A stretch of DNA of 64,000 nt from a virus. The stretch spans positions 1-64,000 of the IMG/VR virus record IMGVR_UViG_3300040801_002693. One strand, written 5' to 3'. Of the stretch, positions 1-64,000 are shown piece after piece (positions within the stretch are counted from its first letter, which is position 1; the number at the start of each line of letters is the position of its first letter). The notes beneath the pieces are model-generated. The model had not been told where the DNA came from. It worked only from the letters and a program-made list of their open reading frames with translations, and ran no database searches. Both the position numbers and the translations under genes were made by a program.

Positions 1-453
1 ACCGCTCTGAGAAATCTATGATTATCTCTTCTTGCTTCAACGAGGCTGCCCAAGGGAACGGCTTGGTTTTCGCCAGTAAAACTCCCCATGAGTGGGAGTC
101 TTACGCGGTTCGATCCGCAGCCGGCAACTCCCCCAGGTCTCACATCCTCTCCACAAGCGTCACTTCCGGCAGAGCTTGCCGTAGTGAACCGATTGTACTC
201 AGTCGATGCGCGGCGAGCAACGGCTGGCAGAAAAGAACGGATAGAAGCAGGAAACAACAGATCTCAGCGAGCAGTTACCTACCCTGATGATTTCCACAAC
301 CGGAATGATTTCGTTGTGGAACCCCGTCACGACCTTTATCTTTTTTTCCCTTTACCAGAAAGTGATTTTCCTTCAACCACTGCCGATTCGACTGATCCCT
401 ATAGTGCCATAACAGAAATCGTGGTCGAATACGGCGAATGGTACGTGACATGA

Positions 454-2964
454 TTAAGCCATTGGTTTCTCTTGTGGAATATCCGGTTGCGCGGCCATCG
501 TCGCCTTCGCATTTTCCGACAGGAACCGCTGCAACAGATCAGCTTCCTGTGCTGTATTTTTCCTGTTCAACTCCGCCGACAGCGCCGCGTTCTTCCGTTC
601 CAGGTCAGACGCCGCAATCGCATCCTTCCGCCGAATATCCGCACGGGCGCGCTCATCATCCATCTCCGCTCGCTTGCGCTGCAACTCATCCTGCATCGCC
701 ATCTGCGCGGCCTGTCCTTCGTTCGGGTCAGGCGGTTCCGGTTTCGGCATCAACTGCGCGGCCTGCGCGGCCATCATCGCAATCTGGTTTTCGATCTCGG
801 GCGACATCTCTTCACCGGGCGGAATCTGCTGCCCCATCGCCTGCTGATACATCAACATCGTTTGCATCGCCACATGCTCGGCGATGTGACTCATAATCAC
901 CGTCTGAATCTCGGAACGCTTCTTACTGCCCGCCGCACCCACAAACTCCGGGACTCGCTCCAACAGGTCTTGATGCACAATGATGTGCGCCGTATGGTCT
1001 TGATCTTCATAGGCTTTTACCGGCCCTCCCGTCAACATCGCCGTACCCTCGGTGACCGGATCGGCGCGGGGTGGGGGTTGCTCGGGCGGCATAATCTCAT
1101 CCGGGTTCTGAACGCGCATGGCGATCAGCATGTTGTGGTTCACCTTGCGAATGTCGTACAGGTCGGGGTTCCCGTTCGCCAAATCCATCACCGCCTGCGC
1201 CAGGGCAATGCGATGGGTGGCAGACACTACGTTCGGGTCGCTGACCGGGATCACATCGACCCGCTCATCAAAGTCCTGCGCCATAATCGTGCGATCCTGG
1301 CCGGGAACTTCATACGGGTAGCCGTCCTCGGGAAGCGTCTCGTAGCACAGTTCCGCAAAGCGATGCAGTTCATGCTGCTGACTGCGATGCAAGCGCATGT
1401 GAATCCCGGACATCACCTTCAAGCCCTGCTCAATCAACGCCAGGGTCGTCCCTACTGGCCCATTGGTGTTGGCATCCCCCACCAACACCTCCGTCGCGCC
1501 GCCCAATCGTCGGCCCAACTGATCCAGCAGCCCCAACAGGTTAAACAGAACCGCCGAGGGTTCCTTGTACGGCATCGGGAAAAAGGCTTTACTCAGTTCC
1601 TCGGTGGTCGATTCTACTTCCTTCCACTCACCGGGGGAGATGGTGGTGTCCTTCCCGAGAATCTTGGCATCCCGACTGCGATACCCGCCCGGAAGGTTCG
1701 AGAAGTGCGCCGCATCCAACAGCGCCCGCAACGCGCCGGTCGCTGAGCGCGTTAGCCCGCCCATCACATGCAGCAATCCAAACCCGTAGAAGCCCAAACC
1801 CGGCAAGAACTTGTAGTGCGTGACGTGCTGCTTGGGTTCACGCAGCGGGTCGCCTTCCTTCCAGTTCCGATAGATCGCCAGTACCCGGCCCTGCTCTTTC
1901 TCGACGTGAATCACATACGGCGAATCCAGTTCCTCGTCGTCATCAATCCCAGGGAGCTTCATGAAGCAGGTCTGCTCCAGGATCACATGCCGTTGCGCAT
2001 CATCGGCCCAGTGATGGCGCGATCGGGAATCTGCTGCATCAATCTCATTCATCAGGGTCGTATCGGTTTGTGACTCTTCATCTGAGGGTTCCGACAATTC
2101 GATGTCCTGATAGAACCCATTGATTTGCAATTTGCGCACATCGTTGTGGGTCATCCGCAGAACGTGCGTGGTACGCGGCGCGGTCTCCAGTGAATCGCAG
2201 TGATAGGGCACTACGAAATCACCGGGGTTAATCAGTTGCCGGATAATGCGTTTCTTGAGCGGGCAGTAGTAGAGCTTGATGAACGAGGAACCGGACAGCG
2301 GCAAGCGAAATAACATCTGATCGGTGATCGCAAACGCATCCTTCATTTCGATGGTGTAGGCGTAATTGGTGTAGTCCTGTACTCGCTTGGCCTGTTCCTC
2401 TTTCTCCTGACTAATTGCGCCCATCACGATGGTCTTGCACGGCCCGTCGGGAGGCCAGATTTCACTGAGCGCCCGCGCCTGGAATTGCAACACCGCTTCC
2501 ATCAGCAGGGGATGTACGACCTCCGCCGCCCCATCAAAGGTCGCGCCGCCTTCGACATTCTCGGAGACACCGAGTAAGCGCACTCCCATCGCCTCGCGTT
2601 CCAGCCAGTCCTTACGACTTTCCTCGTCCCAATCGAATCGCTCACAGACATCATCGGCAATCCGATCCAACTCGGTTTCGCTGAGGTCTTCCGCCAGATT
2701 GCGTGAGAACTCGTCACTACCGGGAGGAAGCAACGTCCCGATCATCCCCTCTTCTTCGTCGGTGAGAATCTCACTTCCACCCTGCTCCATCAACGCAAAG
2801 ATGTTCGCCATCTCCGGGTCGTTTGGGGCAGCAACACCTTGTTCCTGCGGCATCGGCATCGGGAGCATGTTCGAGGGATCGGCCTCCATCATCGGGAGCG
2901 CCGCTTCATCCATCGGCGGGAGCATACTTTCGTCGGGGATCATCTCAAGTTCTTGCGGGATCAT
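454..2964 (-). CDS. Portal protein, probable (836 aa)
   Basis: Very large ORF co-oriented with and downstream of terL. It has an acidic Pro/Met-rich N-terminus, a long conserved core and a C-terminal charged coiled coil (QRKRAEMDDERARADIRRKDA). Assigned from size, position and recalled resemblance to podovirus-type portals; no search run. Confidence 0.6.
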   Translation of the reverse strand: MIPQELEMIPDESMLPPMDEAALPMMEADPSNMLPMPMPQEQGVAAPNDPEMANIFALMEQGGSEILTDEEEGMIGTLLPPGSDEFSRNLAEDLSETELDRIADDVCERFDWDEESRKDWLEREAMGVRLLGVSENVEGGATFDGAAEVVHPLLMEAVLQFQARALSEIWPPDGPCKTIVMGAISQEKEEQAKRVQDYTNYAYTIEMKDAFAITDQMLFRLPLSGSSFIKLYYCPLKKRIIRQLINPGDFVVPYHCDSLETAPRTTHVLRMTHNDVRKLQINGFYQDIELSEPSDEESQTDTTLMNEIDAADSRSRHHWADDAQRHVILEQTCFMKLPGIDDDEELDSPYVIHVEKEQGRVLAIYRNWKEGDPLREPKQHVTHYKFLPGLGFYGFGLLHVMGGLTRSATGALRALLDAAHFSNLPGGYRSRDAKILGKDTTISPGEWKEVESTTEELSKAFFPMPYKEPSAVLFNLLGLLDQLGRRLGGATEVLVGDANTNGPVGTTLALIEQGLKVMSGIHMRLHRSQQHELHRFAELCYETLPEDGYPYEVPGQDRTIMAQDFDERVDVIPVSDPNVVSATHRIALAQAVMDLANGNPDLYDIRKVNHNMLIAMRVQNPDEIMPPEQPPPRADPVTEGTAMLTGGPVKAYEDQDHTAHIIVHQDLLERVPEFVGAAGSKKRSEIQTVIMSHIAEHVAMQTMLMYQQAMGQQIPPGEEMSPEIENQIAMMAAQAAQLMPKPEPPDPNEGQAAQMAMQDELQRKRAEMDDERARADIRRKDAIAASDLERKNAALSAELNRKNTAQEADLLQRFLSENAKATMAAQPDIPQEKPMA

Positions 2965-2990
2965 GGTGTTCTCTCAGTCTCACGACTGTG

Positions 2991-4400
2991 TTAGGCGGCT
3001 TTCAGATTCGGTTGCTGTTGCGCATGTTTGACTCGCGCCACGGCAATCGCAAAATACTCGGCATCCCTTTCGATCCCGATACTCTTCATTCCTTCCAGGC
3101 AGGCGGCTTTCAAGGTGGAACCACTCCCCATAAAGGGGTCGAGGACAACCCCGTTAGGAGGAAGCACTAATTTTGTAATCCAGCGCATAAGGGAAGTTGG
3201 CTTACAGGTAGGGTGATAATTATGTCTTTTCGTATCCCTACTATTTCCGCTTCCGGTTTTTATGTTGTAGTTATCGTCTTCCATTAATCCACAAGCGACT
3301 AAGTTTAATTCCTCACATCCACTGTCACGATCCCGCTTTGTCGCCTTCCCGCAATAGAATAACGGATCGGCATCCAGGTCATCGTCGGAATAGCCGAGGT
3401 GTGGGAAGAAACGGGCGGCGCTTCCTGAATCGCCTGGGTAAATTGGGCCTTGCTTTTGATAATTACCTTGACCTGGGCGATATTTGCTTACAGGTCTTGC
3501 GCTACTTGGTGAATTACATGATTTACTTTCAGGAAACATCTGACTCACCGCTTCCGACCCGTCAAGCAATAGATTTGGAGGCCAGCGGCCCTCTGGATGA
3601 TTGTGTTTCTCAATCTCCTTGAGACCCCATTCATGTTCAGAAACTGTCTCAACAGGTTTTCCAATAGGTGCGGTATCACTGATATTTTTTGCCCAGGATT
3701 CATTTGTTCCTACCCGACACGCATCAATATGGATTGCGCCGGTTCCGTGTTTTCTGATATTATCCACCATCCGGCCTTCCGGCGGTTTCTGCGCAACAGC
3801 CGCCGGTTCCATTGCGGGCTTTAGCGACTGCTTTCCATAAAACCAGCCTTCCCATTGCGCGGCTTCCGGGGAAGCGGGAGCTGTTAATCTACAAATAGAT
3901 TCCATGTCTGCTGTTTTATTCCCAATTAATCTTCCACCCCTCATGTCTTTTGTGCATCCTATTTTATTTGGGTTTGGGCCAATATCTTCTCTTTCCAATC
4001 CAAGACTCTTGTCCAGCATTTTTGAGAGATTCGTGGCTTTTGGGAACGAACTACCGTTGACCCACCCAATAATCGGGTGCAACCAAAACCCTTCATCCTC
4101 CAGCGCAATCATCAGTCGATGTACTGTTCTCGATCCGCCAAACGCGACTAAATACCCACCCGGCTTTAATACCCGATAGGCTTCTTTCACCCAGGCGCTA
4201 TGCCATGCCTGCATCTGCTGACCTTCGTTATCGCCGGGTAGAGACTTATGTTGTGAGTCGAAATCCTTACCCATAAAATTCAGCAAATACGGCGGATCGG
4301 TAACGATAGCCTCTACGCTATTCGCCTCCATCTCGCGCATGACCTGAATACAATCCCCGTGATAGAGGATGGCATCACCGACAACAAGAGGTTCAATCAC
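2991..4400 (-). CDS. DNA methyltransferase, beta-class amino-MTase (N6-A or N4-C), 469 aa
   Basis: Motif IV DPPY near the N-terminus (IVTDPPYLLNF) and motif I near the C-terminus (VLDPFMGSGSTLKAA). HPTCKP and GRWPPN motifs are typical of the N6_N4_Mtase family. GTG start at 4400 follows an AAGGA SD. Confidence 0.85.
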   Translation of the reverse strand: MIEPLVVGDAILYHGDCIQVMREMEANSVEAIVTDPPYLLNFMGKDFDSQHKSLPGDNEGQQMQAWHSAWVKEAYRVLKPGGYLVAFGGSRTVHRLMIALEDEGFWLHPIIGWVNGSSFPKATNLSKMLDKSLGLEREDIGPNPNKIGCTKDMRGGRLIGNKTADMESICRLTAPASPEAAQWEGWFYGKQSLKPAMEPAAVAQKPPEGRMVDNIRKHGTGAIHIDACRVGTNESWAKNISDTAPIGKPVETVSEHEWGLKEIEKHNHPEGRWPPNLLLDGSEAVSQMFPESKSCNSPSSARPVSKYRPGQGNYQKQGPIYPGDSGSAARFFPHLGYSDDDLDADPLFYCGKATKRDRDSGCEELNLVACGLMEDDNYNIKTGSGNSRDTKRHNYHPTCKPTSLMRWITKLVLPPNGVVLDPFMGSGSTLKAACLEGMKSIGIERDAEYFAIAVARVKHAQQQPNLKAA

Positions 4401-4523
4401 GCTGTTTATCCTTTGTAATTTCCATCATCATACTCAACCACCACTCGTTCTTCGCTACTTGTTCCCAGTACGAGATGCGGTAGCGTTCGTTCAGGATCGC
4501 CCCCACCCAATGCAGTGTGCTTC

Positions 4524-4769
4524 TCATTCCCGATACTCCCGGATGACCTCGCCTTCTGCTTCCAACCACTTGAATCCCGGTTCACTCCGATCCCCGGTCG
4601 TCCCATTCAACCGACGTAAAAAAACCCGCGTTTGCGGGTTTCTCATCAGGCTCACCTCGATCTCTACCGGGGTGATTCGCGTCACCGTCACCGGTTGACT
4701 TTCGATGCCGTTTTTACTTCGTTCACACAGATACATCCACTGTCCGATCTCAACCGGGTAGCTACGCAT
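4524..4769 (-). CDS. Hypothetical protein (81 aa)
   Basis: Start trimmed to the ATG at 4769, which overlaps the terL stop (ATGCGTAG), suggesting translational coupling. No recognisable motif. Confidence 0.45.
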   Translation of the reverse strand: MRSYPVEIGQWMYLCERSKNGIESQPVTVTRITPVEIEVSLMRNPQTRVFLRRLNGTTGDRSEPGFKWLEAEGEVIREYRE

Positions 4770-6867
4770 AGACCGCCTTCTTCCGAGGGAGTAAACGAGA
4801 AACATTATCAGGAAGTTCATCCTCGTCATCCTCAATATCCGCCGAGGGTTGAATCATCCAACTCTTGGTCAGCCAGATAAACGCCTGACTGATTGTGTCT
4901 GCCGTGTCATTTGGGTTGCCGGGGCGGAAGGTACAGAGTTCGTCAATCACATCGTCTGCCCACTTCCGATCGGGGTAGTACACGCGTCCATCTTCAAACA
5001 ACGCCTGCGCTCGATAGGCTCGCGCAAACTTGTCGCGTTCTGGATTGAACGCATGGATCGGCAATCCCGCCCGTCGCAGGTCTTGCACCAACGACATACC
5101 CGAGGCTTTTTTCTCGATGATGACCTTATCCGGTTCATACTCCCGGTACGCCAGTAGCGCCTCTTTGCGCAGGTCTGAGTAATCAATGCGACCCTTCCAC
5201 GCCTCCAGTAGAATGACGTTCACGTAGTCGTCGTCAGGCCGCTGAAACACACCCCAGGTCGTTCGGGCGCTGTAGGAATTCGACTTAATATCCTGCTCGG
5301 TGTAAGCGGTATCCCAGGACTGCACAATGTACTTGCAATCCGGGAGCGGCTGATGATCCGGCCACTTCTTCCACCAACCGCGCTTGAAGATTTCGCCCTC
5401 TTCGATGAAGGGCTTCTGCTGATACAGTGCTTCCCAATCGCGCAGGGGCAGGGTGCGCTTAATGCTTTGCAGGATGCTGAGAGGAAACCGCTCCGGCCAA
5501 AGCGCCTCGCCCTTTTCATTGATCGCCGGGAGATTCAGAACCGTCCAGTTCTCGTGCTTCTGATCGCGCTGCAACCAGCCTGCGAGGTCGTCCAGATTCC
5601 ACCGGGTCTGACAGACAATGATTGCGCCATCGCCCATTAAACGAGTGTAGGCGACAGCGGTAAACCAGTCTTTCAGGCGGCGTCTATAGGACTCAGAATC
5701 ACTATCTTCTCGGTTTTTCGTCGGATCGTCCACTATGATGCAGTGAGCGCCGCGCCCAGTCATTGCCCCTCCAACACCCACCGCAAAATATCCACCGGTT
5801 TTTGGGGCTGCAAGATTAAATTTATCAATCGCTGCTGAGTCATCAGACAGCTTTGCTCCTGGGAAGATATCTTGAAATAAAGGATCAACTAATTGATTCC
5901 TTACCTTGCGCCCAAAGTCCGAGGCTAATTCCTGTCCGTAGGAAGCTGTAATTAATCGCTTGTCTGGATTTCTTCCTAAAAACCAGGCCGGAAAATACTC
6001 CGATACCAACATACTCTTGCCGTGTCTCGGTGGAAGCTGGATAATAAGCCGCTTAATCTCCCCGCGTTCTACTTGCTCCAGGTAATGCGCCACCAGCCGA
6101 TGATGCGCCGCTGGTTCATACCCTGCCCACTGTAAGCAGGCGTAGGCCAGCAACGAATCGTGCGCAAACGCCAGAGCCGGGTCGTCATCTACAATCACCG
6201 TCGGGACTGCCGGGAGGCCCACCTTCACGCGCCCGTACTTGTGCGATATTTCTTTCAGGTTCTCTTTGCGTTCCTCGAACACCTTAAACCCTAATTGTGT
6301 CGTACACCCACAGCAGGTCGCCTTACCCTTCACCAACGAAAGCCGACTCACCAGCGTTTGATTCCCGCAATCGCAGGCACACTTCCAGTAGGTCATCTGC
6401 GGCCCATCCAGGCGCTTCCTGACTTCCCCAAACGCAAACACCGTCAACTTCCCAAACCGCTGGCCGCGCAAATCCTTGATCCGCCCGTGATGCAATGGAG
6501 TTGTATCAATCGGCGGCGGGGGGACAGGATTCTCTTCGACCTCGGGGCGATTCCGATACGGATCAACCGGCTTCTTCACCTTCCGGGCTTCCGTCTGCTT
6601 CTTTCGATACGCATACCCACACGCATACGAGCAGAACTTGCGAACGCGCCCACACGACATCCTCGGCCCAGAACTCACCGTCCCACACTCCAGGCACGTA
6701 TAGGTCTCAATCGGGATCGGGGTTCGTTTAGGATGCGCCTTTCGATAACATTCCTTCGAGCAATAGTTCTGCTTCGAGTACTTCGACCAACTCTGAAACT
6801 GCTTACGCGGGATAACCTCCCCACACTCCAGACAATTCCGAACCTTCTCTTCCGTTGAATCAACCAT
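4762..6867 (-). CDS. terL: Terminase large subunit with N-terminal zinc-ribbon extension (701 aa)
   Basis: Walker A LPPRHGKSML, Walker B HCIIVDDP, coupling motif QTRW and an RNaseH-like nuclease region (QSWDTAY). The first ~250 aa carry two C-x2-C...(Y/F)CS-x2-C ribbons plus a W-C-x-C-D-C-G...C-C-G-C module. Confidence 0.9.
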   Translation of the reverse strand: MVDSTEEKVRNCLECGEVIPRKQFQSWSKYSKQNYCSKECYRKAHPKRTPIPIETYTCLECGTVSSGPRMSCGRVRKFCSYACGYAYRKKQTEARKVKKPVDPYRNRPEVEENPVPPPPIDTTPLHHGRIKDLRGQRFGKLTVFAFGEVRKRLDGPQMTYWKCACDCGNQTLVSRLSLVKGKATCCGCTTQLGFKVFEERKENLKEISHKYGRVKVGLPAVPTVIVDDDPALAFAHDSLLAYACLQWAGYEPAAHHRLVAHYLEQVERGEIKRLIIQLPPRHGKSMLVSEYFPAWFLGRNPDKRLITASYGQELASDFGRKVRNQLVDPLFQDIFPGAKLSDDSAAIDKFNLAAPKTGGYFAVGVGGAMTGRGAHCIIVDDPTKNREDSDSESYRRRLKDWFTAVAYTRLMGDGAIIVCQTRWNLDDLAGWLQRDQKHENWTVLNLPAINEKGEALWPERFPLSILQSIKRTLPLRDWEALYQQKPFIEEGEIFKRGWWKKWPDHQPLPDCKYIVQSWDTAYTEQDIKSNSYSARTTWGVFQRPDDDYVNVILLEAWKGRIDYSDLRKEALLAYREYEPDKVIIEKKASGMSLVQDLRRAGLPIHAFNPERDKFARAYRAQALFEDGRVYYPDRKWADDVIDELCTFRPGNPNDTADTISQAFIWLTKSWMIQPSADIEDDEDELPDNVSRLLPRKKAVYA

Positions 6868-7081
6868 GTCTCATCGTTCTCAACTGTTCTAATCGACGTT
6901 CGTCCATCGGCTTCTTCCACACCCCTTCACGCTCCACATACCCACGCTCAGCCATCTCTACCGCAGAGCGACATCGCCGCCCATAATCCGGGCCGATGTC
7001 CACGTAATTCCCGGTACGATGCTCATCAAACCCACTCAACCCCGAAAACACCATCCCACACGCCCCGCAGGTATTCTTCAT
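6860..7081 (-). CDS. Small zinc-finger protein (73 aa)
   Basis: CGACG...FDEHR...RRC motif. Overlaps the terL start by 8 nt. This kind of small Cys/His protein is recalled as common next to phage terminases. Confidence 0.55.
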   Translation of the reverse strand: MKNTCGACGMVFSGLSGFDEHRTGNYVDIGPDYGRRCRSAVEMAERGYVEREGVWKKPMDERRLEQLRTMRHG

Positions 7082-7103
7082 AGAACCTTCCTCTTGAATT
7101 GCG

Positions 7104-7219
7104 ATTCTGACGCTTACCTAAGCACCACAAGCAATGATCTCTACTGAGGACGTAAAAAGATGGGTCTAAACACGAAAACGCCTAAAATGCCCTACAGTGA
7201 GGCGTCAGAATTGATTTTC
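7104..7219 (-). repeat. Duplicated leader element, copy A
   Basis: Aligns with 25072-25186. Shared blocks on the minus strand: GAAAATCAATTCT, TAGGCGTTTTC, TCTTTTTAYGTCCTCRGTAG, GCTTGTRGYGC and GTCAGAAT. Confidence 0.7.
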
Positions 7220-7534
7220 AAATAAACGCAAAAATAGCCTTCTCTCGATTGTTCCCAAAAAGCGCGTTTTGTCAATCGTGCTTCCCCCCGCTAATCGCTC
7301 GTAGCTTCGGGGTTTCACTGAACGCACCGCCTGCCGCTGTGATAAATCCTTCAAGGGAATCTCCTGATCCTGCGCATCCACCAACATCAAAGCGATACCC
7401 TGTTTGTCATGGGGCGTAAAATACAGATTCAGGCCCGTAAGATAATCTGCCTCCCGCCCATACAAATCGAAGACCTGATCAATCAAGTCATGCACCGCAA
7501 TCCGCGTCAACTTCCCGTTCGTTTTAACCCGCAT
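7205..7534 (-). CDS. Hypothetical protein (109 aa)
   Basis: Co-oriented ORF overlapping the upstream gene by 11 nt. No recognisable motif. Confidence 0.5.
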   Translation of the reverse strand: MRVKTNGKLTRIAVHDLIDQVFDLYGREADYLTGLNLYFTPHDKQGIALMLVDAQDQEIPLKDLSQRQAVRSVKPRSYERLAGGSTIDKTRFLGTIERRLFLRLFENQF

Positions 7535-7997
7535 GTCGCTGCTCCTGTTTCGCTGACTTTGATTCGCTTACTTTGCGCTGCCGAGCGCGCCACCGCTCCT
7601 GCATCAGACTGCTGTAATCCCCTTTCCACACCTCATGTGAATCCAACACCAAAACCCCTTTCTCCCTGCGCTCCACCTGATTGTTGCAACGCAATATCCG
7701 CATAGCCTTTGCCACTCTGGGCTGATCTATCCCCAACGACAACCCAATCTCTTTCTGCGTCACCCGTAACTGATTCCCGAACCCGGTGTTCGCAATCAAC
7801 CACAACCAAACACGCAATACATCCAAGTGATATGTTCGCTGCGCAAACGCCTTTAATGCAACCTGAAAGAGACGCACATACTCGCCTTTTCCCGCGCTTT
7901 CCATAGGAATAACCTCACGATCATCTTCAACTTCAATAACTTCCCCGTCTTCGAGTACAACCGCTTTAATTTGTCTAATTGATGATAACTTTTTCAT
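7524..7997 (-). CDS. Winged-helix DNA-binding protein, RepL-like (157 aa)
   Basis: Start moved to the ATG at 7997 (AGGA SD); the ORF-track start at 8027 is TTG. The core YVRLFQ...LRVWLWLIAN...NQLRVTQKEIGLSLGIDQPRVAKAMRIL parallels the 46825-47262 protein and the recalled RepL/MarR-type wHTH layout. Confidence 0.5.
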   Translation of the reverse strand: MKKLSSIRQIKAVVLEDGEVIEVEDDREVIPMESAGKGEYVRLFQVALKAFAQRTYHLDVLRVWLWLIANTGFGNQLRVTQKEIGLSLGIDQPRVAKAMRILRCNNQVERREKGVLVLDSHEVWKGDYSSLMQERWRARQRKVSESKSAKQEQRHAG

Positions 7998-8043
7998 CTT
8001 TTGTCCTGTTGTCGAAATGATAATCAATGACTTAGCTGAGATT

Positions 8044-8083
8044 TATGTGTGTAGGCACATACAAGTATGTGTGTAGGCACATA
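8044..8083. repeat. Two tandem 18-bp repeats TATGTGTGTAGGCACATA (22-bp register)
   Basis: Identical copies at 8044-8061 and 8066-8083. Each has inverted ends TATGTG/CACATA. They lie 47 bp upstream of the ATG of the RepL-like gene, so a likely operator. Confidence 0.7.
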
Positions 8084-8324
8084 ATGCGTTTCGTTTTAAA
8101 TCAACACTTTAACCCATTTTTCGATGTTTCCCTTATATACTTAATGGGGCTGGCGACACGGGAAGCCAGTCCAAAAGCCGGAACGCGCCCAATACCATCA
8201 ACGATGGTGCCAGATACCCGTACCCCTAACAAGCCTCCAGCGCCTCAGAAGTATCCAGCATGGAGTCGAAAAGGGTCAAATTTTGAAAAATGCTCGAAAA
8301 ATTCGAGGGGGTAACATACATATA

Positions 8325-8480
8325 CACACCCGAGGCGCGAGGGGTGCCGGGGGGTCAGGGTCGCGCCGGGGGGGGGGAGGGGTGCGCCGGGGGCGTGTGG
8401 GGTGTGGGGTGGGGCGCTTTTCGCTTTGCTGCGGTCTTTGCCGGATTTCCGCCAGGGTTTCCCTTTCGCTTCGCTGTGGC
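8325..8480. repeat. G-rich strand-asymmetric non-coding island with a G10 run
   Basis: Plus strand is dominated by G runs (GGGGTGCCGGGGGGTCAGGG...GGGGGGGGGGAGGGGTGCG...GTGGGGTGTGGGGTGGGG). G10 lies at 8368-8377. Only low-complexity Pro/Arg/Gly ORFs occur, in several frames. Confidence 0.6.
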
Positions 8481-8607
8481 TGGTATGATTGCGCGATGCG
8501 CGCCAATTCGATTGCTTACTGGTTCGCTTCGCTCTGATAATTACTGATTACGCACAATATCAGGAATTTTCTACGCTATGAGTAGCATACTCACAACAAG
8601 CGGCGCG

Positions 8608-8660
8608 CTACGTGAAATCTGGGAAGTTCGCAAGGTCTAGCCCTTGCAGATTTCACGTAG
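8608..8660. other. 14-bp perfect inverted repeat (CTACGTGAAATCTG / CAGATTTCACGTAG) with nested CAAGG/CCTTG stem
   Basis: Arms at 8608-8621 and 8647-8660. Sits 37 bp downstream of the terS stop on the minus strand. Confidence 0.7.
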
Positions 8661-8696
8661 GATATTACACTGTTTAATTGCAAGTTACTGATTATA

Positions 8697-9257
8697 TTAC
8701 TTATTCCTATTCCTGTTCGGTCCGCTGGTCTCTGACTCGCATTCCAATAGCTGCTTTTCGCGCTTCTGTTCTAGACTCATCAGCCATTCGCGAGCTATCT
8801 TTTCGCGCTGGTCGTCGATTAAATCGAGGGGCGCGTGGTGTCTGATATCGCCGTCGATATTAATCTGTTTTCGATCGCCGAATTGACTGGCATTATATTT
8901 TGACGCCAACCATTTAATTGAATCCACTTTTAGTTTACGCGCTTGGACTTTTTCTGGTGGTATGTCTTGTTCTAGGTCGTCTATCATATGATCTACCAGG
9001 GTCTCTGACATATATTTACGCGATTTTTGGTAATTTAATCTGAGCGTTTCATCCTGGTCTAGCCAGAAATAAATAACGTCTATTCGTATGCCATGCTTTT
9101 CGCAAGCTTTCGTTAGCGTTTTTCCTCGTTTTAAATCGCTATTAATTCGTTCAAATATAACAGGATCGAATGGCGCATATTCTTCGTACTCTCCTGGATC
9201 GACTTTATTAAAAAAAGCGCTTTCGCGCTTGGGGACGTGTGAGGTTTTTTTGGTCAT
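8697..9257 (-). CDS. terS: Terminase small subunit-like protein (186 aa)
   Basis: N-terminal HTH-like segment (GKTLTKACEKHGIRIDVIYFWL). C-terminal motif KVQARKLKVDSIKWLASKYNASQFGDRKQ matches the recalled ...RxKLxxDxxKWxxSKxxPxxYGD... signature of a common small-terminase family. Confidence 0.6.
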   Translation of the reverse strand: MTKKTSHVPKRESAFFNKVDPGEYEEYAPFDPVIFERINSDLKRGKTLTKACEKHGIRIDVIYFWLDQDETLRLNYQKSRKYMSETLVDHMIDDLEQDIPPEKVQARKLKVDSIKWLASKYNASQFGDRKQINIDGDIRHHAPLDLIDDQREKIAREWLMSLEQKREKQLLECESETSGPNRNRNK

Positions 9258-9340
9258 TTAGGCTGCCTGGTTCGTTTTCCTTTCCCTAACATCACCTAAA
9301 AAAAAATACAAATATTTTTTAAAAAAGGTGTCTGGAGGGG

Positions 9341-9369
9341 TTGACCTACCATCTTGCATAGTAGATAAT
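9341..9369 (+). promoter_or_regulatory. Early rightward promoter TTGACC-N17-GATAAT whose spacer is the 17-bp operator; also serves a leftward unit
   Basis: -35 at 9341-9346 and -10 at 9364-9369. The spacer at 9347-9363 is TACCATcttgcATAGTA. On the minus strand the same site reads TACTATgcaagATGGTAGGTC, an extended -10. Confidence 0.6.
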
Positions 9370-9437
9370 TCAATTGTAGGTTTTGAAGTGATAAACAAGG
9401 TTCGGGGTGGTCTCGAACCTGAAACAAGGGGAACATC

Positions 9438-10403
9438 ATGAAAACCAAATCTTTCCGTAGTCCGGCTGAAGCGATGGCGGCGTTTGAGTTGGCGCTTGCT
9501 AATCATATCAATGAAAAATTCGAAGAAGGTCTTTATTTTGGTGACAATGATCACTGTCTTGCTGTCTTTGGTGAAAGCATCAAATCAGTAGTCGGTATGG
9601 ATGCGCCTTATTTTGTGCATGGCATTGATGGCACTGTTATGAGTTGCGCGTCGTTCTCTGAAGCGGTTTGGGGAGCGGCGCTGCTGGCGGGAATCGATCA
9701 GCGCATAAGCTTTTCAGAATATAAAACCGCTCGTGGTGGTTGGTTCTTTGTAGAGTGGGATATCGAGCCGGTTGCACTTCCTGTTTCTGCGGTCGTTATC
9801 TCTGAATCTGATAACAAACTCGAACTGCTGCCGGTTATCGCTTCGCCCGTCTCTGACATGATCGCCCTGGCGGGCGACATGCTCGCCAGTCATGGGCCGT
9901 GTTCGGTATCGGTCCCTTACTCGTTCTATATGGCGTATGGAAGGGGCGGCAATCGCCCGTATTTCCCGGTACCGTTATTTCTGTTTCCTGTCGAAAAGCG
10001 TCCGTTCGCTCGCCCGTCCGCGCTTCTGATGCGCTTACTGGATCGGGCGGCGTCTATCGCCGCTACGGTTGCTCCTACTTCTCCTGCTGTCGTTCGCTCT
10101 GATGTTGTGGCGCGCTCGCGCTATCTCGAAAATGGGCGTGACGGTTCGCGCTTCCTGCCTTGTCCGCGTCAATGGTCGGATCACGTAAAAATCAAGGGCA
10201 AATTTGGCGCGTCATTCCTGAAAAAGTGGGATGAAGCGGCGCGGTATGCGGGGTCTGCTATCGACGCCATGATGAGAATCCAGAAAATGGGCGTTCCTTT
10301 CTCGTTGCACCTGGTTTCTCACACTTCCGGGTGTGATTCGGAACGCTGGTATGTCGGCGCGATAACGAAATTTGATCGTTTCGGCTACGTGGTTAAGTCC
10401 TGA
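9438..10403 (+). CDS. Hypothetical early protein (321 aa)
   Basis: First ORF of the rightward early operon, with a GGGGA SD 6 nt upstream. No recognisable motif. Confidence 0.55.
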   Translation: MKTKSFRSPAEAMAAFELALANHINEKFEEGLYFGDNDHCLAVFGESIKSVVGMDAPYFVHGIDGTVMSCASFSEAVWGAALLAGIDQRISFSEYKTARGGWFFVEWDIEPVALPVSAVVISESDNKLELLPVIASPVSDMIALAGDMLASHGPCSVSVPYSFYMAYGRGGNRPYFPVPLFLFPVEKRPFARPSALLMRLLDRAASIAATVAPTSPAVVRSDVVARSRYLENGRDGSRFLPCPRQWSDHVKIKGKFGASFLKKWDEAARYAGSAIDAMMRIQKMGVPFSLHLVSHTSGCDSERWYVGAITKFDRFGYVVKS

Positions 10404-10487
10404 GATTTTAATTGACAGCGCTCTGCTGATAACAGGGCGCTAGGGGAATAAGATGGAAAACTTTTTTAGTAGTGAATCGCCACATTC

Positions 10488-10664
10488 ATGCGGTTTTTAT
10501 ACCAGGCGGAATTATACATTCTGCTTAAGCTTCTGGACTCTCATGGGTGTCCGGGTGAAGTGATCGGCTCGGTCTGTCAACAGTTTGATAATAACTATCC
10601 CGACGGTCTTTACACAGCGATCGCCTGGGCTTGGAACCAGGTCGTTTCAAGGGGTGCAAAATGA
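10488..10664 (+). CDS. Hypothetical small protein (58 aa)
   Basis: Below the ORF-track cutoff. ATG at 10488; the stop overlaps the next start as ATGA. Confidence 0.35.
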   Translation: MRFLYQAELYILLKLLDSHGCPGEVIGSVCQQFDNNYPDGLYTAIAWAWNQVVSRGAK

Positions 10665-10834
10665 GTAACAAGCGCAAAATTCAATTAGAGCGTTTGTTGC
10701 GCAAACTGCGGCAAATTGAACCTGATTCATATAAGCGGGAAAGATTAATTGTTCTCGTTAAATCAAGGCTTGGTCTGGATGAATCTGGTAATAATTTAGT
10801 TCTGGCCTATTGGGCCGAAACAATGGGAGTTTGA
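10661..10834 (+). CDS. Hypothetical small protein (57 aa)
   Basis: Start trimmed to the ATG at 10661 (MSNKRKIQ...), with a GGGGTG SD-like sequence upstream. Confidence 0.5.
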   Translation: MSNKRKIQLERLLRKLRQIEPDSYKRERLIVLVKSRLGLDESGNNLVLAYWAETMGV

Positions 10835-10837
10835 TCA

Positions 10838-11125
10838 ATGAATACTCAATCATCCGCTCGTCAAAATTGGCGTATCGCTTTCCAAGCGGCTCGGTCTGGT
10901 CGCGCTCTTTATCCTGAGCAAGCTTTTAGCGTTGAAGCGCTGGCGCTTCTCAATGCATTGAAACGCTCACCGTTAAACGTCCGGCATGATCGGTGGCTCT
11001 CGAAGTCGATCGCCGATATTAGCAGGGCGTCAAAATCGGCTGCTGGCGTCACTGAAACGGCGCGTTGGTTGGTGCCCGCTCGGGCCGCGCTTTATGCGTC
11101 ATGGCATCTGCATAGGGGTGCGTGA
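10838..11125 (+). CDS. Hypothetical protein (95 aa)
   Basis: Tightly packed co-oriented early ORF. Confidence 0.5.
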   Translation: MNTQSSARQNWRIAFQAARSGRALYPEQAFSVEALALLNALKRSPLNVRHDRWLSKSIADISRASKSAAGVTETARWLVPARAALYASWHLHRGA

Positions 11126-11126
11126 T

Positions 11127-11432
11127 ATGGCGACTTATCGCACTGTAGTTTATATGGATTCTTCTGACGCTGATGAGGTACAGGCGATCATCAAAAAAGC
11201 GGAATGGTCTCGACGGGGTGCGGCGTGGGTTCTCCGCTATCTTCAACAATGGGATACCAATGAAGGGGATATTTCTGATAGTGCGCCCTGGGGCGGGAAT
11301 GATGACTTTGAGCGGTTTCCCTGCTCGCGGTCGGGCCGTCTTGATCGGCGTTCTAATTCGGCTGAATGGGTGGTTAGTTGGAATGATCACCTTGATTATA
11401 TTTCTTTAACCTTTGTTAATTGGAGTGAATAA
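11127..11432 (+). CDS. Hypothetical protein (101 aa)
   Basis: Start trimmed to the ATG at 11127, 1 nt after the upstream stop, with an AGGGG SD. Confidence 0.5.
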   Translation: MATYRTVVYMDSSDADEVQAIIKKAEWSRRGAAWVLRYLQQWDTNEGDISDSAPWGGNDDFERFPCSRSGRLDRRSNSAEWVVSWNDHLDYISLTFVNWSE

Positions 11433-11433
11433 A

Positions 11434-11928
11434 ATGGATAGCGCATACGATAGTTTCGATTTCGAGTATGAGGGTTTGCAGTTCAAAGCGAACCTTTATT
11501 ATGACGATAGCGGGATAATCCCATTTAAGGAGTTCGATTGTTATGGAGTTGTTTCTGATTGGACTTCGCGCGACAAGGCTCCGGGTGAACGCGAACTATA
11601 TTCGGATCGCGGGGATAAAAGATTTTTCGATCACGCGGCAACCGTCGCGCTTTTTAAGTCCTGGGGCGCTACTGGTGAAGACGCGGATAAACAGGCTAAA
11701 CAGGCGTTTGATCGGCTCCGGGGTTGGTATAACGATAACTGGTTTTACTGTGGCATCTCGATCATCCTGTGCGATGACTCCGGGGATGAAATAGACGGAG
11801 AAGGTTATCAGTTCGCTTTATGGGGTATTGAAAGCGATGCGGACGGTTATCATCGGGAAGTCGCCCGGGAACTGGCTTCTGAGGTTATCGCTAGTTATCA
11901 AGCTGGTATGATGGGGGTGGCGGCATGA
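11434..11928 (+). CDS. Hypothetical protein (164 aa)
   Basis: ATG at 11434 with a GGAG SD. The WGIESD and FDCYG motifs are recalled from phage/plasmid leading-region proteins; function unknown. Confidence 0.55.
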   Translation: MDSAYDSFDFEYEGLQFKANLYYDDSGIIPFKEFDCYGVVSDWTSRDKAPGERELYSDRGDKRFFDHAATVALFKSWGATGEDADKQAKQAFDRLRGWYNDNWFYCGISIILCDDSGDEIDGEGYQFALWGIESDADGYHREVARELASEVIASYQAGMMGVAA

Positions 11929-12218
11929 TCGCGATATCCGAAAAACTCGCTACTCGGTTGGGGATATCTCCTACTGAAAAACTGCCCTTGGTGGCGTGGC
12001 CTGGGTGTTATCCGCTGGCTTATTACAGTGAAGATATGTGTGTTTTTTGTCCTGACTGTGCGGAACGATTGAGGGATGAAATAGTTGATGCTGACGTGTA
12101 TTGGGAAGGGGCCGCTATGCAGTGCGATGAGTGTAATACACTTATCGAGTCCGCTTATGGTGACCCTTGGGCCGAAACTGATGAAACTTTGAATAACGGG
12201 AGTATTGAAAATGTCTGA
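11925..12218 (+). CDS. Small zinc-ribbon protein (97 aa)
   Basis: ATGA overlap with the upstream gene. Contains CVFCPDC...CDECN. Confidence 0.55.
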   Translation: MIAISEKLATRLGISPTEKLPLVAWPGCYPLAYYSEDMCVFCPDCAERLRDEIVDADVYWEGAAMQCDECNTLIESAYGDPWAETDETLNNGSIENV

Positions 12219-12537
12219 TTATAACGGTTGGAAAAACTATCAAACATGGAATGTTAATTTATGGCTACAGGAAAGCGGCGTAACTGATGATTTTTTTGAG
12301 GAAAGTCGGCGTATGGATATTTATCAACTAGCTGATCACATCAGACAGACGTTTGATGAAATTTGGCCTATACCGGATGAATCCGGGCCGCTCGCCGATT
12401 TGCTTGGTTCTGCTCTTGATGCTGTTGATTGGTGTGAAATTGCGGAACATTATGTCGATGATTCTGATGACTCTGATGGTCTTGAATTTACCAGGCTCGC
12501 TAAAATCAACGCTATGATAAAGGGGTTAAATCAATGA
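12211..12537 (+). CDS. Hypothetical Trp-rich acidic protein (108 aa)
   Basis: ATG at 12211 with a GGGAG SD. The GWKNYQTWNVNLW motif is recalled as common in phage and plasmid accessory regions. Confidence 0.55.
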   Translation: MSDYNGWKNYQTWNVNLWLQESGVTDDFFEESRRMDIYQLADHIRQTFDEIWPIPDESGPLADLLGSALDAVDWCEIAEHYVDDSDDSDGLEFTRLAKINAMIKGLNQ

Positions 12538-13073
12538 ATAACCAATTAACTCTTTCTGAGTGCAAAGCGATTATTCGGAATGCTCGCAATAATCAGGGAT
12601 ATAAGTTCGGCTCTCCGCTGGCTGCGTTCCTCTATGATTCTGACTGGATGTCGTGCTGTAACTTTGAAGGGAGTCTGGAGGGTTTCGGCTGGGCGGGCGC
12701 GTGGACGTTATCTCATCCTCTGGATGGGGAACTGGCGCTTTTCCGGGAGTGTAGGGACACAGCAGTAACATGCGTTGTGCTTTATCAGGATGATAGCGGG
12801 TTTGTGTCGGCATGGGCGGAAACCCGTCCAGCCGATAAAGTTGAAAAGGCGCTAAATGAAGAGTTCTATCCGGGCTGTTTTTCGTGCGGTGCTACTATTC
12901 CGTATGGTGAAGGATTGGAAATATACGATGCTGTTTATTGCGAAAATTGCGCCTGCGAGTGCGATGTTTGCGGGCAAGTCGCGCTGACTGATGATTGTAT
13001 CCTTGATGTGATCGATCAAGATACTGGGGAGCAAGGGCGCGTTTGCTCTGAATGCATAGAAGTTTCTGCTTAG
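12534..13073 (+). CDS. Hypothetical Cys-rich protein (179 aa)
   Basis: ATGA overlap with the upstream gene. C-terminal CENCACECDVCG...CSEC cluster. Confidence 0.55.
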   Translation: MNNQLTLSECKAIIRNARNNQGYKFGSPLAAFLYDSDWMSCCNFEGSLEGFGWAGAWTLSHPLDGELALFRECRDTAVTCVVLYQDDSGFVSAWAETRPADKVEKALNEEFYPGCFSCGATIPYGEGLEIYDAVYCENCACECDVCGQVALTDDCILDVIDQDTGEQGRVCSECIEVSA

Positions 13074-13169
13074 TCTTGTTTCTTCTGCCTGCCCCTGCGG
13101 GGGTAGGTTTTGGAAAGATGGCTTTTAGTGCTCCGGGTGGTCTGGGGTGCTTGTTCGGAGGGTAGTACC

Positions 13170-13490
13170 ATGTTGAATAGTTACCGCTTTTCAATGATTG
13201 AGGTTCGCCAGTTGTCGCGGCGGGCGTGGGAAGTGCGGCGCTTTGAAGCGGCGCGTCTCTGTATTCCGGTTCTGTCGGTGTCCTGGCGCATGTGTCTGGT
13301 CGTCGCCAAAAAAGAGGCGCTTCGGCGCGATACGGCGCGAGTCAAGCGCGAATCGGCGGCGCTTTATCGCGGGGCCGCGTTAGTGCGCGTTGGGGTGCCC
13401 ATGTATGCGGCGTTGCCGGTTTCTCGGCGTTCGCTCGTTTCTGTGGTCGCTCGCGCGGCGGTTCTGGTTTTGTCTGTTCTGTCTATTTAG
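13170..13490 (+). CDS. Hypothetical protein with hydrophobic C-terminus (106 aa), uncertain
   Basis: ATG at 13170 follows a GGAGGG SD. It lies in a G+C-rich stretch where three frames are open, so coding status is uncertain. Confidence 0.35.
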   Translation: MLNSYRFSMIEVRQLSRRAWEVRRFEAARLCIPVLSVSWRMCLVVAKKEALRRDTARVKRESAALYRGAALVRVGVPMYAALPVSRRSLVSVVARAAVLVLSVLSI

Positions 13491-13499
13491 GGGGTCGTC

Positions 13500-13724
13500 A
13501 TGATTATTGATCGTGTGAAGTGGGAAAGATATCCGTCTATCGAGTTGGGCGGCGTGGTGTTTTACAGGGGCCGCTATAAAGGCGCAACCGCTTTTCTTTG
13601 CAAGCGGGAGTCCGGGGAAGTCGCCGGATATTTGGGCGGGCTTGCGCCCTGCTGTATCGGCGTTTATGCCGATATCGATCAGGCTTTTAATCATCTTGAG
13701 GGGGAGCTTTATGCCAATGCTTAA
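13500..13724 (+). CDS. Hypothetical protein (74 aa)
   Basis: GGGGG SD upstream; co-oriented early ORF. Confidence 0.5.
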   Translation: MIIDRVKWERYPSIELGGVVFYRGRYKGATAFLCKRESGEVAGYLGGLAPCCIGVYADIDQAFNHLEGELYANA

Positions 13725-13920
13725 TCTTCAGGGTTTTGCTAGTAGGCGGAAAATTATTCCCTTCCATAGTAAACGGGTCGCGGGTTGCTGGCTATTAGAA
13801 CAGGGATTTAAGAAGTCCGGGGCCGCGTGGGTTTCTGATGATTCGCGGGCGATTTGGGTTGAAGATTTTGGGAGAGCGGGCGGTTTTGTCATGCTGAAAA
13901 AAGGTGAAAACAATGGATAA
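13711..13920 (+). CDS. Hypothetical protein (69 aa)
   Basis: Start trimmed to the ATG at 13711 behind a GAGGGGGAG SD. Confidence 0.45.
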   Translation: MPMLNLQGFASRRKIIPFHSKRVAGCWLLEQGFKKSGAAWVSDDSRAIWVEDFGRAGGFVMLKKGENNG

Positions 13921-14275
13921 GATTAAGTGTGTCGTCCGGGTCTGGAAGGGCAAACAATTCAAGCCTACACCTATTCTGATTTTTCCCTATGATGCTGATG
14001 TGAATTTCACAGTCGGCATGTGGGAGCCTGTAGGGCAACATGGGAGCGGGAATTATAGTTGTGTTATGTCGATGACTCGACCGGCTACTAATGAAGAGGC
14101 CGAACAAGTTTGTCGGGAGTATGAGCGCTATTATAGCGGGTGTGGAGGTGACGAACCTTTTACGCTCGTGATTATTAAAAAAGCGTCCGGTTCTAAGATG
14201 TCGGCGGCATTTGACGAACTGCGTCGTCATATCGTTGAAAACGGCATAAATGCATGGATTCCTTTTAAGGTGTAA
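13913..14275 (+). CDS. Hypothetical protein (120 aa)
   Basis: ATG at 13913 with an AAGGTG SD; overlaps the upstream stop. Confidence 0.55.
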   Translation: MDKIKCVVRVWKGKQFKPTPILIFPYDADVNFTVGMWEPVGQHGSGNYSCVMSMTRPATNEEAEQVCREYERYYSGCGGDEPFTLVIIKKASGSKMSAAFDELRRHIVENGINAWIPFKV

Positions 14276-14277
14276 TT

Positions 14278-14469
14278 ATGAAACAAGATGAACTTAAGCA
14301 ATTAATTAAAGCCGCTCTTTCTAGCGCGTCTCAGCGGGAACGGGACAAAAGAAAAGCAGGCAACGATTATTTATCAGGGATTTCTGAGGGTCGTTGTCAA
14401 GCATTGGATGCTGTGCTTGGGGCACTTAACGGCAAGCCTTTAAATCTTTCTATTCTAGGTGACTTATGA
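14278..14469 (+). CDS. Hypothetical protein (63 aa)
   Basis: Tightly packed early ORF. Confidence 0.5.
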   Translation: MKQDELKQLIKAALSSASQRERDKRKAGNDYLSGISEGRCQALDAVLGALNGKPLNLSILGDL

Positions 14470-14966
14470 AAACTTGGGAAACTCCTAGCAGTTATTTCGG
14501 CTTTAATCCGGTTGGTGATTTTGTTGTTTATGTGCGCCACAGGGAATCGAATCATCTGGATAACTCCAATTTTGAGACGATTAAAGCGCATCTTGAAAAA
14601 GTTGCGGCTGGCCTGCCAGAGCCTGATGAGCGGGCCGATCGTGACGGGTTCGGGTGGGTTTATACCTGGTCGGCTACACATTTCGGCTATGGGTGGGTTG
14701 AATATCTCATGATCAGGGAAGACGCACCGGCGGCGCTAATTGAAGCGGGGCGGGAAGTCGAAAAGCGTCTAGCTGACTATCCGGTTTTCGATGAAGACGA
14801 TTGGGGTGATAGGCAATACAAGGGAATTCAAGATTATTGGGAGGGTCTTGGGCTACGCGAGAAAATAGAGTATTGCGTGGAAGCGGGGCTTTCATGCTTT
14901 GCGGCGCGTGGTGAATGTACAGGTCAATTATTCGACCTATTTTTTGATAAACCGGATTTCTCTTAA
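14466..14966 (+). CDS. Hypothetical protein (166 aa)
   Basis: ATGA overlap with the upstream gene. The LADYPVFDEDDW motif is recalled from phage/plasmid accessory proteins. Confidence 0.55.
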   Translation: MKTWETPSSYFGFNPVGDFVVYVRHRESNHLDNSNFETIKAHLEKVAAGLPEPDERADRDGFGWVYTWSATHFGYGWVEYLMIREDAPAALIEAGREVEKRLADYPVFDEDDWGDRQYKGIQDYWEGLGLREKIEYCVEAGLSCFAARGECTGQLFDLFFDKPDFS

Positions 14967-14974
14967 AACTGTTC

Positions 14975-14996
14975 GCCCGCTATGAGCGGGCTTTTT
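14975..14996 (+). terminator. Rho-independent terminator GCCCGC-tatga-GCGGGC-TTTTT
   Basis: 6-bp GC stem followed by a T5 run, directly after the 14966 stop. Confidence 0.7.
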
Positions 14997-15011
14997 GCGG
15001 GAGCGCTAAAT

Positions 15012-15299
15012 ATGAATGCTGGTAAATCTGTGCTCTGGTTCTCCTGTATCTGCGCTACTCCTGTTGAATCGGTTTGGTCTGCGCTGTCTCTTGAATCGCA
15101 GTTTAACGGGGTGCTTGAAAAACGGGCCGCGCTAAATGATGGGGTTTATCCGCTAATGCAGATAACCAACCTATTTCCTCGGGGTGGTTATTTTGAAGCG
15201 GGTGGTTGGGCAAATATGCGGCGCTTTGGGGTGCTTCCGGCGCTTATCGATCGCTACTATGTAGCGCTTCCGTCCTGGCTGCGGTCGCTTGGCATTTAA
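15012..15299 (+). CDS. Hypothetical protein (95 aa), weak
   Basis: ORF bracketed by two near-identical terminator modules. No clear SD. Confidence 0.3.
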   Translation: MNAGKSVLWFSCICATPVESVWSALSLESQFNGVLEKRAALNDGVYPLMQITNLFPRGGYFEAGGWANMRRFGVLPALIDRYYVALPSWLRSLGI

Positions 15300-15315
15300 C
15301 TCAATCTCAATCCAA

Positions 15316-15338
15316 GCTCGCTTATGGCGGGCTTTTTT
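15316..15338 (+). terminator. Second copy of the terminator module (GCTCGC-ttatg-GCGGGC-TTTTTT)
   Basis: Shares ...TATG(A)GCGGGCTTTTTGCGGG... with the 14975 terminator. 6-bp stem (one G-U pair) followed by a T6 run. Confidence 0.6.
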
Positions 15339-15339
15339 G

Positions 15340-15690
15340 CGGGTGCCGTGGGTGTCGGTACGTGGTTCTGTGTCGCTTGTCCAGGGTTGCGGTTGCCGGG
15401 TCTGGATGCGTGTCCGGGATGGGGCGGCGGGCGGGTTGTTTCGGGGTGCGCTTCTGCTGTCCAGGGTTGTGGGTCTGGTTGTGGTGCTCGGCGCGGGTCT
15501 GTGTCGTCTAGCGGTTGCCGGGTCTGGGTGTTTCGCTGGCTGATTGTTCGGGGTGCGGTTTTGGTTTTCGATCGTTGCCGGTTTCGATGTTGCGGTTTTG
15601 AGGGTATGGGGTGGGCCGAAAAAGGGGCGGCGAAACCGGGCACAACTGGGCGGTATCTGGTCGGGGTGCGGCGGCGGCACGGGCGCGTCT
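15340..15690. repeat. G+T-rich strand-asymmetric non-coding island with internal direct repeats
   Basis: TGTCCAGGGTTG at 15378 and 15458. GCGGTTGCCGGGTCTGG at 15389 and 15511. CGGGGTGCG at 15442, 15549 and 15662. Only Pro/Arg/Gly-rich ORFs, in all frames. Confidence 0.6.
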
Positions 15691-15696
15691 CTTCAA

Positions 15697-15777
15697 CATA
15701 GTGGCCGATACTGACCGGCTGATAGTTCGTTGTCATAGTGGCCGATACTGACCTCATCATAGTGGCCGATACTGACC
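15697..15777. repeat. Three 20-bp direct repeats CATAGTGGCCGATACTGACC
   Basis: Identical copies at 15697-15716, 15734-15753 and 15758-15777, just upstream of the promoter of the RHH gene. Confidence 0.8.
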
Positions 15778-15798
15778 CAAAATAAATTCAAAAAGGTG

Positions 15799-15827
15799 TT
15801 GCATTATTTAGTATGGATAGGTATAAT
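15799..15827 (+). promoter_or_regulatory. Sigma70-type promoter TTGCAT-N17-TATAAT
   Basis: -35 at 15799-15804 and -10 at 15822-15827. Same geometry as the operator promoters, but with a degenerate operator. Confidence 0.6.
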
Positions 15828-15853
15828 GTTCTCACTGTCAAAGAGGAAACAAA

Positions 15854-16075
15854 GTGAGCAATTCAAACACTGATGCTTCTCGCGCATCTCGTCAGCGAAA
15901 TAAGGATCGCTGGCTGCTGGAACAAAAGGCGCGAGGCGCTAAGCAGATTTACGTTCTGCTCTCAAAAGAGGATGCGGAACGCCTGGATAGACTGGCTTTG
16001 ATCTACAAAACGAAAGTCAATGCAATTTCATTGGCTTTAAGGAAACTCGAAGGGGATAGTAATGTTGATAGATGA
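15854..16075 (+). CDS. Ribbon-helix-helix (CopG/Arc-like) DNA-binding protein (73 aa)
   Basis: GTG start with an AAGAGGAAA SD. KQIYVLLSKEDAERLDRLALIY fits a beta-strand/helix/helix RHH pattern. Confidence 0.55.
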   Translation: MSNSNTDASRASRQRNKDRWLLEQKARGAKQIYVLLSKEDAERLDRLALIYKTKVNAISLALRKLEGDSNVDR

Positions 16076-16158
16076 TTACGGGAGCTTAATCTCCATTCCA
16101 TACTGTTTTGCAGCGGTTTATTTCTGGAATCATACTGAATACCATTAAGGGGAATAAG

Positions 16159-16875
16159 ATGTTTTACGTGATCGAAACTGAATATGTGGGGCCGAATGAA
16201 AACCCGGACTCTCATACTTACCACATCCAAACCTGTCCTGGCCGAAAGAATATGAGTCACGAACCTGCTGTTAGCGGTTGGCTCGGAACGACAAACGACT
16301 GGAGTCGAACTGCTCACGGGGAGTTTGAGACCATCCAGGCCGCACAAACCAAAATCCACGAACTCACGGGCGGCAAATACCGCGAACAGGAATTAGAGGA
16401 AAGCGACCTTGTTATCAGCATGGATGCTGACGGCAACGTAACTGACTATATCGTTTATTCGGTGCTGGATGGCGATCTTGAGGAGTTGGATGCCGAAACC
16501 TCTCAGACGTGGTGTTACGACTCAATGCGAGAGACGATTAAGGCTTTCTCCAGCGGTGATGAAATCCGCGTATGGATTCAGGAATGTGCGCACGATTTAG
16601 CGGCGGATGGCGGCGAACTGGATGAGGATGCGGTTGAGCGTATGGCTATCGACTACCGCAATGAACTCAGGAATGACGAGTTCTACCAGGATGCTTTCAC
16701 GTCTGACTCAAGTTGGGGGCCAGGGGATTTTGAAGCGTTCGTTGCTGAATGCGGGCTTACTGAATCCGATCCTGACGACTTTTTTGGTCAACGCGCTTGG
16801 CGCGTGTGGGATGCGCTAAACGACAGCCAAAAGCAGGTCTTTATTGATCGTTATAACGATTGGCTTGAACAATAA
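16159..16875 (+). CDS. Acidic hypothetical protein (238 aa)
   Basis: ATG at 16159 with an AAGGGGA SD. Strongly Asp/Glu-rich throughout. Confidence 0.55.
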   Translation: MFYVIETEYVGPNENPDSHTYHIQTCPGRKNMSHEPAVSGWLGTTNDWSRTAHGEFETIQAAQTKIHELTGGKYREQELEESDLVISMDADGNVTDYIVYSVLDGDLEELDAETSQTWCYDSMRETIKAFSSGDEIRVWIQECAHDLAADGGELDEDAVERMAIDYRNELRNDEFYQDAFTSDSSWGPGDFEAFVAECGLTESDPDDFFGQRAWRVWDALNDSQKQVFIDRYNDWLEQ

Positions 16876-16885
16876 GAGGTTAATC

Positions 16886-17047
16886 ATGAATAGCGTAACA
16901 ATGCTGAAAACCAAATTACCGAAAGGGTATCTGTTTGAGAATCAAGCGCCTCTTGGTAGTAAACCAAACTGGAAAATCATAAAAGCAACAAAAAATCGCT
17001 ATCCATCTTTTGTACGTCATGAAGCAAAGAGTGAAGCAAAGGGGTAA
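16886..17047 (+). CDS. Hypothetical small protein (53 aa)
   Basis: ATG at 16886 with an AAGAGG SD. Confidence 0.4.
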   Translation: MNSVTMLKTKLPKGYLFENQAPLGSKPNWKIIKATKNRYPSFVRHEAKSEAKG

Positions 17048-17049
17048 GC

Positions 17050-17289
17050 ATGAATACCGAATTTATTAAGTTAGCTTTGGAAAACGCACCTATAGCGGCG
17101 AACGTCAATCCTGATATTTACGGGTTTGTCGTCAAAGATGAAGCAAATCGCCTGTTTGTCTGCGCCCGATGTGGGGCGCGAATGATGGCAAGAGGGTGCT
17201 GGAGGGGAACTGAAACAGAACGGGTGGTCTGGCGCGATGAAAAACCGGATGCTTCTCAATGCGTAGGTTGTGACGAAACGATTAACTAA
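17050..17289 (+). CDS. Small zinc-ribbon protein, paralogue A (79 aa)
   Basis: NPDIYGFVVKDE...CARCGARMM...CVGCDE. Clear paralogue of 18493-18726. Confidence 0.6.
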   Translation: MNTEFIKLALENAPIAANVNPDIYGFVVKDEANRLFVCARCGARMMARGCWRGTETERVVWRDEKPDASQCVGCDETIN

Positions 17290-17334
17290 CCAATAACTCG
17301 TCCTGGTCATAGGGCGAGTTCAAAAGGTGGAAAA

Positions 17335-17535
17335 ATGATCGGGCAAACGATACTGACTCATGAAAACCGGGCGGTGGTAATCAATGAACAGGACGGTCTG
17401 TTCTGGGCTAATCTCTACGTCAACGCCAGGAATGGTCTTGCTAACGCCGATATAACGCTTATGCGATGGGAAGGAAAAACCATGAATGGCGCTCGTCGTT
17501 GGGCTGAAAAACAATTGAAAGGGGAATCGAAATGA
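17335..17535 (+). CDS. Hypothetical protein (66 aa)
   Basis: Co-oriented early ORF. Confidence 0.45.
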   Translation: MIGQTILTHENRAVVINEQDGLFWANLYVNARNGLANADITLMRWEGKTMNGARRWAEKQLKGESK

Positions 17536-17623
17536 TCAACGAAAGTAGCTATTAATAATCAATAGCTAGTAGTCGGTTCTAACAGATAACTCCCCTGCGA
17601 ATCAGGGGAGTTCGGAGCAAATT

Positions 17624-17887
17624 ATGAAAAAAATAATGATCATCGGATGGATGGATATCGATGGTTTTACTGAAACTGGAAAATTCATCTACCGGAATGG
17701 AAATCTGGTTCCTGAGTTAATTCCCGTCAAAAAAGCAAAAGCATGTGTATGGTCGTCTAGTGAAAAACGATTCAATGAGGGTAAACGATACGCTGAAAAA
17801 AACGGGTATCAGTGGATGATACTGGACGATACGAAAGATGTTCTTAATGCAGCAAAAAGTCTTTTAGAGAGAACTGAAAATGAGTAA
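17624..17887 (+). CDS. Hypothetical protein (87 aa)
   Basis: Preceded by a 10-bp perfect hairpin (17588-17612) and a GGAG SD. Confidence 0.5.
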   Translation: MKKIMIIGWMDIDGFTETGKFIYRNGNLVPELIPVKKAKACVWSSSEKRFNEGKRYAEKNGYQWMILDDTKDVLNAAKSLLERTENE

Positions 17888-18098
17888 ACCCACATCCTAC
17901 GCTGAAATCCGCAGATTGGTTTTCAAGGCGATGGAAAACGACAAATCGTTTATGTCGGATACGGAGGATGACAAAGAGCATCCACAGGTCGCCGATATGC
18001 GCAACACGGTCAAGGGTCGGATGCAAGCCTGGGAAGCGATTTTAGACGCTGCGAAAGGCGAACCTGCCCTGCTGAGGCTACACGCGGAAGGCTTCTAA
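17880..18098 (+). CDS. Hypothetical protein (72 aa)
   Basis: Overlaps the upstream gene by 8 nt. Confidence 0.5.
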   Translation: MSKPTSYAEIRRLVFKAMENDKSFMSDTEDDKEHPQVADMRNTVKGRMQAWEAILDAAKGEPALLRLHAEGF

Positions 18099-18146
18099 CC
18101 CTCGCCCGCTTCGGCGGGCATCAACTGACCGATACTGACAGAGAAA

Positions 18147-18485
18147 ATGAACAATCTACCCAACAAAGCAGCATACGCTAAAGCATGGCGCACCTGCGCG
18201 ACCCTGGCGAAAGCGGAACCAACAAGGCAGGTGATCGGTGTAAATTGGTACCCTGAACCTGCCAGGGACGTTCTAAGGGGGTTTCGTGCCGCACTGCATT
18301 CACGCATCAATACCCGTGGTGGTCTGGTGGTTCGGGAAACGCGGCGGGCTGACAGCAAGCGGGTCTATCGGGAATTAGTGCGGCGCTATACGTCTGAATG
18401 CCGCTGGTGTGGGGCGTATATGCCCTATACACGCCATGCGCAATGCTTTTGCAGTTCTGATTGTCGCCAGGATTACTTTAGTTGA
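18147..18485 (+). CDS. Protein with C-terminal YacG/FCS-like zinc ribbon (112 aa)
   Basis: CRWCGAYMPYTRHAQCFCSSDC gives the pattern C-x2-C-x11-C-F-C-S-x2-C. Preceded by a partial copy of the CCGATACTGAC repeat at 18129-18139. Confidence 0.55.
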   Translation: MNNLPNKAAYAKAWRTCATLAKAEPTRQVIGVNWYPEPARDVLRGFRAALHSRINTRGGLVVRETRRADSKRVYRELVRRYTSECRWCGAYMPYTRHAQCFCSSDCRQDYFS

Positions 18486-18492
18486 GGATTCT

Positions 18493-18726
18493 ATGAAAAA
18501 GACCGCTACTGACCTCATAAAAAAGTACCTGAAAAGCGCACCTACCAAGGTGACCCCGAATCCTGATCTTTACGGATTCATTATCGACGAACGCTTTTTA
18601 TGCGCTTACTGCGCCTCGCGCATCATGAAGTATGGGCGCTGGCAATGGGTAGGATCGAAAATCATCTTTGCTGATGATCACGAAAAACCGATAATTCCAT
18701 GTGTGGGGTGTGTTGAGAAATTATGA
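18493..18726 (+). CDS. Small zinc-ribbon protein, paralogue B (77 aa)
   Basis: ATG at 18493 with a GAGGA SD. NPDLYGFIIDE...CAYCASRIM...CVGCVE. Confidence 0.6.
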   Translation: MKKTATDLIKKYLKSAPTKVTPNPDLYGFIIDERFLCAYCASRIMKYGRWQWVGSKIIFADDHEKPIIPCVGCVEKL

Positions 18727-19022
18727 ATATCGTCGCGCAAACCATCCTTGAACAATTAGGGAGCCATCGTTTTATAGCGATGACAGGGGCCAAAGACTTT
18801 GTTGGAGGTTATAACTGCCTGCATTTTAAACTACCCAGTAATTTTGCTAAGCACAAAATTACTGTAGTAAAAATTACACTGACCGACGCCGATCTGTATG
18901 ATGTCGAATTCGGTAAAATCAGGAGAGGCTGTTATCAGCCTGTTGAAAGCCATGAGGGTTTGTTTTTTGATCAACTTCAAGAGGTTTTCACGTCTGTCAC
19001 CGGATTGGATACGCATCTATGA
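18723..19022 (+). CDS. Hypothetical protein (99 aa)
   Basis: ATGA overlap with the upstream gene. The MTGAKDF...LHFKL motif is recalled from a conserved phage protein family of unknown function. Confidence 0.5.
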   Translation: MNIVAQTILEQLGSHRFIAMTGAKDFVGGYNCLHFKLPSNFAKHKITVVKITLTDADLYDVEFGKIRRGCYQPVESHEGLFFDQLQEVFTSVTGLDTHL

Positions 19023-19417
19023 CCATTAACGACCTGCTGGCCCTGATCCCTGAATCGCCCGATAAAAGCGATGAAGCTTTGGCCGCTATCGAGTCGATTA
19101 CGACCTATCCGGCTGAAAACCGGATGCGGATACATGTTGACCTTGCTCATGAGTTTCGGCTGTTCGTGACCGTAGCTGATGAAATCACGATAGCGGCCCC
19201 TTCCTGGAAGTTGTTTACCTGTGACAAGGTTAGCTTTCTCCAAGCCTTGCGCTACGTGATTCATGAGGTTGACGAGGCGATCAGCGAAGGCTTTTATGAT
19301 CCGCCGAAACCGTCTCCCTTTGATTGCTTCGTGTTTCCGAGTGCCTCTCCCCCGCTGAATATGGACTTGCCGGTATGGGATGAGAAGCGCAAAGAATGGT
19401 ACGACGCTGAATACTAA
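19019..19417 (+). CDS. Hypothetical protein (132 aa)
   Basis: ATGA overlap with the upstream gene. Confidence 0.5.
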   Translation: MTINDLLALIPESPDKSDEALAAIESITTYPAENRMRIHVDLAHEFRLFVTVADEITIAAPSWKLFTCDKVSFLQALRYVIHEVDEAISEGFYDPPKPSPFDCFVFPSASPPLNMDLPVWDEKRKEWYDAEY

Positions 19418-19490
19418 AAACCTTTGAAAATTTCCCCTTCGCTATCGTTGTAGTAAGCAAGGGGAATAAACCCCACAAGAGGAAACTATT

Positions 19491-19775
19491 ATGATAGCAG
19501 GTGGCGCAAACCATATTGGCGACAATCCGAACGGGCAACGTCCTACGGGCTACACACGCGGTGAACTCCCGCGAGGCCGGGTTATTGCTGATCGTTCCAA
19601 GTGGGTAGGGAACGAAAATCACGGCTGGACAGGCCGGATTTACCTTATTGAGTGTTCGGATGGTTTGTGGTTGTCGTACCCGCAACCGACGCACCAAAAG
19701 GATTGGGCTAGTTACCTGCTTGACGACTCAGAGCCGGATTGGGTAAAAAAGCAATACCAGCTTTTAACAAGTTGA
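19491..19775 (+). CDS. Hypothetical protein (94 aa)
   Basis: Last ORF of the rightward early block, with an AGAGGAAA SD. Confidence 0.5.
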   Translation: MIAGGANHIGDNPNGQRPTGYTRGELPRGRVIADRSKWVGNENHGWTGRIYLIECSDGLWLSYPQPTHQKDWASYLLDDSEPDWVKKQYQLLTS

Positions 19776-19783
19776 TTGTGTTG

Positions 19784-19801
19784 CCGGTAATTTTTTACCG
19801 G
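19784..19801. terminator. Hairpin CCGGTAA-tttt-TTACCGG at a convergent junction
   Basis: Perfect 7-bp stem between the converging 19775 (+) and 19818 (-) gene ends. The flanking U-tract is weak. Confidence 0.4.
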
Positions 19802-19817
19802 ATTCTGATCGCATCAA

Positions 19818-20201
19818 TCAATCCAGCCTCGCCGCCACAAACCCATAAAACTCATCCTCGGCCCGCTTCCGGCGGGCATTCAATCCAGCCAGGGTCAGTC
19901 CAAGGCCATCGGCAACCTCGTTAAGACGCTTCCCGCGAGTTCTCAGATAAACCGCTTCAATGACCATCGCTGACCGCCCATTGCGCGCCCGTAGTTCCTG
20001 CATCGCAATACTGGCGACTCGCGCCATATTTGACGGTTCTACATCAATCGGGATCGTTGATTGAAACCCGGTATGTCCTGGCCCGACTTGATCGCCCCAA
20101 CGATCGGATGGGGAGCGATGCGAGTAACCACTGGCCGAAACTAACCAATGACTCCAAGCATAGAGTAGGGCTTTACAATGCTCGCGCTGAAGCATGTTCA
20201 A
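19818..20201 (-). CDS. Possible late-gene regulator, antiterminator Q-like (127 aa)
   Basis: N-terminal ALLYAWSHWL...SGY. C-terminal HTH-like segment AVYLRTRGKRLNEVADGLGLTLAGLNARRKRAEDEF. The layout is recalled from 82/21-type Q proteins (LERWGAW...YYV...LA...AEG); unverified. Confidence 0.35.
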   Translation of the reverse strand: MNMLQREHCKALLYAWSHWLVSASGYSHRSPSDRWGDQVGPGHTGFQSTIPIDVEPSNMARVASIAMQELRARNGRSAMVIEAVYLRTRGKRLNEVADGLGLTLAGLNARRKRAEDEFYGFVAARLD

Positions 20202-20511
20202 GCTTTTTGTCCTCTTTTCTTAGTTGCTCGCGAAGTTCATTGCGCCGCGCCATCAAAGAGAGTCGCGCCTTGTTCGTATCCAGTTCAAGTTGATCGCATA
20301 TCCATACAAAACTGCCAACGCTGAACTCATCACTCTCAAACCAGCGGCGGGCCTGTCGGTAGTAGTACTGCTTTTTAGGTTCATCGATCAGACAGACATA
20401 ATCAGCCAATGCTTGCCGCAACACGCCTGCCCACATCCCGCGTTCACGGGTGTAAGACGTGTGCGGCGCGATATCTGCCCACAGTTCAACGGATTTACGT
20501 TGTCTGCCCAT
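20173..20511 (-). CDS. Hypothetical protein (112 aa)
   Basis: Co-oriented, with a 1-nt overlap with the dut stop. Confidence 0.5.
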   Translation of the reverse strand: MGRQRKSVELWADIAPHTSYTRERGMWAGVLRQALADYVCLIDEPKKQYYYRQARRWFESDEFSVGSFVWICDQLELDTNKARLSLMARRNELREQLRKEDKKLEHASARAL

Positions 20512-20957
20512 CAGGCTCCGGTTGAACCGAATCCTCCGGTGCCGCGCTCAGTAGAATCCAGAGCATCAACCACTTCCAGGTCGCCGAGAAAGCAGGGAAG
20601 GATAACCAACTGCGCAATCCGATCCCCGTCTTTGACAGTGACCGGCTCTGACCCAGCATTCAAGAAAATGACACCTACAGTGTCTCGATAAGCTGCGTCA
20701 ATCGTTCCAGGCGCGTTGCCGATCCTGACTCGCTGTTTCAGTGCCATTCCGCTCCGAGGGGTGACGAATCCGACCCAGCCAAAGGGGATGGCGATCTGGA
20801 GGCCGGTACTGATCAACACCTGTTGGCCTGAAGGGATGTCGATAAAACCGACCGTGGGAAGGTGCGCCTTTAAATCCAGCCCCGCATCGCCGGGTCTGGC
20901 GCGTGTCGGGAGGTATTTGGGATCAGCAACGACGGCTTCGATGGAAAGTGGGATCAT
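20511..20957 (-). CDS. dut: dUTP pyrophosphatase (trimeric dUTPase), 148 aa
   Basis: All canonical motifs are present: AGLDL, TPRSG, GTIDAAYRG-like GTIDAAYRD, DRIAQLV, and C-terminal RGTGGFGSTG. Confidence 0.9.
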   Translation of the reverse strand: MIPLSIEAVVADPKYLPTRARPGDAGLDLKAHLPTVGFIDIPSGQQVLISTGLQIAIPFGWVGFVTPRSGMALKQRVRIGNAPGTIDAAYRDTVGVIFLNAGSEPVTVKDGDRIAQLVILPCFLGDLEVVDALDSTERGTGGFGSTGA

Positions 20958-20961
20958 ATAG

Positions 20962-21780
20962 CTATACCAAAAGTTTGGGTTTCAGTTCGGTGATCGGCGC
21001 GGGAATGTCTCTGTCCATTGAAAAATCACTGGCCCGGAATACGGCGGGTTCTTCGGAGTAATAAGTCAGATTCGGTGCATCAATATCGGGGATTTCGCAA
21101 CCCTGAATTGCTTTAGCGACCGCCAGGTGTGTGGGATGGGTGTACAAATGCAGGTCGCCGAACATCCAATGCAATGCGCCCGCTTCGTATCCGGTGTTGA
21201 AACTCAGCCACAAAAGCAACGCCCAGTACTGAATCCAATTATGGGGTGTTCCCAAAAGCACATCCGCACTGCGCTGATAGACCGTCATCGACAGGCGACT
21301 CTGGCGAACAAAGCACTGAATAATCGTTCCGTGGCAGGTCGTTGGTGTATGCGGATTATCATTTAATTCAGTAATATGCGCCATTTCCCAAGGATGCCAG
21401 GTCGTTGCGATCAAGCGACGACTGTTGGGGTGAGTGCGTATCCCCTCCAGTAAATGATGAATCTGATCCCAGTACACGTTAGCCCCATACCGGCGCAACT
21501 GGTCGCCATATCCGCCGAGGTATCGGTAATGCCGATCCAATTGTCCGTCCCACCAATCCCGTAATTCCTCGGGGCAAACCGGGCTGTCCGAAAGAAACCA
21601 CTCCATTTCTCGAATCGCTTTTTTCCAGGCCGTTCGGCGCAACGTCACTAGCGGGGTGCGGTGAAATTCGATTTTCGGGTAATTGATGATCGACAGGGTA
21701 TCGTGGTTGCGGGAATGCACCTCGTCGCCTTCCATCAGCAACGCGGACAGCATGTCTTTGTAAACCAAATTCGTTATCAA
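20962..21780 (-). CDS. Thymidylate synthase (ThyA) family enzyme, divergent (272 aa)
   Basis: Catalytic Cys in TTCHG, plus YQRSADVLLGTPHN (Arg/Ser/Asp/Asn of ThyA), NSRR, YGDQLR and GDLHLY. The flanking sequence is more divergent than cellular ThyA. Confidence 0.8.
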   Translation of the reverse strand: MITNLVYKDMLSALLMEGDEVHSRNHDTLSIINYPKIEFHRTPLVTLRRTAWKKAIREMEWFLSDSPVCPEELRDWWDGQLDRHYRYLGGYGDQLRRYGANVYWDQIHHLLEGIRTHPNSRRLIATTWHPWEMAHITELNDNPHTPTTCHGTIIQCFVRQSRLSMTVYQRSADVLLGTPHNWIQYWALLLWLSFNTGYEAGALHWMFGDLHLYTHPTHLAVAKAIQGCEIPDIDAPNLTYYSEEPAVFRASDFSMDRDIPAPITELKPKLLV

Positions 21781-22175
21781 AACGCTTCACTCCTCCAGCC
21801 GCCGCCCTCCCGCTTCGGGATCGCATAAATCGCGGTAAATCGAAACGGGAATTGATTGGCGGCAATACGGATTTTGGGTTTGGCATCCCCGATCCAGCGG
21901 GACTTTACTTCGCGGCACTCCAATTCCCCGTTCTGATGCATCAGAAAAAAGTCGGGGGTGTAGCGCACGTCGGGGGCCAACTTGAGAGTAATACCTTCAA
22001 ACACATACCAGAGAATGTCCCCGGCCTGCTTTTGCGCCTCCAACTCCAGCGCATACGCAGCCTCGGTTTTATTCATCTCCCCGGCTTTTAATCGCCCGAG
22101 CGCGTAGAGTTTATTTTTCACTCCACCCATCCATCGTGTACTCATATTCGTACAGTTCACGTAAAAGATGCTCAA
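21777..22175 (-). CDS. DUF1064-like PD-(D/E)XK nuclease-fold protein
   Basis: KTEAAYALELE...AGDILWY...YTPDFFL...GELECREVKS matches the recalled DUF1064 pattern (K-E-Y...G-I...YTPDF...EVKG). True start uncertain (TTG at 22175, ATG at 22145 or 22130). Confidence 0.5.
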   Translation of the reverse strand: MSIFYVNCTNMSTRWMGGVKNKLYALGRLKAGEMNKTEAAYALELEAQKQAGDILWYVFEGITLKLAPDVRYTPDFFLMHQNGELECREVKSRWIGDAKPKIRIAANQFPFRFTAIYAIPKREGGGWRSEAF

Positions 22176-22335
22176 CGATCACCAGCAGCCGAGCGACAGC
22201 ATCCAGCCCTGGCGTGTCCGGCGTTTGCTGGTCAACCCAGGATTGAATATCGCGTAACTCGTGCCGAATCGCGGTATGTAGAACCTGCTTATCGTCAAGC
22301 ATCATCGACTGGCTCCTGGCGCGTAACCTCATCAA
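22111..22335 (-). CDS. Hypothetical protein (74 aa)
   Basis: Co-oriented ORF; overlaps neighbours. Confidence 0.45.
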   Translation of the reverse strand: MMRLRARSQSMMLDDKQVLHTAIRHELRDIQSWVDQQTPDTPGLDAVARLLVIVEHLLRELYEYEYTMDGWSEK

Positions 22336-22561
22336 TCAGGAAATCAATGATAGAGCGGGCTTTTTGCAGGTCTTCGATCCCGTTCTTGTTTTTCCAGCGC
22401 GTGACGTACTTCACGATCTCACCCTCGGCCCACGGCAGTTCATTTTTGACAATAAACTCCCAGGGCTGGATGGGCATCTCGTAATGACTTCCGCCGACTT
22501 GTTTGATGATTTTTCCAGTCCGATGAACGGTATTCGCGTTGATTGATGGATTTTCAGTCAT
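22295..22561 (-). CDS. DUF3310 family protein (88 aa)
   Basis: GGSHYEMPIQPWEFI...GEIVKYVTRWKNKNGIEDLQKA matches the recalled DUF3310 signature. Confidence 0.65.
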   Translation of the reverse strand: MTENPSINANTVHRTGKIIKQVGGSHYEMPIQPWEFIVKNELPWAEGEIVKYVTRWKNKNGIEDLQKARSIIDFLIDEVTRQEPVDDA

Positions 22562-22635
22562 ACAAGAATGTCCGTAATCTATAGCTAGGAAGAACCAAGA
22601 CGTATGTTTTTGACTTATTAAACATATTAAATAAC

Positions 22636-23097
22636 CTAATGGGTTGCTTGAATCGCTTGGCGCTCGGCTTTATGGTGCGCAACGTGACAGGGAACACATA
22701 GCCAGCGCACGTCTAGCGGGCGGGAATAGTCGTCATGATGAGCTTGCGCCGGGGATGCGCCGCAGGATTCGCAGGGTTTTTTAGTGATCAATCCATCGCG
22801 AATAGCGTTACCTGTTAGGGTATGCGCCCGTCGTTTTAATGGGTTGCGGGATCGGTAGGCGCGTTTAGCGCGGTTTAGCGCAATATGTCCGCGTTCGGTT
22901 TCAGCATAGGCTTTTCTTGCTTCAACGCGATGTGGGAGATTGGCGCGTTGCCGGTCAAATTCGTGGTAGTGATCGGCGTTAGCGGCGCGGGTTTCCTTGA
23001 CGCGCTTCTTTGTGCATTCCTTGCACTCGTAACATTGTCGAGGGTAGAAATCAGACGTGGGCTTGGATAAACCGCATTTTTTGCAGGTGCGAGTCAT
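22636..23097 (-). CDS. HNH endonuclease, free-standing (153 aa)
   Basis: Start trimmed to the ATG at 23097 (AGGAA SD). N-terminal CKKCG...CYECKEC. C-terminal CESCG...AHHDDYSRPLDVRWLCVPCHVAHH. Confidence 0.7.
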   Translation of the reverse strand: MTRTCKKCGLSKPTSDFYPRQCYECKECTKKRVKETRAANADHYHEFDRQRANLPHRVEARKAYAETERGHIALNRAKRAYRSRNPLKRRAHTLTGNAIRDGLITKKPCESCGASPAQAHHDDYSRPLDVRWLCVPCHVAHHKAERQAIQATH

Positions 23098-23357
23098 AAC
23101 GAGGTTCCTGTTGAATACCGGAACCGCCACTACTGGTGCTAAGCAGAAGGCGGCGGACTGTGAAGAGTTAGCACTACCGGCAACAGGAACCGGCCCACCT
23201 TTCGATGGCCCTACACAGCCCGCCATTGAGATACGGACATAAAAAATGCGCCGTTTCGCAAATTGGACGCTATGCGCCTGTTGATTCGGGGTGCTAATCC
23301 CGACTCCCGATTTTGCGAGAGTGGGATAATTATAGCGCAACATCATTGATGTAATAA

Positions 23358-23663
23358 CTAAAAAGGAATTTCTTTGTCGAACCCGCCGTCATCCGCTGGA
23401 GGCGGTGCTTTGGGGGCATTTGCGGCTCCCTGCTCACCTCGCGGTTTCGGGTCAAACATGCTGACCGCAACGGTGCCTGACCCTTCCTTGCCTGCCGGGA
23501 TCGGTACGCCTGCTGGGCTAAAGTCCCGATTCAAGAGGATCATTTTGCCGTTATCGTCCATCTGCAATACGCAGCCGACGTTCCTCCATTCCGCTTTGGT
23601 TTGCCCATTGCGATCCGTATAGGAACCCATCTTGACGCACAAATCTTTGATCTTTTTTGGCAT
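23358..23663 (-). CDS. Small SSB-like protein with C-terminal acidic IPF tip (101 aa)
   Basis: Ends ...PADDGGFDKEIPF, resembling the D-D-D-I-P-F tip of bacterial SSB. The N-terminal ~70 aa are beta-rich, followed by a Gly/Pro/Ala linker. Confidence 0.45.
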   Translation of the reverse strand: MPKKIKDLCVKMGSYTDRNGQTKAEWRNVGCVLQMDDNGKMILLNRDFSPAGVPIPAGKEGSGTVAVSMFDPKPRGEQGAANAPKAPPPADDGGFDKEIPF

Positions 23664-23682
23664 TTCTTGTCCTCAAAACCCT

Positions 23683-23710
23683 ATCATACCATTCTGGATG
23701 GTAAATGCAA
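23683..23710 (-). promoter_or_regulatory. Leftward operator-promoter TTGCAT-2-TACCATccagaATGG-TATGAT
   Basis: On the minus strand, -35 is at 23705-23710, the operator at 23687-23703, and the extended -10 TGgTATGAT ends at 23683. Sits 20 nt upstream of the SSB-like start. Confidence 0.6.
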
Positions 23711-23715
23711 GTACA

Positions 23716-23928
23716 CTAAGCCGCGCTGTGTGTCAACCAATCTGGATTTAAGTGGCCGAAATCTCGCGGTTCGGTACAGGGTTTCTTTTGATGGCAGACC
23801 CCGCATAGATCAATATGCCAGGTGGCATGGTGATTCAAGAACCGTCGTCTCCCGTACCGCTCCCCGCACTGATAACACACCCAGGCCGGATAGGGCGGGG
23901 GTGATTGATCTACGGCTTGAGGGCGCAT
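23716..23928 (-). CDS. Small Cys/His-rich protein (70 aa)
   Basis: CYQCG...HHATWH...CGVCH. Confidence 0.5.
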   Translation of the reverse strand: MRPQAVDQSPPPYPAWVCYQCGERYGRRRFLNHHATWHIDLCGVCHQKKPCTEPRDFGHLNPDWLTHSAA

Positions 23929-24083
23929 GGCAGGGCCGGTATTTCGTGCGGATTGACCGTATAGCGCAACGCTTCTTCCATTCGGCGCATGGATTCCGGT
24001 TGCTGCGTGTGTTCAATCGGATGGTGCTGCCGGGAGACCCAGGCCAGGGTGCCGATCATGTCGTAGGAAAGCAGGTTAATCAT
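23910..24083 (-). CDS. Hypothetical small protein (57 aa)
   Basis: Below the ORF-track cutoff. ATG at 24083 overlaps the upstream stop (GATGATTAA), and its end overlaps the next start. Confidence 0.35.
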   Translation of the reverse strand: MINLLSYDMIGTLAWVSRQHHPIEHTQQPESMRRMEEALRYTVNPHEIPALPCALKP

Positions 24084-24243
24084 CGATTACTTCTCCGGTT
24101 GGGAAATCCAGGGTACGTTCCTGCACCAGCAGGTAGCCCTGGTGGCGCAACTCGTCTTTGAGATTGTCAAGGTGATCCTCGTCTTCGGCATCTTCAAAAA
24201 GGCATTCGCCGGTGACGGGATCGGCATAGGTGAGTTCGATCAC
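24076..24243 (-). CDS. Hypothetical small acidic protein (55 aa)
   Basis: GTG at 24243 overlaps the upstream TGA as GTGA. Confidence 0.3.
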   Translation of the reverse strand: MIELTYADPVTGECLFEDAEDEDHLDNLKDELRHQGYLLVQERTLDFPTGEVIDD

Positions 24244-24614
24244 GCGCTCGCTCGATCCTGTAGCCGCTTTATGCGGTTACCGGCGCTCCAGTACTGCATC
24301 CAATCCAAATCTTCCTGACTCACGCTCAGATGCTCCGGCGCATTCGATGCATCCTTTTTTGGTGGAGGGGTTTCCCGCAAAGAATCGACAGAAACCCAGC
24401 CTCGGTTTTGGAGATAATAGATATCGCCGCCTCCGCGCAACGTCTGTAGCGCCTTCTTGATTTTCATTTTCTTTTCTTTAAATTCACTAAACAATTCACT
24501 CAGCAGCATCGGTCGATCGCACTGCTTTATGTAATTCAAAACCACATCAGCAAACGGGAGTTTTAAATCCGATCCCGATTCGGATTGTTCGGTTTTTTCC
24601 ATTGCCTCATCCAC
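24240..24614 (-). CDS. wHTH-like protein with C-terminal QEDLDWMQYW motif (124 aa)
   Basis: Shares its C-terminal motif with the upstream 165-aa protein. Confidence 0.5.
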   Translation of the reverse strand: MDEAMEKTEQSESGSDLKLPFADVVLNYIKQCDRPMLLSELFSEFKEKKMKIKKALQTLRGGGDIYYLQNRGWVSVDSLRETPPPKKDASNAPEHLSVSQEDLDWMQYWSAGNRIKRLQDRASA

Positions 24615-25060
24615 TCTAAATCCTCCTGAGTCGTAAATTCACGATCAAAAATCACCCGCCAGCCGCACGAGGATTTGGCAAGTCGGCGCTCTTCACGCAA
24701 CGCTTCAAGAAGGTGTTTGACGTAACTGCGAATAAAGCCGGACTGCTGAACCAGGGTTTTTACGGAAACCCCATACAAGACCTCGGCGGAGTCACACAGG
24801 GCATAGATCGCTTCCTTGTCGGCCTCGGCGTTCGGGTACGGAAAAACCTGATCCTGCGATACGGTTCGCCATCCGGCGCTGTCCCGGTAGATCAATCCAT
24901 GTCGCCGCCGAAGCCGCTGAATCGACCGGCGCATCTGCATCGGCGTTAGATGCAGTTCCCGGCGCATGGCGTAGGGATTGGCCGGTTCGTTCTCCCGGAT
25001 ATAGCCGATCACACGACCGTCAATTTCGTTGCGATGCAGCGGTTGCGCTTCGCTTAACAT
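24563..25060 (-). CDS. wHTH-like protein with C-terminal QEDLEWMRQW motif (165 aa)
   Basis: Two wHTH-like segments. First gene after the duplicated leader element B. Confidence 0.55.
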   Translation of the reverse strand: MLSEAQPLHRNEIDGRVIGYIRENEPANPYAMRRELHLTPMQMRRSIQRLRRRHGLIYRDSAGWRTVSQDQVFPYPNAEADKEAIYALCDSAEVLYGVSVKTLVQQSGFIRSYVKHLLEALREERRLAKSSCGWRVIFDREFTTQEDLEWMRQWKKPNNPNRDRI

Positions 25061-25071
25061 TTCATAACCCC

Positions 25072-25186
25072 ATTCTGACTCTTGCCTGGGCGCTACAAGC
25101 GCCGATCGCTACCGAGGACATAAAAAGAGACCTGTTCATCGGAAAACGCCTAGAATCGCCTCGCAGGGGCCTTAGAATTGATTTTC
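25072..25186 (-). repeat. Duplicated leader element, copy B
   Basis: See copy A. Lies between the 25214 promoter and the 25060 start codon. Confidence 0.7.
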
Positions 25187-25213
25187 GATTTTCAGCGTTT
25201 TCGATAGACAGGC

Positions 25214-25253
25214 ATTATACCAGATCACTATCCTAAATGGTAGGTCAGTGCAA
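25214..25253 (-). promoter_or_regulatory. Leftward promoter region with operator CACTATcctaaATGGTA
   Basis: On the minus strand: TTGCAC (25248-25253)-N17-TAGTGA, plus a downstream extended -10 TGgTATAAT (25214-25222). Operator at 25226-25242. Confidence 0.5.
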
Positions 25254-25709
25254 AAGAACCGCCACGTAGTCTGTGCATAGATGCTTCTGAAAGCCGAACC
25301 GTCCGCCATGCCCTTTTTCGCACAGCTTCACCGAACCTGCTTCATCCCCCGGCATCGACATCCCGTGCGAGCAATCGGTACAGCGCACCCAGGCCGGTTC
25401 TGGGGCGACTTTTTTTTCAGGGTCATTCAGGGTCGAGATGGAAGCGATCGTGGCGTTAAACGCCTCCTGGATGCCCTGGACGTGATCTATCGTCGCTACG
25501 TTCTCGCGGAAGTACGCCAGGATCGCCGCTTTGTTTTGGGTGATCCATGCGACCTGCTTCTCGGACAACTTGGCGCGAGGACTCACCAGCAACCGATCTC
25601 CGGGCTGAATGACGACCTGAAATCCGGCGTCAATGATGCGGTCAATGGCTTTTTCGATCTGCGAGGTATCCGCTTTAGGTGTAACCTCTACCTGGTCTAG
25701 CAGGCTCAT
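25245..25709 (-). CDS. Hypothetical protein with Cys-rich C-terminus (154 aa)
   Basis: Start overlaps the primase-helicase stop by 1 nt. Confidence 0.55.
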   Translation of the reverse strand: MSLLDQVEVTPKADTSQIEKAIDRIIDAGFQVVIQPGDRLLVSPRAKLSEKQVAWITQNKAAILAYFRENVATIDHVQGIQEAFNATIASISTLNDPEKKVAPEPAWVRCTDCSHGMSMPGDEAGSVKLCEKGHGGRFGFQKHLCTDYVAVLLH

Positions 25710-27592
25710 CAGAAACCCTCTGGGTGCACGTAGATGATCGGTAATTCAGTCGGCCCTTCCAGGAATTGCTGGCTCTCTCGATGGAACCAGAGCGGGATCG
25801 TCGCCAGCCAGCCGTTGAACCGGTTCTTCTGAATCGAGAGGGTGGTGTCGGGCGCGCAGGCCAGCCGTGTATCCATCGGAGTGCCGTTGATCTTCTCGTC
25901 CTGCTGCGCCGCAAACTTTTCCTTGTTTCGCCACACCACCACCACGTTATGCGCCATATCGACCAATCCGCCCGAACCTTTCACGTCGTACATCGTCGGC
26001 GCTTTGTTCTCATCACTCGGCTTCTTGGGGTGAATGACGAGGTGAACGTGAACCTGATGCTCACGCGCAAACCCAATCAACGCCTGTGCCGCCGCCACCT
26101 GCTTGTCGTAGTCGTCGTAACTGATACCGAGCATCATCAAACTGTCCACTACAAACTGGGTGACTCCGTGCCGCTGGCGCGCATACTTGAAAACCTCCAG
26201 CACGGTTTTAATATTCGATGAACCGACATGGTGATAAATCACGCAGCGATCCTCGATAGCATCGGACAACCGATCCAGTTCTTCCGGGATGAGTGTTGAC
26301 CGGCCTGCCAACTGCTTGCACAGGCGATCAATGGTTTCGTCGGCGCTCATCTCCAGACTGGCAATACAGGCCCGCTCCTGGCCGGGTTGATGGATGGCAT
26401 AGGCCAGGATGTGAGAAAGCAGGCTAGTCTTCCCGTGCCCCCCAAAACCCGTCCAAACGGTCAGGTGATTCGGCACCATGAAAAACTCACTCGCCTTCGA
26501 CCAGGGCAACATCAATCCCTCAGGTTCCCCATTGCGCTCCGCCTGTTTCCGCATCCGCTCTTTGAGCAATTCAACGCCTTCCCGGAAGGTGATAAATTCT
26601 TCCGGGCTAAGGTAAGCCGATTGACGCAGGCAATTCAACACCTGCTCAGTCGTAATGCCCTGCATCAAACACTCGTTGATGTCCTTGTGCGGGAGCTTGA
26701 CGAGGCGGCAACGATGACGACCCAGACGCTTAATCAGACTGATCGCACCGTTCTCGCCGGGTTCATCCATGTCGAAGTTGATGAAAATCTCATCGAAGCG
26801 ACTCAGGTTGTCGCTTTCATCCTCAACCCATTCCTCCCCTCCAGCCCCGTTCGGTACGCTCAATGCCGGAACGCCGAATTGATGCCAGGTCGCACAATCA
26901 ACCTCGCCCTCCGTTAATAAAACCTTCCGGGCATCGGGTTTGATGAGGTGCCAGCCGAACAGAATGCGCTTGCAATCCGTTTCCAGGCGAATCCGCTTCT
27001 TGAGCGATCCGTTCTTCTGTTCCACACGCTGTAGCGCCAGATACTTGTTGTTGATCAGCGTCAACTTCCCGTCCGGGTTCTTGATCAGGTACGGAAAGAC
27101 GATGTCCGCCGGGTTATCAGGAAGATCATAAAAGCTGTTGGGCTGTTCCAGGATGTGAAACGCCTTGATCGTCTCGTCGGTCAGTCCTCGGCCATGCAGA
27201 TACGCCATGACCGGTGATTCCGGGGCAGGTGCCTTGCTGGCCGGAGGACGGTTCGCCGTTGCATAGGTTTTCGGCTTCTTGAGTTTCGGGGGCGGGCTGA
27301 CCCCGAGGTAGTTACGGACCTCGGTCATCGCCTCGCTGATCGACAAACCGAACCGCAGCGCCCAGGCATCCAGTAGATCACCTCGGTGCTCATCCTTGAA
27401 CGCCCAGTCGCAGAACATCCCTGCTTTCGCACCTGAGAGTTCACAGGCCAGCGAATGTCCAGCGCCGCCATGAACGTCCCCTACGCGCCATTCCTTGCCT
27501 TCGCGCTTTCCGTTGGGCCACAGGTACTCGCAAACCCCTTGCGCGTCTTGTGCGAGCAACTGGGCCAGTTCTTTCGGGGATTCGACGATCAT
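25709..27592 (-). CDS. Bifunctional primase-helicase (TOPRIM + DnaB/gp4-like helicase), 627 aa
   Basis: TOPRIM motifs LLTEGEVDCATW and INFDMDEPG. Walker A GFGGHGKTSLL, Walker B FVVDSLMML, and HVHLVIHPKK. Confidence 0.85.
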   Translation of the reverse strand: MIVESPKELAQLLAQDAQGVCEYLWPNGKREGKEWRVGDVHGGAGHSLACELSGAKAGMFCDWAFKDEHRGDLLDAWALRFGLSISEAMTEVRNYLGVSPPPKLKKPKTYATANRPPASKAPAPESPVMAYLHGRGLTDETIKAFHILEQPNSFYDLPDNPADIVFPYLIKNPDGKLTLINNKYLALQRVEQKNGSLKKRIRLETDCKRILFGWHLIKPDARKVLLTEGEVDCATWHQFGVPALSVPNGAGGEEWVEDESDNLSRFDEIFINFDMDEPGENGAISLIKRLGRHRCRLVKLPHKDINECLMQGITTEQVLNCLRQSAYLSPEEFITFREGVELLKERMRKQAERNGEPEGLMLPWSKASEFFMVPNHLTVWTGFGGHGKTSLLSHILAYAIHQPGQERACIASLEMSADETIDRLCKQLAGRSTLIPEELDRLSDAIEDRCVIYHHVGSSNIKTVLEVFKYARQRHGVTQFVVDSLMMLGISYDDYDKQVAAAQALIGFAREHQVHVHLVIHPKKPSDENKAPTMYDVKGSGGLVDMAHNVVVVWRNKEKFAAQQDEKINGTPMDTRLACAPDTTLSIQKNRFNGWLATIPLWFHRESQQFLEGPTELPIIYVHPEGF

Positions 27593-28002
27593 TCCCAGGG
27601 TTCCTTTGCGCAGAGCGCATAGAATTCAGGCAGGGTGGGTGGGAAAGGTGATTTGCGTTCCTGAAAGCATTTCAGTAAGCCGCGTTCCAGGCGAACCAGC
27701 GGGATGCGGGAAAGGGCTTGTGCCCAGTAACTCATGGTCTCGGTGATATTTCCGTCCTCGTAGCAAATCGGCCCAAAGTTATCCGTCCACTTCTGCCCAT
27801 AGGTAATCTTCATCGACTTCCAAATCATGGCGATGATTTCGTCCTTGAGCGCCAAGTCGGAGATCATGAGTGGCCCGCTACCATTGCTCGGCTTGAGATG
27901 AGCGGGAAGATTGGGTTTCATTAAGCCGCTGCTGTTCGAGGTTGCGCATAAGGGCTGCTTCGAGGGCGTTGTCGTCTGCGACGGTGTGTTTTCGGGTTCC
28001 AT
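27589..28002 (-). CDS. Replication-associated protein with lambda-P-like motif (start uncertain)
   Basis: ERKSPFPPTLPEFYALCAKE resembles lambda P RQNRPFLPSPGQFVAWCRE. Positioned between the initiator and the helicase, as P is in lambda. ATGA overlap with the helicase gene. Likely true start at 27867 or 27921. Confidence 0.4.
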   Translation of the reverse strand: MEPENTPSQTTTPSKQPLCATSNSSGLMKPNLPAHLKPSNGSGPLMISDLALKDEIIAMIWKSMKITYGQKWTDNFGPICYEDGNITETMSYWAQALSRIPLVRLERGLLKCFQERKSPFPPTLPEFYALCAKEPWE

Positions 28003-28990
28003 TGTGACCTCCGGTGTGGGGGGTGGGGTTATTGACTGGAATCATCCAAGCATCTTGGAATTCTTTGCCGGCTCCAAAAAACCGCTGTGCTTTCATCACA
28101 TATTCCGTGTTGATCCAATTCTTTGAAGCAGCGTATCTCACGTAACGATCAAGCCCATCGCTCATTTCTTCAGATGTGTACCCTTCGTTGAGTCGTGCAT
28201 TGAAGGCGCGATAAGCTTTTTCCTTGGAGTTGCCTCCTGCTCTTGTCGGGTATCGTTTCCAAAGCGACTCGAAGATTTCTGGATAGGCGTTTTTCGTCTT
28301 GGACGTTTTTCGCACATCCCCCCCTTGGGGGGTAGGGGGGTTATCTTTTACGGTTCCATTTACGGTTCTATCTTTATATAAAAGGAGTGCGTCATCGTTT
28401 TTGCCGAAAATTCCGACATAGGCTTCCGAAAATTCCGACATAGGCTTTTCCTTTGTCGGGTTTTCCGACATTGGGATAGATTGTTGATTTGACTCTATTT
28501 CATCTCCTGTGTCGGAAATCCCTACGTCGGTTTTTCCTATGTAGGATTTTCCGACATTGGCATTGCTGTTATCTGCATGATTATTATCATCATCTTTACC
28601 TATGTCGGAAATCCCTACATTGGTTTTTTCGACATAGGGTTCTTGATGTCCTATGTCGGGTTTTTCGTTGTAGGGTTTCTGGTTTCCTATGTCGGTTTTT
28701 CCGACATTGTGTTGTCCAATAACAACCTCTAATTGCAACCGATGGCGGGCGGATTGTTTATGACCTCTTTCGGTGCGCCGGTCTTCGGAAGTAATTAAGC
28801 CGTACCTAACCAGCGCAGCCAGATGGGTTACAACAGTATCTCGATTCATGCCGCAGTCATAGGCAATCGCCTTTTGGCCGGGCCATGCTTTATCTTCAGT
28901 GTTGGCGTAATTAGCTAACGCCAAAAGAACTAATTTTTCGCCGGATTTGATTTGCTGCTTCCATGCCCATTGAATAGCGCGAAGACTCAT
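27878..28990 (-). CDS. Replication initiator-like wHTH protein containing internal iterons (370 aa)
   Basis: N-terminal wHTH (LVLLALANYAN...GQKAIAYDCGMNRDTVVTHLAALVRYGLI). The central peptide repeats VGKTDIG/VGISDIG are encoded by the DNA iterons. Confidence 0.6.
   Translation of the reverse strand: MSLRAIQWAWKQQIKSGEKLVLLALANYANTEDKAWPGQKAIAYDCGMNRDTVVTHLAALVRYGLITSEDRRTERGHKQSARHRLQLEVVIGQHNVGKTDIGNQKPYNEKPDIGHQEPYVEKTNVGISDIGKDDDNNHADNSNANVGKSYIGKTDVGISDTGDEIESNQQSIPMSENPTKEKPMSEFSEAYVGIFGKNDDALLLYKDRTVNGTVKDNPPTPQGGDVRKTSKTKNAYPEIFESLWKRYPTRAGGNSKEKAYRAFNARLNEGYTSEEMSDGLDRYVRYAASKNWINTEYVMKAQRFFGAGKEFQDAWMIPVNNPTPHTGGHNGTRKHTVADDNALEAALMRNLEQQRLNETQSSRSSQAEQW
28405..28710. repeat. Iteron array, candidate origin of replication inside the initiator gene
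   Basis: At least 12 copies of TTCCGACAT or its complement ATGTCGGAA, some with one mismatch. They are arranged as inverted pairs, for example ATGTCGG-ttttt-CCGACAT at 28689-28707. An A+T-rich core lies at 28571-28597. Confidence 0.7.
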
Positions 28991-28999
28991 AACCGCCTC

Positions 29000-29722
29000 C
29001 TAAAAATCAAAGCTGGCGGTTTGTTTCCAGACTTCACTCACCCGACGACAAGCGGTGTCGAAGTGCTTTGGGTCAATCTCAATCCCGATCGCCTTCCGAC
29101 GCTCCATGAGTGCAGCTACCAAGGTACTGCCTGATCCCATAAATGGGTCTAACACCGTTTCCCCGGCAACCGAACTGGACTCGATCATCTGCGCCAGAAT
29201 ATCCACAGGCTTTTCGGTAGGATGGACTTTGGCGCGACCGCTGTTTGGACGTAGCGATTTTAGAATACTGCCCCGGCGCATCCGGGCGGCGAGTGCGCCG
29301 AATCCCTTTTCTCGATTAGCCTGACTGATCTCATGGACGGCAAAGGTGATCTTTTCATGCTGCGGCCCCCAAGGGATTTCCAGGTTCCCCATCCCAAATA
29401 CCCCCTTATCCCAAATCAACTCAATCTCGGAACACAAAGGCAACCCGGATACCACTAAGGGGCCAAAAATATAAACGTGGCGACTACGCCGCAAGACACT
29501 CAGCGATGCCTTGATGTAAGGCGTTACATCAAAATCCTTATGGTCATTCATTAATTTTTCATGGTTATTGCTGCGATTTGATTTGAAATCAACACCATAC
29601 GGAGGGTCAGTCACCAACAAATCCGCATCACCTTTTTTCAGGGTTCTCAAGACCTCTAAGCAGTCGCCTAAATACAGCGTGGCGTCTCCGATAACTTCTT
29701 TCTTAATCATGTGCTTCTCCAA
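29000..29722 (-). CDS. DNA methyltransferase, beta-class amino-MTase (240 aa)
   Basis: LLVTDPPYGVDF (motif IV) lies N-terminal. HPTEKP and VLDPFMGSGSTLVAA (motif I) lie C-terminal. Confidence 0.85.
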   Translation of the reverse strand: MEKHMIKKEVIGDATLYLGDCLEVLRTLKKGDADLLVTDPPYGVDFKSNRSNNHEKLMNDHKDFDVTPYIKASLSVLRRSRHVYIFGPLVVSGLPLCSEIELIWDKGVFGMGNLEIPWGPQHEKITFAVHEISQANREKGFGALAARMRRGSILKSLRPNSGRAKVHPTEKPVDILAQMIESSSVAGETVLDPFMGSGSTLVAALMERRKAIGIEIDPKHFDTACRRVSEVWKQTASFDF

Positions 29723-29904
29723 AAAAAAGACGGCAAAACCCTACCGCGATGAGTTTTCAGCGGTTCCTTGGCCTATTACGGGAAATTACGAGGTGTCGCT
29801 TGTTGCGACAGGGGGATTTCGGGTATAATGGGTCTGTTCATGATGTTCTCCAAAGCGTGATCATGGACATCGCCGGGAAGCCTCGTCACCGGTTCCCGGC
29901 AACA

Positions 29905-29921
29905 TACTATCTTCGATGGTA
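29905..29921. promoter_or_regulatory. Operator copy TACTATcttcgATGGTA
   Basis: Intergenic, between the 29929 gene end and the 29722 gene start. Followed by an 8-bp hairpin GCCGGGAA/TTCCCGGC at 29872-29900. Confidence 0.5.
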
Positions 29922-29928
29922 GCCTACT

Positions 29929-30162
29929 TTAAACCGGTTGTCTATCCGGTTTTTCAACCCCCTCCTCGCCGAAGTACTCGTTCATCCAGTACTCGTTCCA
30001 AATCAGCCGACTGCACATTGCTGTTCCGGCTTCCTGTATGCCGGTCTCATACACGTCCGCATCGGGTTTTGTGCAGGACTGATCTACGAAATTCGCGCAT
30101 TTCTGACACAACCTGCTCTGTCCTGGCGCGACCTTGCGCTTGCCTCGGAACAGGTTATTCAT
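29929..30162 (-). CDS. Hypothetical Cys-containing protein (77 aa)
   Basis: Co-oriented; ATGA-type overlap with the upstream ORF. Confidence 0.45.
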   Translation of the reverse strand: MNNLFRGKRKVAPGQSRLCQKCANFVDQSCTKPDADVYETGIQEAGTAMCSRLIWNEYWMNEYFGEEGVEKPDRQPV

Positions 30163-30401
30163 CCAATCACCTCCTGGAACTTAGACCTCCAGCGTGGATA
30201 GGAGGTGTAGGGATTAAGGCGAACCTGCTCTGGATGCCACGGTGGAATCGAAATGAAGCCACCAATTGAATTCCAACGGCATAAAATCATGCCGTGATCA
30301 TCCAGAACATATTGGTTCGCCTCAAGATCGAACCGGCAACGATAGAGCGGTTCAGAACCATCTGGTTCTCCACCAAGATGAAAAGGGAGATCATTCTGCA
30401 T
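30159..30401 (-). CDS. Hypothetical protein (80 aa)
   Basis: Start trimmed to the ATG at 30401 (MQNDLPF...) behind an AGGAAA SD. Confidence 0.4.
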   Translation of the reverse strand: MQNDLPFHLGGEPDGSEPLYRCRFDLEANQYVLDDHGMILCRWNSIGGFISIPPWHPEQVRLNPYTSYPRWRSKFQEVIG

Positions 30402-30738
30402 TTTCCTGCTTCCCTCGCGCCGCATAGAGCGCATTGAGTTTTGAGACGGTCTCATTCAGCGCCAAGCGTTCCTCAGCCAGTTCATCCTCCAGGCGACGGC
30501 ACCGCTCCGTCTGCTGCTGCTGGATATGGCGCAACACGCTGATCTGATCGTCCAGGTTCATCGGGCGCTTCTCAAACAACCGACGATCCGCCGCACACTC
30601 CAGGATCGCCAGCGCCTTCTTGCTAGGCGCTGTCCGGCCCGATCGCCAGTAACTAATCGTTCTCACCGTCACTCCACACAGCCGCGCCGCCTGCTCGTTC
30701 CCCAGACCTGCCTTTTCCATCAGTTCTTTCACGTTCAA
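30391..30738 (-). CDS. HTH DNA-binding protein with C-terminal coiled coil (115 aa)
   Basis: NEQAARLCGVTVRTISYWRSGRTAP is a classic HTH. The C-terminal half is predicted helical and charged. Confidence 0.6.
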   Translation of the reverse strand: MNVKELMEKAGLGNEQAARLCGVTVRTISYWRSGRTAPSKKALAILECAADRRLFEKRPMNLDDQISVLRHIQQQQTERCRRLEDELAEERLALNETVSKLNALYAARGKQENAE

Positions 30739-30932
30739 ATGAACACCTCCTCCACGTTGTACACCTTAAATCGCCAACATCTCGTGCATTGGCGTTTATC
30801 CTCCTGCTGATCCCGATGATCCAGATAGCCGCAGGCCAGACAGACCCCAATATGAGTCATCTCGCCCATGTTCCAGCCCTTTTTAGGGCCAAAGAGTGCT
30901 TCAAGGTCTGCAATGACGATACTGAAATTCAT
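30735..30932 (-). CDS. Small Cys-rich protein (65 aa)
   Basis: Start trimmed to the ATG at 30932, 1 nt after the upstream stop. CLACG...CTRC. Confidence 0.45.
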   Translation of the reverse strand: MNFSIVIADLEALFGPKKGWNMGEMTHIGVCLACGYLDHRDQQEDKRQCTRCWRFKVYNVEEVFI

Positions 30933-30933
30933 G

Positions 30934-31266
30934 TTAAAGCCCCGTTTGGTGAGGAAAAGGACGATACCCAGGATTGTTGAGTAGTGGCATCCCATAGTGT
31001 TGATGGCACTCGTTCACTTCGGATAACGAGTTCTCGGCCCCGCCGACCCAATTCCGCAGTCGGGGATGGTAGAGACAGTAGGCTTTCACCTCATCACTTG
31101 AACTTATTTCCCACTGATTACGAAACTCCAGCGCCTCGGCCACACCCATCTTCACGGCTCTCGGCAATGGGAGTCGAGTGAACTCGTCATTCGTGAGGAA
31201 CAGATAAAACGGATTTGACTGTTCATCGAAGAACGAAATCTTCATACCGGCATTGTTGTGGATCAC
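30934..31266 (-). CDS. Hypothetical protein (110 aa)
   Basis: GTG start 6 nt after a strong AAGGAGGG SD. Confidence 0.5.
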   Translation of the reverse strand: MIHNNAGMKISFFDEQSNPFYLFLTNDEFTRLPLPRAVKMGVAEALEFRNQWEISSSDEVKAYCLYHPRLRNWVGGAENSLSEVNECHQHYGMPLLNNPGYRPFPHQTGL

Positions 31267-31295
31267 TTTAAGCCCTCCTTAATGATGACCCTATT

Positions 31296-31315
31296 TTGCA
31301 TGAAGATTCATGCAA
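31296..31315. promoter_or_regulatory. Perfect 20-bp palindrome TTGCATGAAGATTCATGCAA
   Basis: 9-bp arms with a 2-bp centre, 30 bp upstream of the 31266 start. The outer TTGCAT can double as a -35. Confidence 0.6.
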
Positions 31316-31331
31316 TGTCAAGTCCAGGCAT

Positions 31332-31355
31332 AAAAAAACCCCGGTGAAGGGGTTT
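31332..31355 (-). terminator. Rho-independent terminator (minus strand)
   Basis: On the minus strand: AAACCCC-uucacc-GGGGUUU followed by a U7 run. Follows the 31368 gene end. Confidence 0.7.
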
Positions 31356-31367
31356 AGGTCTTTTCCT

Positions 31368-31562
31368 TTATTTATCAGGTTCTTCTGTAACCATTCCCTT
31401 TAACTTCTGTAGTGCGTCGTAAACAGCATCCAGTGTTGAAAATACGCCCTGGATGCCCTGCTGGTTTAAATCCTCAAGCCTGACAAACCGTAACAACTCA
31501 ACAAGGCTTTCAGTATGCTCTAATGTATCCAGCATCTTAACTTTACGCACTCCAAAATCCAT
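31368..31562 (-). CDS. Hypothetical protein (64 aa)
   Basis: AAGGAG SD. A C10 tract lies 27 nt upstream of the start. Confidence 0.5.
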   Translation of the reverse strand: MDFGVRKVKMLDTLEHTESLVELLRFVRLEDLNQQGIQGVFSTLDAVYDALQKLKGMVTEEPDK

Positions 31563-31770
31563 CGGTGACTCCTTGTGGGAAAGGCTTACCCCCCCCCCGG
31601 CTGTTGTTTTATAGCCGCAATAACGCCCAAAACCGAACCCTTCCTGAATTCGTAAACGCGCTCAATCATTGCGGGTTGTTCAGTATTTTAACAAAAGTTT
31701 CAACGGCTGTCTTGACCCCTGAAACGGCGCAATGCCTTTTCTCAAAAAAATACAAAGCGACTTAACACTT

Positions 31771-32223
31771 TTACTCCTGAAAAACCTGGTTTCGTAACTC
31801 TCTTAATAACAGGTGTGTGTATTTATCGACACGTTCAAAGGTGTCGGGAGGGAGTAAATTCTTTGCCGCACGGACAAAAGTTGTCTCATAATTCTCACTA
31901 GTGACTTGCTGGAATTCCTTTTCCAGATCAGAAAACGCCTCACCAATCTCTGCGATCCGCTGTCCGCACTCAAAAAATCGCTTGAGGGTTTGTACAGGAA
32001 AGCGGCCCTGCTCATGCTCCGCGCCGCGATGCTTGCGGATATTGTTCTTGTTGGGGCGACCCAAACGGTTGTACAGTTCTTCCCGCTCCTCCTCCAGTTC
32101 CACCTTCTCCGCTCGCAGCGCCAGCCGTTTTTCTTCGATGGAGGGAAACAGGTACTTGCGCGCACCTTTTGGGGTGTGTACGTCATAACTGCCCCGACTC
32201 CCATTCAGTGTCATCGTTTTCAC
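31771..32223 (-). CDS. Hypothetical protein (150 aa)
   Basis: ATGA-type overlap with the upstream ORF; charged and helical. Confidence 0.55.
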   Translation of the reverse strand: MKTMTLNGSRGSYDVHTPKGARKYLFPSIEEKRLALRAEKVELEEEREELYNRLGRPNKNNIRKHRGAEHEQGRFPVQTLKRFFECGQRIAEIGEAFSDLEKEFQQVTSENYETTFVRAAKNLLPPDTFERVDKYTHLLLRELRNQVFQE

Positions 32224-32468
32224 GCTATCTCCTTCAATTCAGTTACCGGGTATGCCCAATCGCCGCGCTTCTCCCAGTACTCACAACTGGCCGACGCCTG
32301 GGTAGCGCGATAATGCAAGCGACCTTTCAAGAACGCCGAATGCATCCGGCAGTGTCCCCACAATCCCGAGGGGCGCAGGTCGTGTTGATGTCCCCAAAAC
32401 CGGCAACTCTCACAGCGCGGCTCTCTGGCCCACCAGGCGTCTTCCAGAATCATCCGTTGTCCTCGCAA
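32220..32468 (-). CDS. Small Cys/Trp-rich protein (82 aa)
   Basis: Overlaps the helicase 3' end by 19 nt. CESCRFW...HCRMH...SCEYW. Confidence 0.45.
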   Translation of the reverse strand: MRGQRMILEDAWWAREPRCESCRFWGHQHDLRPSGLWGHCRMHSAFLKGRLHYRATQASASCEYWEKRGDWAYPVTELKEIA

Positions 32469-34102
32469 ATCAAGGTCGTGATCTTATTCAACTGCAAGCG
32501 ATGAATCGCCCGAGTCGCCGCCACATACAGCGCGTTAAACTCCTGTTCTGGGCCGGTCACACAACGAATCCCGTTTTCATCCTCCTCTACCTTAACCCGA
32601 AAGAAGTCATCGCCCATCAACACCTGCTCGAACTCAAACCCCTTGCTTTTGTGGACGGTACTCAGCACAACATCTGCATCCTCCATCGTCTTGGTTTCCC
32701 CGGCCTGTTCTAGAGTGCGACAAATCCTCGGCAACTCCCGATCGTAGTTCTTCACCAGCTTCACGTAACGGTTCAACTCGGCATCGGTTTCTGCTTCCTG
32801 GGTTAAGGTCTCCCAGTCCTCGTAGGGCTTAATCTCGGGGTGTTTCACCAGGGGATAGTCCTCGTCATACAGTCCCCACACACTCTTGGCGCGCTCAATC
32901 GCATCGCGGATCGAACCGACGACATGAATGCTCCGGCCTCGTGAAACCGCCTCGACCGAATTCTCGAACACGCCCGCATTGGTGCGACTGATGTGTGCGT
33001 AGGGTTGACGGGCATCAATCAACCCAACCTCGGAACGCACTCGCTCGGTGCCTCGGACGGCAGGAATATCCAGGTAATGACTGTGCAGGATTTGAGTGGC
33101 GATCCGGGCAACCACATCCCCGAAGCGATGGGATTTTGTCATGTAGCACAAACCGCCCTTCGCCCGCTTCATCGCATTCGCCGCACCCCGCCAGTCATAA
33201 AGACCCTGGCAGTGATCGCCGACAACGACGACCTGGCAGGTCTGTTGAAGCACAATATCCTCGACACAGGGATTGGTGTCCTGGTACTCATCCACCATCA
33301 GGAAGCGAATCCCCGGAATCACCGGCTTCATCAACTGCCACGCCTTGAGGTACGCATCGTGCTGCATCGGGTACGGATGCTGTTCATCCCAAATCGCCGC
33401 CCACAGGTCAGTCGCCAGACTCAGCAACCGCTGGCGATACCCCATCCAAATCGCTTGGGTCAGCTTCGGCAGTTCCCGATCCTGCCACGCCTCCAGGTCT
33501 TCGAGGGATTCATTCGGATAACGGGCGCAATGATCTTCAATCAGGCGACTCTTAAACCAGTTCTGCGGGCGCAAACTGTCATAGCAATGCTGGATCGTAA
33601 GGGCCTCATCAGCGCTGTGCATGAAGCGATTTAAGGACTGGATCGCCGCAAACGCCACATGCTGATTCGTGACCCCACAGGTGGCCGTCACTCCAAATTC
33701 CTTGATAACCTGAAAGGTCGGCCAGCGCGTGTTCAATCCACTCATTTGCTGCGGGCGCAACACCCCGGCCTCGCGCACCGCTCGGAGGGCGCAGGAATGG
33801 GTGGTTTCACACTGCGTCGTCGGGATAAACTTCTCGCGGGCTTCATCGGCGTTGCGCTTGTTGAAACACCAGAGCTTTCCGACCTGCGGTTTCAGGAAGG
33901 TCAGATACTTCAACAGCGAGGTCTTGCCCGACCCGGCGAAGGCATTGACCACCAGGTTTTCCCCGGCAACCCACCGTCGGCCAATCTCGATTTGTTCGTC
34001 CGTGGGCGCAAAGGGTGGGGCAACGGGTGTCGGCAAAGGCGAGGGAGTCAGATGAAGTTCCTGCTGCGGGAGTGGTTTTCTAAGAGCGGCTATGCGGGGC
34101 AT
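32450..34102 (-). CDS. UvrD/PcrA-family SF1 DNA helicase (550 aa)
   Basis: Walker A AFAGSGKTSLL, motif II LMVDEYQDTNP, and VHKSKGFEFEQVLM. Its RBS lies in the 3' arm of an 8-bp hairpin at 34106-34129. Confidence 0.85.
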   Translation of the reverse strand: MPRIAALRKPLPQQELHLTPSPLPTPVAPPFAPTDEQIEIGRRWVAGENLVVNAFAGSGKTSLLKYLTFLKPQVGKLWCFNKRNADEAREKFIPTTQCETTHSCALRAVREAGVLRPQQMSGLNTRWPTFQVIKEFGVTATCGVTNQHVAFAAIQSLNRFMHSADEALTIQHCYDSLRPQNWFKSRLIEDHCARYPNESLEDLEAWQDRELPKLTQAIWMGYRQRLLSLATDLWAAIWDEQHPYPMQHDAYLKAWQLMKPVIPGIRFLMVDEYQDTNPCVEDIVLQQTCQVVVVGDHCQGLYDWRGAANAMKRAKGGLCYMTKSHRFGDVVARIATQILHSHYLDIPAVRGTERVRSEVGLIDARQPYAHISRTNAGVFENSVEAVSRGRSIHVVGSIRDAIERAKSVWGLYDEDYPLVKHPEIKPYEDWETLTQEAETDAELNRYVKLVKNYDRELPRICRTLEQAGETKTMEDADVVLSTVHKSKGFEFEQVLMGDDFFRVKVEEDENGIRCVTGPEQEFNALYVAATRAIHRLQLNKITTLICEDNG

Positions 34103-34148
34103 GGCGGTTCCTCGGTGAGATGAGGAACCATTTTACCAAAAAACCGAG

Positions 34149-34169
34149 GATTTTACTATCCTGAATGGT
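34149..34169 (-). promoter_or_regulatory. Operator copy TACTATcctgaATGGTG with minus-strand -10 TAAAAT
   Basis: Operator at 34153-34169. On the minus strand it reads CACCATtcaggATAG-TAAAAT. Sits 50 nt upstream of the helicase start. Confidence 0.45.
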
Positions 34170-34181
34170 GAATAGAGGTGT

Positions 34182-34379
34182 TTAACTACCGGGTGGGAGC
34201 CAATGGTTTTCGCTCAACCAATCTAATACTTCCTGCCATTCCTCTTGCGTGAGATTCAGCAGGACATTCTTTGCTACCTCAATCGGGTCGTGTGCCGGGA
34301 ATGGAATCGCCAGGTCACGCAGCAACTCCAGTCGATCCTCTTCCGGTGCGTGATTCCAGGCAAAGCGCAACTTCATCAT
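34182..34379 (-). CDS. Hypothetical protein (65 aa)
   Basis: Co-oriented; ATGA-type overlap with the upstream ORF. Confidence 0.45.
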   Translation of the reverse strand: MMKLRFAWNHAPEEDRLELLRDLAIPFPAHDPIEVAKNVLLNLTQEEWQEVLDWLSENHWLPPGS

Positions 34380-34669
34380 ACAGGCCGATCCTTTTTCTTG
34401 AGGTCGGAATAGGCTGGTCGCGCCTCGATATTCAGGTCACGCATCGCCGCATCCACATCCTCACGTTTCGGAGTCGGGAGTTTTTTTAGGTAGCGATCAA
34501 TGAAATAATCATGCGGGACATTGACGCGCTCACAGGCTTGCAACCCACGCTCAATCCACGCCAGAGGGCGCTTGTAGGTATAAGCCAACTCCCCGGCCTT
34601 GGCCCAAAAGAACCGCTCTAAAACAGCCTCGTGTTCGAGGATTTGGATAGAGGAAGCGTCGTAGGACAT
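34376..34669 (-). CDS. Hypothetical protein (97 aa)
   Basis: 1-nt overlap with the upstream ORF. Confidence 0.5.
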   Translation of the reverse strand: MSYDASSIQILEHEAVLERFFWAKAGELAYTYKRPLAWIERGLQACERVNVPHDYFIDRYLKKLPTPKREDVDAAMRDLNIEARPAYSDLKKKDRPV

Positions 34670-35163
34670 TAGAACAAGTCCTGATAACGGTTCATCATTT
34701 CACTCAGGGGATGCGGGGTCGGACGATCTCTCTGGTAGTCAAATAAGGGTTCGGGCAACCCAAACACGACGCCTTCACTAAACACATCCAAAACGTGCAA
34801 CGTCCAGCCCTGAATGTTCAGAGCATCATTAAACCGCTTGGGAAGGCGAAAGCAGACGTAGCCGCGATCGCCGATGGAACCGTCCTTCTTCTGTGGAACG
34901 CTGACCTTTAACCCATCGGTAGCGATCCGCAGCATCCCCTGGTTCGAGTCGCTATCAATCAGGAAATCGACTCGATCCCGGTTATGCAAATCCAGACGCT
35001 CCATGAGCGACTTGCCGATGCTAAAGCGTACCTCTTTGATCGGCGTATCCTCCGAGGCTTCTTGAGTGATCGGACGGCAATTGGCGATGGTGGCGGACAA
35101 CAGGGCATCCGGTTTCTGAGTGACGCGGACGGGTTTGAATTGGCGAACGGACTCAAAAGACAT
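34669..35163 (-). CDS. Hypothetical protein (164 aa)
   Basis: First gene of the long leftward unit. The ATG is preceded by GGAG. Confidence 0.55.
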   Translation of the reverse strand: MSFESVRQFKPVRVTQKPDALLSATIANCRPITQEASEDTPIKEVRFSIGKSLMERLDLHNRDRVDFLIDSDSNQGMLRIATDGLKVSVPQKKDGSIGDRGYVCFRLPKRFNDALNIQGWTLHVLDVFSEGVVFGLPEPLFDYQRDRPTPHPLSEMMNRYQDLF

Positions 35164-35195
35164 AGTTACTCCGGTAAATGGGTTTCCGCTGCATC

Positions 35196-35216
35196 ATCCT
35201 ACCATAAAAAATAGTA
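35196..35216 (-). promoter_or_regulatory. Leftward operator-promoter (TACTATtttttATGG-TAGGAT on the minus strand)
   Basis: Operator at 35200-35216 and extended -10 at 35196-35204 (plus coordinates). Confidence 0.5.
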
Positions 35217-35231
35217 ATTTCCAGAGAATCG

Positions 35232-35260
35232 TTGCATTTTACTATTTCGGATGGTAGTAT
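35232..35260 (+). promoter_or_regulatory. Rightward operator-promoter TTGCAT-2-TACTATttcggATGG-TAGTAT
   Basis: -35 at 35232-35237, operator at 35240-35256, -10 at 35255-35260 with a TGn extension. Confidence 0.6.
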
Positions 35261-35304
35261 GGCGCTGCTTTTCGAGAAGCCACAACCCCAAACTGAGAGC
35301 AATT

Positions 35305-36849
35305 ATGAAAATCAAGGTTTCCTGTATTGATGCCAATCCGCATCGTGATTTGAAGCGTAACCCATTAAGCGAAGAACAGATTTCAAAATTGGTTGAGTCA
35401 ATCTCCCGCACGGGATTTTGGGACAACCTGGTGGTTCGGCAGCATCCAGACACACAAGACCGATATCAGTTGGCCTATGGGCATAACCGGTTAGCGGCCT
35501 GCCAGCAAATCGGGATTAACGAGGTTGATCTGCCAGTTCGTGACCTGACTGAGTACGACATGTACTGCTGCATGGTTGATGAGAACAACACGCAGCAATC
35601 TATCACTCCGAAAATCATCTTTGAAAACGTCACGGCTGCGCTGGCCTTGGCGGAACGCCTGCTGAGTTCAACTGAAAATGTTGAGCAATTCAACGAGTTG
35701 CTAAAATCAGGCAAGTATTCCACGCGGAATACATCCTTTTTTTGGAGTATTGAGAAATACAACCAAGCCAAATCCTCCATTGCTGAAACCGGTGACGGTC
35801 TAGGGATCGGTTTCATTAAGCACTTCATGCCATCGCCGCCACGCGATGAGACATTACAGACTGTGATTGACTCCTACTATGCCGACCGTCGTAAGAAAGC
35901 AGCCGAACAACGCCGGTTAGCCGCAGAACAGGCACGACTCGAAGCCGAGGAACAGGCAAAAATCGCTGAGGAACATGTGCGTCAGGCACAAGCAGCAGAA
36001 GATCAGGCGTATCGTGAGCAAGAGGAAGCGCGAGAGGCTGCTCGTCAGGCTCAAATGGCGGTAGATGAAGGTATCAAGAAGCGTGACGAGGCAGCACGAC
36101 TCAAGGCGGCGGCAGAACAGGAGCATCAACGTACTGCACAACGCACCGCTGCGCATCGTGAGAAGGAGGCGGCGACTCAACGCGCCAAACACGAGAAGGA
36201 AGCCGCCCGCCGTACCAAGGAAGCCGAGAAGAAAAAGACGGAGGCGCAACGCGAGAAGGAAAAGTCCGAGCGGATGGATTATGCCGGAGTTGATCGGGAA
36301 TTGCTTGAGAAACTTCCTAATCAGAATGTTATGACCAGTATTGTGAATCTAATTAAGACTAAAAAGATTCCAAAGGAATTTCATTCTGAATTAGTGAATA
36401 TTGCGCTTGAGCAGGACTGGACTGGCGACCGGTTTAGCAATCCTCCTCCTACTTGTGTTGCTATTCAAGGGGCGTCTTGGTGGGATATTCGTTCGGGAGA
36501 ACGCGCTAGACGCCTTGAGGAATCTTCTGTTCAAGCCCGTCTTGAGCGGATGCGGAAGCAATTTGGCAGTACTCCTTTTCCTACGACGGTCTTTTCTGTT
36601 GTTGAAAAGCTCAAGACTTCCAATTCAGCCGCAAAATTAGATTTAACTCGTTGCTCAGAATACTTTTGCACTCTTTCTCCTGACGAATTGGAGCGATTAG
36701 TAAAGGTTTTGGTGACGATTAAAGAAGATTGCAATCAATGGATGGATGCAATAATCGGGAAATTGCTTGATTCAAGCCGCCCAAAAGAAAAGGATATCAC
36801 TCCGTTAGCTGTTAAGTCGCTGGAGTTCCAGCCCGAGGAAGTGCAATGA
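35305..36849 (+). CDS. ParB/Srx-like N-terminal domain protein with long charged coiled coil (514 aa)
   Basis: IDANPHRDLKRNPL...LVVRQ...YQLAYGHNRLAA (GHxR box). The 36.9-37.3 kb-equivalent segment of the protein is an AEEQ/KE-rich coiled coil. Start trimmed to the ATG at 35305. Confidence 0.7.
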   Translation: MKIKVSCIDANPHRDLKRNPLSEEQISKLVESISRTGFWDNLVVRQHPDTQDRYQLAYGHNRLAACQQIGINEVDLPVRDLTEYDMYCCMVDENNTQQSITPKIIFENVTAALALAERLLSSTENVEQFNELLKSGKYSTRNTSFFWSIEKYNQAKSSIAETGDGLGIGFIKHFMPSPPRDETLQTVIDSYYADRRKKAAEQRRLAAEQARLEAEEQAKIAEEHVRQAQAAEDQAYREQEEAREAARQAQMAVDEGIKKRDEAARLKAAAEQEHQRTAQRTAAHREKEAATQRAKHEKEAARRTKEAEKKKTEAQREKEKSERMDYAGVDRELLEKLPNQNVMTSIVNLIKTKKIPKEFHSELVNIALEQDWTGDRFSNPPPTCVAIQGASWWDIRSGERARRLEESSVQARLERMRKQFGSTPFPTTVFSVVEKLKTSNSAAKLDLTRCSEYFCTLSPDELERLVKVLVTIKEDCNQWMDAIIGKLLDSSRPKEKDITPLAVKSLEFQPEEVQ

Positions 36850-37499
36850 ACGATTGCGAGAAGATCACCGAAGAACTGGCGTTTACGATAGACGCTGCAA
36901 CAAAATACGCTGATAAGGGCGGTAAGCGAATTCGCACTTGCGAGGACGAATGGTCATTGATTATGGCTGGAAACTTTCTGAAAGCTAATAATCTGACGAT
37001 TGACTGGTGTGGGCCTGATCTTGACCCCTTTGGTTATGAAACGATATGGGAATACTGTGCAGGCGAGTATTTTGGTCGTGACCGGAAAGCGCGAGAAAAG
37101 TCAAACTTTGTTGACTCGCATACGCATATTATGCGGAACGGATTTAATCGCCTGAAAGAACATCTGTTTGAACAGTTCGGTCGCGTGTTATTCGTGGTTC
37201 CACGAACTGAAAGGAATCGCTTGGTTCAGGTGATTACCTTGGATCGAGATTATGTTATTAACTCCAAGGGAGATACTGCATTAAACATTTTCCTTGGTCG
37301 CGATAGTAAGGCGGTAAATGGTCAGTTAATGGCGGTTTATCGGAGAAGCGCAATGATTTATGGCCCGGATAGCGCAAAGATGCAACTCTCCGAGAATCTT
37401 GAATCGGTTATTGCGCAACCGCTGCCGACTCCTCGGCAGAATTCGATGTTCTCGGCGCTTACTGATCAGTCTATGCCTGAGTATCCAGCAGCAGCATAA
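36846..37499 (+). CDS. Hypothetical protein (217 aa)
   Basis: ATGA overlap with the ParB-like gene. Confidence 0.55.
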   Translation: MNDCEKITEELAFTIDAATKYADKGGKRIRTCEDEWSLIMAGNFLKANNLTIDWCGPDLDPFGYETIWEYCAGEYFGRDRKAREKSNFVDSHTHIMRNGFNRLKEHLFEQFGRVLFVVPRTERNRLVQVITLDRDYVINSKGDTALNIFLGRDSKAVNGQLMAVYRRSAMIYGPDSAKMQLSENLESVIAQPLPTPRQNSMFSALTDQSMPEYPAAA

Positions 37500-37510
37500 T
37501 TCATTTATAA

Positions 37511-37536
37511 AGACCCGGTAATTCCGGGTTTTTTAT
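37511..37536 (+). terminator. Rho-independent terminator ACCCGG-taatt-CCGGGT-TTTTTT
   Basis: 6-bp GC stem followed by a T-run, 12 nt after the 37499 stop. Confidence 0.75.
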
Positions 37537-37566
37537 TAATTAAATTCAAATAAGGAATTTTAATAT

Positions 37567-38004
37567 ATGAATAAAGATAAATTTATGGCTTGTTTAGATG
37601 ATGAAGCAACTGACAAGCAGATTGAGGAACTCAATACTTTTATAATAAAAAGAGTCGAACAACGTCCTATCTCTAATGAAACTTTAGAGTATATTGAAAT
37701 AATTTTAAATAAATTGTATCCAAAAGGTATTTGTACCTACAGAAATCTTAGCAATAAATGGAGATATAAAGATACGCAGTTATGGTGTGATATTGCAGAA
37801 CAAGCTGCGGCATTTATATCAAATGATAGTATCCGTATTGAAATACAAGGAGGTTATCCGTCAGATATTTTAATTGATGACTATAGAGAAGGTAGAATTT
37901 ACATTGCTGGAATTGATTATAATCATCGACCAGAATTAACAATTATTAGAATCGACGATGCGATTGAAAGAATGATAAGTGACGAAAGATTTTGGTATAG
38001 ATAA
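37567..38004 (+). CDS. Hypothetical protein encoded by an A+T-rich moron (145 aa)
   Basis: Clearly lower G+C than all neighbours. AAGGA SD. Bracketed by terminators on both sides. Confidence 0.6.
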   Translation: MNKDKFMACLDDEATDKQIEELNTFIIKRVEQRPISNETLEYIEIILNKLYPKGICTYRNLSNKWRYKDTQLWCDIAEQAAAFISNDSIRIEIQGGYPSDILIDDYREGRIYIAGIDYNHRPELTIIRIDDAIERMISDERFWYR

Positions 38005-38011
38005 CCTGCAT

Positions 38012-38043
38012 AAAAAACCCTCCTGGGACAACCCACAGGAGGG
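38012..38043 (-). terminator. Rho-independent terminator (minus strand) CCCUCCUG-10nt-CAGGAGGG-U6
   Basis: 8-bp perfect stem; the plus-strand A6 run at 38012-38017 supplies the U-tract. Ends the 39156-to-38068 operon. Confidence 0.75.
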
Positions 38044-38067
38044 AACCTACCACCGCAGAGCTACCCA

Positions 38068-38238
38068 CTACAGAAAATGGAACCGCTCAGCCTCGACGTA
38101 CTTCCTACCGAAATCCCGCAACGCCTTCGTCACCGCCAGGATCGTTTCCCGATCCAGGTAGTTTTTCTCAACACGTTCCATCATATCCACCAGGAGCGCC
38201 TGTACCGCCTCGCGCTCTTTCTGTGTCGCGTTACCCAT
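38068..38238 (-). CDS. Hypothetical small protein (56 aa)
   Basis: Below the ORF-track cutoff. Its ATG shares one base with the upstream TAA (TAATG). Confidence 0.4.
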   Translation of the reverse strand: MGNATQKEREAVQALLVDMMERVEKNYLDRETILAVTKALRDFGRKYVEAERFHFL

Positions 38239-38468
38239 TATGCCCCCGGAAGCAACGTCGCCCGCACCGCTGCATCCTTCGCTTCGAGCAGTTTGCGCAG
38301 CGCCACCGTCCGTTCAGGGCCAGGGTCTAGGTGATCGCACAGATAAAGCGCGATATCGTGAAACAGGATGGAGGTGGCTTGCAGATGCTCCGGGAGATGC
38401 GTGTAGGCAAACCACTTGAGCATACGTTCGCCTTCTTGCAGAGGTCGGATACTCTCGTCTTTCATCAT
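38238..38468 (-). CDS. Small helical protein with F-x-Y-x-H...ALRKLLEAKDAAVRA pattern (76 aa)
   Basis: ATGA overlap with the upstream gene. The pattern FAYTHLPEHLQ...PGPERTVALRKLLEAKDAAVRA is recalled from a very widespread small phage family. I believe, unverified, that this family includes the cyclic-nucleotide sponge Acb2/Vs.4. Confidence 0.5.
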   Translation of the reverse strand: MMKDESIRPLQEGERMLKWFAYTHLPEHLQATSILFHDIALYLCDHLDPGPERTVALRKLLEAKDAAVRATLLPGA

Positions 38469-38707
38469 TCCGCCCTGATCGTCTCAATCCACGCCAGGAA
38501 CTCCCCGGCATCCGTGTAGATGTCATCCACCTTATTCTTATGCATCGCCATCGCCAGCTTCTTAAAGTGGCCGGGTTCGATGCCGCAGGACTCCTTAATA
38601 GAAGCCACGATCGCGGCCTGATGGTCTTTCTCCCCGTCCGTCCGCACCAGGGAGTTCACGTATTCGCCGAGCGCATTTTTCAGCGTCGTCAGGTCATTGG
38701 AAGGCAA
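38465..38707 (-). CDS. Hypothetical protein (80 aa)
   Basis: Co-oriented; overlaps the upstream ORF. Confidence 0.5.
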   Translation of the reverse strand: MPSNDLTTLKNALGEYVNSLVRTDGEKDHQAAIVASIKESCGIEPGHFKKLAMAMHKNKVDDIYTDAGEFLAWIETIRAE

Positions 38708-38957
38708 TTAAAAGTTCTCCGGTTTGAATGAGGAAATCAATATCTTCTTCGAGGGCTTCGACGGTCACTTTGCCGTCGTACACACCCATGTTGACGAACC
38801 CTTTCCACTTCTCGCGCAACTGTTCGTCGGGCATATCCACAGAGGCGCACCGCACCGTCGCGCTAAAGGCTTGTGGGGTCGGGCGCAGTAACACCTGAAC
38901 CGGGCCGGACTTGCCGATCGCCCGTTTTACCTTGCGCGAGAGTTCATACGGCCCCAC
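38694..38957 (-). CDS. Hypothetical protein (87 aa)
   Basis: Start set to the GTG at 38957 behind a GGAAGG SD; the ORF-track start lies inside the upstream gene. Confidence 0.4.
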   Translation of the reverse strand: MGPYELSRKVKRAIGKSGPVQVLLRPTPQAFSATVRCASVDMPDEQLREKWKGFVNMGVYDGKVTVEALEEDIDFLIQTGELLIAFQ

Positions 38958-39156
38958 GTTGCGCCTTCCATTCTTCGTACTCCGCAACCACCGCCTCGGC
39001 GTTCGGAAGTTCTTCAAACAGCAGGCCCAGGGCGCAAAACAGTCCAGCGATCTCCGAAGTATCCAGTTGTCCCTGCAAAACCTGCATAACCTCCATCACT
39101 TTGTCACGACTAGAACCCGGCAAAAACTCAATGAAATCGTCACCTTCGTAAAACAT
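38944..39156 (-). CDS. Hypothetical acidic protein (70 aa)
   Basis: Start trimmed to the ATG at 39156 (GGAG SD), immediately downstream of the leader terminator. Confidence 0.45.
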   Translation of the reverse strand: MFYEGDDFIEFLPGSSRDKVMEVMQVLQGQLDTSEIAGLFCALGLLFEELPNAEAVVAEYEEWKAQRGAV

Positions 39157-39166
39157 AGGCACTCCA

Positions 39167-39193
39167 TAAAAAAGACGGGCCTTGCGACCCGTC
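39167..39193 (-). terminator. Promoter-proximal intrinsic terminator GACGGGUC-GCAA-GGCCCGUC-U6
   Basis: 8-bp stem (one G-U pair) with a GNRA loop and a U6 run. Begins about 20 nt after the predicted start site of the 39221-39249 promoter and ends 10 nt before the operon RBS. Confidence 0.7.
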
Positions 39194-39220
39194 AATGTTC
39201 CACCACAACAAGGAAAGCGC

Positions 39221-39249
39221 AATCTACCATGCTCAATAGTTGCTTGCAA
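39221..39249 (-). promoter_or_regulatory. Leftward operator-promoter TTGCAA-2-AACTATtgagcATGG-TAGATT
   Basis: On the minus strand: -35 at 39244-39249, operator at 39225-39241, -10 at 39221-39226 with a TGn extension. Confidence 0.6.
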
Positions 39250-39259
39250 GATTTTTCTT

Positions 39260-39272
39260 CTATTCTGAATAG
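39260..39272. promoter_or_regulatory. Palindrome CTATTC-t-GAATAG between divergent promoters
   Basis: Perfect 6-bp arms; candidate binding site for the adjacent XRE protein. Confidence 0.45.
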
Positions 39273-39357
39273 TGATCAGGTAAAATACATTTAAAGCGAT
39301 AAAAATGTAGGCCAAATCGCTTTTTTGGACACCTTCTTACCCGCATTAGGTATTGCC

Positions 39358-39729
39358 ATGCACAAGGAAAATCAACACATTGTTGTGATTGATCCTAATA
39401 ATTCACGAGACTTTTTCATTAAGTTACGTGAAAAGTCTGGCCTAACGCAATCGCAGGCGGCGCGAGAATCCAAAATTGCGCAACAAACCATTTCTTTAAT
39501 GGAGAAGCAAGGGATTCGTTTGCGCACTAACTGGGAAGTGGCGGGACGTTTATTAAAAACCTATGCAAAACATGGCGCTCCATCCTGTTTTGCGCTGATT
39601 TTTAATAACGGAACCTTGCTTACGGAGGAAGCGATTCCGAGTCTTTACACACACGAGCAAACGCTTGAATTGACGAAGGATAAACTCAGAGACCAATTGG
39701 CGGAACTGTTAAAGAATCTGGACGGTTAG
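39358..39729 (+). CDS. XRE-family HTH transcriptional regulator (123 aa)
   Basis: LREKSGLTQSQAARESKIAQQTISLMEKQG is a classic Cro/C1-type HTH. An alternative TTG start lies at 39325. Confidence 0.65.
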   Translation: MHKENQHIVVIDPNNSRDFFIKLREKSGLTQSQAARESKIAQQTISLMEKQGIRLRTNWEVAGRLLKTYAKHGAPSCFALIFNNGTLLTEEAIPSLYTHEQTLELTKDKLRDQLAELLKNLDG

Positions 39730-39783
39730 CCAGGAATCTCGTCGCTCTAAACCCTTGACCCGCAGGAATGCGGGTTTTTTCTG

Positions 39784-39812
39784 TTGATTCCTACCATACA
39801 AAATGGTATCAT
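39784..39812 (+). promoter_or_regulatory. Rightward operator-promoter TTGATT-2-TACCATacaaaATGG-TATCAT
   Basis: Perfectly palindromic operator at 39792-39808. -10 at 39807-39812 with a TGn extension. Confidence 0.6.
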
Positions 39813-39993
39813 GGGTTTCGTTTTTAGGAGAGACCCTTTGAAAAAACCAATGGCGACTCGACTGAAGTCAGATGAACCGCATTTACCGCATTGGCCGATT
39901 CCTTCTGCACTTCCTGAAAGGGTAGATCGGCTGAATTGGACGGGAGCAATCGCAGTGATTGCATTAATGGTAGTCATTTCAATGGTGTGGTGA

Positions 39994-40341
39994 ATGAATC
40001 TATCTGAATTGTTTTCACCAAAAAAACTCATTCGTTCGTTTGCTTGCTGCGCCGCCGATCGGGAAATGAGTCTCGATGAGATTCAGATGCTAGAGATCGC
40101 GCAAGAGCAACACGCCGACCAACTTCTCAGCGACCCGGTTGAGTATGCCGGGATGCTAGAGAACCTGGATGACCCGATGATTGTTGAGCGGGTGGCGAGC
40201 GCGATGCATCGGCTGTTCAACGCGACGGCATTGGAAGAACACGATGCGGTCATGCAGTGGCGGCGGGCCTGGGCCTCGGTCGCCGATGCGCAAGCGATCG
40301 AACAACTCAACGAACAATGGGAGAGCGACTTTGGACGATGA
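39994..40341 (+). CDS. Hypothetical protein (115 aa)
   Basis: First sizeable ORF of the rightward recombination operon. Confidence 0.5.
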   Translation: MNLSELFSPKKLIRSFACCAADREMSLDEIQMLEIAQEQHADQLLSDPVEYAGMLENLDDPMIVERVASAMHRLFNATALEEHDAVMQWRRAWASVADAQAIEQLNEQWESDFGR

Positions 40342-40738
40342 ATTTGATGTTGAAGAAATCTTCCGGCAGGCCAATGAGCGGCATAAAGCCGTGGCTTGTT
40401 CAGAGTGCGGCAACGAACACGATCACGTCATGGCTGACCCGAATCACTTGCTGGAGTGTTATGAATCCTTAAATGAGTACTACCCGTTCAAGGCGGGCAC
40501 TTTGGCAACCTGGAAGCCCTTTATGAAGGATGCGCGTCTGCCGGTGGAAGGGGAAGCCTGTGTCGTGTTGGAGGTGTTTGATCCGCCCATCAAGAACACG
40601 ATCACTGACCCCCGTACCCGGCACATCGTTAGTTTTCAGCAGGTCTCACTGGTGATTGGGGTGATCGACGATGACGGGGATTTTTGGCAGTACGCCGTGG
40701 ATGGGCGGCGCTTCATGCCCTGGCGGGGTAATGCCTAA
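40331..40738 (+). CDS. Hypothetical protein (135 aa), TTG start
   Basis: No ATG in frame. TTG at 40331 lies 5 nt after GGGAGAG, the same context as the dnaN TTG start. Contains CSECGNEHDH. Confidence 0.45.
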   Translation: MDDEFDVEEIFRQANERHKAVACSECGNEHDHVMADPNHLLECYESLNEYYPFKAGTLATWKPFMKDARLPVEGEACVVLEVFDPPIKNTITDPRTRHIVSFQQVSLVIGVIDDDGDFWQYAVDGRRFMPWRGNA

Positions 40739-41547
40739 TGAACATGCTTACCGAGATGAGTACGCTGGAGTATTTCGCGCTGCCGTATCTGAATCAGAGC
40801 GGACTGAAAACCCTCCGGGAAAGCCCGTTCTTGTTCAAGCATCCTCGGATTCGGGAATCCACACCCGCGCAACAGTTTGGGACGTGGTTTCACACGCTGC
40901 TGATGGAGAATGAATTGTTCTGGGAGACGTATATCCCGGAACCGGTCTTTCAGCACGACGGGCGCTCACTGCCTGGAAAAACGGAGCGCCGCCTGTTTCG
41001 GGAAGCGTCGGAAGGGAAGGGCGTCATCAGTAACGGGGATTACCAATTACTGAATCGGATGCGGGAAGCTGCATTGGCTGATCCGGTCGCCCGTCAGTTG
41101 TTCGCCGCAGGTAAGGCCGAGCAAACCCTGATCTGGGAGGATGAGACCGGGATTCTGTGCAAGGCTCGGATTGACTGGTTGCCGGATGCGGTGGAACACA
41201 TGATTGTCGATGTGAAAACCGCCAGCAGTGCCAACCCGAGCGAACTGCAACGCAGCGTTATCAAGTGGGGTTATCACATTCAGGATGCGTGGTATCGCCG
41301 AGGCTATGCCCACGTATTCGGACGGGAACCCGATTTCATCTTCTCTTTTCATGAGAAACCCAAACACCCGGAGGATGAACCGATCCCGCCGGTATTGATT
41401 GAACTGGATCGCAACTTCCGGGCGGCAGGACAGCGCGAAGTGGCGCGTCTGCTGACGCTCTATCAGGAGTGCGTGAACAACAACGAATGGCCGTCGTACA
41501 CGCAGGGGATCACTCTGCTGTCACCTCCACCTTGGTTTAAGGAATGA
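40738..41547 (+). CDS. PD-(D/E)XK exonuclease, RecE/YqaJ-like (269 aa)
   Basis: GTWFHTLL...CKARIDWLPD...MIVDVKTASS...IQDAWY provides the D...(D/E)xK core plus a Q-x-x-x-Y motif. ATGA-type junction with the upstream gene. Confidence 0.75.
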   Translation: MNMLTEMSTLEYFALPYLNQSGLKTLRESPFLFKHPRIRESTPAQQFGTWFHTLLMENELFWETYIPEPVFQHDGRSLPGKTERRLFREASEGKGVISNGDYQLLNRMREAALADPVARQLFAAGKAEQTLIWEDETGILCKARIDWLPDAVEHMIVDVKTASSANPSELQRSVIKWGYHIQDAWYRRGYAHVFGREPDFIFSFHEKPKHPEDEPIPPVLIELDRNFRAAGQREVARLLTLYQECVNNNEWPSYTQGITLLSPPPWFKE

Positions 41548-41729
41548 AATGAACGATGGTAGCCCCTACAACAACAAGGCTAGTCGCACAAGCGACTGCT
41601 CCCGATCAATCGGGTTGACGCTTCTCAGGGTGCCTTTGTAAGCGCTTCCCTCCACGTCCGAGTCACCCTCGCACCGAGGGCCGATTTAATACTAAACCTA
41701 GTTTAGTGTTATTGTCAACAGGATTACAA

Positions 41730-42611
41730 ATGAACGAATTAGTCAGCAACCCGTTTGGCGAATCCCAGGCTGTTTCTACCGTAGAAACCAGTGCCGGGGC
41801 GGCAGATCAGTCTCGCGCCATGAGTGAAGTTCAGGCATCGCTGGTGATTGCCAAGCGCTTCCCGCGTGATCAGATGGCCTGCATGGATCGTATCCTCCAA
41901 GCCTGTACCCGCTCCACCCTGGCCGATGAGGCTGCGTATGCCTTCCCTCGGGGTGGGCAAATGGTGTCGGGGCCGTCGATTCGGCTGGCGGAAACGATGG
42001 CGCAGTTGTGGGGAAATATGGATTACGGCATCAAGGAGATGTCGCGCGCCACCAAAGACGGCATCACCAGTTCCGAGGTTCGGGCGGTGGCGTGGGATTT
42101 GGAAACCAACACCCGGCGCTACATTGATTTCACCGTCAAGCATTGGCGGGACACCAAGAGCGGCGGGTACGCCCTAAAGGACGAGCGGGACGCCTACGAA
42201 CTGATCGCTAACCAGGGATCACGCCGGTTACGCGCCTGCCTGTTGGGGATTATTCCTCGGGATGTAACGGAGGCCGCAATGAAGCAGTGTGAGACCACCC
42301 AAATGAATAAGGGGGGTGCGCCTCAAGACCAGATTAAGAAGTTGGTGGAAGCCTTTGCTTCGTTTGGAATCGAGTCCGATCACATCGTCAAGCGCCTCAA
42401 GCATCGGCTGGATAGCGTGAACCAGGCGGAAATCCTGCAACTGAAAAAGATTTACGCCTCGCTGCGTGATGGGATGGCGAAGCCCTCGGATTTCTTTGAG
42501 GTTGCTCATGATGAGGCCGGAAAGAAGGAATCCGCGCTCAATGAGAAGCTGAAAAAGCCTGCTGCTAATGACGCGCCTGCGCCGGTCGCAGAAACCCCGA
42601 AATCCGCCTAA
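41730..42611 (+). CDS. Single-strand annealing protein, RecT/Redbeta-superfamily-like (293 aa)
   Basis: Lies immediately downstream of the exonuclease. The C-terminal-core motif GSRRLRACLLGIIPRDV resembles the RxxxRxxxxxxP motif of RecT/Bet. Assigned mainly by context. Confidence 0.5.
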   Translation: MNELVSNPFGESQAVSTVETSAGAADQSRAMSEVQASLVIAKRFPRDQMACMDRILQACTRSTLADEAAYAFPRGGQMVSGPSIRLAETMAQLWGNMDYGIKEMSRATKDGITSSEVRAVAWDLETNTRRYIDFTVKHWRDTKSGGYALKDERDAYELIANQGSRRLRACLLGIIPRDVTEAAMKQCETTQMNKGGAPQDQIKKLVEAFASFGIESDHIVKRLKHRLDSVNQAEILQLKKIYASLRDGMAKPSDFFEVAHDEAGKKESALNEKLKKPAANDAPAPVAETPKSA

Positions 42612-42653
42612 CTTATCCGACCCCGATCGCTGGTCGGGGTCAAAGGAACGCTC

Positions 42654-43748
42654 GTGCTGCCTCTTACTTACCAAATCAAACAACACCTTCACCAAATCAA
42701 TGACGGTTCCACCGTGAAGGATTTATGCAAATCGCTGGATATGGATCGAGGTGCAGTTCTAGCGGCGCTCATGGAACTCCAGCATGAAGTTATTCAGGGT
42801 GAAGATCAACTGTGGTATCTGGATCGGTGCGCAAAACTGGAACCGCCTGAGCCACGGGCTGAGGAAACAAAACCGGTTGAGGCCGTCATCCCGAAAAAGC
42901 CAGCAAAACCCAAAAAGCCGGTTGCGCCCATTCCAGCAGCAGAACCTGTAGCAAAACCCGATCATCCAGCAATCATGGCGACACAGGAACCCGATCACAG
43001 TCCATACATATCGAAACAGATTATTGATTTTCTGGCCGAAGAGGAAAAGGCGGGGCGCGGGCCGTACTGTTATCGAGAGATTGCTGATCGTTTTAAGGTC
43101 GGCATTACGACCGCGCAATCGACGCGCACCACGATTAAAAAGCGCCACCCTGAGTTAATTCCACTTCTTGATCGAATGATCGTCCAGGAAAGGGTTGCTC
43201 GGAACCTGGCGTCCGCCAACAAGGGGATGCGTGTACGTTTGGAAAAGCACGGTCACTATAACTGGAAAGGAATGCTGGCCTTCTTAAAGCAAGAGCAAGC
43301 CGCAGGGCGCGGCCCGTATGCCTCGCAGCAAATCACAGACTACTGGGATGTTGCGCCTGCGAATCGAACCCGGACTCGCCGAGCGATTGCCGCTATTCGT
43401 GAGTATGGCGCACCAGAGGATGTGAAGGTTGTTGACCAGATGATCTGTCTGGCGCGTAAGGATTTGCCGTCTTTTGAGGAGGTTCAAATGAACCCGCAAC
43501 CCAAGAAACCCGCTGCGCCCATGAAGAAGGCCGTCGCTTCTGCTTCAATCGAAAAGTTCGTGCTTCTGGATGAAATTAATGCGGTTCGCGCCAAATTACA
43601 ACAGAAGCCTAAAAAGGCATCGCGTTGGGCGGCGATTTGCCAGGGGTTGCACGGGTTACTCGGTGAATTGGATTTTTCCGAAGACAATTCCCTGCGTATG
43701 GAGTTAGCAGAAATGTCTCAATATTTCCTGGGTGACGCCCGTGATTGA
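42654..43748 (+). CDS. Hypothetical protein with an internal duplication (364 aa)
   Basis: GTG start with an AAGGAA SD. Contains two copies of a (F)L..E(E/Q)xAGRGPYxxxxI(A/T)D module and a Pro/Lys-rich linker. Confidence 0.55.
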   Translation: MLPLTYQIKQHLHQINDGSTVKDLCKSLDMDRGAVLAALMELQHEVIQGEDQLWYLDRCAKLEPPEPRAEETKPVEAVIPKKPAKPKKPVAPIPAAEPVAKPDHPAIMATQEPDHSPYISKQIIDFLAEEEKAGRGPYCYREIADRFKVGITTAQSTRTTIKKRHPELIPLLDRMIVQERVARNLASANKGMRVRLEKHGHYNWKGMLAFLKQEQAAGRGPYASQQITDYWDVAPANRTRTRRAIAAIREYGAPEDVKVVDQMICLARKDLPSFEEVQMNPQPKKPAAPMKKAVASASIEKFVLLDEINAVRAKLQQKPKKASRWAAICQGLHGLLGELDFSEDNSLRMELAEMSQYFLGDARD

Positions 43749-44085
43749 CGTGGTGTGCTACCAAGAATACGAGATGCCAGAATCTATCTGTCGGCACGAA
43801 GCAATTCGGGTCGCCAAAAAGCTGGAATCACCCGTGTACGTGCATTACCGCTCCGGGCGCACTGAATCCGTGAGCGGTACGGCGCTATGTGCAACGGACT
43901 GCGTGATCTGTCATCCGTCCGAGAAGAATACTACCCTGGATCAGCTCGTCATAATCGCGCTCCAGAAGATTCAGAAAAGCCCTGAATCCTTGGAATTCTA
44001 TCTGCGAGACATGTATTACTTTGGCTATCAAGATCGCCAGAAATTCGCACATCATCATCGATTGAAAGGACTACTGCATGAGTAA
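43732..44085 (+). CDS. Hypothetical protein (117 aa)
   Basis: Co-oriented; start uncertain (GTG at 43732). Confidence 0.45.
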   Translation: MTPVIDVVCYQEYEMPESICRHEAIRVAKKLESPVYVHYRSGRTESVSGTALCATDCVICHPSEKNTTLDQLVIIALQKIQKSPESLEFYLRDMYYFGYQDRQKFAHHHRLKGLLHE

Positions 44086-44326
44086 TGTCGTATCGCTGGT
44101 TAAAGCCTCGGAGAATCCGAATCATTGGACGGCTCAGGACTTAATGGATCACTTCCAGAAGTTCTTAGACGATGGTTACACGCCTGACAAATTGATCGTG
44201 ATTGGGATTACTGATCAATCCGAGTCCTGTGATATTCGCTACATGAATAAGGGTTGCAATAGTTACGAATTACTCGGTACGTTGGAGTTGATTAAATCCG
44301 TTGTTTTAACCGACCTGTTATCTTGA
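44078..44326 (+). CDS. Hypothetical protein (82 aa)
   Basis: Overlaps the upstream ORF by 8 nt. Confidence 0.5.
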   Translation: MSNVVSLVKASENPNHWTAQDLMDHFQKFLDDGYTPDKLIVIGITDQSESCDIRYMNKGCNSYELLGTLELIKSVVLTDLLS

Positions 44327-44333
44327 GGGAATA

Positions 44334-45335
44334 ATGAGAAAATTAGCGACGATAGAAGTCATTAAGACGGTAACGGCGCACCCTAATGCCGACAGTCTTG
44401 ATCTGGCGACGGTGCGGGGATGGCAGGTGGTTGTAAAGCGTGGGGAGTTCAAGGAAGGCGATCATTGCGTGTACTGCGAGATCGACTCCGTACTTCCTGA
44501 ACGTGAGGAATTCGAGTTCCTGCGTAAGAACAAGTTTCGGATCAAGACGATCCGCCTGAGAAATGAATTAAGCCAGGGGATCGCGTTTCCAATCAGTATT
44601 CTGGAGCGCGTTCCGGGTGCAGAGTATTTGGCGCTTTCAACGGGCGATGATATTACCGAGGTCTTGGGAGTGACACTCTATGCGCCGCCGATCCCTGTTG
44701 ATTTAGCCGGTGATGTGGAGGGTAAATTCCCGGCCTTTATCCAGAAAACGGATGAGGAGCGGATTCAGAATTGCGCTTTTGTGCTGGAGAAGTACAACGA
44801 TTTGGAGTGGGTAGCAACGGAGAAGGTTGATGGAAGCAGTGTAACTTTTTTCATCAAAGATGGGAAATTTGGCGCGTGTTCTCGCAACTGGGAAATGAAA
44901 GATACGCCGGGAAACCTGCATTGGAGGATAGCGCATCAACTGAATTTGCCGGAAAAGATGCGTGAAGTAGGTCGGGACTTTGCGCTTCAAGGCGAACTGC
45001 TTGGCCCCAAGATTCAGGGTAATCCTTACAAGCTCCCGGAGCATCAGGTGCGCTTCTTTAGTCTCTACTGGGTGGATCAACAGCACTACGGAAACCATCA
45101 CCAATTGAAGGAGATGTGCGCTTATTTAGGACTGAAAATTGTTCCGGTCATTCATTATGGCGACATTCTACCACGCACCTTGGAAGAAGCCTTACGCACT
45201 GCCGAGGGGTTGAGTGATATGGGGGATACGGAGCGTGAAGGGTTGGTGTATCGCCCTTTACAGGAACGTGCTGACCCGGCGCTTGGACGACTGAGCTTCA
45301 AGGCGATTTCCAACCGGTTTTTGCTGCAAAAATGA
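44334..45335 (+). CDS. ATP-dependent RNA ligase, DRB0094/Rnl5-like family (333 aa)
   Basis: N-terminus MRKLATIEVI...HPNADSLDLATVRGWQVVVKRGEFKEGDHCVYCEIDSVLP. Nucleotidyl-transferase lysine in TEKVDGSS. Matches the recalled family signature. Confidence 0.75.
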   Translation: MRKLATIEVIKTVTAHPNADSLDLATVRGWQVVVKRGEFKEGDHCVYCEIDSVLPEREEFEFLRKNKFRIKTIRLRNELSQGIAFPISILERVPGAEYLALSTGDDITEVLGVTLYAPPIPVDLAGDVEGKFPAFIQKTDEERIQNCAFVLEKYNDLEWVATEKVDGSSVTFFIKDGKFGACSRNWEMKDTPGNLHWRIAHQLNLPEKMREVGRDFALQGELLGPKIQGNPYKLPEHQVRFFSLYWVDQQHYGNHHQLKEMCAYLGLKIVPVIHYGDILPRTLEEALRTAEGLSDMGDTEREGLVYRPLQERADPALGRLSFKAISNRFLLQK

Positions 45336-45474
45336 TTTTTCCACCGCCAATGCGGGCCAGTGGCGGTATGAATAACGCCCGCAAATAGCGATGCCTTGCT
45401 CCCCTTGCAAATACCTGGGTAGGCGCTATTCGATTGGCCCACGAGACGGGCCAAATTTCTTTGCGCGAGGAATT

Positions 45475-45732
45475 ATGGAATACGAAACTCATATTTTAAG
45501 TCTCATTATTCGTCCTAAAAACGAACCGATTTTTAGCGAAAACGCCACGATTATTAGTCTGGATGACGAGGCGGCAGGGTTATTTGTAAAGGTTAAGCAG
45601 TTATCGGATGGTTTGCACCCTGATCAGGTTCGGCTTGATACCGAGGAATGGCCGGTGCTGAAAAAAGCAATCGACCAGATCGTTTCTCTGGCGGAGAAGT
45701 ACAACAAACATGACTTTGAGAATCTGCAATGA
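45475..45732 (+). CDS. Hypothetical protein (85 aa)
   Basis: Start trimmed to the ATG at 45475 behind a GAGGAA SD. Confidence 0.5.
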   Translation: MEYETHILSLIIRPKNEPIFSENATIISLDDEAAGLFVKVKQLSDGLHPDQVRLDTEEWPVLKKAIDQIVSLAEKYNKHDFENLQ

Positions 45733-45944
45733 ATGAACTTCAATTTACCGAGAATCCTACAACCCATTACTTCACAAAGCTCATGACAGAGCGGCGAGAG
45801 GCGCAGATTCGGCTGTACGGTGTACTGTGGTTGCTCGTTGAAGAGGAAGTGATTAGCGAAGGGAAGACGCGAGAGTTGGCAGGTTATCCGCTGCACAAGA
45901 TGATTGATGAGTGTTTGCAGTATCGACAAGCGTTGGAGGAATAA
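45729..45944 (+). CDS. Hypothetical protein (71 aa)
   Basis: ATGA overlap with the upstream gene. Confidence 0.5.
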   Translation: MNELQFTENPTTHYFTKLMTERREAQIRLYGVLWLLVEEEVISEGKTRELAGYPLHKMIDECLQYRQALEE

Positions 45945-45946
45945 CG

Positions 45947-46288
45947 ATGGAAAACCAAAGTGATTACCTTAAATATCGCGGGAAATGCAAAGAGTTTGTT
46001 GATAACGCGATTGCGATTGATTCCTCCTTACGTGCGGTGAGAGGTTATTACCATTGTCCGATGTGGGGTAAGCAAGCGCATTGGTGGTGTGAAAAGCCGG
46101 ATGGAAGTATTTTTGATCCGACAGCAAAACAGTTCCCGTTCGGTGGCGAAGTGGGGGATTACGAAGAATTTGATGGTTGGATTGTGTGTAATGAATGCGG
46201 AAAAAGCGTTGAAGAAAGTGAAGCGAAATTTGAGAGTCGTTACGCATTTTGTTCGACGAAGTGCATTATGCGATTTGTTGGGCTTTGA
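45947..46288 (+). CDS. Cys-rich hypothetical protein (113 aa)
   Basis: ATG at 45947 behind a GGAGGAA SD. CNECG...FCSTKC is an FCS-like ending. Confidence 0.5.
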   Translation: MENQSDYLKYRGKCKEFVDNAIAIDSSLRAVRGYYHCPMWGKQAHWWCEKPDGSIFDPTAKQFPFGGEVGDYEEFDGWIVCNECGKSVEESEAKFESRYAFCSTKCIMRFVGL

Positions 46289-46302
46289 GTAGAGATTAAA
46301 TC

Positions 46303-46479
46303 ATGCCAAAATACAGTGTTGAAATCCGTGAAATTGAAGTATATCTCATCGAAGGTATTGAAGCCGACGATGAAATTGATGCAAAAATGAAAGCGCTTGA
46401 AGTCATTGAAGATAATAACAACAAGTACAAATATCATTCGGACTCTGATTGTGAAGAGTTAGTTTATGATGAGGAATAA
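46303..46479 (+). CDS. Hypothetical small acidic protein (58 aa)
   Basis: Below the ORF-track cutoff. Fills the gap exactly between neighbouring genes. Confidence 0.4.
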   Translation: MPKYSVEIREIEVYLIEGIEADDEIDAKMKALEVIEDNNNKYKYHSDSDCEELVYDEE

Positions 46480-46481
46480 GA

Positions 46482-46769
46482 ATGACCACGATTAACCTCT
46501 ACGGACAATTCACCTATCACGATGACGCCGAGATTATTGGAGATCGCAAAGGGTTGACAGCACTGTGTTCTGCGATTAATGCAGCGCTCGATGATAGTCG
46601 GATGAGTGACGATAACGCGCATCGTATTGATGTCTTCGCCAGTGATGGTGAAGGATATATGCTATCGGTGATTCTCATCGAAGAACCCGAATCACGGTTT
46701 CCTGATCCAGCGTATATCGGTAATGAAATCGATAAAGCGTTTGGAAGAATTAAGGTAGCGCCCGAATAA
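46482..46769 (+). CDS. Hypothetical protein (95 aa)
   Basis: GAGGAA SD; last gene of the operon. Confidence 0.5.
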   Translation: MTTINLYGQFTYHDDAEIIGDRKGLTALCSAINAALDDSRMSDDNAHRIDVFASDGEGYMLSVILIEEPESRFPDPAYIGNEIDKAFGRIKVAPE

Positions 46770-46824
46770 CTTATCAGATTTTCCGCGAGAACTCGACCCT
46801 TTAGGGCAGGAAGGACATCAACTA

Positions 46825-47262
46825 TCAAACATTCGCAACCGATTGACTGGTTCTATCTCTCTCACGCAAGGAAGCCATGTTGCGAATCTTACCCTTCCAG
46901 CCGTAGATCGGATTGAGGCGATAGCGCTTGTTCATCCCTTTGCCCGACACCAGCACGACCTCCTTCTCCACAAGCACCTTCATCGCCCGACACACCGAAC
47001 TTCTGGCGATGTCAAGCTGGTCAGCAATCTCCATTTGAGAGATGTTGACGTAGTTCTCATAGTCCATTTTCGAGAACAGGAATAACAACATGCGCAGCGA
47101 TTCTCCGGTCATTGCGCGATCTGTTGCCAGTTCGCCAATCGGTTCTTGAAAAAGCATAAAGAATTTCTCCTTGAAGATCGGCTTTCGGGGAATAAACACC
47201 GTACAACCTCGTAAAACTTCTCCGGTCTCGCTATCGACCATTTCAATGTGGCGTGTTGTCAT
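46825..47262 (-). CDS. Winged-helix DNA-binding protein, RepL-like (145 aa)
   Basis: FFMLFQEP...LRMLLFLFSKMDYENYVNISQMEIADQLDIARSSVCRAMKVLVEKEVV...RYRLNPIYGWKG matches the recalled RepL/MarR-type pattern. Paralogue of 7524-7997. An inverted repeat ATTTACT-ttat-AGTAAAT lies just upstream. Confidence 0.55.
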   Translation of the reverse strand: MTTRHIEMVDSETGEVLRGCTVFIPRKPIFKEKFFMLFQEPIGELATDRAMTGESLRMLLFLFSKMDYENYVNISQMEIADQLDIARSSVCRAMKVLVEKEVVLVSGKGMNKRYRLNPIYGWKGKIRNMASLRERDRTSQSVANV

Positions 47263-47586
47263 ACTGATTGACCTGTTTGAATTTACTTTATAGTAAATCA
47301 GTATGGCGCAAACGGAAATCTTTTTTTCGTAACAGCCTGATTCTATTCAGCGAAAGTTCGTTCCTTTTATGTCTATGTGTATTAGGGTAACCAATACACG
47401 CACTCAACACATAGCAATCGACATTTTCGTAGCGTACCACCTTCATCGAAGCTTGTCGAATCGTGGCCTGTTGATCCGTTCCGGGTAAGACGCGGAATGA
47501 TTCAATCGGTTCTAACCCTAGCACGGCCCGCGCCCTACCCTTCTCGGATCGCCGTTGTCCTGAAATGAATCTATCAACGAAAATGC

Positions 47587-47644
47587 TTGCAAATGACTAT
47601 CGCTCTGATAGCCTAACGCGAGTCATTCGATAGGAGTCTGATAG
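47587..47644 (+). promoter_or_regulatory. parA promoter TTGCAA-N16-TGaTAGCCT with four (A)CTATC/GATAG boxes
   Basis: -35 at 47587-47592 and -10 at 47609-47614. Boxes: GACTATC at 47595, and GATAG within 47604-47611, 47627-47633 and 47637-47644. The last box abuts the ATG. Confidence 0.55.
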
Positions 47645-48280
47645 ATGATCCTCACGGTCGGGCATACGAAAGGTGGAACAGGAAAAAGCACGATCGCACT
47701 GCACTTGGCGATGGCGCTCGCACAGACCAAAAAGGTGTTATTGATTGATGGCGACGAACAGCGATCGGCCCTTCACTTTACCTCATTGCGAAACGAGGTC
47801 GGTCAGCAGGACTACACCACTGTCGCTCTCTATGGAACGAGTCTCTTACTGCAAGGCCAGTTGCTTGCGCCGAACTACGAGGAAGTCTTGATTGATGTCG
47901 GCGGGCGAGACAGCGGCAGTCTTCGTGCGGCGCTCACCCTCTCTGATCGAGTGATCATCCCCAACGCACCTCGCACTTTCGATGTGTGGGCGATGGAGTT
48001 CTTGCAGACCCTCGTCAATGAAGCCAAGTCGGTCAATCCCAAGCTCCAGGCCCACTCGTTCATCAATCTGGGTGAAGTGCGGGGCAGCGAGAATCAGGAT
48101 GCTATTGAAGTCTTGCGTGAGTTTGAATCGCTACCCACTCTCGTCTCGATCATCATGCGCCGAAAGGTCTATGCCGAATCCCTCGCGCAAGGCAAGGGGG
48201 TGTTTGAGATGAAGAACGAGAAGGCGAAATCAGAGATGAATTCGCTTCTATCGGAAGTCTATCGGTTGACTATCAGTTGA
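47645..48280 (+). CDS. parA: ParA/Soj-type partition ATPase, small type Ib-like (211 aa)
   Basis: Deviant Walker A GHTKGGTGKST, plus LLIDGDEQ and VLIDVGGRD motifs. Confidence 0.85.
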   Translation: MILTVGHTKGGTGKSTIALHLAMALAQTKKVLLIDGDEQRSALHFTSLRNEVGQQDYTTVALYGTSLLLQGQLLAPNYEEVLIDVGGRDSGSLRAALTLSDRVIIPNAPRTFDVWAMEFLQTLVNEAKSVNPKLQAHSFINLGEVRGSENQDAIEVLREFESLPTLVSIIMRRKVYAESLAQGKGVFEMKNEKAKSEMNSLLSEVYRLTIS

Positions 48281-48298
48281 GTAGCAAAGGACTCTCAC

Positions 48299-48502
48299 AT
48301 GACCATCGGAAGAAAGCCAAAAGATACTCGCTTGGAGTTCATTCAGCGAGGGGAAACACAGAAGAGCGGCGAACCGTATGCGATCACCTTGCGCTTGACC
48401 CGAGACTTCCTGAATCGGATTGATGCGAAGGCGAAGAGTCTGAATATCACTAGGAGCGCATGGATCAAGAGTACGCTGACTAAAGGATTGGAAGACGATT
48501 GA
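48299..48502 (+). CDS. Ribbon-helix-helix partner protein, ParG-like (67 aa)
   Basis: Unstructured basic N-terminus, then ITLRLTRDFLNRIDAKAKSLNITRSAWIKSTL (RHH). Position immediately after parA. Confidence 0.6.
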   Translation: MTIGRKPKDTRLEFIQRGETQKSGEPYAITLRLTRDFLNRIDAKAKSLNITRSAWIKSTLTKGLEDD

Positions 48503-48506
48503 ATCG

Positions 48507-48555
48507 AACTATCCGGTAATCCCGGATAGTTGAACTTGTAAGTATTCCTTACAAG
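48507..48555. terminator. Two back-to-back hairpins at a convergent junction
   Basis: AACTATCCGG-taatc-CCGGATAGTT at 48507-48531 and CTTGTAAG-tattc-CTTACAAG at 48535-48555. U-tracts are weak. Confidence 0.45.
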
Positions 48556-49274
48556 ATCGAAGCCACCTTTTTAGAAGCGTCGTAACAGGCGACGGCACAG
48601 GGCTGATCCCCGCGCCGATCTTCTTCTTCAATCCGCTCGTCGGCAAGCGCTTCGGAAAGCATAATTGCGGAAATCTCCTTAAAGCTCAAATTATCCCGAA
48701 TATTGGCCTTTGCGGGAAGATTGCGCGCCTTACGAATATCCCCGGCAGTCCCGCCGAGTAACGGCTTGTAGGTCGCATTGGTACACATCGCAAAACCCTT
48801 ACCTGTCACTCCATGCTCCTGCAAGACCTCGGTATGATGGTTCCGCACCACCTTACTTTGCATCCGGGCCGCCGCCTTCTTCTGTTCCTCAATCGGCGCT
48901 TTCGTGCGATCCATCACCCGGTCGATGATGGACAGGTCGCCTTCCTCAACTTTCAGGAAGGTGTCGTTGACGATCCGCTTGAAGTCAGCAGAGAGGTAGC
49001 CTGCGTAATCGACCGCGAGAATCTTGTGCGCCCAGGTGCCGCCGTTGTGGCGACCACGACGGGTTTTATAAATGTCAGATTTAACGACGTTTAGATTTTT
49101 AGCAACAGCATCAATGAGTTGCTTTGTTGTAGGTAAAATAACCCAATGCCTCGGGTCTTGGTTTGGTGGACTCCCCGCTGCCACATGGAGGTCATTCAAA
49201 CAGACTAAATCCCCATCGGTGCGGATGCGGTGCTGATCCAGAGTGAAGGTTGTGATAGAATTCGATGAATTCAT
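48549..49274 (-). CDS. KilA-N domain protein (241 aa)
   Basis: N-terminal FTLDQHRIRTDGDLVCLNDLHVAAG...RHW...GGTWAHKILAVDYAGYLSADF fits the KilA-N pattern. Confidence 0.7.
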   Translation of the reverse strand: MNSSNSITTFTLDQHRIRTDGDLVCLNDLHVAAGSPPNQDPRHWVILPTTKQLIDAVAKNLNVVKSDIYKTRRGRHNGGTWAHKILAVDYAGYLSADFKRIVNDTFLKVEEGDLSIIDRVMDRTKAPIEEQKKAAARMQSKVVRNHHTEVLQEHGVTGKGFAMCTNATYKPLLGGTAGDIRKARNLPAKANIRDNLSFKEISAIMLSEALADERIEEEDRRGDQPCAVACYDASKKVASIL

Positions 49275-49370
49275 GTCGTGAACTCCTGAAAGTATGAACG
49301 ATATGGATGCTGGCTTGGAGGGCGATTCACTTCCAAGTCAGCACTTATTCTACCTCTTTTTACCCCAAAT

Positions 49371-49387
49371 TACTATCTTTGATGGTA
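49371..49387. promoter_or_regulatory. Operator copy TACTATctttgATGGTA in a divergent intergenic region
   Basis: Lies between the KilA-N start (49274) and the 49437 gene. A TATAAT lies at 49397-49402. Confidence 0.5.
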
Positions 49388-49436
49388 GCAATCGGTTATA
49401 ATAGAACCTCAATCCCCACGAGTAATGAGGTTTGTG

Positions 49437-49676
49437 ATGCAGCGCAACACAAAACAAGTTGAAAAGATCGCCAAAGAGTTCGGTTTTTCTATCACATTGA
49501 TTCGTCAAAGAAATCACCTCTGTTTTCAACTAAAGAGAAAAAATGCTATTCGGTTATTGGTGACGGCAAAATCACCATCGGACTTCCGCGCATTAAGAAA
49601 TGTCCGAACGCAAATAAAAAAAATAGCGCAATCGCTCCAGGGGACTACCATTTCTAATGGTATTCTATTAAACTAG
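49437..49676 (+). CDS. Hypothetical basic protein (79 aa)
   Basis: ATG at 49437 behind a GAGG SD; an alternative ATG lies at 49425. Confidence 0.45.
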   Translation: MQRNTKQVEKIAKEFGFSITLIRQRNHLCFQLKRKNAIRLLVTAKSPSDFRALRNVRTQIKKIAQSLQGTTISNGILLN

Positions 49677-49698
49677 AGGTTCTTTTTTAGGAGGTTCT

Positions 49699-50094
49699 AT
49701 GTCAGAGATCGAAAACGAGTACCAAGCTGTGCAAACCGAGTTGCCACTAGAGGTAAGCAACCAGGAACGATTAGGTTATCTGCTGAACAGCATGACCTTT
49801 CCTGATTTGCTGAGCGCCAAACAAGCGATTGAAAGCAAGATTGCTGATGTTGCGGCCAGCGAAAAAGAGAAGCTGGTCGAAACCGCTCAATTTATTTCCG
49901 GGTTCTACGGGGTTAAGCCCGAGGAACTGTTTGTGGCTCCGAAAAAGCGGGCGGCTAAGAAGGAAACGGCGACGATCATGAAGTTCCGCCATCCTGATGA
50001 CCCGGAAAAGGTCTGGAGCGGGAAGGGTCGGAAGCCCGAATGGTTTGTTCAGTTGGCTGAACAAGGTTTGGAGCCGGTCAGTCTGGCGGCTTGA
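49699..50094 (+). CDS. H-NS-family nucleoid-associated protein (131 aa)
   Basis: N-terminal coiled coil. The C-terminal motif KVWSGKGRKPEWF matches the H-NS DNA-binding loop TWTGQGRTPxW. Confidence 0.6.
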   Translation: MSEIENEYQAVQTELPLEVSNQERLGYLLNSMTFPDLLSAKQAIESKIADVAASEKEKLVETAQFISGFYGVKPEELFVAPKKRAAKKETATIMKFRHPDDPEKVWSGKGRKPEWFVQLAEQGLEPVSLAA

Positions 50095-50256
50095 TTTTTA
50101 GGACTCGTCGCTTCCCTTTTCCTTAATTAAGACTGAGCGAAAAGCAGTGGCGAGTTCTACCTAACAAGCGCGGCATCGCTTGAATCGTCCGGCCAGACCC
50201 GATGGGATACTTGACGACGGCACGTAAAGAAGCAGCCGTATCGTGCCTCTGCCTGA

Positions 50257-50283
50257 CAGCCCGGAAAGACGGGTGTTTTTTTC
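50257..50283 (+). terminator. Weak rho-independent terminator (CCCG-gaaaga-CGGG-T7)
   Basis: Short GC stem followed by a T7 run, about 165 nt after the H-NS-like stop. Confidence 0.4.
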
Positions 50284-50304
50284 GTTCATTTCTGAGGGTA
50301 TGTA

Positions 50305-50562
50305 ATGCGAGACCCTGAATCCGAGACCCTAATCCTATCCGGCTGCAAGGCGCTCGAAGGGTGTGAACTCCACGACACCTGCCTGCGCCACCATCACTTT
50401 CTGGAGGCGGTTTACCCCTACCAGGATCGGTTCTCAGCAAATCAGACCTGTCGGACTGAGGACTTCCCGCATTACCTTTTGGATAATCGTGATCCTGAGA
50501 TCGTCGTACAAAACATCATCCGCGCCCTGAATTCTCGACCGGGAGAGACCTTTGAAGATTAA
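50305..50562 (+). CDS. Hypothetical Cys/His-containing protein (85 aa)
   Basis: GAGGG SD; its 3' end overlaps the dnaN start. Confidence 0.4.
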   Translation: MRDPESETLILSGCKALEGCELHDTCLRHHHFLEAVYPYQDRFSANQTCRTEDFPHYLLDNRDPEIVVQNIIRALNSRPGETFED

Positions 50563-51655
50563 AGCCCTACGCAATGAACTGCTAACTCCGATTCAGACGG
50601 TGATTGGTGCCGTCGCCAGCAAGTCCTCGATGACTGCGCTGGAGCATATTCTACTGCGAACGAATGAACAGGTTACGGAGTTCGTCGCTACTGACTTGGA
50701 GGTGGAGATTCGCGCCAGTTCGGAGGCTGTGGTATCGGATGTTGAGGGTGAAATTACCCTGCCCGGAAAGCGCCTGTATGACATCCTGCGGGCGCTCCCG
50801 GATCAAAGCGAAGTCACCCTAACGATCGACGCAGGAAAAGCCGCCGTTAAGAGCGGTCGGAGCCGGTTTGCACTGAATACCTTGCAAGCCGACCTGTTTC
50901 CGCTATCTCTCGATGAAGAATTCTTGACCACTTTCACTGTCCCGCAAAGCCTGTTAAAACATGCGCTGGACTGCACGTCGTTTGCAATGACGCACGATAA
51001 AGACCCGAGAATGATGATTCGGGGCGTACTGTTCGACTGTCTGGAACGGGAACCCTTCCTGCGGCTAGTGGCGACCAACGGGCATCGGTTAGCGGCCTGT
51101 GATCTGCCCGGTGCGGAGATGCACGTAGAAGGCGAAAAGCAGGCCATTCTCCCGAAGAAAGGTTGTGCGGCGATCCAGAAGGCGCTGGAGGATAACGACA
51201 ACCCGGTGCGCGTCATGATCGGGAAGAATCACCTGCGATTGGTGGTCGGGACGACGACGATTACCTCCAAGTTGATTACGGAACGGTTCCCGGATTACCT
51301 TCGGGTGATTCCGCGCCAGCATCCTTATTCGCTGAGTGCTGACCGCGAAGCCTTCCGGGAAGTCCTGCATCGGGTGAGCTTGGGGTTGGATAAAGAGGCG
51401 GGGATCGGCCTGTCGATCAAAGAGGGGAAGTTACGGGCGTTCTCGCTGACCGAAGATACCGAGGATGAATTCGACCTGATCGACCACAGCGGGGATATTG
51501 AGATTGGCTTTAGCCCGTTCTATCTCCAGGATGTGCTGCGCGTACTGGAGGGGGACACGGTGGTGTGTGGGTTCCACGGGACTACGGATTCGTTCCTGAT
51601 TCAGGATGCGAGCAAGGAAGATCAGGTGCATGTAGTGATGTCGAGGCGCTTGTGA
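50552..51655 (+). CDS. dnaN: DNA polymerase III beta sliding clamp (367 aa), TTG start
   Basis: LL..IQTVIGAV...ALEHILL...VATDLEVEI...GEITLPGKRLYDILRALP...RFALNTLQADLFP is a canonical DnaN N-domain pattern, and the length fits three domains. GGGAGAG SD. Confidence 0.85.
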   Translation: MKIKALRNELLTPIQTVIGAVASKSSMTALEHILLRTNEQVTEFVATDLEVEIRASSEAVVSDVEGEITLPGKRLYDILRALPDQSEVTLTIDAGKAAVKSGRSRFALNTLQADLFPLSLDEEFLTTFTVPQSLLKHALDCTSFAMTHDKDPRMMIRGVLFDCLEREPFLRLVATNGHRLAACDLPGAEMHVEGEKQAILPKKGCAAIQKALEDNDNPVRVMIGKNHLRLVVGTTTITSKLITERFPDYLRVIPRQHPYSLSADREAFREVLHRVSLGLDKEAGIGLSIKEGKLRAFSLTEDTEDEFDLIDHSGDIEIGFSPFYLQDVLRVLEGDTVVCGFHGTTDSFLIQDASKEDQVHVVMSRRL

Positions 51656-51913
51656 AAGACCTGCTGTTGATTTTTGCGGTGTTTATCGGGACGTTTGTCT
51701 TTATCATCGGGGGCGCTCTGGCCTTGGGGCGCTCGTTGGGTTGGTTGTTGGGGGTGGGGTGATGCAGAAATACTACTTCGTGCTGGCGGCGCTGGAAATT
51801 AGGGAAATTCCTGCAAATGATGTGATGGCAGATAATCTGCTGTTTCTTTCGGTGGCGTGTCGGATGGAGGAGCTGCGGATGGACTTTTTGGGTTGTCTGG
51901 ATTCGGGGCTGTT

Positions 51914-52153
51914 ATGAACTGCCAGATTCACGAACCACTCGGGCGCTGCTGCTGCAATTGTCGCTGGCAGTTAGCGGCACTCGCACATCCCTGGAATAAA
52001 GGTTTTGCGAAGGGAAGGGTTACAGAAGTGATCGGCTGGCTGTGTACCGAACCGACGTTTCTGGAAGGGGAGACGCCGGGTGCGGTGTTCTCGGATTCAA
52101 AGCATGGATTGTGTGAGATGCATGAGGTTAAAGTAATCGAGGAGACAAAATGA
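51914..52153 (+). CDS. Cys-rich hypothetical protein (79 aa)
   Basis: Start trimmed to the ATG at 51914 (ATGA overlap with a 51-codon upstream ORF). CCCNCRW...C...C. Confidence 0.45.
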   Translation: MNCQIHEPLGRCCCNCRWQLAALAHPWNKGFAKGRVTEVIGWLCTEPTFLEGETPGAVFSDSKHGLCEMHEVKVIEETK

Positions 52154-52440
52154 ACGAGTTAATTTATATCGTTATCGGAAGAACTGGAGAATATTCGGAT
52201 CAAGTAGAATGGATAGAGGGCGCTTATCGCAACGAAGAGAACGCCAAGAATCGCGTGATCGAATTGGATAACCTGATGCGATTATATGGGTATTGCTCAC
52301 TGGAAGATAACTCGATGGAGTATGAAGAACGCGAAAAGTTAATTAAGTTAATGAAAGAAAACCCGAATGGTGATAGCGAGTTTTGTTTTGATTACACAGG
52401 AACGCGCTATCATTATGTATCTGTTTGTGTGAAAGACTAG
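52150..52440 (+). CDS. Hypothetical protein (96 aa)
   Basis: ATGA overlap with the upstream gene. Confidence 0.5.
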   Translation: MNELIYIVIGRTGEYSDQVEWIEGAYRNEENAKNRVIELDNLMRLYGYCSLEDNSMEYEEREKLIKLMKENPNGDSEFCFDYTGTRYHYVSVCVKD

Positions 52441-52448
52441 GAACGAAA

Positions 52449-52721
52449 ATGACTGCTATCGAAAAAGAATTGAAAGACAAAATACTGGATTCCATTACTG
52501 CCGATAAAGAGCGCTTTTTTGAAGCAGATGGAAAAACGTATATGCGCTATGATCGGATTGAGGTCTCCGTAGAGAATGGAGAATTGAGCGTGGCGTTTTA
52601 CTACAAGGACGACCTTCTGTACAGCAACGAAGCGCCTGCGACCGGGGTATCGCGGTTAGATGAACTAGGGAAAGTATATCTGGGTGGACTGTATGGTGGG
52701 ATTGAAATCAAACTGGATTAG
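52449..52721 (+). CDS. Hypothetical protein (90 aa)
   Basis: Start trimmed to the ATG at 52449. Confidence 0.5.
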   Translation: MTAIEKELKDKILDSITADKERFFEADGKTYMRYDRIEVSVENGELSVAFYYKDDLLYSNEAPATGVSRLDELGKVYLGGLYGGIEIKLD

Positions 52722-52729
52722 GAGGGTGA

Positions 52730-52924
52730 ATGCTAAACCCAAAGACCGGCGAGCGGTACATCACCGCCATTAAACTGATCGACATCATCTACGAATTCCC
52801 ATCAAAAAGCCGGATCACATCGAACGCAGTTGGGAGCCTGATGGTGGAATCGGAGGATGGTCGATATATCGGGTACATAAATATTGGGGCTGAAACAGCG
52901 GAGAAATTAGATGACACTCGATGA
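52730..52924 (+). CDS. Hypothetical protein (64 aa)
   Basis: GGAGGG SD. Confidence 0.45.
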   Translation: MLNPKTGERYITAIKLIDIIYEFPSKSRITSNAVGSLMVESEDGRYIGYINIGAETAEKLDDTR

Positions 52925-53108
52925 TTTTATTGATTCACGCCAGCAGCAACTCATTGAGTTTCGTGCGTGGTGTATTCGCAATAACGACGATCAGTGCCGG
53001 GATGAGCCGGACTGGGAAAATGATTTTGTGATTTTTATGGAGGATATACACGAACCAAGCATGTTGATGGGAGAACTTGACCCTGAGACGATGGAGTTTG
53101 TTGAGTGA
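52911..53108 (+). CDS. Hypothetical acidic protein (65 aa)
   Basis: Overlaps the upstream ORF. Confidence 0.45.
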   Translation: MTLDDFIDSRQQQLIEFRAWCIRNNDDQCRDEPDWENDFVIFMEDIHEPSMLMGELDPETMEFVE

Positions 53109-53431
53109 TCATCAACGGTGTAGATGTTGACCCGCGTATTGACCCTCGGGATCGAGACCACGTGTACGGGAAGCCGCCTGCCAAACTCTATCATCCCGAT
53201 ATTCCTGGTTGTAGTAGTGGGGATTGCATTTTCCAGGATAACTCAGGTGGAGCGCAGACTAACGGCGGATGTGCTTGTAGCAAGGAGTTAGCGAGGACGG
53301 TTGAAGGAAGGAAGGCGATCCGGGAAATTCACTGGTTGCGCCATCAATACCAGGCAAGCCATGAAGAACTGCGGCAATTATTCGATGCGTACCGCCTGGG
53401 GGAACTGAACTCGCGTAGGGATGGGTTTTGA
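53105..53431 (+). CDS. Hypothetical protein (108 aa)
   Basis: GTGA overlap with the upstream gene; last gene of the operon. Confidence 0.5.
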   Translation: MIINGVDVDPRIDPRDRDHVYGKPPAKLYHPDIPGCSSGDCIFQDNSGGAQTNGGCACSKELARTVEGRKAIREIHWLRHQYQASHEELRQLFDAYRLGELNSRRDGF

Positions 53432-53459
53432 TGATAGACGCCTTTTTTCAAAAAGGGGG

Positions 53460-53487
53460 TTGACAATACTATTTTGTATGGTAGGGT
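53460..53487 (+). promoter_or_regulatory. Operator-promoter TTGACA-1-TACTATtttgtATGG-TAGGGT
   Basis: Consensus -35 at 53460-53465 preceded by an A/T-rich UP-like tract. Operator at 53467-53483. Extended -10 at 53479-53487. Confidence 0.6.
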
Positions 53488-53493
53488 GTGATG

Positions 53494-53617
53494 GTCGGAT
53501 TGGCAACCGACGATCAATGTCAAAGACCCGTTCTGAGGGGCTTGAAGTAACCAAAGCGATTTGGCATTGAATCGTGAGGTTGTCCGCCAAGACCAAGCTC
53601 CTCAAAACGGGTTTTTT
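53494..53617 (+). ncRNA. Candidate ~124-nt structured small RNA ending in an intrinsic terminator
   Basis: The predicted start site is followed by the hairpin GTCGG-8nt-CCGAC (53494-53511). An 18-bp helix then forms between 53527-53544 and 53594-53611 (one mismatch, one G-U pair), enclosing the hairpin CCAAA-gcga-TTTGG. A T6 run follows at 53612-53617. No ORF. Confidence 0.5.
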
Positions 53618-54013
53618 GCGTCTAGCATCCGACTTTGCTTTGGGGAGACCGTCGATGACCACCGTACCCTGAGCGAGAGCGTTACGGGGGAATCATGCAC
53701 AGCGCAAATGATATGAGTGACCGAAGAAAGTCTTGATCGAGTCTGGATGTATGTTGGGGAAACCCTCGCAGGCACAGAGATCAGGATGGACGTTCGGGGG
53801 CCGAGACCAGCATGGGGCGTGACAGGAGTTGCGCGTAATGAGGCCAGTGGGCAAAACCGTGGGGCTGATGAACTCAGGGTGATGCTTTCTCACTAAAGGC
53901 GTTCTTTTGAATGCCTTTAGGTGAGTAATGTGAGCTTCCCGGAAGCTTCCGTAGCCTAGGGTGATCAACGCTATATAAAACGAAACCAACACTACAGAAA
54001 CTACATACAGAGG

Positions 54014-54042
54014 TTGCTTTCTACTATACAAGATAGTATAAT
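54014..54042 (+). promoter_or_regulatory. Operator-promoter TTGCTT-2-TACTATacaagATAG-TATAAT
   Basis: -35 at 54014-54019, perfectly palindromic operator at 54022-54038, consensus -10 at 54037-54042. Confidence 0.65.
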
Positions 54043-54108
54043 GATTTCCAGTCGCAGATATTGACGACAACAGCGCAGCGGGGCTGTGATCCGCACGAGG
54101 CATTACCA

Positions 54109-54717
54109 ATGGCAACTAAGCCAAAGTCAGTTGATGAAATCGTCTCCCTCAAGCCACTGAACACCAAGCGGCTTCGACTCACTATTCGCGGTATCTCTCC
54201 CCTTATTCAGCATCAGTGGGCTGAAAAGTCTCTGCGTGAAATGCGCGAGAAACATGCTGGTAAGAAGACCAAGGATCGGGATGTTCGTGATCCGCATCAG
54301 GAAGGTATGGATGCGATGTACAAGACGGATGATGGAAATCCGGGTATCCCGTTGCTCGCAATAAAAGCCTCCATGATTAACGCGGCGCATAAGGACATCG
54401 GTATCGAAAAGACCCTGGTGAAAAAGTCCATCTTTATCCTGGGCGGTGGAGCGAACCGGGTGCTGCCGATGGAGTGTTCTGATCCTGTTATCAAGGAGGA
54501 TTATGTTCGGGTGGGAATGGGTAGTACTGATCTTCGGTATCGCCCCTACTTTGATGATTGGCAGTGCGCAATCGACATTGAATACGATGCTGACCTGATG
54601 CGCCCTAATGACATCGTGAATCTGATTAATCGCGCCGGGTTCGGGGTCGGAATTTGCGAATGGCGTCCTGAGAAGGGCGGTGATTTCGGACGGTTTACAG
54701 TGGTTACTGCTGAATAA
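54109..54717 (+). CDS. Conserved-looking hypothetical protein with Gly-rich C-terminal motif (202 aa)
   Basis: Start trimmed to the ATG at 54109 (ACGAGG SD). Contains ISPLIQHQW...PGIPLLAIKASMINAA...YRPYFDDW...AGFGVGICEWRPEKGGDFGRFTVV. The family feels familiar but I cannot name it. Confidence 0.55.
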   Translation: MATKPKSVDEIVSLKPLNTKRLRLTIRGISPLIQHQWAEKSLREMREKHAGKKTKDRDVRDPHQEGMDAMYKTDDGNPGIPLLAIKASMINAAHKDIGIEKTLVKKSIFILGGGANRVLPMECSDPVIKEDYVRVGMGSTDLRYRPYFDDWQCAIDIEYDADLMRPNDIVNLINRAGFGVGICEWRPEKGGDFGRFTVVTAE

Positions 54718-55408
54718 GTTGCATGACAGCCAGGGACGGCTTTTGGCAGGCGAGGTGTGTTAAGTTGCGTTGAGTTATGGTTCGGTGCGGTATGGCAGGC
54801 AGGGCGCGTCAGGGTGATGCGGGTTACGGTAGGTTCTGTTACGGTAAGGCAGGCGAGGCAAAGTGGGGTACGTTCGGTTATGTTATGATCAGTTGGGTTA
54901 CGGTATGGCAGGCGTGGTTTGTTCCGATACGGCAGGGTGTGTTGGGGCATGTTTTGGCAGGTACGGTATGTCCTGGTTCGGTAAGGTAAGTTTGGTTCCG
55001 GTGGGTTGTGGCAGGGTGAGGCAGGCGCGGTTTGGTCGGTCTGTGTAAGTTGTGTCATGGCAGGGTCAGGTTCAGTGGGTTACGGTACGGCAGGCTTAGT
55101 TTGGCGTGTCGGGGTGTGATGGTTAGGGTAAGGCATATCGAGGCGAGGCAGGCGAGGCGTGGTCGGTTAGGGTGAGACATGTTGAGTCTGGGTTGGGTGG
55201 GTTTTGGTAAGTTCCGTTACGGTATGGCAGGCAGGGTGAGGCGGGGTGCGGTAATTGCGGTTTGGTTTGGCGCGGTCAGATGGGGTGAGGCAGGCGAGGC
55301 ATGATGGGGTCGGGTAGGGTACGGTCGGTTCGGTTGAGGCGTGGTTTGGCAGGCGAGGTTTGGAAGTACGAGGCAGGTCAGGGATTACCAAGTCATTTGG
55401 AGAGTGTT
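54718..55408. repeat. G+T-rich, C-poor non-coding array with 17 copies of GGCAGG
   Basis: GGCAGG occurs at 54745, 54794, 54798, 54848, 54907, 54931, 54956, 55010, 55020, 55059, 55089, 55147, 55226, 55230, 55289, 55348 and 55372. GGCAGGCGAGG occurs five times and CGGTATGGCAGGC three times. Spacing is irregular. Confidence 0.8.
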
Positions 55409-55924
55409 ATGAAATATGTCTGGAAGAATTCGTATGGTCATGAAGTCCCTGCTGAGGATGCTGCCGATGAACTGGAGCGTATTCGTTTAGAGAACGAAGG
55501 CAAACTGATTCCAGTGAATGTGGTAGAAGCTTCCGAACCGAAAGAGGCTGTACTGCATCCGTGCTTTGAATGGCGGAACAGCGTAGCGGCGAATCGGTAT
55601 CGTGAGTATCAGGCTCGCAACCTGATTCGTGGAATTCGGATTATCAAGGACGACGATCAGCAGATTCCGCAGTTTGCGAATGTACGAATCACCAACGAAC
55701 AGACGGGTAAGAACGAGTCGTTCTATCAGAACACAACGGTACTGATTAAGCGCCCGGATGAACTGATGTCGGCGATTTCTCTCTTGCAAACCAAGTTGTC
55801 GGCGATCGAGAACTCCATTCAGGAGATCGTGCATCTGGCAAAGGAACACCAAGACGAGGATCGTGTGAGTCGATTGGTGATTGCTGCACGAGCTATCGAA
55901 ACCGCCCGTGCGGCGTTGCAGTAA
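55409..55924 (+). CDS. Conserved-looking hypothetical phage protein (171 aa)
   Basis: ATG at 55409 behind a GGAG SD. The LHPCFEWRNSVAANRYREYQARNLIRGIRI motif is recalled from phage proteins of unknown role. Confidence 0.55.
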   Translation: MKYVWKNSYGHEVPAEDAADELERIRLENEGKLIPVNVVEASEPKEAVLHPCFEWRNSVAANRYREYQARNLIRGIRIIKDDDQQIPQFANVRITNEQTGKNESFYQNTTVLIKRPDELMSAISLLQTKLSAIENSIQEIVHLAKEHQDEDRVSRLVIAARAIETARAALQ

Positions 55925-55928
55925 TCCT

Positions 55929-55952
55929 AAAGCCCCTTCTCAGGGGCTTTTT
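55929..55952. terminator. Terminator AGCCCCT-tctc-AGGGGCT-TTTT at a convergent junction
   Basis: 7-bp stem with a T-run on the plus strand and an A-run upstream. Lies between the 55924 (+) and 55951 (-) gene ends. Confidence 0.7.
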
Positions 55953-58900
55953 AGTACCGCTTTTCCTCCAGCATGACCTGCATTCCGCGACTGGGAATGA
56001 ACATGCCATCTATCGACTTGGCATGAGCGCGTCTCCGGTTCATCATGGCATTCCGAATCCGCTCCTGCGTGATCGCAATCCGGGGATTTGTGCGGTTGAA
56101 CTGGGCAATTTTCTGACGCGCCAATCGCGCCATCTCGGTGTCCTGAGACTCGTTTGCAAAAACCACGGCCCGAATGAGCGCCTGCGCCCGCCGATCGAGT
56201 TGACCCTTGTAGTTGTAAAGCAGGTTATTTTGTTGATAAACATTCGCAATTTCCGCTGGTGAGAAGCCCATCGCTTGCATCACCAGTTGCCGCCCATTGA
56301 CCTCGTTGATCAACTTATCCCCACGCCGAGTCATCACGCCCTCGGTCTCGTAACGCCACGCCTTGACCATATTCGCCAGCGGGGAGGGTAAAGCCGACTC
56401 AAAGCCGCGATAGGTTAAGTCGGTGCTGCCTTCGCTCAGCCCGCGATTCATGTCGTGCATTCCCTGCGCAACCTTCGCACCCATCCCGAACACCGGGCCT
56501 GCGAACTGCCGCAGATACTCCATCGCCAATTGCTGACCCTCTAAATCACCGGGCGGCTTCCGAATCCACAGGCGAATCAAATCCAAACTCAACCGTGATT
56601 GCAGCGACATCGGCTCACCGGCACCAAACACCGTACCGGCAGGGCCGTGCATCACCATCTCCCGGCCTTGTTCGCCCAAGGTATCGGTCAGTTCCTTATT
56701 CAGCCACAACTCGAAATCCCAGGGATCGTCGTCATCGCCGAACAGGGCCTCGGCCATCGCCACTGCACCGACGACAATCGTGTACATCGGCAGACCCATC
56801 GCCCCGCCGAGGATCGCGGTATTCATCATCATCCAGCCGAGGCGCTTCCGAGCTACAGCCCTTTCTTCGGGAGCGACCCCTTTGCGGAACGGCATCGACT
56901 GATAGATGTCCCGCGTTAAGCGCCAGGTCATCAACTGCGAGTAGGTGCGGAACAGGAACGCCACCCGCGCCCAGTCCGAACGCATGAAGCGCGCCCGATT
57001 GGCGTTGGAGTATTCGCCCTGGGTGAACGCAATCGCCTTAAACGCATAATCCATCGCCTTCTGATGGGCCTCTTCACGAGGCAGGTTGTTCAGTCTTTGT
57101 CGCATCAGTCGGTAGGCCGCCAATCCAGTGACCTCACGATTCGAGACCTCGGAGTGGTGGAACAGGAACCCGCCGACACGGGTGGCGAAGTCGGCAAAGC
57201 GACTGGCCTTACCGCCCATCCCCGGCTGCATCAGCATCGCATCCTCACCCAGTCCCGCCAACTGCGTCGTTGCCGAGCGTGAGACGCGCCCCGAGGTCTC
57301 CAGGAAGTTCAGGAACCGACCCATGTCGCCTTCAAATTCCCCACCCAGGGTCTCCATCATCGCCGCCTCCAGCGGGGTGATGGCGCGATCAATTTCGTAC
57401 CCCTCCTGCTTCATCTGCTTGACGGCTTTCAGGTATTCCGTCTCGTCCTTGTAGGTCATATACCGCACGTCATCTTGCGCCTGACCGTTCTCATCCAGGA
57501 CTTGCCGGGTGGCCTTAAACGCCATCAGATTCGGCGAAACCCCCATCTGTCGCCGCCGATTAATGACGCGGGTATAATCACCCATCGCCTTATGTACCTG
57601 CTTAAAGGCTTTCCCGCCGCCGAATCGCGCTGCCAATTCCGGGAAGGTCATTAGCGGCACTTGTGAGATGTTGACCAGGGCGGTGGAGGGGTTGGTGAGA
57701 TACCAGAGGAACCCGAGCGAGGTCGCCCGATTCGCCCAGGTGGAGTTGGAGGGGTTCATTAGCCAATCATAGCTTTTCCAGAGTTCCTGGACGATCTTAC
57801 CGGCCTTGGATTGGTTCTCTAAATCCCCATCCAGTGACCGTACTTCCCGCTCCATCTGGTACATCAAATCGGTAATGATGTCTCCGTAGTGTAAACGAGC
57901 CAGCATGTTCGCCGATCCGTTCATAAACTGTCCATAGGCCCTCAAAGCGTCCTGATTGAAGCCAGTCACGGATTTACGCTGTAACCGATGCTTGCGTATC
58001 GACAAGTCCGGCAGCGCCTCCAGATAGAGGTTGTAGATTTCCTGTTTGAGGTTTTCCTTCTCCCGAGGATTCTGAACCGTCTCATCCACGAACTGATAAA
58101 GGTCACTCACAAACGTCCCGCTCGGTGCCTTCTCGACCTCATCCTTAATGGCCTTATAATCCGTATTGACTGTCCACCCTTCCTTCTCCAGCGCATCCTT
58201 GGCTTGCCGCTGCTCCTGGATGGTCTCGAAACGCGAGAAAGCAATTTTCTTCTCCATCACCGGCAGGCCAGCTTCATCGAATTTCTTTTCCCCGGTCGCC
58301 CGATCCATCGCCTGCTGCATTCGATGGGCATACACGTAATACTGTCCATAGCGGGTCAGTGGCGCGTAAGGAACGATGCGAGCGCCCGCCTCGGCGTAGA
58401 GTTCAATCGACTCCATGAGCGTCGTTTGGCGTAACTTGTAACTGCGATTAATGTCCTTAAACAGCATCCGAGCATCTTCGGGTAGCGTTGCCAACTCCTG
58501 CTGCATCGCTTCGTGCTCTTCGGGAACAAACGACTTCTGTGAAACCCGATCCACCAGGATGTTGATGGCGCGGCGCTGTGTACTGATCAACAAGTTCTTG
58601 AGCTTCCCAAAGGTATCCTCATCCCGACTTTCCAATTCAGCCAGACGCGCATCCTGCGGCATGTTCTCCAACTTCTTGCGCAAGTGGAATAGCTTTTTCT
58701 GGTCTTTACTGAGGGCCTGATACGCCTTCTTGGCGCGAACCACTACCGAACTGACTTCCTGCTCAAAAGGCGTCAGTGGTGCATTAATACTGGTCAGGCG
58801 GCGATGCCGTTCCTTCGTGATCACATCCTCTTCGTGCATCTTCTTTTCGAGCTTCAACACCTGCTCAATCACCAGACGCTCTTTTCGAGGCGCATCATTC

Positions 58901-61900
58901 AACTTCTCCAGCAGTTCCCGGACTTCCTGTACCTTGGCGTCCTCGGGGTCACGACGGGCAGCGCGATCCAAGGTGGTTTTCACCATTGACAGCCCGGAGC
59001 GTCCCACTCGCTCCTTCATGGCGGCGTACTTCATATCGTTGATCTTTTCGTAATTATCGAAGACCTGTTGAATCGCGTCGGCCAGGATCGGATTATTCTT
59101 TTTGAGCGTGTCGTACTTCTTGGTCAGGATGTCGTACCACCGCTCGTATTCGCCATACAGTTCGTCCGTAATCATCGGCCCTCGCTCTTCACGAGTCTGC
59201 TTGGGCTTACTGACATCGACGTGATAAATGGTGGAGCCGTGCAGAATGTAATCCATCAACCGCGCTGAGTTGGGGTCGCGGCCTACCTCTCGCTGCCAGA
59301 GTGGCACCAACCCGTCGTACATGTCGCGCTTAACGCGGCTCTTGTCACCGTCCATTAGTGAGGCGATGTCTTCGTATTCCGAGGCGGAGGGTAGTAAGGC
59401 GGATCGTCCCTGGGCGTCAATCTGGTTCTCCTTTACCGATTCCCGTCCGGGTCGCGTGATCAGGCGTGATGCCATCTCGACCAGTTGTTGCCGAGTCAGG
59501 AACGCCAACCCGCCGCCGAAGCTGTTACGTCCGGCATCCCAAAGCCGCTGGAGGAGCGTCCGGTTGTCGGGGTTCTGATCGAAGATTTTGGTGCCGATGT
59601 CATCGAAGGTCTGCGTGTCTTGCGCGATCGGACTGGAGCGAGAGAAGGCGATACGGGCCGTATCATCATAAGTACCTCGATTATAATAACTCTTTATATC
59701 CTTATTATCAAACACCACAAAGATATTATCAAGCGGCCCACCGTCATAGGTATTTAAAATTACCAACCCATCATTATTCTCAGTTTTAGCCTTTTTGAGT
59801 AGGTCATTATAAGTTATCTCTCTATATTCATTATTATGCTGGTCATAAACCATCGGGTTACTCATCCGAATATAAGACGGATAAACTGTTGGGTTTATTT
59901 TATTATTAACGATGGAAACGCTCCCAAACTCACCTTCTTCAAGTTTCTTTAAGAAATTATATGCGCTTTTATATCCTTTATTATCATTTAGCGCATCTTG
60001 AAAATTTCCAAACCTAAACAAAGACATAATAGCATCAATTCTTGATTCTGATGTAAAAATATCAGATTCACCAAAATCACTATTTTCATTAAAAACTTCT
60101 CCACCAATAGTGATTGTCGATTCCAACTCAATATCACCAGTGTAATACTGAGAATTAGCTGTGCTTGCGCTTCCTGCAAAGAAAAATCCCTTTCTTGCTG
60201 ATGCGGCTTTAGTATTCTCACCTAACTTTCCGCTATCAAACTCTTCAATTTCTCCTGATTTTGACCCATGATAGACTTTAGCAACAAAAGGCTTTCCTGT
60301 CTCAAATGGCTTTGCTGTCTCAATACTTATGTTGTCCTTATTTTCTTTAAGCCAAGAATATTCAGGCCAATTTGTCATTTCTTCGTCTTCATAATAAGCA
60401 AGCGTTTCATCTACATCCTTAATTCTGAAAAGTTCACTTATCATATTATCGAAACTAGCAGGGCCGGGTATAGATTTACCATATTTAGCCTTTAAAAAGC
60501 GCCTTAATGGCCCGGAAGGATCGCCTAATTTAATCTTCTCATTAAAAATTACTACTGAATCTCCATCTTCATTTTCTAGCGATGCCGGGTCTACATACTG
60601 GAAAACAGGATACCCTCGTGACCACCGCTGAAACTCAGACGTAGATTCTTGCGCAAAGCTCGGATAGGCGATCTTGCTGCCTGAGATCACCCAGGAGGAT
60701 TCGCTTGGCGAACCGCTGTCCAGCATCCGCTGTGACTCCCGCGCAAAGCGATAGACGCTGTTCAGGGTCAGGTCTTGAGTAAAGGCGTTATCCATTCCGA
60801 GTTTTTTCAGGAAGGCACGTAGGGCTTGCAGGATACGATCACCGAGACTCTTGAGTAGCTTGACCTGCTCGAACTGTCCGTTCTCCAGCAATACCGCAAA
60901 GATTTCCTCGCTGCGTTGGAATTTATCCAACTTCGGTTGCCGACCATCGACCTGTTCAGTCGCCGCTTTCACCGCCTTATTGCCGACCTGTTCCAGTCGA
61001 TGCAGGGCATTCATCAGATGCATGAACTCAGGCGCTTCCCGTAGATTATGGGTTGCCCAATGCGCAATCGTTTCGTGCATCAGAACTTCGCGGGCGCGTT
61101 TCAGGTCTGGGAGTTGATCGGCGATCAGATAGACGCGCCGGGAGACCCCATCGTAAAAGCCTTCAACGGTTTCGGTACCTGCGCCTAAGCGATCCACCAG
61201 TTCTTTCGGAAGGTCGCTGATGGAGTTGACGACTCGGACATTCAGCCCCGCATGACGCCACAGGGCTTCTTTTGGGGTGACCAGGGACTCGGTGATTTGG
61301 GTGGGAGAAACAGAAACCCCGACTTGCGCCGGGGTCTCAGGGTTCGTGCGGGAGAATCTTAATCCGGGAGGCGTTCGACTAATCGATCCATCAAAGGATC
61401 GAGCGAGGCGGAAATCTCCTTGCTCGATATACTGTTCCGCCAGTCGTCGTACTCCTCGTCCCCGCCGATCATCGCCTCGAACATCTCGGGCGGCAGTGAG
61501 AGCGGACTGGATGGCGTCTGCGGAGATGCCGCGCTGTTCGGCGATTCGGGCAAACTCGGCAGAGAAGTCGGTTGGGGTGCTTTTATCATCCCTTACTCCA
61601 AGAATTGAATAAAGTTCCTTTTCAGGATACCACATAATCGCCTGCAAGTCAGCCGGGGTGACGCCCATCTTATCTGCAACTTCCGTAAAGAGGCGAGTCA
61701 TCCAGTAACGACGAGTCGCCGTTTTTGGATCGTCTTTCGGATTAAATGCCGCCTTAACCTGACGCGCTGCTTTTCCGGCTGAGTCAAAAGGCTCTCCGAC
61801 AGGGAAGGCGTTTTTCTTGCCTCTCCCTTTATTGTCATACTTTCCGAACACGGTTCCAGCCAAACTCAGCATTTCGTCGTTGTCATATTGATAGAAATTC

Positions 61901-64000
61901 GTATCGGTTAGACCGAGTGCTTTTTTGACTTTCTTGTTAGAGACTGCTTTCAAAAACACTTGTTTTTGCGTCTCCGCTTCTTCGGCGGAATTAATGAGGT
62001 CGCCTGTAATGCGTCCCCACATCCGACTGAACCACAAATCAATCGTTGTGGTTTCTGGATTGCCGGAAAGATTCTGGAAGAAGGAACCGATTTTCGGCCC
62101 CATCAACATAGAACCAAAGACCTCGGAATCCATAAACATCTGCGAAACGCCACCTCCCTTCTTACCGATGAGTTGGCCTGCTTCCTTATTCGAGAACTTC
62201 GTGAACATCAAACGCATCGTGCGATCCACGCCATGTCGTCCAATAAGATCGTTAAACAACTCAAGATTCTTATTGATCTGTCCTGCACTGCTCCCAATCC
62301 CGATCATCGGTAACTGACCAGTCTCCTTAAACTGACTGTACGCATTTTCGGCTAATTCGATATTCTTAGAGACCTGCAACCCCTGACTGGTGGCAGCAAG
62401 ACTGTAGAGGAACACGAACTGCTGTTGCGGGTCTTTCGCCAACTCAGGATGCACCAGCGCCGCCAGTTCCATCATCTCGTTGATCTTGGTGTTGTACCAA
62501 TCACTCGCGTTGCCGGTCTTCTTGAGTGCGGCCTGTGCCTCGGCTTCGATAATCTGCTTAATCAGCGCATTATCTTCCGGGTTGTCCTCAAGAATCCGTC
62601 CCTTCCGAGCGGCGCGAGTCCGGGCTTGCAGCGCTTGTGCAGCTTCACGGACCCGACGAATTCCCGGTAAGCGAGTAGCGCCATACAGAATATCAATCGA
62701 ACTGGCTTCGCGGGCTATCGTCGGCAAAGGATCAGCGATTTCACGAAGAATCTGATCGCTTTGCGCTTGTGTCAGGCTCGCCAGCAGTTCCGGTGATGTC
62801 ACGTAATCAGGATCAAACGCGGCCTCGGGAGAACGAATCTGCGTGGCCTGAAACACGATCGGCCATTCCTGGCCTTTTGTATCGGTGCGCAACACCCCAT
62901 CATAACCTTGCTCAATCAGGGATTGCGTGACCCGCTGCATCTCCCGATCAAACCGCTGACGGTTTTCCTGTTGAGACAGGGTCGGATCGTTCGTCGAAGC
63001 CATCCCGGCCTTCTTGACGAAATCACTCATTCCCGTGACGCGCAAGGGGTTTTGCAGTTTCAGGTGTGCTGCAACAACCGTATCGCCCCACCGTTGTGCG
63101 GTCTCGTTGTCCGGGGTGAAATAGAATCCCCGCCCAAAGAAACCGGGATCGGTGCGTGAACCAATCTTCTGTTCATCGAATGCGCCGAATGTCTGGTTCG
63201 TGCCGTGATAGAAGGTCTGGTCAGGATCAAATCCCATCGCCCGAGCGCGTTCCTGGCGGGTCTCCAGGGACATATCCAGCCCTTTCTGAGTAGAACGCAC
63301 CCATTCTACTGCTTCATTGAGTTGTGTCCCCTGATAACCCTGAGCGCGGGCCTGTTGCAGGTAACGCACCGAAGCAGGTACCGAGGTTGTCCCGGATTGC
63401 TTGCGCACCTGTCGCGCATGATTTCGCAGACTACTCTGTACCAGCGTCAGAATATCACCGTCCTTCATCAACACCTTCACACCTAAGCGATAAAGGATAG
63501 CTTTGATGGCGGAGATAATCTTGCGATACAGCGGCATACTCTTGGGCGCATATTCCACGAAATACGCCAGCAGTTCGTGATCGTAATTCTCGGCGGTTAA
63601 TTGCCCTTTCTCGATCAACTGATCCACGAATTGCTTGGCTTTTCGCGCAACCGGACTGCCTTGCTCTGCCAGTTTCTTGATTTGGTTTACCAGGTCATTA
63701 AAGCCAGGGCGACCCATCAAGCTCGGCATTCCGAACGAGGCGACCACTGCATGAACGAACTTGATCATCGTTTGATGCTGGCCCAGGTACCCGGTCATCT
63801 CCATTAAGTGACCGGCCTCGTGTGTCAGCATATCCTCCAACATCGACACGCTAACGTGCGGCAACACCAGATGGATATTCCCGTTCTGGTCGATGTACGC
63901 GCCGATCTTGTCGGCTTTCACTTCTTTCGGGACATGCAGGGTATCGTTGTGCAACCGAATCCGTCCGGTGCGAATCAGGGTATCCGCATCCTTATCACCC
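55951..64000 (-). CDS. Giant multidomain polyvalent-type virion protein, N-terminally truncated by the window (more than 2,680 codons)
   Basis: The frame stays open from 63954 to the window edge, because the ORF-track M is a TTG. HExxH motifs: THEAGHLM (about 63808-63822) and MHETIAHW (about 61060-61077). Two ART-like modules: YHGT...GRGFYFT...GYDGV...IVFQATQIRS (about 62825-63215) and YHGS...KGFFFAGS...NDGLVIL...FVVFDNKDIKS (about 59690-60280). A hydrophobic segment lies near 56740-56840. Confidence 0.75.
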   Translation of the reverse strand, partial: GDKDADTLIRTGRIRLHNDTLHVPKEVKADKIGAYIDQNGNIHLVLPHVSVSMLEDMLTHEAGHLMEMTGYLGQHQTMIKFVHAVVASFGMPSLMGRPGFNDLVNQIKKLAEQGSPVARKAKQFVDQLIEKGQLTAENYDHELLAYFVEYAPKSMPLYRKIISAIKAILYRLGVKVLMKDGDILTLVQSSLRNHARQVRKQSGTTSVPASVRYLQQARAQGYQGTQLNEAVEWVRSTQKGLDMSLETRQERARAMGFDPDQTFYHGTNQTFGAFDEQKIGSRTDPGFFGRGFYFTPDNETAQRWGDTVVAAHLKLQNPLRVTGMSDFVKKAGMASTNDPTLSQQENRQRFDREMQRVTQSLIEQGYDGVLRTDTKGQEWPIVFQATQIRSPEAAFDPDYVTSPELLASLTQAQSDQILREIADPLPTIAREASSIDILYGATRLPGIRRVREAAQALQARTRAARKGRILEDNPEDNALIKQIIEAEAQAALKKTGNASDWYNTKINEMMELAALVHPELAKDPQQQFVFLYSLAATSQGLQVSKNIELAENAYSQFKETGQLPMIGIGSSAGQINKNLELFNDLIGRHGVDRTMRLMFTKFSNKEAGQLIGKKGGGVSQMFMDSEVFGSMLMGPKIGSFFQNLSGNPETTTIDLWFSRMWGRITGDLINSAEEAETQKQVFLKAVSNKKVKKALGLTDTNFYQYDNDEMLSLAGTVFGKYDNKGRGKKNAFPVGEPFDSAGKAARQVKAAFNPKDDPKTATRRYWMTRLFTEVADKMGVTPADLQAIMWYPEKELYSILGVRDDKSTPTDFSAEFARIAEQRGISADAIQSALTAARDVRGDDRRGRGVRRLAEQYIEQGDFRLARSFDGSISRTPPGLRFSRTNPETPAQVGVSVSPTQITESLVTPKEALWRHAGLNVRVVNSISDLPKELVDRLGAGTETVEGFYDGVSRRVYLIADQLPDLKRAREVLMHETIAHWATHNLREAPEFMHLMNALHRLEQVGNKAVKAATEQVDGRQPKLDKFQRSEEIFAVLLENGQFEQVKLLKSLGDRILQALRAFLKKLGMDNAFTQDLTLNSVYRFARESQRMLDSGSPSESSWVISGSKIAYPSFAQESTSEFQRWSRGYPVFQYVDPASLENEDGDSVVIFNEKIKLGDPSGPLRRFLKAKYGKSIPGPASFDNMISELFRIKDVDETLAYYEDEEMTNWPEYSWLKENKDNISIETAKPFETGKPFVAKVYHGSKSGEIEEFDSGKLGENTKAASARKGFFFAGSASTANSQYYTGDIELESTITIGGEVFNENSDFGESDIFTSESRIDAIMSLFRFGNFQDALNDNKGYKSAYNFLKKLEEGEFGSVSIVNNKINPTVYPSYIRMSNPMVYDQHNNEYREITYNDLLKKAKTENNDGLVILNTYDGGPLDNIFVVFDNKDIKSYYNRGTYDDTARIAFSRSSPIAQDTQTFDDIGTKIFDQNPDNRTLLQRLWDAGRNSFGGGLAFLTRQQLVEMASRLITRPGRESVKENQIDAQGRSALLPSASEYEDIASLMDGDKSRVKRDMYDGLVPLWQREVGRDPNSARLMDYILHGSTIYHVDVSKPKQTREERGPMITDELYGEYERWYDILTKKYDTLKKNNPILADAIQQVFDNYEKINDMKYAAMKERVGRSGLSMVKTTLDRAARRDPEDAKVQEVRELLEKLNDAPRKERLVIEQVLKLEKKMHEEDVITKERHRRLTSINAPLTPFEQEVSSVVVRAKKAYQALSKDQKKLFHLRKKLENMPQDARLAELESRDEDTFGKLKNLLISTQRRAINILVDRVSQKSFVPEEHEAMQQELATLPEDARMLFKDINRSYKLRQTTLMESIELYAEAGARIVPYAPLTRYGQYYVYAHRMQQAMDRATGEKKFDEAGLPVMEKKIAFSRFETIQEQRQAKDALEKEGWTVNTDYKAIKDEVEKAPSGTFVSDLYQFVDETVQNPREKENLKQEIYNLYLEALPDLSIRKHRLQRKSVTGFNQDALRAYGQFMNGSANMLARLHYGDIITDLMYQMEREVRSLDGDLENQSKAGKIVQELWKSYDWLMNPSNSTWANRATSLGFLWYLTNPSTALVNISQVPLMTFPELAARFGGGKAFKQVHKAMGDYTRVINRRRQMGVSPNLMAFKATRQVLDENGQAQDDVRYMTYKDETEYLKAVKQMKQEGYEIDRAITPLEAAMMETLGGEFEGDMGRFLNFLETSGRVSRSATTQLAGLGEDAMLMQPGMGGKASRFADFATRVGGFLFHHSEVSNREVTGLAAYRLMRQRLNNLPREEAHQKAMDYAFKAIAFTQGEYSNANRARFMRSDWARVAFLFRTYSQLMTWRLTRDIYQSMPFRKGVAPEERAVARKRLGWMMMNTAILGGAMGLPMYTIVVGAVAMAEALFGDDDDPWDFELWLNKELTDTLGEQGREMVMHGPAGTVFGAGEPMSLQSRLSLDLIRLWIRKPPGDLEGQQLAMEYLRQFAGPVFGMGAKVAQGMHDMNRGLSEGSTDLTYRGFESALPSPLANMVKAWRYETEGVMTRRGDKLINEVNGRQLVMQAMGFSPAEIANVYQQNNLLYNYKGQLDRRAQALIRAVVFANESQDTEMARLARQKIAQFNRTNPRIAITQERIRNAMMNRRRAHAKSIDGMFIPSRGMQVMLEEKRY

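Follow-up and report, generated by a model that had tools for sequence, protein, structure and literature searches.

Plasmid RK2 encodes KorB, a repressor of the ParB family whose palindromic operators are dispersed. The C1 repressor of bacteriophage P1 has 22 operators of 17 bp, scattered over the phage genome (PMC8546580). In the Cluster A mycobacteriophages, such as L5 and Bxb1, up to approximately 30 repressor sites are dispersed through the genome, and the repressor and the site motif co-vary between related phages, thereby setting immunity specificity; these stoperators are asymmetric 13-bp elements, oriented with transcription and found mostly outside promoters, that block elongation (PMC6550527). 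The design of one repressor serving many operators is thus already known, and the viral DNA analysed here, 64 kb of a contig of approximately 114 kb (hereafter, the window), would provide a new example of it and not a new kind of system. A 17-bp palindrome recurs in this window at the promoters of many transcription units and on both sides of a gene for a small protein of the XRE type (39358..39729, + strand).

Frequency and distribution of the palindrome

The element, TACYATNNNNNATRGTA (equivalent to TACYAT-N5-ATRGTA), is a 17-bp palindrome with 10 exact matches in the 64-kb window, compared with none in any of 100 dinucleotide-preserving shuffles (mean 0.00, maximum 0), and the recurrent element described in the initial annotation is therefore real. 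When up to one mismatch is allowed, 16 matches are found against 0.15 expected. The weight matrix proposed there, to be run with a shuffled control, was built in symmetrised form and places 12 sites in the window at or above 18.8 bits (9347, 23687, 25226, 29905, 34154, 35200, 35240, 39792, 49371, 49646, 53467 and 54022), followed by 39225 at 15.1 bits and 39258 at 13.3 bits, which brings the convincing sites to 14, distributed among 12 loci across 45 kb. Against the empirical background chosen for this matrix, 1.24 Mb of related phage DNA, the window holds 15 matches of at least 13 bits and the background only 7. Most of the 13 sites first listed were recovered by this matrix, with the correction that the one placed at 34153-34169 truly lies at 34154-34170, off by one base; the exact site at 49646 and the two-mismatch site at 39258 had been missed. 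The variant at 47595 was rejected as a member of the family, as it reads CTATC-N5-GATAG with another spacing and lies in the ParA promoter.

Information in the matrix is equal in both half-sites, the centres of which are 11 bp apart, a separation that places them on the same side of the double helix. The extension of the half-sites to a 7-3-7 palindrome, as initially described, is weak, position 7 being C in 39% and T in 34% of cases. The gammaproteobacterial LexA (SOS) box has the consensus CTGT-N8-ACAG, which is not matched by the motif, a TAC-N11-GTA element with different inner bases. Three weaker copies with one mismatch (8193, 12893 and 13166) overlap coding sequence in part and are uncertain; the first, TACCATCAACGATGGTG (8193..8209, no orientation assigned; 11.4 bits), may be a weak operator and falls within the divergent gap 7998-8343.

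Although coding sequence makes up 85% of the window, 13 of the 14 sites fall outside it (binomial P = 1.7e-10), and the original statement that the element is confined to gaps holds with the sole exception of 49646, which falls within the last 31 nt of gene 49425-49676. Sites are present in 5 of the 6 divergent promoter gaps, and the terminase and virion-protein blocks of the window are without a strong one. Since only 12 of the 47 gaps measuring 40 bp or more contain a site, the suggestion that nearly every unit is silenced proved too strong, and approximately a dozen units are concerned. Two palindromic halves separated by N5 are the typical target of some Type IIB enzymes. The element is likewise bipartite, and at least two DNA methyltransferases are encoded in the window, but it is most improbable that it represents a restriction-modification or methylation target, or another non-transcriptional repeat, since a target of this kind would spread regardless of coding, whereas 13 of the 14 sites are at non-coding positions and the register to the promoter hexamers is fixed, and its association with the XRE gene in related phages would be left unexplained.

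Register of the sites within promoters

The distal TA of the element begins a TAnnnT -10 hexamer directed toward the flanking gene in 11 of the 14 sites, in agreement with the earlier description of a right half-site supplying the start of the -10; at element positions 16-21, TAnnnT is found in the gene orientation in these 11 and in the opposite orientation in 4 of 14 (Fisher P = 0.02). An upstream TTGnnn -35 hexamer, 0-2 nt from the element, is present in seven sites, the number first given. In most sites the operator spans approximately -27 to -11 of a promoter assumed to be of the sigma-70 type, and both the extended -10 (TGn) and the opening two bases of the -10 hexamer come from ATGGTA, the promoter-proximal half. 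Three sites differ in that the operator covers the -35. Relative to the -10, three registers are displayed, namely that of 9347, that of the main class, and that shared by 25226, 39258 and 49371.

The leftmost operator, TACCATCTTGCATAGTA (9347..9363, +), faces a gene run starting at 9438 and constitutes the entire 17-nt spacer of TTGACC/GATAAT, an arrangement noted at the outset and recovered independently by the promoter scan. The operator at 23687..23703 (-) resides in the TG-extended TTGCAT-16-TATGAT promoter of a unit comprising gene 23358-23663, a C4 RNA and nucleotide-metabolism genes, and that at 25226..25242 (-; one mismatch) places a half-site over the -35 of a TG-TATAAT promoter before gene 24563-25060. 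Two further leftward sites precede a methylase/replication-initiator/primase-helicase unit (29905..29921, -; -10 TATGTT with a weak -35) and a UvrD-type helicase unit (34154..34170, -; one mismatch, -10 TAAAAT). A mirror-image divergent promoter pair follows, with an operator in the leftward promoter TGGAAA-16-TAGGAT (35200..35216, -) and another in the rightward promoter TTGCAT-17-TAGTAT (35240..35256, +) before a gene encoding a ParB_N domain. Farther right, the operator at 49371..49387 (no orientation assigned) occupies the divergent gap between a KilA-N gene (48549-49274, -) and gene 49425-49676 (+), the promoter of which has its -10, TATAAT, at 49397; the exact operator at 49646..49662 (+) lies in the last codons of the latter gene, 36 nt before an H-NS-like gene. 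The final two are the operator at 53467..53483 (+; TTGACA-16-TAGGGT), facing a structured non-coding stretch, and the perfect TACTAT/ATAGTA operator at 54022..54038 (+; TTGCTT-17-TATAAT), before gene 54109-54717.

Such geometry raises the alternative, also offered initially, of a phage-specific promoter class that RNA polymerase, or a sigma factor of an alternative or phage-modified kind, would recognise without the participation of a repressor. The ATGGTA half indeed coincides with the beginning of an extended -10 (TGnTA), most sites keep a constant register to the -35-like and -10-like hexamers, and a generic sigma-70 promoter scan of the window found no overall enrichment of promoters. The symmetric half-site plays no part in a promoter, which makes this alternative superfluous, and it is quite unlikely: the distal half-site is equally conserved, opposite-strand TAnnnT is no more frequent than by chance (4/14), the element assumes three different registers relative to the -10, and a change at position 6 in relatives is accompanied by one at its mirror position 12, as would be the case for a dimer. 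A gene for a sigma factor or RNA polymerase was not found among the window proteins scanned.

The candidate repressor and its relatives

The symmetry of the element, its register and the presence of a candidate binder favour the dispersed regulon of a single dimeric repressor first proposed for this DNA. The candidate, one of four DNA-binding proteins named at that time, is the XRE protein of 39358-39729, the gene for which is flanked by sites on both sides. Upstream, the operator at 39225..39241 (-; one mismatch) belongs to the leftward promoter TTGCAA-17-TAGATT of a unit with a DsbA-like gene, and 33 bp from it lies the weakest operator (39258..39274, +; two mismatches), over the -35 of the presumed XRE-gene promoter TTCTAT-17-TAAAAT. 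Downstream, an intrinsic terminator (39757..39776, +) separates the XRE gene from TTGATT-17-TATCAT, a second promoter recovered independently by the promoter scan, which bears the best-scoring operator (39792..39808, +; perfect TACCAT/ATGGTA) and precedes a recombination/RNA-ligase unit.

The 123-aa protein is comprised of an XRE-type helix-turn-helix domain (Pfam HTH_3, 24.2 bits with a cut-off of 23; HTH_31, 26 bits) and a long C-terminal helix, and its profile matches in the PDB include an immunity repressor, HipB, CylR2 and 434 Cro. The AlphaFold model presents a five-helix domain followed by the long helix, and its closest folds by Foldseek are HipB and the controller proteins of restriction-modification systems (probability 1.0 for both), SinR and Aca1, all of them dimers that bind palindromes. 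Peptidase_S24 has no Pfam match in the protein, the C-terminus of which is a single long helix in the model.

The family of this protein is small, with six members among billions of proteins. Homologs with a phage context, sharing 39-44% identity, are found on four phage contigs (L227, L230, L231 and L232), and at all four loci a palindrome lies upstream of the gene, with a terminator and then TTGnnn, 2 nt, a 17-bp palindrome and TAnnnT downstream, reproducing the arrangement in the window. The family consensus TACYAY-N5-RTRGTA has 7 occurrences in these loci, which total 20.4 kb, and a single one in 1.24 Mb of related phage DNA without an XRE homolog (Poisson P = 6e-17). No palindrome of this kind lies near a fifth homolog, the context of which is not that of a phage (L228/L229), and at the equivalent position contig L124 carries a non-homologous helix-turn-helix gene along with a different 17-bp palindrome, TACTTT-N5-AAAGTA, a module swap. 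At operator position 6/12 the window has T/A, with QQTISLMEK as the recognition helix; the bases are mostly C/G with QQLISxLEK and A/T with QQTISWNEA, a co-variation that concerns one operator position and three specificity classes only. From this co-variation, the co-occurrence and the positions of the sites, the 17-bp palindromes are likely to be operators for a homodimer of the XRE protein.

It is less probable, and on balance doubtful, that the operators are real but are bound by another protein. Candidates include the ParB_N-domain protein (532 aa; KorB-like), which has two sites directly upstream of its gene; the DsbA-like DNA-binding protein (38465-38707), which is encoded in the divergent unit beside the sites and is 63% identical between the window and L230; the second XRE protein (30391-30738); and a host regulator. 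The XRE protein is the sole protein common to the four motif-bearing loci, although three of these contigs are short (1.3-7 kb) and further shared proteins, including other candidate binders, could fall beyond them. The ParB match of the ParB_N protein is limited to its N-terminal domain (residues 4-128), with no helix-turn-helix detected, and the gene for ParA lies elsewhere in the window, at a distance of 11 kb, where it has a ribbon-helix-helix partner and a palindrome of its own. The operators of the window and L230 differ despite the similarity of their DsbA-like proteins, whereas the difference in operator is paralleled by one in the XRE recognition helix. A host factor would leave unexplained both the palindromes that bracket the XRE gene and the near-absence of the consensus from related phage DNA.

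The putative regulon and its likeness to known systems

With the XRE protein as repressor, a bound dimer should exclude RNA polymerase, since the operators overlap promoter elements. One protein would in this way hold approximately a dozen units shut, among them those for replication, recombination and nucleotide metabolism, the ParB_N and KilA-N genes, the H-NS-like and beta-clamp unit, the C4-RNA unit and a small-RNA candidate. The position of the weakest operator, 39258, over the -35 of the XRE gene suggests autoregulation, and the terminator sets this gene apart from the next, strongly operated promoter. As the protein lacks a cleavage domain of the LexA/cI type, release of the operators would probably occur by an antirepressor rather than RecA, and the KilA-N protein may be offered as a guess for this role. 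The ParA with its ribbon-helix-helix partner, the iterons in the initiator gene, the DarB-like giant protein and the C4 RNA lead us to read the regulon as control of lysogeny or of a plasmid state in a P1-like lifestyle; no integrase was seen in the 64-kb window. Alternatively, the system may serve temporal early shut-off. The DNA derives from an undescribed large phage or phage-plasmid, in which one small phage-encoded repressor would most likely shut many operons at once.

A partition-proficient replicon in which one palindromic operator recurs at approximately a dozen promoters recalls KorB of RK2, but the ParB_N protein of the window has no detectable DNA-binding domain and is not paired with ParA, and the motif tracks the XRE family. 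Dispersed sites and repressor-site co-variation between relatives are shared with the Cluster A phages, while the symmetric 17-mers in promoter register are unlike stoperators. The resemblance to cI and Cro of lambda, 434 and P22 lies in the XRE-type helix-turn-helix with a recognition helix starting Gln-Gln, in odd-length palindromic operators (17 bp, like those of lambda) whose half-sites are separated by one turn of the helix, in operators that overlap the promoters flanking the repressor gene, the weakest on its own promoter, and in heteroimmune relatives with altered operators. Lambdoid repressors, however, serve two operator regions, in contrast to at least 14 operators at 12 loci over 45 kb in the window; the XRE protein is without the self-cleavage domain of S24-type (LexA/cI) repressors, and its gene, unlike that of the lambdoids, is a terminator-insulated single-gene unit in the same direction as the downstream lytic-type operon.

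The analogy to P1 C1 drawn in the initial annotation stands as a functional one only, with nothing homologous to C1. The 283-aa C1 protein is unrelated to XRE proteins, and searches of the window with it (AF234172; tblastn and phmmer) returned nothing better than E = 0.2; a Coi homolog is absent from the window, and the asymmetric P1 operator, ATTGCTCTAATAAATTT, contrasts with the symmetric sites described here and has a best window match with 4 mismatches, occurring once. The C4 RNA (Rfam, 67 bits; 23146-23230, -) lies downstream of operator 23687 and is followed by an endonuclease VII-like gene rather than by the antirepressor gene ant; in the tripartite immunity of P1, c4 antisense RNA controls an antirepressor (immI). 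In organization, the two systems are nonetheless alike: one repressor, putative in the window, is served by many 17-bp operators dispersed in a large genome of the phage-plasmid type, which also has a DarB-like giant protein and genes for partition, an antisense RNA of the C4 family is part of an operator-controlled unit, and operators cluster around the repressor gene and are embedded in sigma-70 promoters, with Oc1d of P1 filling the 17-nt spacer of P1coi exactly as the operator at 9347 does here.

Dispersed palindromes within intergenic promoters

The 17-bp palindrome TACYATNNNNNATRGTA is matched exactly 10 times in the 64-kb window and in none of 100 dinucleotide-preserving shuffles, and 16 matches are found where up to one mismatch is allowed, against 0.15 expected. 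The recurrent, dispersed palindrome described in the initial annotation is thus borne out by the shuffle comparison. A symmetrised weight matrix trained on the exact sites returns 12 sites at or above 18.8 bits (starting at 9347, 23687, 25226, 29905, 34154, 35200, 35240, 39792, 49371, 49646, 53467 and 54022), two weaker sites at 39225 (15.1 bits) and 39258 (13.3 bits) that adjoin the gene of an XRE-type helix-turn-helix protein, and doubtful low-scoring copies at 12893, 13166, 12235 and 8193. Matches of at least 13 bits number 15 in the window and only 7 in 1.24 Mb of related-phage DNA, taken as an empirical background. Most of the 13 sites first listed are retained, with the start given as 34153 corrected to 34154; that list lacked 49646 and 39258, and its entry at 47595 belongs to another palindrome, CTATC-N5-GATAG, ruled out as a variant of the motif by its different spacing and low weight-matrix score. 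The proposed extension to a 7-3-7 palindrome is weak, with position 7 being C in 39% and T in 34%. A scan of IMG/VR DNA for the half-site and then the full site gave chance matches only and no multi-site locus of a true relative, and the literature on the half-site strings yielded only primers and unrelated operators.

The placement of sites between transcription units also holds, as 13 of 14 are non-coding despite a coding share of 85% in the corrected, self-trained gene map (binomial P = 1.7e-10); the exception, 49646, lies within the final 31 nt of a gene with a PHROG match. With each site oriented towards its flanking gene, a TAnnnT hexamer occupies element positions 16-21 in 11 of 14 sites (e.g. 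TATGAT, TAGTAT, TATCAT and TATAAT), compared to 4 of 14, approximately the chance level, on the opposite strand (Fisher P = 0.02). In the main register, TTGnnn lies 1-2 nt upstream of the element in six sites, giving spacers of 16-17 nt, and the proximal half ATGGTA supplies the TGn of an extended -10 in most of these six. The element at 9347 fills the 17-nt spacer of TTGACC/GATAAT, as originally noted, and a generic promoter scan independently recovered this promoter along with TTGATT-17-TATCAT at 39792. At 25226, 39258 and 49371, the element instead lies across the -35 that belongs to a hexamer of TATAAT or TAAAAT type further downstream. Judged from sequence, the element is placed in each of these registers so that a protein bound to it would keep RNA polymerase out, and it is never at the position of an activator. 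The main argument against a pure promoter class, the alternative first raised, is that the promoter-distal and proximal half-sites are equally conserved in the weight matrix; the distal half has no promoter function and yet is conserved, which points to a symmetric dimeric binder. Nor does a role as a methylation target fit sites that are non-coding and locked in register.

Of 47 gaps measuring 40 bp or more, 12 contain a site; among the six divergent promoter gaps, five do, and the sixth contains the ParA promoter and a palindrome particular to it. The window scan found no strong sites in the terminase block or the DarB-like block. The regulon is dispersed as claimed, with a coverage narrower than the nearly every early and middle unit envisaged. 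Preceding the gene of a ParB_N-domain protein, back-to-back operator-promoters (35188-35268) form a mirror-image divergent pair that constitutes a 30-nt imperfect inverted repeat of 77% complementarity.

The XRE protein, its relatives and operator specificity

The most likely binder of the palindromes is the 123-aa XRE protein (39358-39729, plus strand), one of four candidates named in the initial annotation. Its gene is flanked by sites: 39225 and 39258 lie 33 bp apart upstream, and a terminator downstream is followed by 39792, the best site in the window. A host factor is a further candidate, but would leave this bracketing of the XRE gene unexplained; scans of genome collections with the XRE and primase-helicase alignments returned no match and no clue to the host. 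The AlphaFold model of the XRE protein (mean pLDDT 77) displays an XRE domain of five helices and, at the C-terminus, a long helix that plausibly serves dimerisation. Among solved structures, the model is closest in fold to HipB, restriction-modification controller proteins, SinR and Aca1, which all bind palindromic DNA as dimers. No S24 cleavage domain was found in the protein. The original interpretation of a dispersed operator regulon under one repressor is supported, and we infer that the XRE protein binds the sites, represses the promoters, regulates its own gene and is released by an antirepressor.

Very few proteins belong to this XRE family. Among 5.8 billion proteins, a word-indexed search returned no match beyond the protein itself; three true homologs emerged from an exhaustive HMMER search, and the total rose to six members with a profile search. 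The XRE alignment, the ParB_N protein and a single primase-helicase protein retrieved no related loci from IMG/VR. All contigs bearing homologs were examined. In four phage-context loci (L227, L230, L231 and L232), the XRE gene is preceded by a related 17-bp palindrome and followed by a T-run hairpin and then, in order, by TTGnnn, 2 nt, the palindrome and TAnnnT. Aligned as -35, gap, first 15 nt of the element and -10, the promoter after the XRE gene reads TTGATT, cc, TACCATACAAAATGG and TATCAT in the window; TTGAAA, tt, TACCATGCAACGTGG and TAAATT in L227; TTGATA, tc, TACTATAGACCGTGG and TAATCT in L230; TTGATA, gc, TACTACAGTTTGTGG and TATCGT in L232; and TTGCAA, tc, TACCAAACAGCTTGG and TAGACT in L231. 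L227 and L230 are syntenic with the window region 38-51.6 kb, and L227 bears further copies between genes in two other gaps, one preceding the beta-clamp gene and one at 8103, so that the dispersed character is common to the window and this relative. No window protein other than the XRE protein is common to all four loci, two of which (L231 and L232) are short contigs. In L228 (8900-9170), a non-phage homolog, P0128, adjoins a TnpB/IS605-type gene, an MmeI-type enzyme and at least four direct repeats (GGTCAATCCCCGCACCCGTGGGCGAACC) resembling a CRISPR array; no TAC...GTA palindrome was found there.

Across 20.4 kb of XRE homolog loci, the family consensus TACYAY-N5-RTRGTA is present 7 times, compared to once in 1.24 Mb of primase-helicase relatives without an XRE homolog (Poisson P = 6e-17). 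Lacking the motif, these relatives (approximately 100 loci, 1.24 Mb in total) were dropped as comparative support and served instead as the negative control. The ParB_N protein is unlikely to act in the manner of KorB, given that the motif tracks the XRE family, that the ParB match is confined to the N-terminal domain and that its gene and ParA do not form a pair. An alternative candidate is an 80-aa protein (38465-38707, minus strand) with matches to Pfam Phage_DsbA and to a transcription regulator in PHROG, which is common to the window and L230 with 63% identity; however, the operator differs between the two, and the XRE helix differs with it. This DsbA-like protein may act in late transcription.

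Operator position 6 and its mirror position 12 vary with the recognition helix of the XRE protein, being T/A in the window (IAQQTISLMEK), mostly C/G in L227, L230 and L232 ((V/I)SQQLISxLEK) and A/T in L231 (VPQQTISWNEA). It is conceivable, if rather doubtful, that operator and promoter form one hard-wired unit in which immunity specificity has been diversified at a dozen promoters at once with promoter strength untouched. The promoter-proximal half-site is the extended -10 itself (T-15, G-14, n, T-12, A-11), and position 6/12 (= -22/-16), the sole operator position differing among relatives, falls outside the bases read by sigma-70; on this reading, T, C or A there would be matched by changes in the recognition helix, and release would proceed via an antirepressor itself under the same operator. 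Such a unit, if true, would provide a compact natural case of regulon-wide co-evolution of a repressor with its promoter set.

A further relative, L124, has recombination and replication genes in common with the window, and carries a non-homologous helix-turn-helix gene at the position equivalent to the XRE gene. Its different 17-bp palindrome, TACTTT-N5-AAAGTA (2759, 13723 and 7853), occupies the same promoter register (TTGTGT-2-...-TACAGT), an arrangement that looks like an immunity-module swap. Since no homology was found between this helix-turn-helix protein and the window XRE proteins, the similar TAC...GTA frame of L124 may be convergence imposed by promoter geometry.

Gene content and additional elements

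Megablast against annotated phage and plasmid collections found no close DNA relatives. The window codes for large and small terminase subunits, DNA methylases, a replication initiator, a DnaB-type primase-helicase, a UvrD-type helicase, a recombination exonuclease, an RNA ligase, a beta clamp, an H-NS-like protein, a KilA-N protein, ParA with a ribbon-helix-helix partner, the ParB_N-domain protein and a 2667-aa DarB-like protein, a repertoire suggestive of a P1-like phage-plasmid lifestyle. A JGI protein identical to the primase-helicase is encoded on a 113,978-bp contig, 64 kb of which are spanned by the site scan. The primase-helicase homologs P0006 (L126) and P0008 (L124) are approximately 950 aa compared to 627 aa in the window, and align to the window protein in two blocks flanking an insertion of ~320 aa that may be an intein.

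Within the initiator gene (27878-28990, minus strand), at least 10 copies of a ~12-nt unit resembling TTCCGACATAGG lie in both orientations at 15-36-bp spacing (28400-28710), and are probably origin iterons. The same layout is seen with other units in L147/L148 (TGGTAAT-N-ATTACCA, six copies) and L122 (ATGCG-N3-CGCAT, three copies). The ParA promoter TTGCAA-16-TAGCCT (47587-47644) bears its own palindrome CTATC-N5-GATAG and a repeated CTGATAG, and is followed by ParA (47645-48280) and a 67-aa ribbon-helix-helix-like protein (48299-48502); the whole (47587-48502) resembles a partition cassette of type Ib that has an operator or centromere to itself.

A C4 antisense RNA (23146-23230, minus strand; Rfam RF01695, 67 bits, gathering score 45) lies within the 23687 operator-promoter unit, where the next gene is endonuclease VII-like and no antirepressor. 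The 53467 operator-promoter faces approximately 540 nt without a convincing ORF, in which an Rfam search found no credible family. The first ~135 nt (53490-53625, plus strand) form a very stable fold (-60 kcal/mol, z = -6.7) ending in a GC stem and T-run, and are a candidate small RNA.

Significance and known repressor systems

If confirmed, these features would amount to a testable regulatory map of one small repressor, approximately 14 operators and approximately 12 controlled units in a lineage of large phages or phage-plasmids that is undescribed and has so far been seen in metagenomes only. They would also furnish a natural series of specificities, with each of three operator variants matched to one of three recognition helices, of use for studying heteroimmunity evolution when many promoters must change together and for building orthogonal repressor-promoter pairs. 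The window system does not reveal a new regulatory principle; its main appeal is the clean operator-promoter fusion together with this series.

Functionally, the closest system is C1 of phage P1, with 22 dispersed 17-bp operators (PMC8546580). The P1 operator Oc1d fills a promoter spacer exactly like site 9347, and P1 has a c4 RNA as does the window, although the gene that follows in the window is, unlike in P1, no antirepressor. The analogy to P1 drawn at the outset stands for function only: no C1 homolog, Coi homolog or C1-type operator was found in the window, which rules out membership of the C1 family, and the operators of P1 are asymmetric whereas the window sites are symmetric. In protein family and operator symmetry, the window system matches the XRE repressors of lambda/434 type, but these act at two loci and bear a cleavage domain, compared to approximately 12 loci and no such domain here. 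The stoperators of Cluster A phages are asymmetric and mostly located outside promoters (PMC6550527), and share with the window sites both a dispersed distribution and the co-variation of repressor and site.

Follow-up and report, generated by a model that had tools for sequence, protein, structure and literature searches.

A predicted leader terminator and a candidate Acb2-like sponge gene in the leftward early operon of a novel phage

Why would a phage place an intrinsic terminator between the promoter of an early operon and its first gene, and what do the small proteins encoded behind it do? The question is raised by a stretch of 64,000 nt (64 kb, hereafter the window), in which five small genes lie divergent from a gene for an XRE-family helix-turn-helix (HTH) protein. 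A preliminary description had read the unit as a candidate anti-defence cassette dependent on antitermination or attenuation. Sponge proteins, which capture the second messengers of immunity, are among the main means by which phages counter defence. The present phage, whose contig measures ~114 kb, is probably temperate. Near-identity DNA searches with the region and 25 kb around it gave no match in phage and plasmid collections; the genome is therefore novel with respect to the collections searched, and its best terminase matches are ~40% identical. The operon is best explained as part of the immunity region of this novel phage, as its leftward early operon.

Gene content of the operon and its relatives

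The operon consists of five overlapping minus-strand genes encoding products of 70, 87, 80, 76 and 56 aa (38068-39156), and independent JGI and Logan gene calls returned the identical five ORF sizes.

38944-39156, minus strand: g1, 70 aa, with a GGAG Shine-Dalgarno sequence in front
38694-38957, minus strand: g2, 87 aa, GTG start at 38957, 14-nt overlap with g1
38465-38707, minus strand: g3, 80 aa, TTG start at 38707, 14-nt overlap with g2
38238-38468, minus strand: g4, 76 aa, ATGA overlap with g3
38068-38238, minus strand: g5, 56 aa, TAATG overlap with g4
38012-38043, minus strand: operon-closing terminator, stem 38043-38018 (26-nt hairpin), U6 38017-38012

The five ORFs of 56-87 aa are thus as first described, but the ATGA and TAATG junctions said to join them are found only at g3/g4 and g4/g5, whereas g1/g2 and g2/g3 differ: the ATGs in ATGA strings near the g2 and g3 starts open dead-end frames, and the homologues in two related loci, L004 and L005, support the GTG (g2) and TTG (g3) starts. 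Given these overlaps, the five genes may be translationally coupled. The second terminator proposed to close the unit was confirmed, with a folding energy of -17.2 kcal/mol and a fold z-score of -3.1.

Four relatives of the operon (L004, L005, L006 and L009) are metagenomic loci obtained solely from large protein collections; no relatives were found by IMG/VR scans for g1, g2 and g3, by JGI metagenome scans for g2 and g3 or among GTDB genomes for g3, and P0134 was not located. Only L004 and L005 extend upstream to XRE and a g1 homologue, and in both the XRE gene points away from g1'-g2'-g3'-g5'; L006 and L009, which are partial, have g3' directly before g5'. All four keep the g2-g3-g5 order or its g3-g5 part, and none contains g4. 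Because g4 is absent from all four relatives covering the g3-g5 junction, it is inserted cargo, and the conserved core of the operon is, as judged from these sequences, g1, g2, the DsbA-like g3 and g5. The ancestral operon would have comprised these four genes, g4 having been inserted between g3 and g5 in this lineage.

A search for g1 homologues among 5.8 billion proteins returned only g1 itself, although weak positional homologues (27-29% identity) occupy its place in L004 and L005, and g1 matched nothing in Pfam, PHROG or NCBIfam. The g2 family is rare, with six proteins in 1.84 billion representatives; its AF2 model is a small alpha/beta protein (pLDDT 89), for which nothing significant was found in the PDB, the best matches (E 0.1) being superoxide dismutase C-terminal domains. 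On sequence evidence, g3 is probably a remote relative of T4 DsbA: it matches phrog_639 'transcriptional regulator' at E 4.4e-8 and PF11126 at 16.4 bits (E 0.011, below the cut-off of 25), PF11126 is precomputed for 8/8 g3 homologues, and the copies in the relatives are 56-61% identical. T4 DsbA is a double-stranded-DNA-binding regulator of late transcription. A g5 homologue follows g3 directly in every relative, and g5 is not itself Acb2-like (1.5% probability against the Acb2 profile). None of g1, g2, g3 and g5 resembles a known inhibitor in Pfam, PHROG, NCBIfam or structure searches, and the core set probably serves in regulation or host takeover.

These data bear on the reading that the whole five-gene unit is an Acr/Aca-type anti-defence cassette, with XRE as a local regulator acting through the palindrome CTATTC-t-GAATAG and with dedicated antitermination at infection. 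All five products are small and four are unannotated, one of the five is Acb2-like, and the strong leader terminator recurs in L004. On the other hand, g4 is the gene that is missing from the relatives while the others persist, and those others have no link to known inhibitors. The extra small genes in the operons of the relatives likewise gave no PHROG match and thus lend no support to an anti-defence island. The proposal that the operon as a whole is an anti-defence cassette is therefore not supported by its gene content, g4 being an insertion into a core that does not resemble known inhibitors, and we consider this reading improbable, also in view of how the operon appears to be regulated.

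Promoter, operator and candidate repressor

The region between the operon and the XRE gene, together with the far side of that gene, contains the following elements.

39221-39249, minus strand: operon promoter, -35 TTGCAA (39249-39244), 17-nt spacer, -10 TAGATT (39226-39221)
39224-39242: operator O1, CAACTATTGAGCATGGTAG on the minus strand, a copy of the phage-wide 19-bp palindrome CTACCAT-N5-ATGGTAG
39257-39275: degenerate second operator copy O2, 33 bp from O1 (direct repeat D1)
39358-39729, plus strand: XRE-family HTH gene, 123 aa, with HTH_31 and HTH_3 matches; alternative TTG start at 39325
39757-39782, plus strand: predicted terminator ending the XRE transcription unit; RNA contigs end at 39736-39757
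39784-39812, plus strand: rightward early promoter, TTGATT-17-TATCAT, with operator CTACCATACAAAATGGTAT (39791-39809)

The operator-promoter of the preliminary description could be read in the sequence. It agrees with the consensus at only 8/12 positions and so was not called by a consensus scan; its spacer carries TG at the extended -10 position. That it is real is concluded from the operator and promoter comparisons, not from consensus strength. A promoter of similar form is conserved at the equivalent position in L004 (TTGCTT ... TAAGAT) and L005 (TTGAGT-17-TAAATT), and in the window O1 overlaps the spacer and the first 3 nt of the -10 element. The operator motif lies at the equivalent place in both relatives (L004 505-523, L005 3783-3801), the remaining intergenic sequence having diverged around it.

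The operator is not confined to this locus. A degenerate operator pattern had 9 matches at 5 sites in the 64-kb window compared with 0.06 expected, and with up to 3 mismatches 16 sites were found against 1.3 expected; the operator occurs at ~14 promoters. Seven sites share one layout, a -35 element, 1 nt and then the operator, whose last three bases begin the -10 element; they lie at 39224 (the operon), 39791 (the rightward promoter past XRE), 9346, 23686, 35239, 53466 and 54021. The palindrome CTATTC-t-GAATAG between the operon and the HTH gene is indeed present, at 39260-39272 within O2, but chance alone would give some 15 palindromes of this kind in 64 kb; it is not significant by itself, and the conserved operator is a different palindrome. 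O2 is 78% identical to the O1 copy, which as a two-copy family is weak evidence alone; it may autoregulate the XRE promoter.

The divergent HTH gene was confirmed, and XRE homologues with 40-44% identity occupy the equivalent position in L004 and L005. The gene is flanked by outward promoters with operators at 39224-39242 and 39791-39809, the rightward one leading into an operon with an exonuclease gene (exonuclease VIII, phrog_412, E 9e-73). RNA contigs cover 39428-39757, within the XRE unit, in all three metatranscriptomes of the source sample; this and 41.1-41.7 kb are the only parts covered in all three, coverage being otherwise sparse over the 64 kb. The operon itself has RNA contigs in 0/3, which, these being assembled contigs at low depth, does not show that it is silent. 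XRE would presumably bind the 19-bp operator and, since that operator lies at ~14 promoters including the one across XRE, it looks in its sequence context like a global repressor of the CI/C1 type, not an Aca protein.

Such an arrangement invites comparison with well-studied immunity systems. In lambda, cI is flanked by OL/PL and OR/PR, and the PL operon carries accessory or counter-defence genes such as ral and gam. As in lambda, a repressor gene lies between two outward early promoters, each overlapped by copies of one palindromic operator, a leftward operon carries small accessory genes and terminators stand early in the transcription units; unlike in lambda, the operator extends beyond the immunity region to ~14 promoters, and the candidate repressor has no recognisable S24 autocleavage domain. 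In P1, C1 binds 22 operators dispersed over the genome and the c4 antisense RNA controls Ant (PMC8546580). The many dispersed operators overlapping early promoters are shared with the C1 regulon, and a C4-family RNA, as in P1 immI, is found in this genome at 23146-23230. However, the operator here is a symmetric 19-bp palindrome whereas that of P1 is an asymmetric 17-mer, the small XRE protein has no detected relation to C1, and DNA searches found nothing similar, in P1 or in any of the phage and plasmid records covered.

The resemblance to acr-aca loci is that an HTH protein gene adjoins small counter-defence-type genes and that a palindrome lies in the promoter region. In such loci, however, the HTH gene is the last gene of the operon, transcribed together with the inhibitor genes, and its product represses its own promoter only, whereas here it is divergent, monocistronic and closed by its own terminator; the operator is used genome-wide, and no Acr homologue was detected. 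The claimed Acr/Aca-like locus thus did not hold, and both the separate transcription of XRE and the chance-level palindrome argue against the cassette reading as a whole.

A probable terminator in the operon leader

The element that sets this operon apart lies between its promoter and g1.

39168-39193, minus strand: leader intrinsic terminator, 8-bp stem GACGGGUC/GGCCCGUC with GNRA loop GCAA (39193-39174), then U6 (39173-39168)

A strong intrinsic terminator about 20 nt past the promoter had been proposed, and its canonical stem, loop and U6 bear this out: the hairpin begins ~21 nt past the predicted transcription start and folds at -14.3 kcal/mol on its own, compared with -15.5 kcal/mol for the centroid of the 55-nt leader (RNAfold). 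Its end had been placed 10 nt before the ribosome-binding site, but the U-tract is separated by 2 nt from the Shine-Dalgarno GGAG (39165-39162) and by 11 nt from the g1 ATG. Terminator-like sites as such are unremarkable in the region (5 found, 2.8 +/- 1.6 expected), and the leader hairpin is one of ~8 compact canonical terminators in the whole window; among the window's operator-promoters, only that of the operon has a canonical terminator after it. L004 has a counterpart with a different stem, CGGCGGUUA-GCGA-UAGCCGCCG followed by C-U5, again with a GNRA loop and 17 nt before the start codon of the first gene. The L005 leader has a weak hairpin only, with no adjacent U-run, so the module can do without a strong leader terminator.

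Promoter-proximal terminators serve as switches in lambda, where PR'-tR' yields 6S RNA and is acted on by Q, and in the leader-termination immunity of P4 and N15. The likeness to these is an intrinsic terminator tens of nt past the promoter, which makes a short RNA the default product and leaves the downstream genes in need of read-through. Unlike in these systems, searches here revealed neither a Q-binding element nor a nut or put site nor an antisense-RNA target, and the operon is early and accessory, not late. The terminator also differs from those of the lambda early units in preceding the first gene, with no N/nut-type element.

That no antiterminator element or gene was found further disfavours the cassette reading with its dedicated antitermination. 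The leader revealed no nut, put or Q-type element, no riboswitch and no alternative antiterminator hairpin, the ~21 nt before the hairpin being too short for an alternative antiterminator structure; the leaders of the window operon, L004 and L005 have no common boxA- or boxB-like sequence; Rfam gave no match over 37900-41800 at E <= 1, the leader terminator included; and no antiterminator family was matched among the neighbouring genes scanned. Three other readings were rejected: a boxA-like stretch of the leader, GCGCUUUCC, is conserved in neither L004 nor L005; a promoter within the hairpin (TTGACG-18-TTTTAT, 39195-39166) lacks the conserved A at -10 position 2 and is not conserved in L004; and the C4-like RNA acting in trans on the leader has an unremarkable duplex energy, at the 39th percentile of background.

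Another reading takes the hairpin to be mainly a 5'-UTR element and not a terminator, either protecting against 5'-end-dependent decay or controlling translation, in which case the sequences flanking the hairpin would pair and hide the g1 start codon. In agreement with this, all three leaders have a hairpin shortly before the ribosome-binding site while an adjacent U-run is found in only two, and in the minimum-free-energy fold of the window leader GUGGAACAU pairs with the start-codon-containing AUGUUUUAC around the hairpin. The extended fold has a z-score of only -2.3, however, a hairpin that stabilises the mRNA would need no U-tract, and in two independent lineages a perfect GC-rich stem of 8-9 bp runs directly into U5-6, as is characteristic of canonical terminators. 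We therefore think it unlikely that the hairpin acts chiefly as a 5'-UTR element.

Taken as an attenuator, the leader terminator would cap or delay expression. When the XRE repressor is present, the operon promoter would be shut via the overlapping operator. When the promoter fires, polymerase would meet the terminator ~21-47 nt downstream, and most transcripts would stop there as an RNA of ~47 nt, given a termination efficiency that we infer; the five genes would then be carried by read-through transcripts only. Strong attenuation would be an odd route to express a sponge needed in stoichiometric amounts. The window provides a readable regulatory map of an uncultured phage, with a 19-bp operator at ~14 promoters, a candidate repressor flanked by two of them and one early operon apparently gated by a leader terminator, for which L004 has a counterpart of different sequence.

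The 76-aa product and the Acb2/Tad1 hairpin sponges

The inserted gene, g4, belongs to a highly conserved family of more than 7,900 phage proteins (as protein clusters), which are unannotated, have no Pfam or NCBIfam model and match only PHROGs of unknown function. The preliminary description had tentatively linked this product to the Acb2/Vs.4 family, and the link turns out to be real but remote. A profile of the g4 family aligned with 28 Acb2 homologues (27 from a published test panel and T4 Vs.4) at 93.6% probability (hhalign, E 2.1e-7, 62 columns) and the single g4 sequence at 75%, compared with 0.4%, 1.5% and 1.2% for unrelated operon proteins. The signal arises only with this broad set of homologues: the family profile reached 0.9% against the classical PaMx33/T4 clade alone and was not significant against T4 Vs.4 alone. 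In the AF2 model of g4 (pLDDT 87), a short helix (13-20) leads into a pair of long antiparallel ones (27-46, 51-72), and structure matches in BFVD agree with the profile result, as 11 of the top 25 Foldseek matches are named 'Acb2/Tad1 hairpin domain' (probabilities 0.41-0.98, E 0.3-2.7).

No Pfam family matched g4 at E <= 1, and PF24729, the Acb2/Tad1 hairpin domain, matched none of 40 sampled g4-family members at that threshold, whereas it matched all 28 Acb2 homologues used as a positive control (best E 2e-26). Sequence and family-profile searches against solved structures were both empty, and Foldseek against the PDB, which is weak on small helical monomers, gave no match at E <= 0.001 and no Acb2 among the 46 matches listed. 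In published surveys, Acb2 is defined by HHpred matches to 7UQ2 or 8H39.

The pocket provides a finer comparison. In PaMx33 Acb2, Y11, L14 and P90 are reported to hold the base (bioRxiv 10.1101/2025.08.24.671296), with Y11 and K26 forming the pocket for cyclic dinucleotides and R67 and T74 that for cA3 (PMC10312549). By eye, the spacing of Y-x-x-L (Y22, L25) and R-A-x-x-x-P (P74) in g4 matches that of Y11, L14 and P90; the Y22 column is Y or F in 40/40 family members, and L25 and P74 do not vary. At the column aligned with K26 the family has a conserved Ser, the correspondence of the R67 and T74 columns is ambiguous, and GPERTVALRKLLEAKDAAVRA is nearly invariant in the family. Like Acb2 and T4 Vs.4 (PF24729; 7UQ2, 8H39), g4 is a small phage protein (65-95 aa) with a predicted short N-terminal helix and two long antiparallel helices; its N-terminal pocket position has an aromatic residue and a Leu, its C-terminus an RA-x3-P motif, and it is accessory cargo, present in some relatives and absent from others. 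Unlike them, it has ALRKLLEAKDAAVRA in place of the Acb2 motif ALTKLEEAxMWA, carries the Ser at the K26 position, is far more conserved and is missed by both the Pfam model and the solved-structure searches.

A further reading is that g4 shares only an ancient helical-hairpin fold with Acb2 and has another role, for example binding a conserved host or phage macromolecule, the operon then being without a counter-defence role. Sponge families are described as highly divergent (bioRxiv 10.1101/2025.08.24.671296), yet g4 is 45-58% identical to proteins of phages of Actinobacteria, Cyanobacteria and Proteobacteria, and such conservation, far above that of known sponge families, may point to a different target. 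The lack of a PF24729 match and of a conserved K26 equivalent, as well as the absence of the family motif from those parts of the published survey tables that were available (a table of 4,204 Acb2 homologues), is in agreement with a shared fold alone. Against this, the profile-profile alignment extends over the entire domain and its controls are clean, the spacing between the aromatic, Leu and Pro positions of the pocket is retained, and Acb2 homologues have switched ligand before, to 3'cADPR (bioRxiv 10.1101/2025.08.24.671296). Likeness in fold only is possible, but on the present evidence doubtful.

We favour, with slightly better than even confidence, a joint explanation in which a repressor-controlled early operon with a leader-terminator attenuator has received an inserted Acb2-like gene. 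In this explanation, g4 would act as a sponge, most likely one that forms oligomers and captures an immune signal derived from nucleotides, of the kind used in CBASS or Thoeris. More speculatively, and with a rather low expectation of being right, the g4 family may be an unrecognised sister family of Acb2/Tad1 with its own ligand or target, released after infection or induction via the repressor and leader-terminator switch. As a candidate new sponge family, it would be very large, unusually conserved and beyond the reach of the Pfam model. If it binds an immune signal, a widespread clade would be added to the known sponges, possibly with a new specificity; if it binds none, it would show the limits of calling sponges by fold. 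The annotated contexts of two family members were uninformative on this point. Both g4 and T4 Vs.4 match the same PHROG, phrog_1454.

Layout of the operon and its leader terminator

The preliminary description of a minus-strand operon with its promoter, two terminators and five small genes is borne out by the sequence; JGI and Logan, whose gene calls were made independently on contigs identical to it, have the same five products. The overall layout therefore stands, whereas two gene junctions and the distance from terminator to ribosome-binding site needed correction. The features, with genes numbered g1 to g5 in order of transcription, are as follows.

Operon features (all on the minus strand)
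39249-39221: promoter, with -35 TTGCAA (39249-39244), a 17-nt spacer carrying an extended -10 TG, and -10 TAGATT (39226-39221)
39193-39168: leader hairpin GACGGGUC-GCAA-GGCCCGUC (39193-39174) followed by U6 (39173-39168), from a terminator scan and RNAfold
39165-39162: g1 Shine-Dalgarno GGAG, 2 nt past the U-run
39156: ATG of g1 (70 aa)
38957: GTG of g2 (87 aa)
38707: TTG of g3 (80 aa)
g4 (76 aa)
g5 (56 aa)
38043-38012: closing terminator, a 26-nt hairpin plus U6, -17.2 kcal/mol

The g1/g2 and g2/g3 junctions are 14-nt overlaps, g3 and g4 share ATGA, and g4 and g5 share TAATG; the GTG and TTG starts of g2 and g3 are backed by the N-termini of their homologues. Beyond the closing terminator, the segment 37001-38004 is low in GC (38% versus about 51% for the window) and looks like recently acquired cargo; its 145-aa ORF (37567-38004, plus strand), which converges on the operon terminator, has no match in Pfam, PHROG or NCBIfam.

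The leader hairpin starts about 21 nt past the predicted transcription start and has a folding energy of -14.3 kcal/mol alone, with a centroid of -15.5 kcal/mol for the 55-nt leader (RNAfold). The window has about eight compact canonical terminators, of which this is the only one placed between an operator-promoter and the first gene of that promoter. In the related metagenomic locus L004, whose g2 homologue is 48% identical, a terminator occupies the same place (CGGCGGUUA-GCGA-UAGCCGCCG, then C-U5, 17 nt ahead of the start codon); its stem differs entirely in sequence, but the loop is again GNRA and the trailing U-run and AUGG are conserved. In a second related locus, L005, the hairpin is weaker and does not adjoin its U-run; among the three leader lineages compared, the terminator is therefore recurrent but not universal. 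On the simplest interpretation it would act as an attenuator, capping or delaying operon expression. Regulated antitermination, on which the operon had been proposed to depend, is possible but unproven: no alternative antiterminator structure can form in the 21-nt leader, no Rfam family is matched, the compared loci have no boxA-, boxB- or put-like sequence in common, and the C4-family RNA of the window shows no special complementarity to the operon leader.

This C4 antisense RNA (Rfam RF01695; 23146-23230, minus strand; 67 bits, the gathering score being 45) is of the immunity-RNA type known from P1/P7 immI and P4 CI. The same strand carries an operator-promoter (TTGCAT ... TATGAT, operator 23686-23704) about 450 nt farther upstream. 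The ORF just downstream (22636 to about 23100) is HNH/endonuclease VII-like (phrog_2340, E 9e-42) and does not represent an icd/ant pair.

An operator dispersed over the phage genome

A promoter scan did not call the operon promoter, which agrees with the consensus at only 8 of 12 positions; an intergenic alignment of the window with two related loci, on the other hand, shows it conserved at the operon position, with a palindrome spanning its spacer and -10. Despite the weak consensus match, we regard the promoter as real. Searching the window with YWACYA-N7-TRGTAR gave nine matches at five sites, against 0.06 expected by chance, and CTACCAT-N5-ATGGTAG with up to three mismatches gave 16 sites, against 1.3 expected. 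Copies of the 19-bp operator start at 8192, 9346, 12892, 23686, 25225, 29904, 35199, 35239, 39224, 39791, 49370, 49645, 53466 and 54021. Seven sites share one layout, in which a -35 hexamer is followed by 1 nt and the operator, whose last three bases open the -10: 9346, 23686 (minus), 35239, 39224 (minus, the operon), 39791, 53466 and 54021. Both L004 and L005 have the operator at their equivalent promoter, and it is present at other places in L005 and in two further related loci, L006 and L007. Together, the dispersed operators define an early regulon of the phage. A ParB-like gene is preceded by two operator copies 40 bp apart.

Features on the other side of the operon promoter
39358-39729, plus: XRE, a divergent helix-turn-helix gene (HTH_3/HTH_31), candidate repressor
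39791-39809: operator of a rightward promoter, TTGATT-17-TATCAT, directly after the XRE terminator
39811-39993, plus: first gene past that operator-promoter, for a probable small membrane protein (about 60 aa; C-terminal segment GAIAVIALMVVISMVW hydrophobic)

The operon downstream of the 39791 promoter includes an exonuclease VIII-like gene. With its own terminator, XRE is a self-contained unit flanked on each side by an outward-facing promoter under operator control, a logic that the candidate repressor gene shares with the lambda immunity region. In their dispersal the operators resemble those of P1, in which C1 binds 22 operators spread across the genome (PMC8546580). The recognition-helix region is similar among three XRE homologues, which agrees with a common operator, and we infer that XRE is the protein binding the 19-bp site. 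The palindrome at 39260-39272, noted in the preliminary description, is not significant alone; it is contained in a degenerate second operator copy, 33 bp off. With an operator used phage-wide, the analogy to anti-CRISPR/Aca loci fails, and the regulon places the operon in an immunity-region setting.

Core genes of the operon and the Acb2-related gene g4

Relatives of the operon came only from large protein collections. In L004 and L005, XRE is divergent from homologues of g1, g2, g3 and g5, in that order, and in L005 the region beyond XRE retains the recombination genes RecT and YqaJ; in two partial loci, L006 and L009, the g5 homologue directly follows that of g3, and L007 spans the g2 region alone. 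All four relatives covering the g3-g5 junction have these genes directly adjacent with a 4-nt overlap and lack g4, so g4 was inserted in the window lineage with overlapping junctions kept, which identifies it as mobile cargo.

Among the other genes, g1 has no homologues among 5.8 billion proteins. The g2 family has six members, and g2 itself has a confidently modelled alpha/beta fold with no match to solved structures. A PHROG 'transcriptional regulator' match of g3 (E 4.4e-8), together with PF11126, which was below threshold in our scan and is precomputed for all eight homologues, suggests that g3 is a remote relative of T4 DsbA. None of g1, g2, g3 and g5 resembles a known inhibitor. The anti-defence label proposed for the whole cassette applies to one inserted gene, g4, at most.

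The g4 family comprises more than 7,900 protein clusters at E <= 0.001, a lower bound, and the best 120 of these matches carry no Pfam domain or informative name. Homologues occur in 317 deposited phage genomes, all below 60% identity (44-59% among the best 30 of the 317), with hosts including Vibrio, Erwinia, Acinetobacter, Gordonia, Mycobacterium and Microcystis. Across the 40 sequences sampled, there is almost no variation in the C-terminal helix, GPERTVALRKLLEAKDAAVRA.

The kinship of g4 with Acb2/Vs.4 suggested in the preliminary description was a good lead, and holds as remote homology but not as membership of the Acb2/Tad1 hairpin family PF24729, which is matched by 0 of 40 g4-family members and, as a control, by 28 of 28 reference Acb2 homologues (27 from Table S2 of bioRxiv 10.1101/2025.08.24.671296, plus T4 Vs.4). 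Against the alignment of these 28 sequences, the g4-family profile reached 93.6% probability in hhalign (E 2e-7, 62 columns) and the single g4 sequence 75%, compared with 0.4-1.5% for three unrelated operon families. The signal was lost (0.9%) when the target was restricted to the classical PaMx33/T4 clade, and the link therefore goes via the FxYHxP...ALTKLEEAxMWA clades, several members of which have been reported as inhibitors of CBASS or type I Thoeris (bioRxiv 10.1101/2025.08.24.671296). Both g4 and T4 Vs.4 weakly match phrog_1454.

The AF2 model of g4 (pLDDT 87) begins with a short helix, after which come two long helices in antiparallel arrangement. Sequence search, profile search and Foldseek found nothing in the PDB; in BFVD, matches past its own family are mostly 'Acb2/Tad1 hairpin domain-containing' proteins (probability up to 0.98, weak E-values). 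In a by-eye alignment, Y22-x-x-L25 and R69-A-x-x-x-P74 of g4 are spaced like Y11, L14 and P90, which are reported to contact the base in PaMx33 Acb2 (bioRxiv 10.1101/2025.08.24.671296). The column aligned with the phosphate-binding K26 of Acb2 (PMC10312549) is a conserved Ser in the g4 family, whose motif is absent from the examined part of a published table of 4,204 Acb2 homologues. We therefore assign g4 to a very large, unannotated family that is related to Acb2 and sister to PF24729. Sponge function is our best guess for its candidate role, with the balance tilting slightly in its favour.

Genome context and RNA coverage

The sample of origin is a microbial mat, and the terminase is about 40% identical to terminases of aquatic phages. 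Further genes assigned by Pfam are as follows.

Other genes of the window
2991-4400, minus: N6/N4 DNA methylase
25709-27592, minus: Toprim-DnaB primase-helicase fusion
32450-34102, minus: UvrD-like helicase
44334-45335, plus: RNA ligase with PHA02142 OB domain

A 2,667-aa ORF at 55951-63954 (minus) could encode a polyvalent protein or a giant protein of the virion or tail.

RNA contigs identical to parts of the window came from three metatranscriptomes of this mat sample and cover only a few patches of the 64 kb. The three runs have two covered regions in common, 41119-41666 and the XRE gene, where coverage spans 39428-39757 and stops at the XRE terminator; these low-depth assembled contigs give no coverage of the operon, the terminase gene or the replication genes. 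The pattern fits a mostly silent genome expressing its repressor, as weak evidence because of the low depth. The 41119-41666 contigs comprise the 3'-terminal part of the exonuclease VIII-like gene and about 115 nt of intergenic region, and all stop at 41659-41666, where no terminator is predicted; they may stem from a small RNA or from a stable RNA derived from the 3' UTR. The strongest RNA signal in the window is a contig of run X6 over positions 1-170 (word depth 30), and run X5 covers 149-311.
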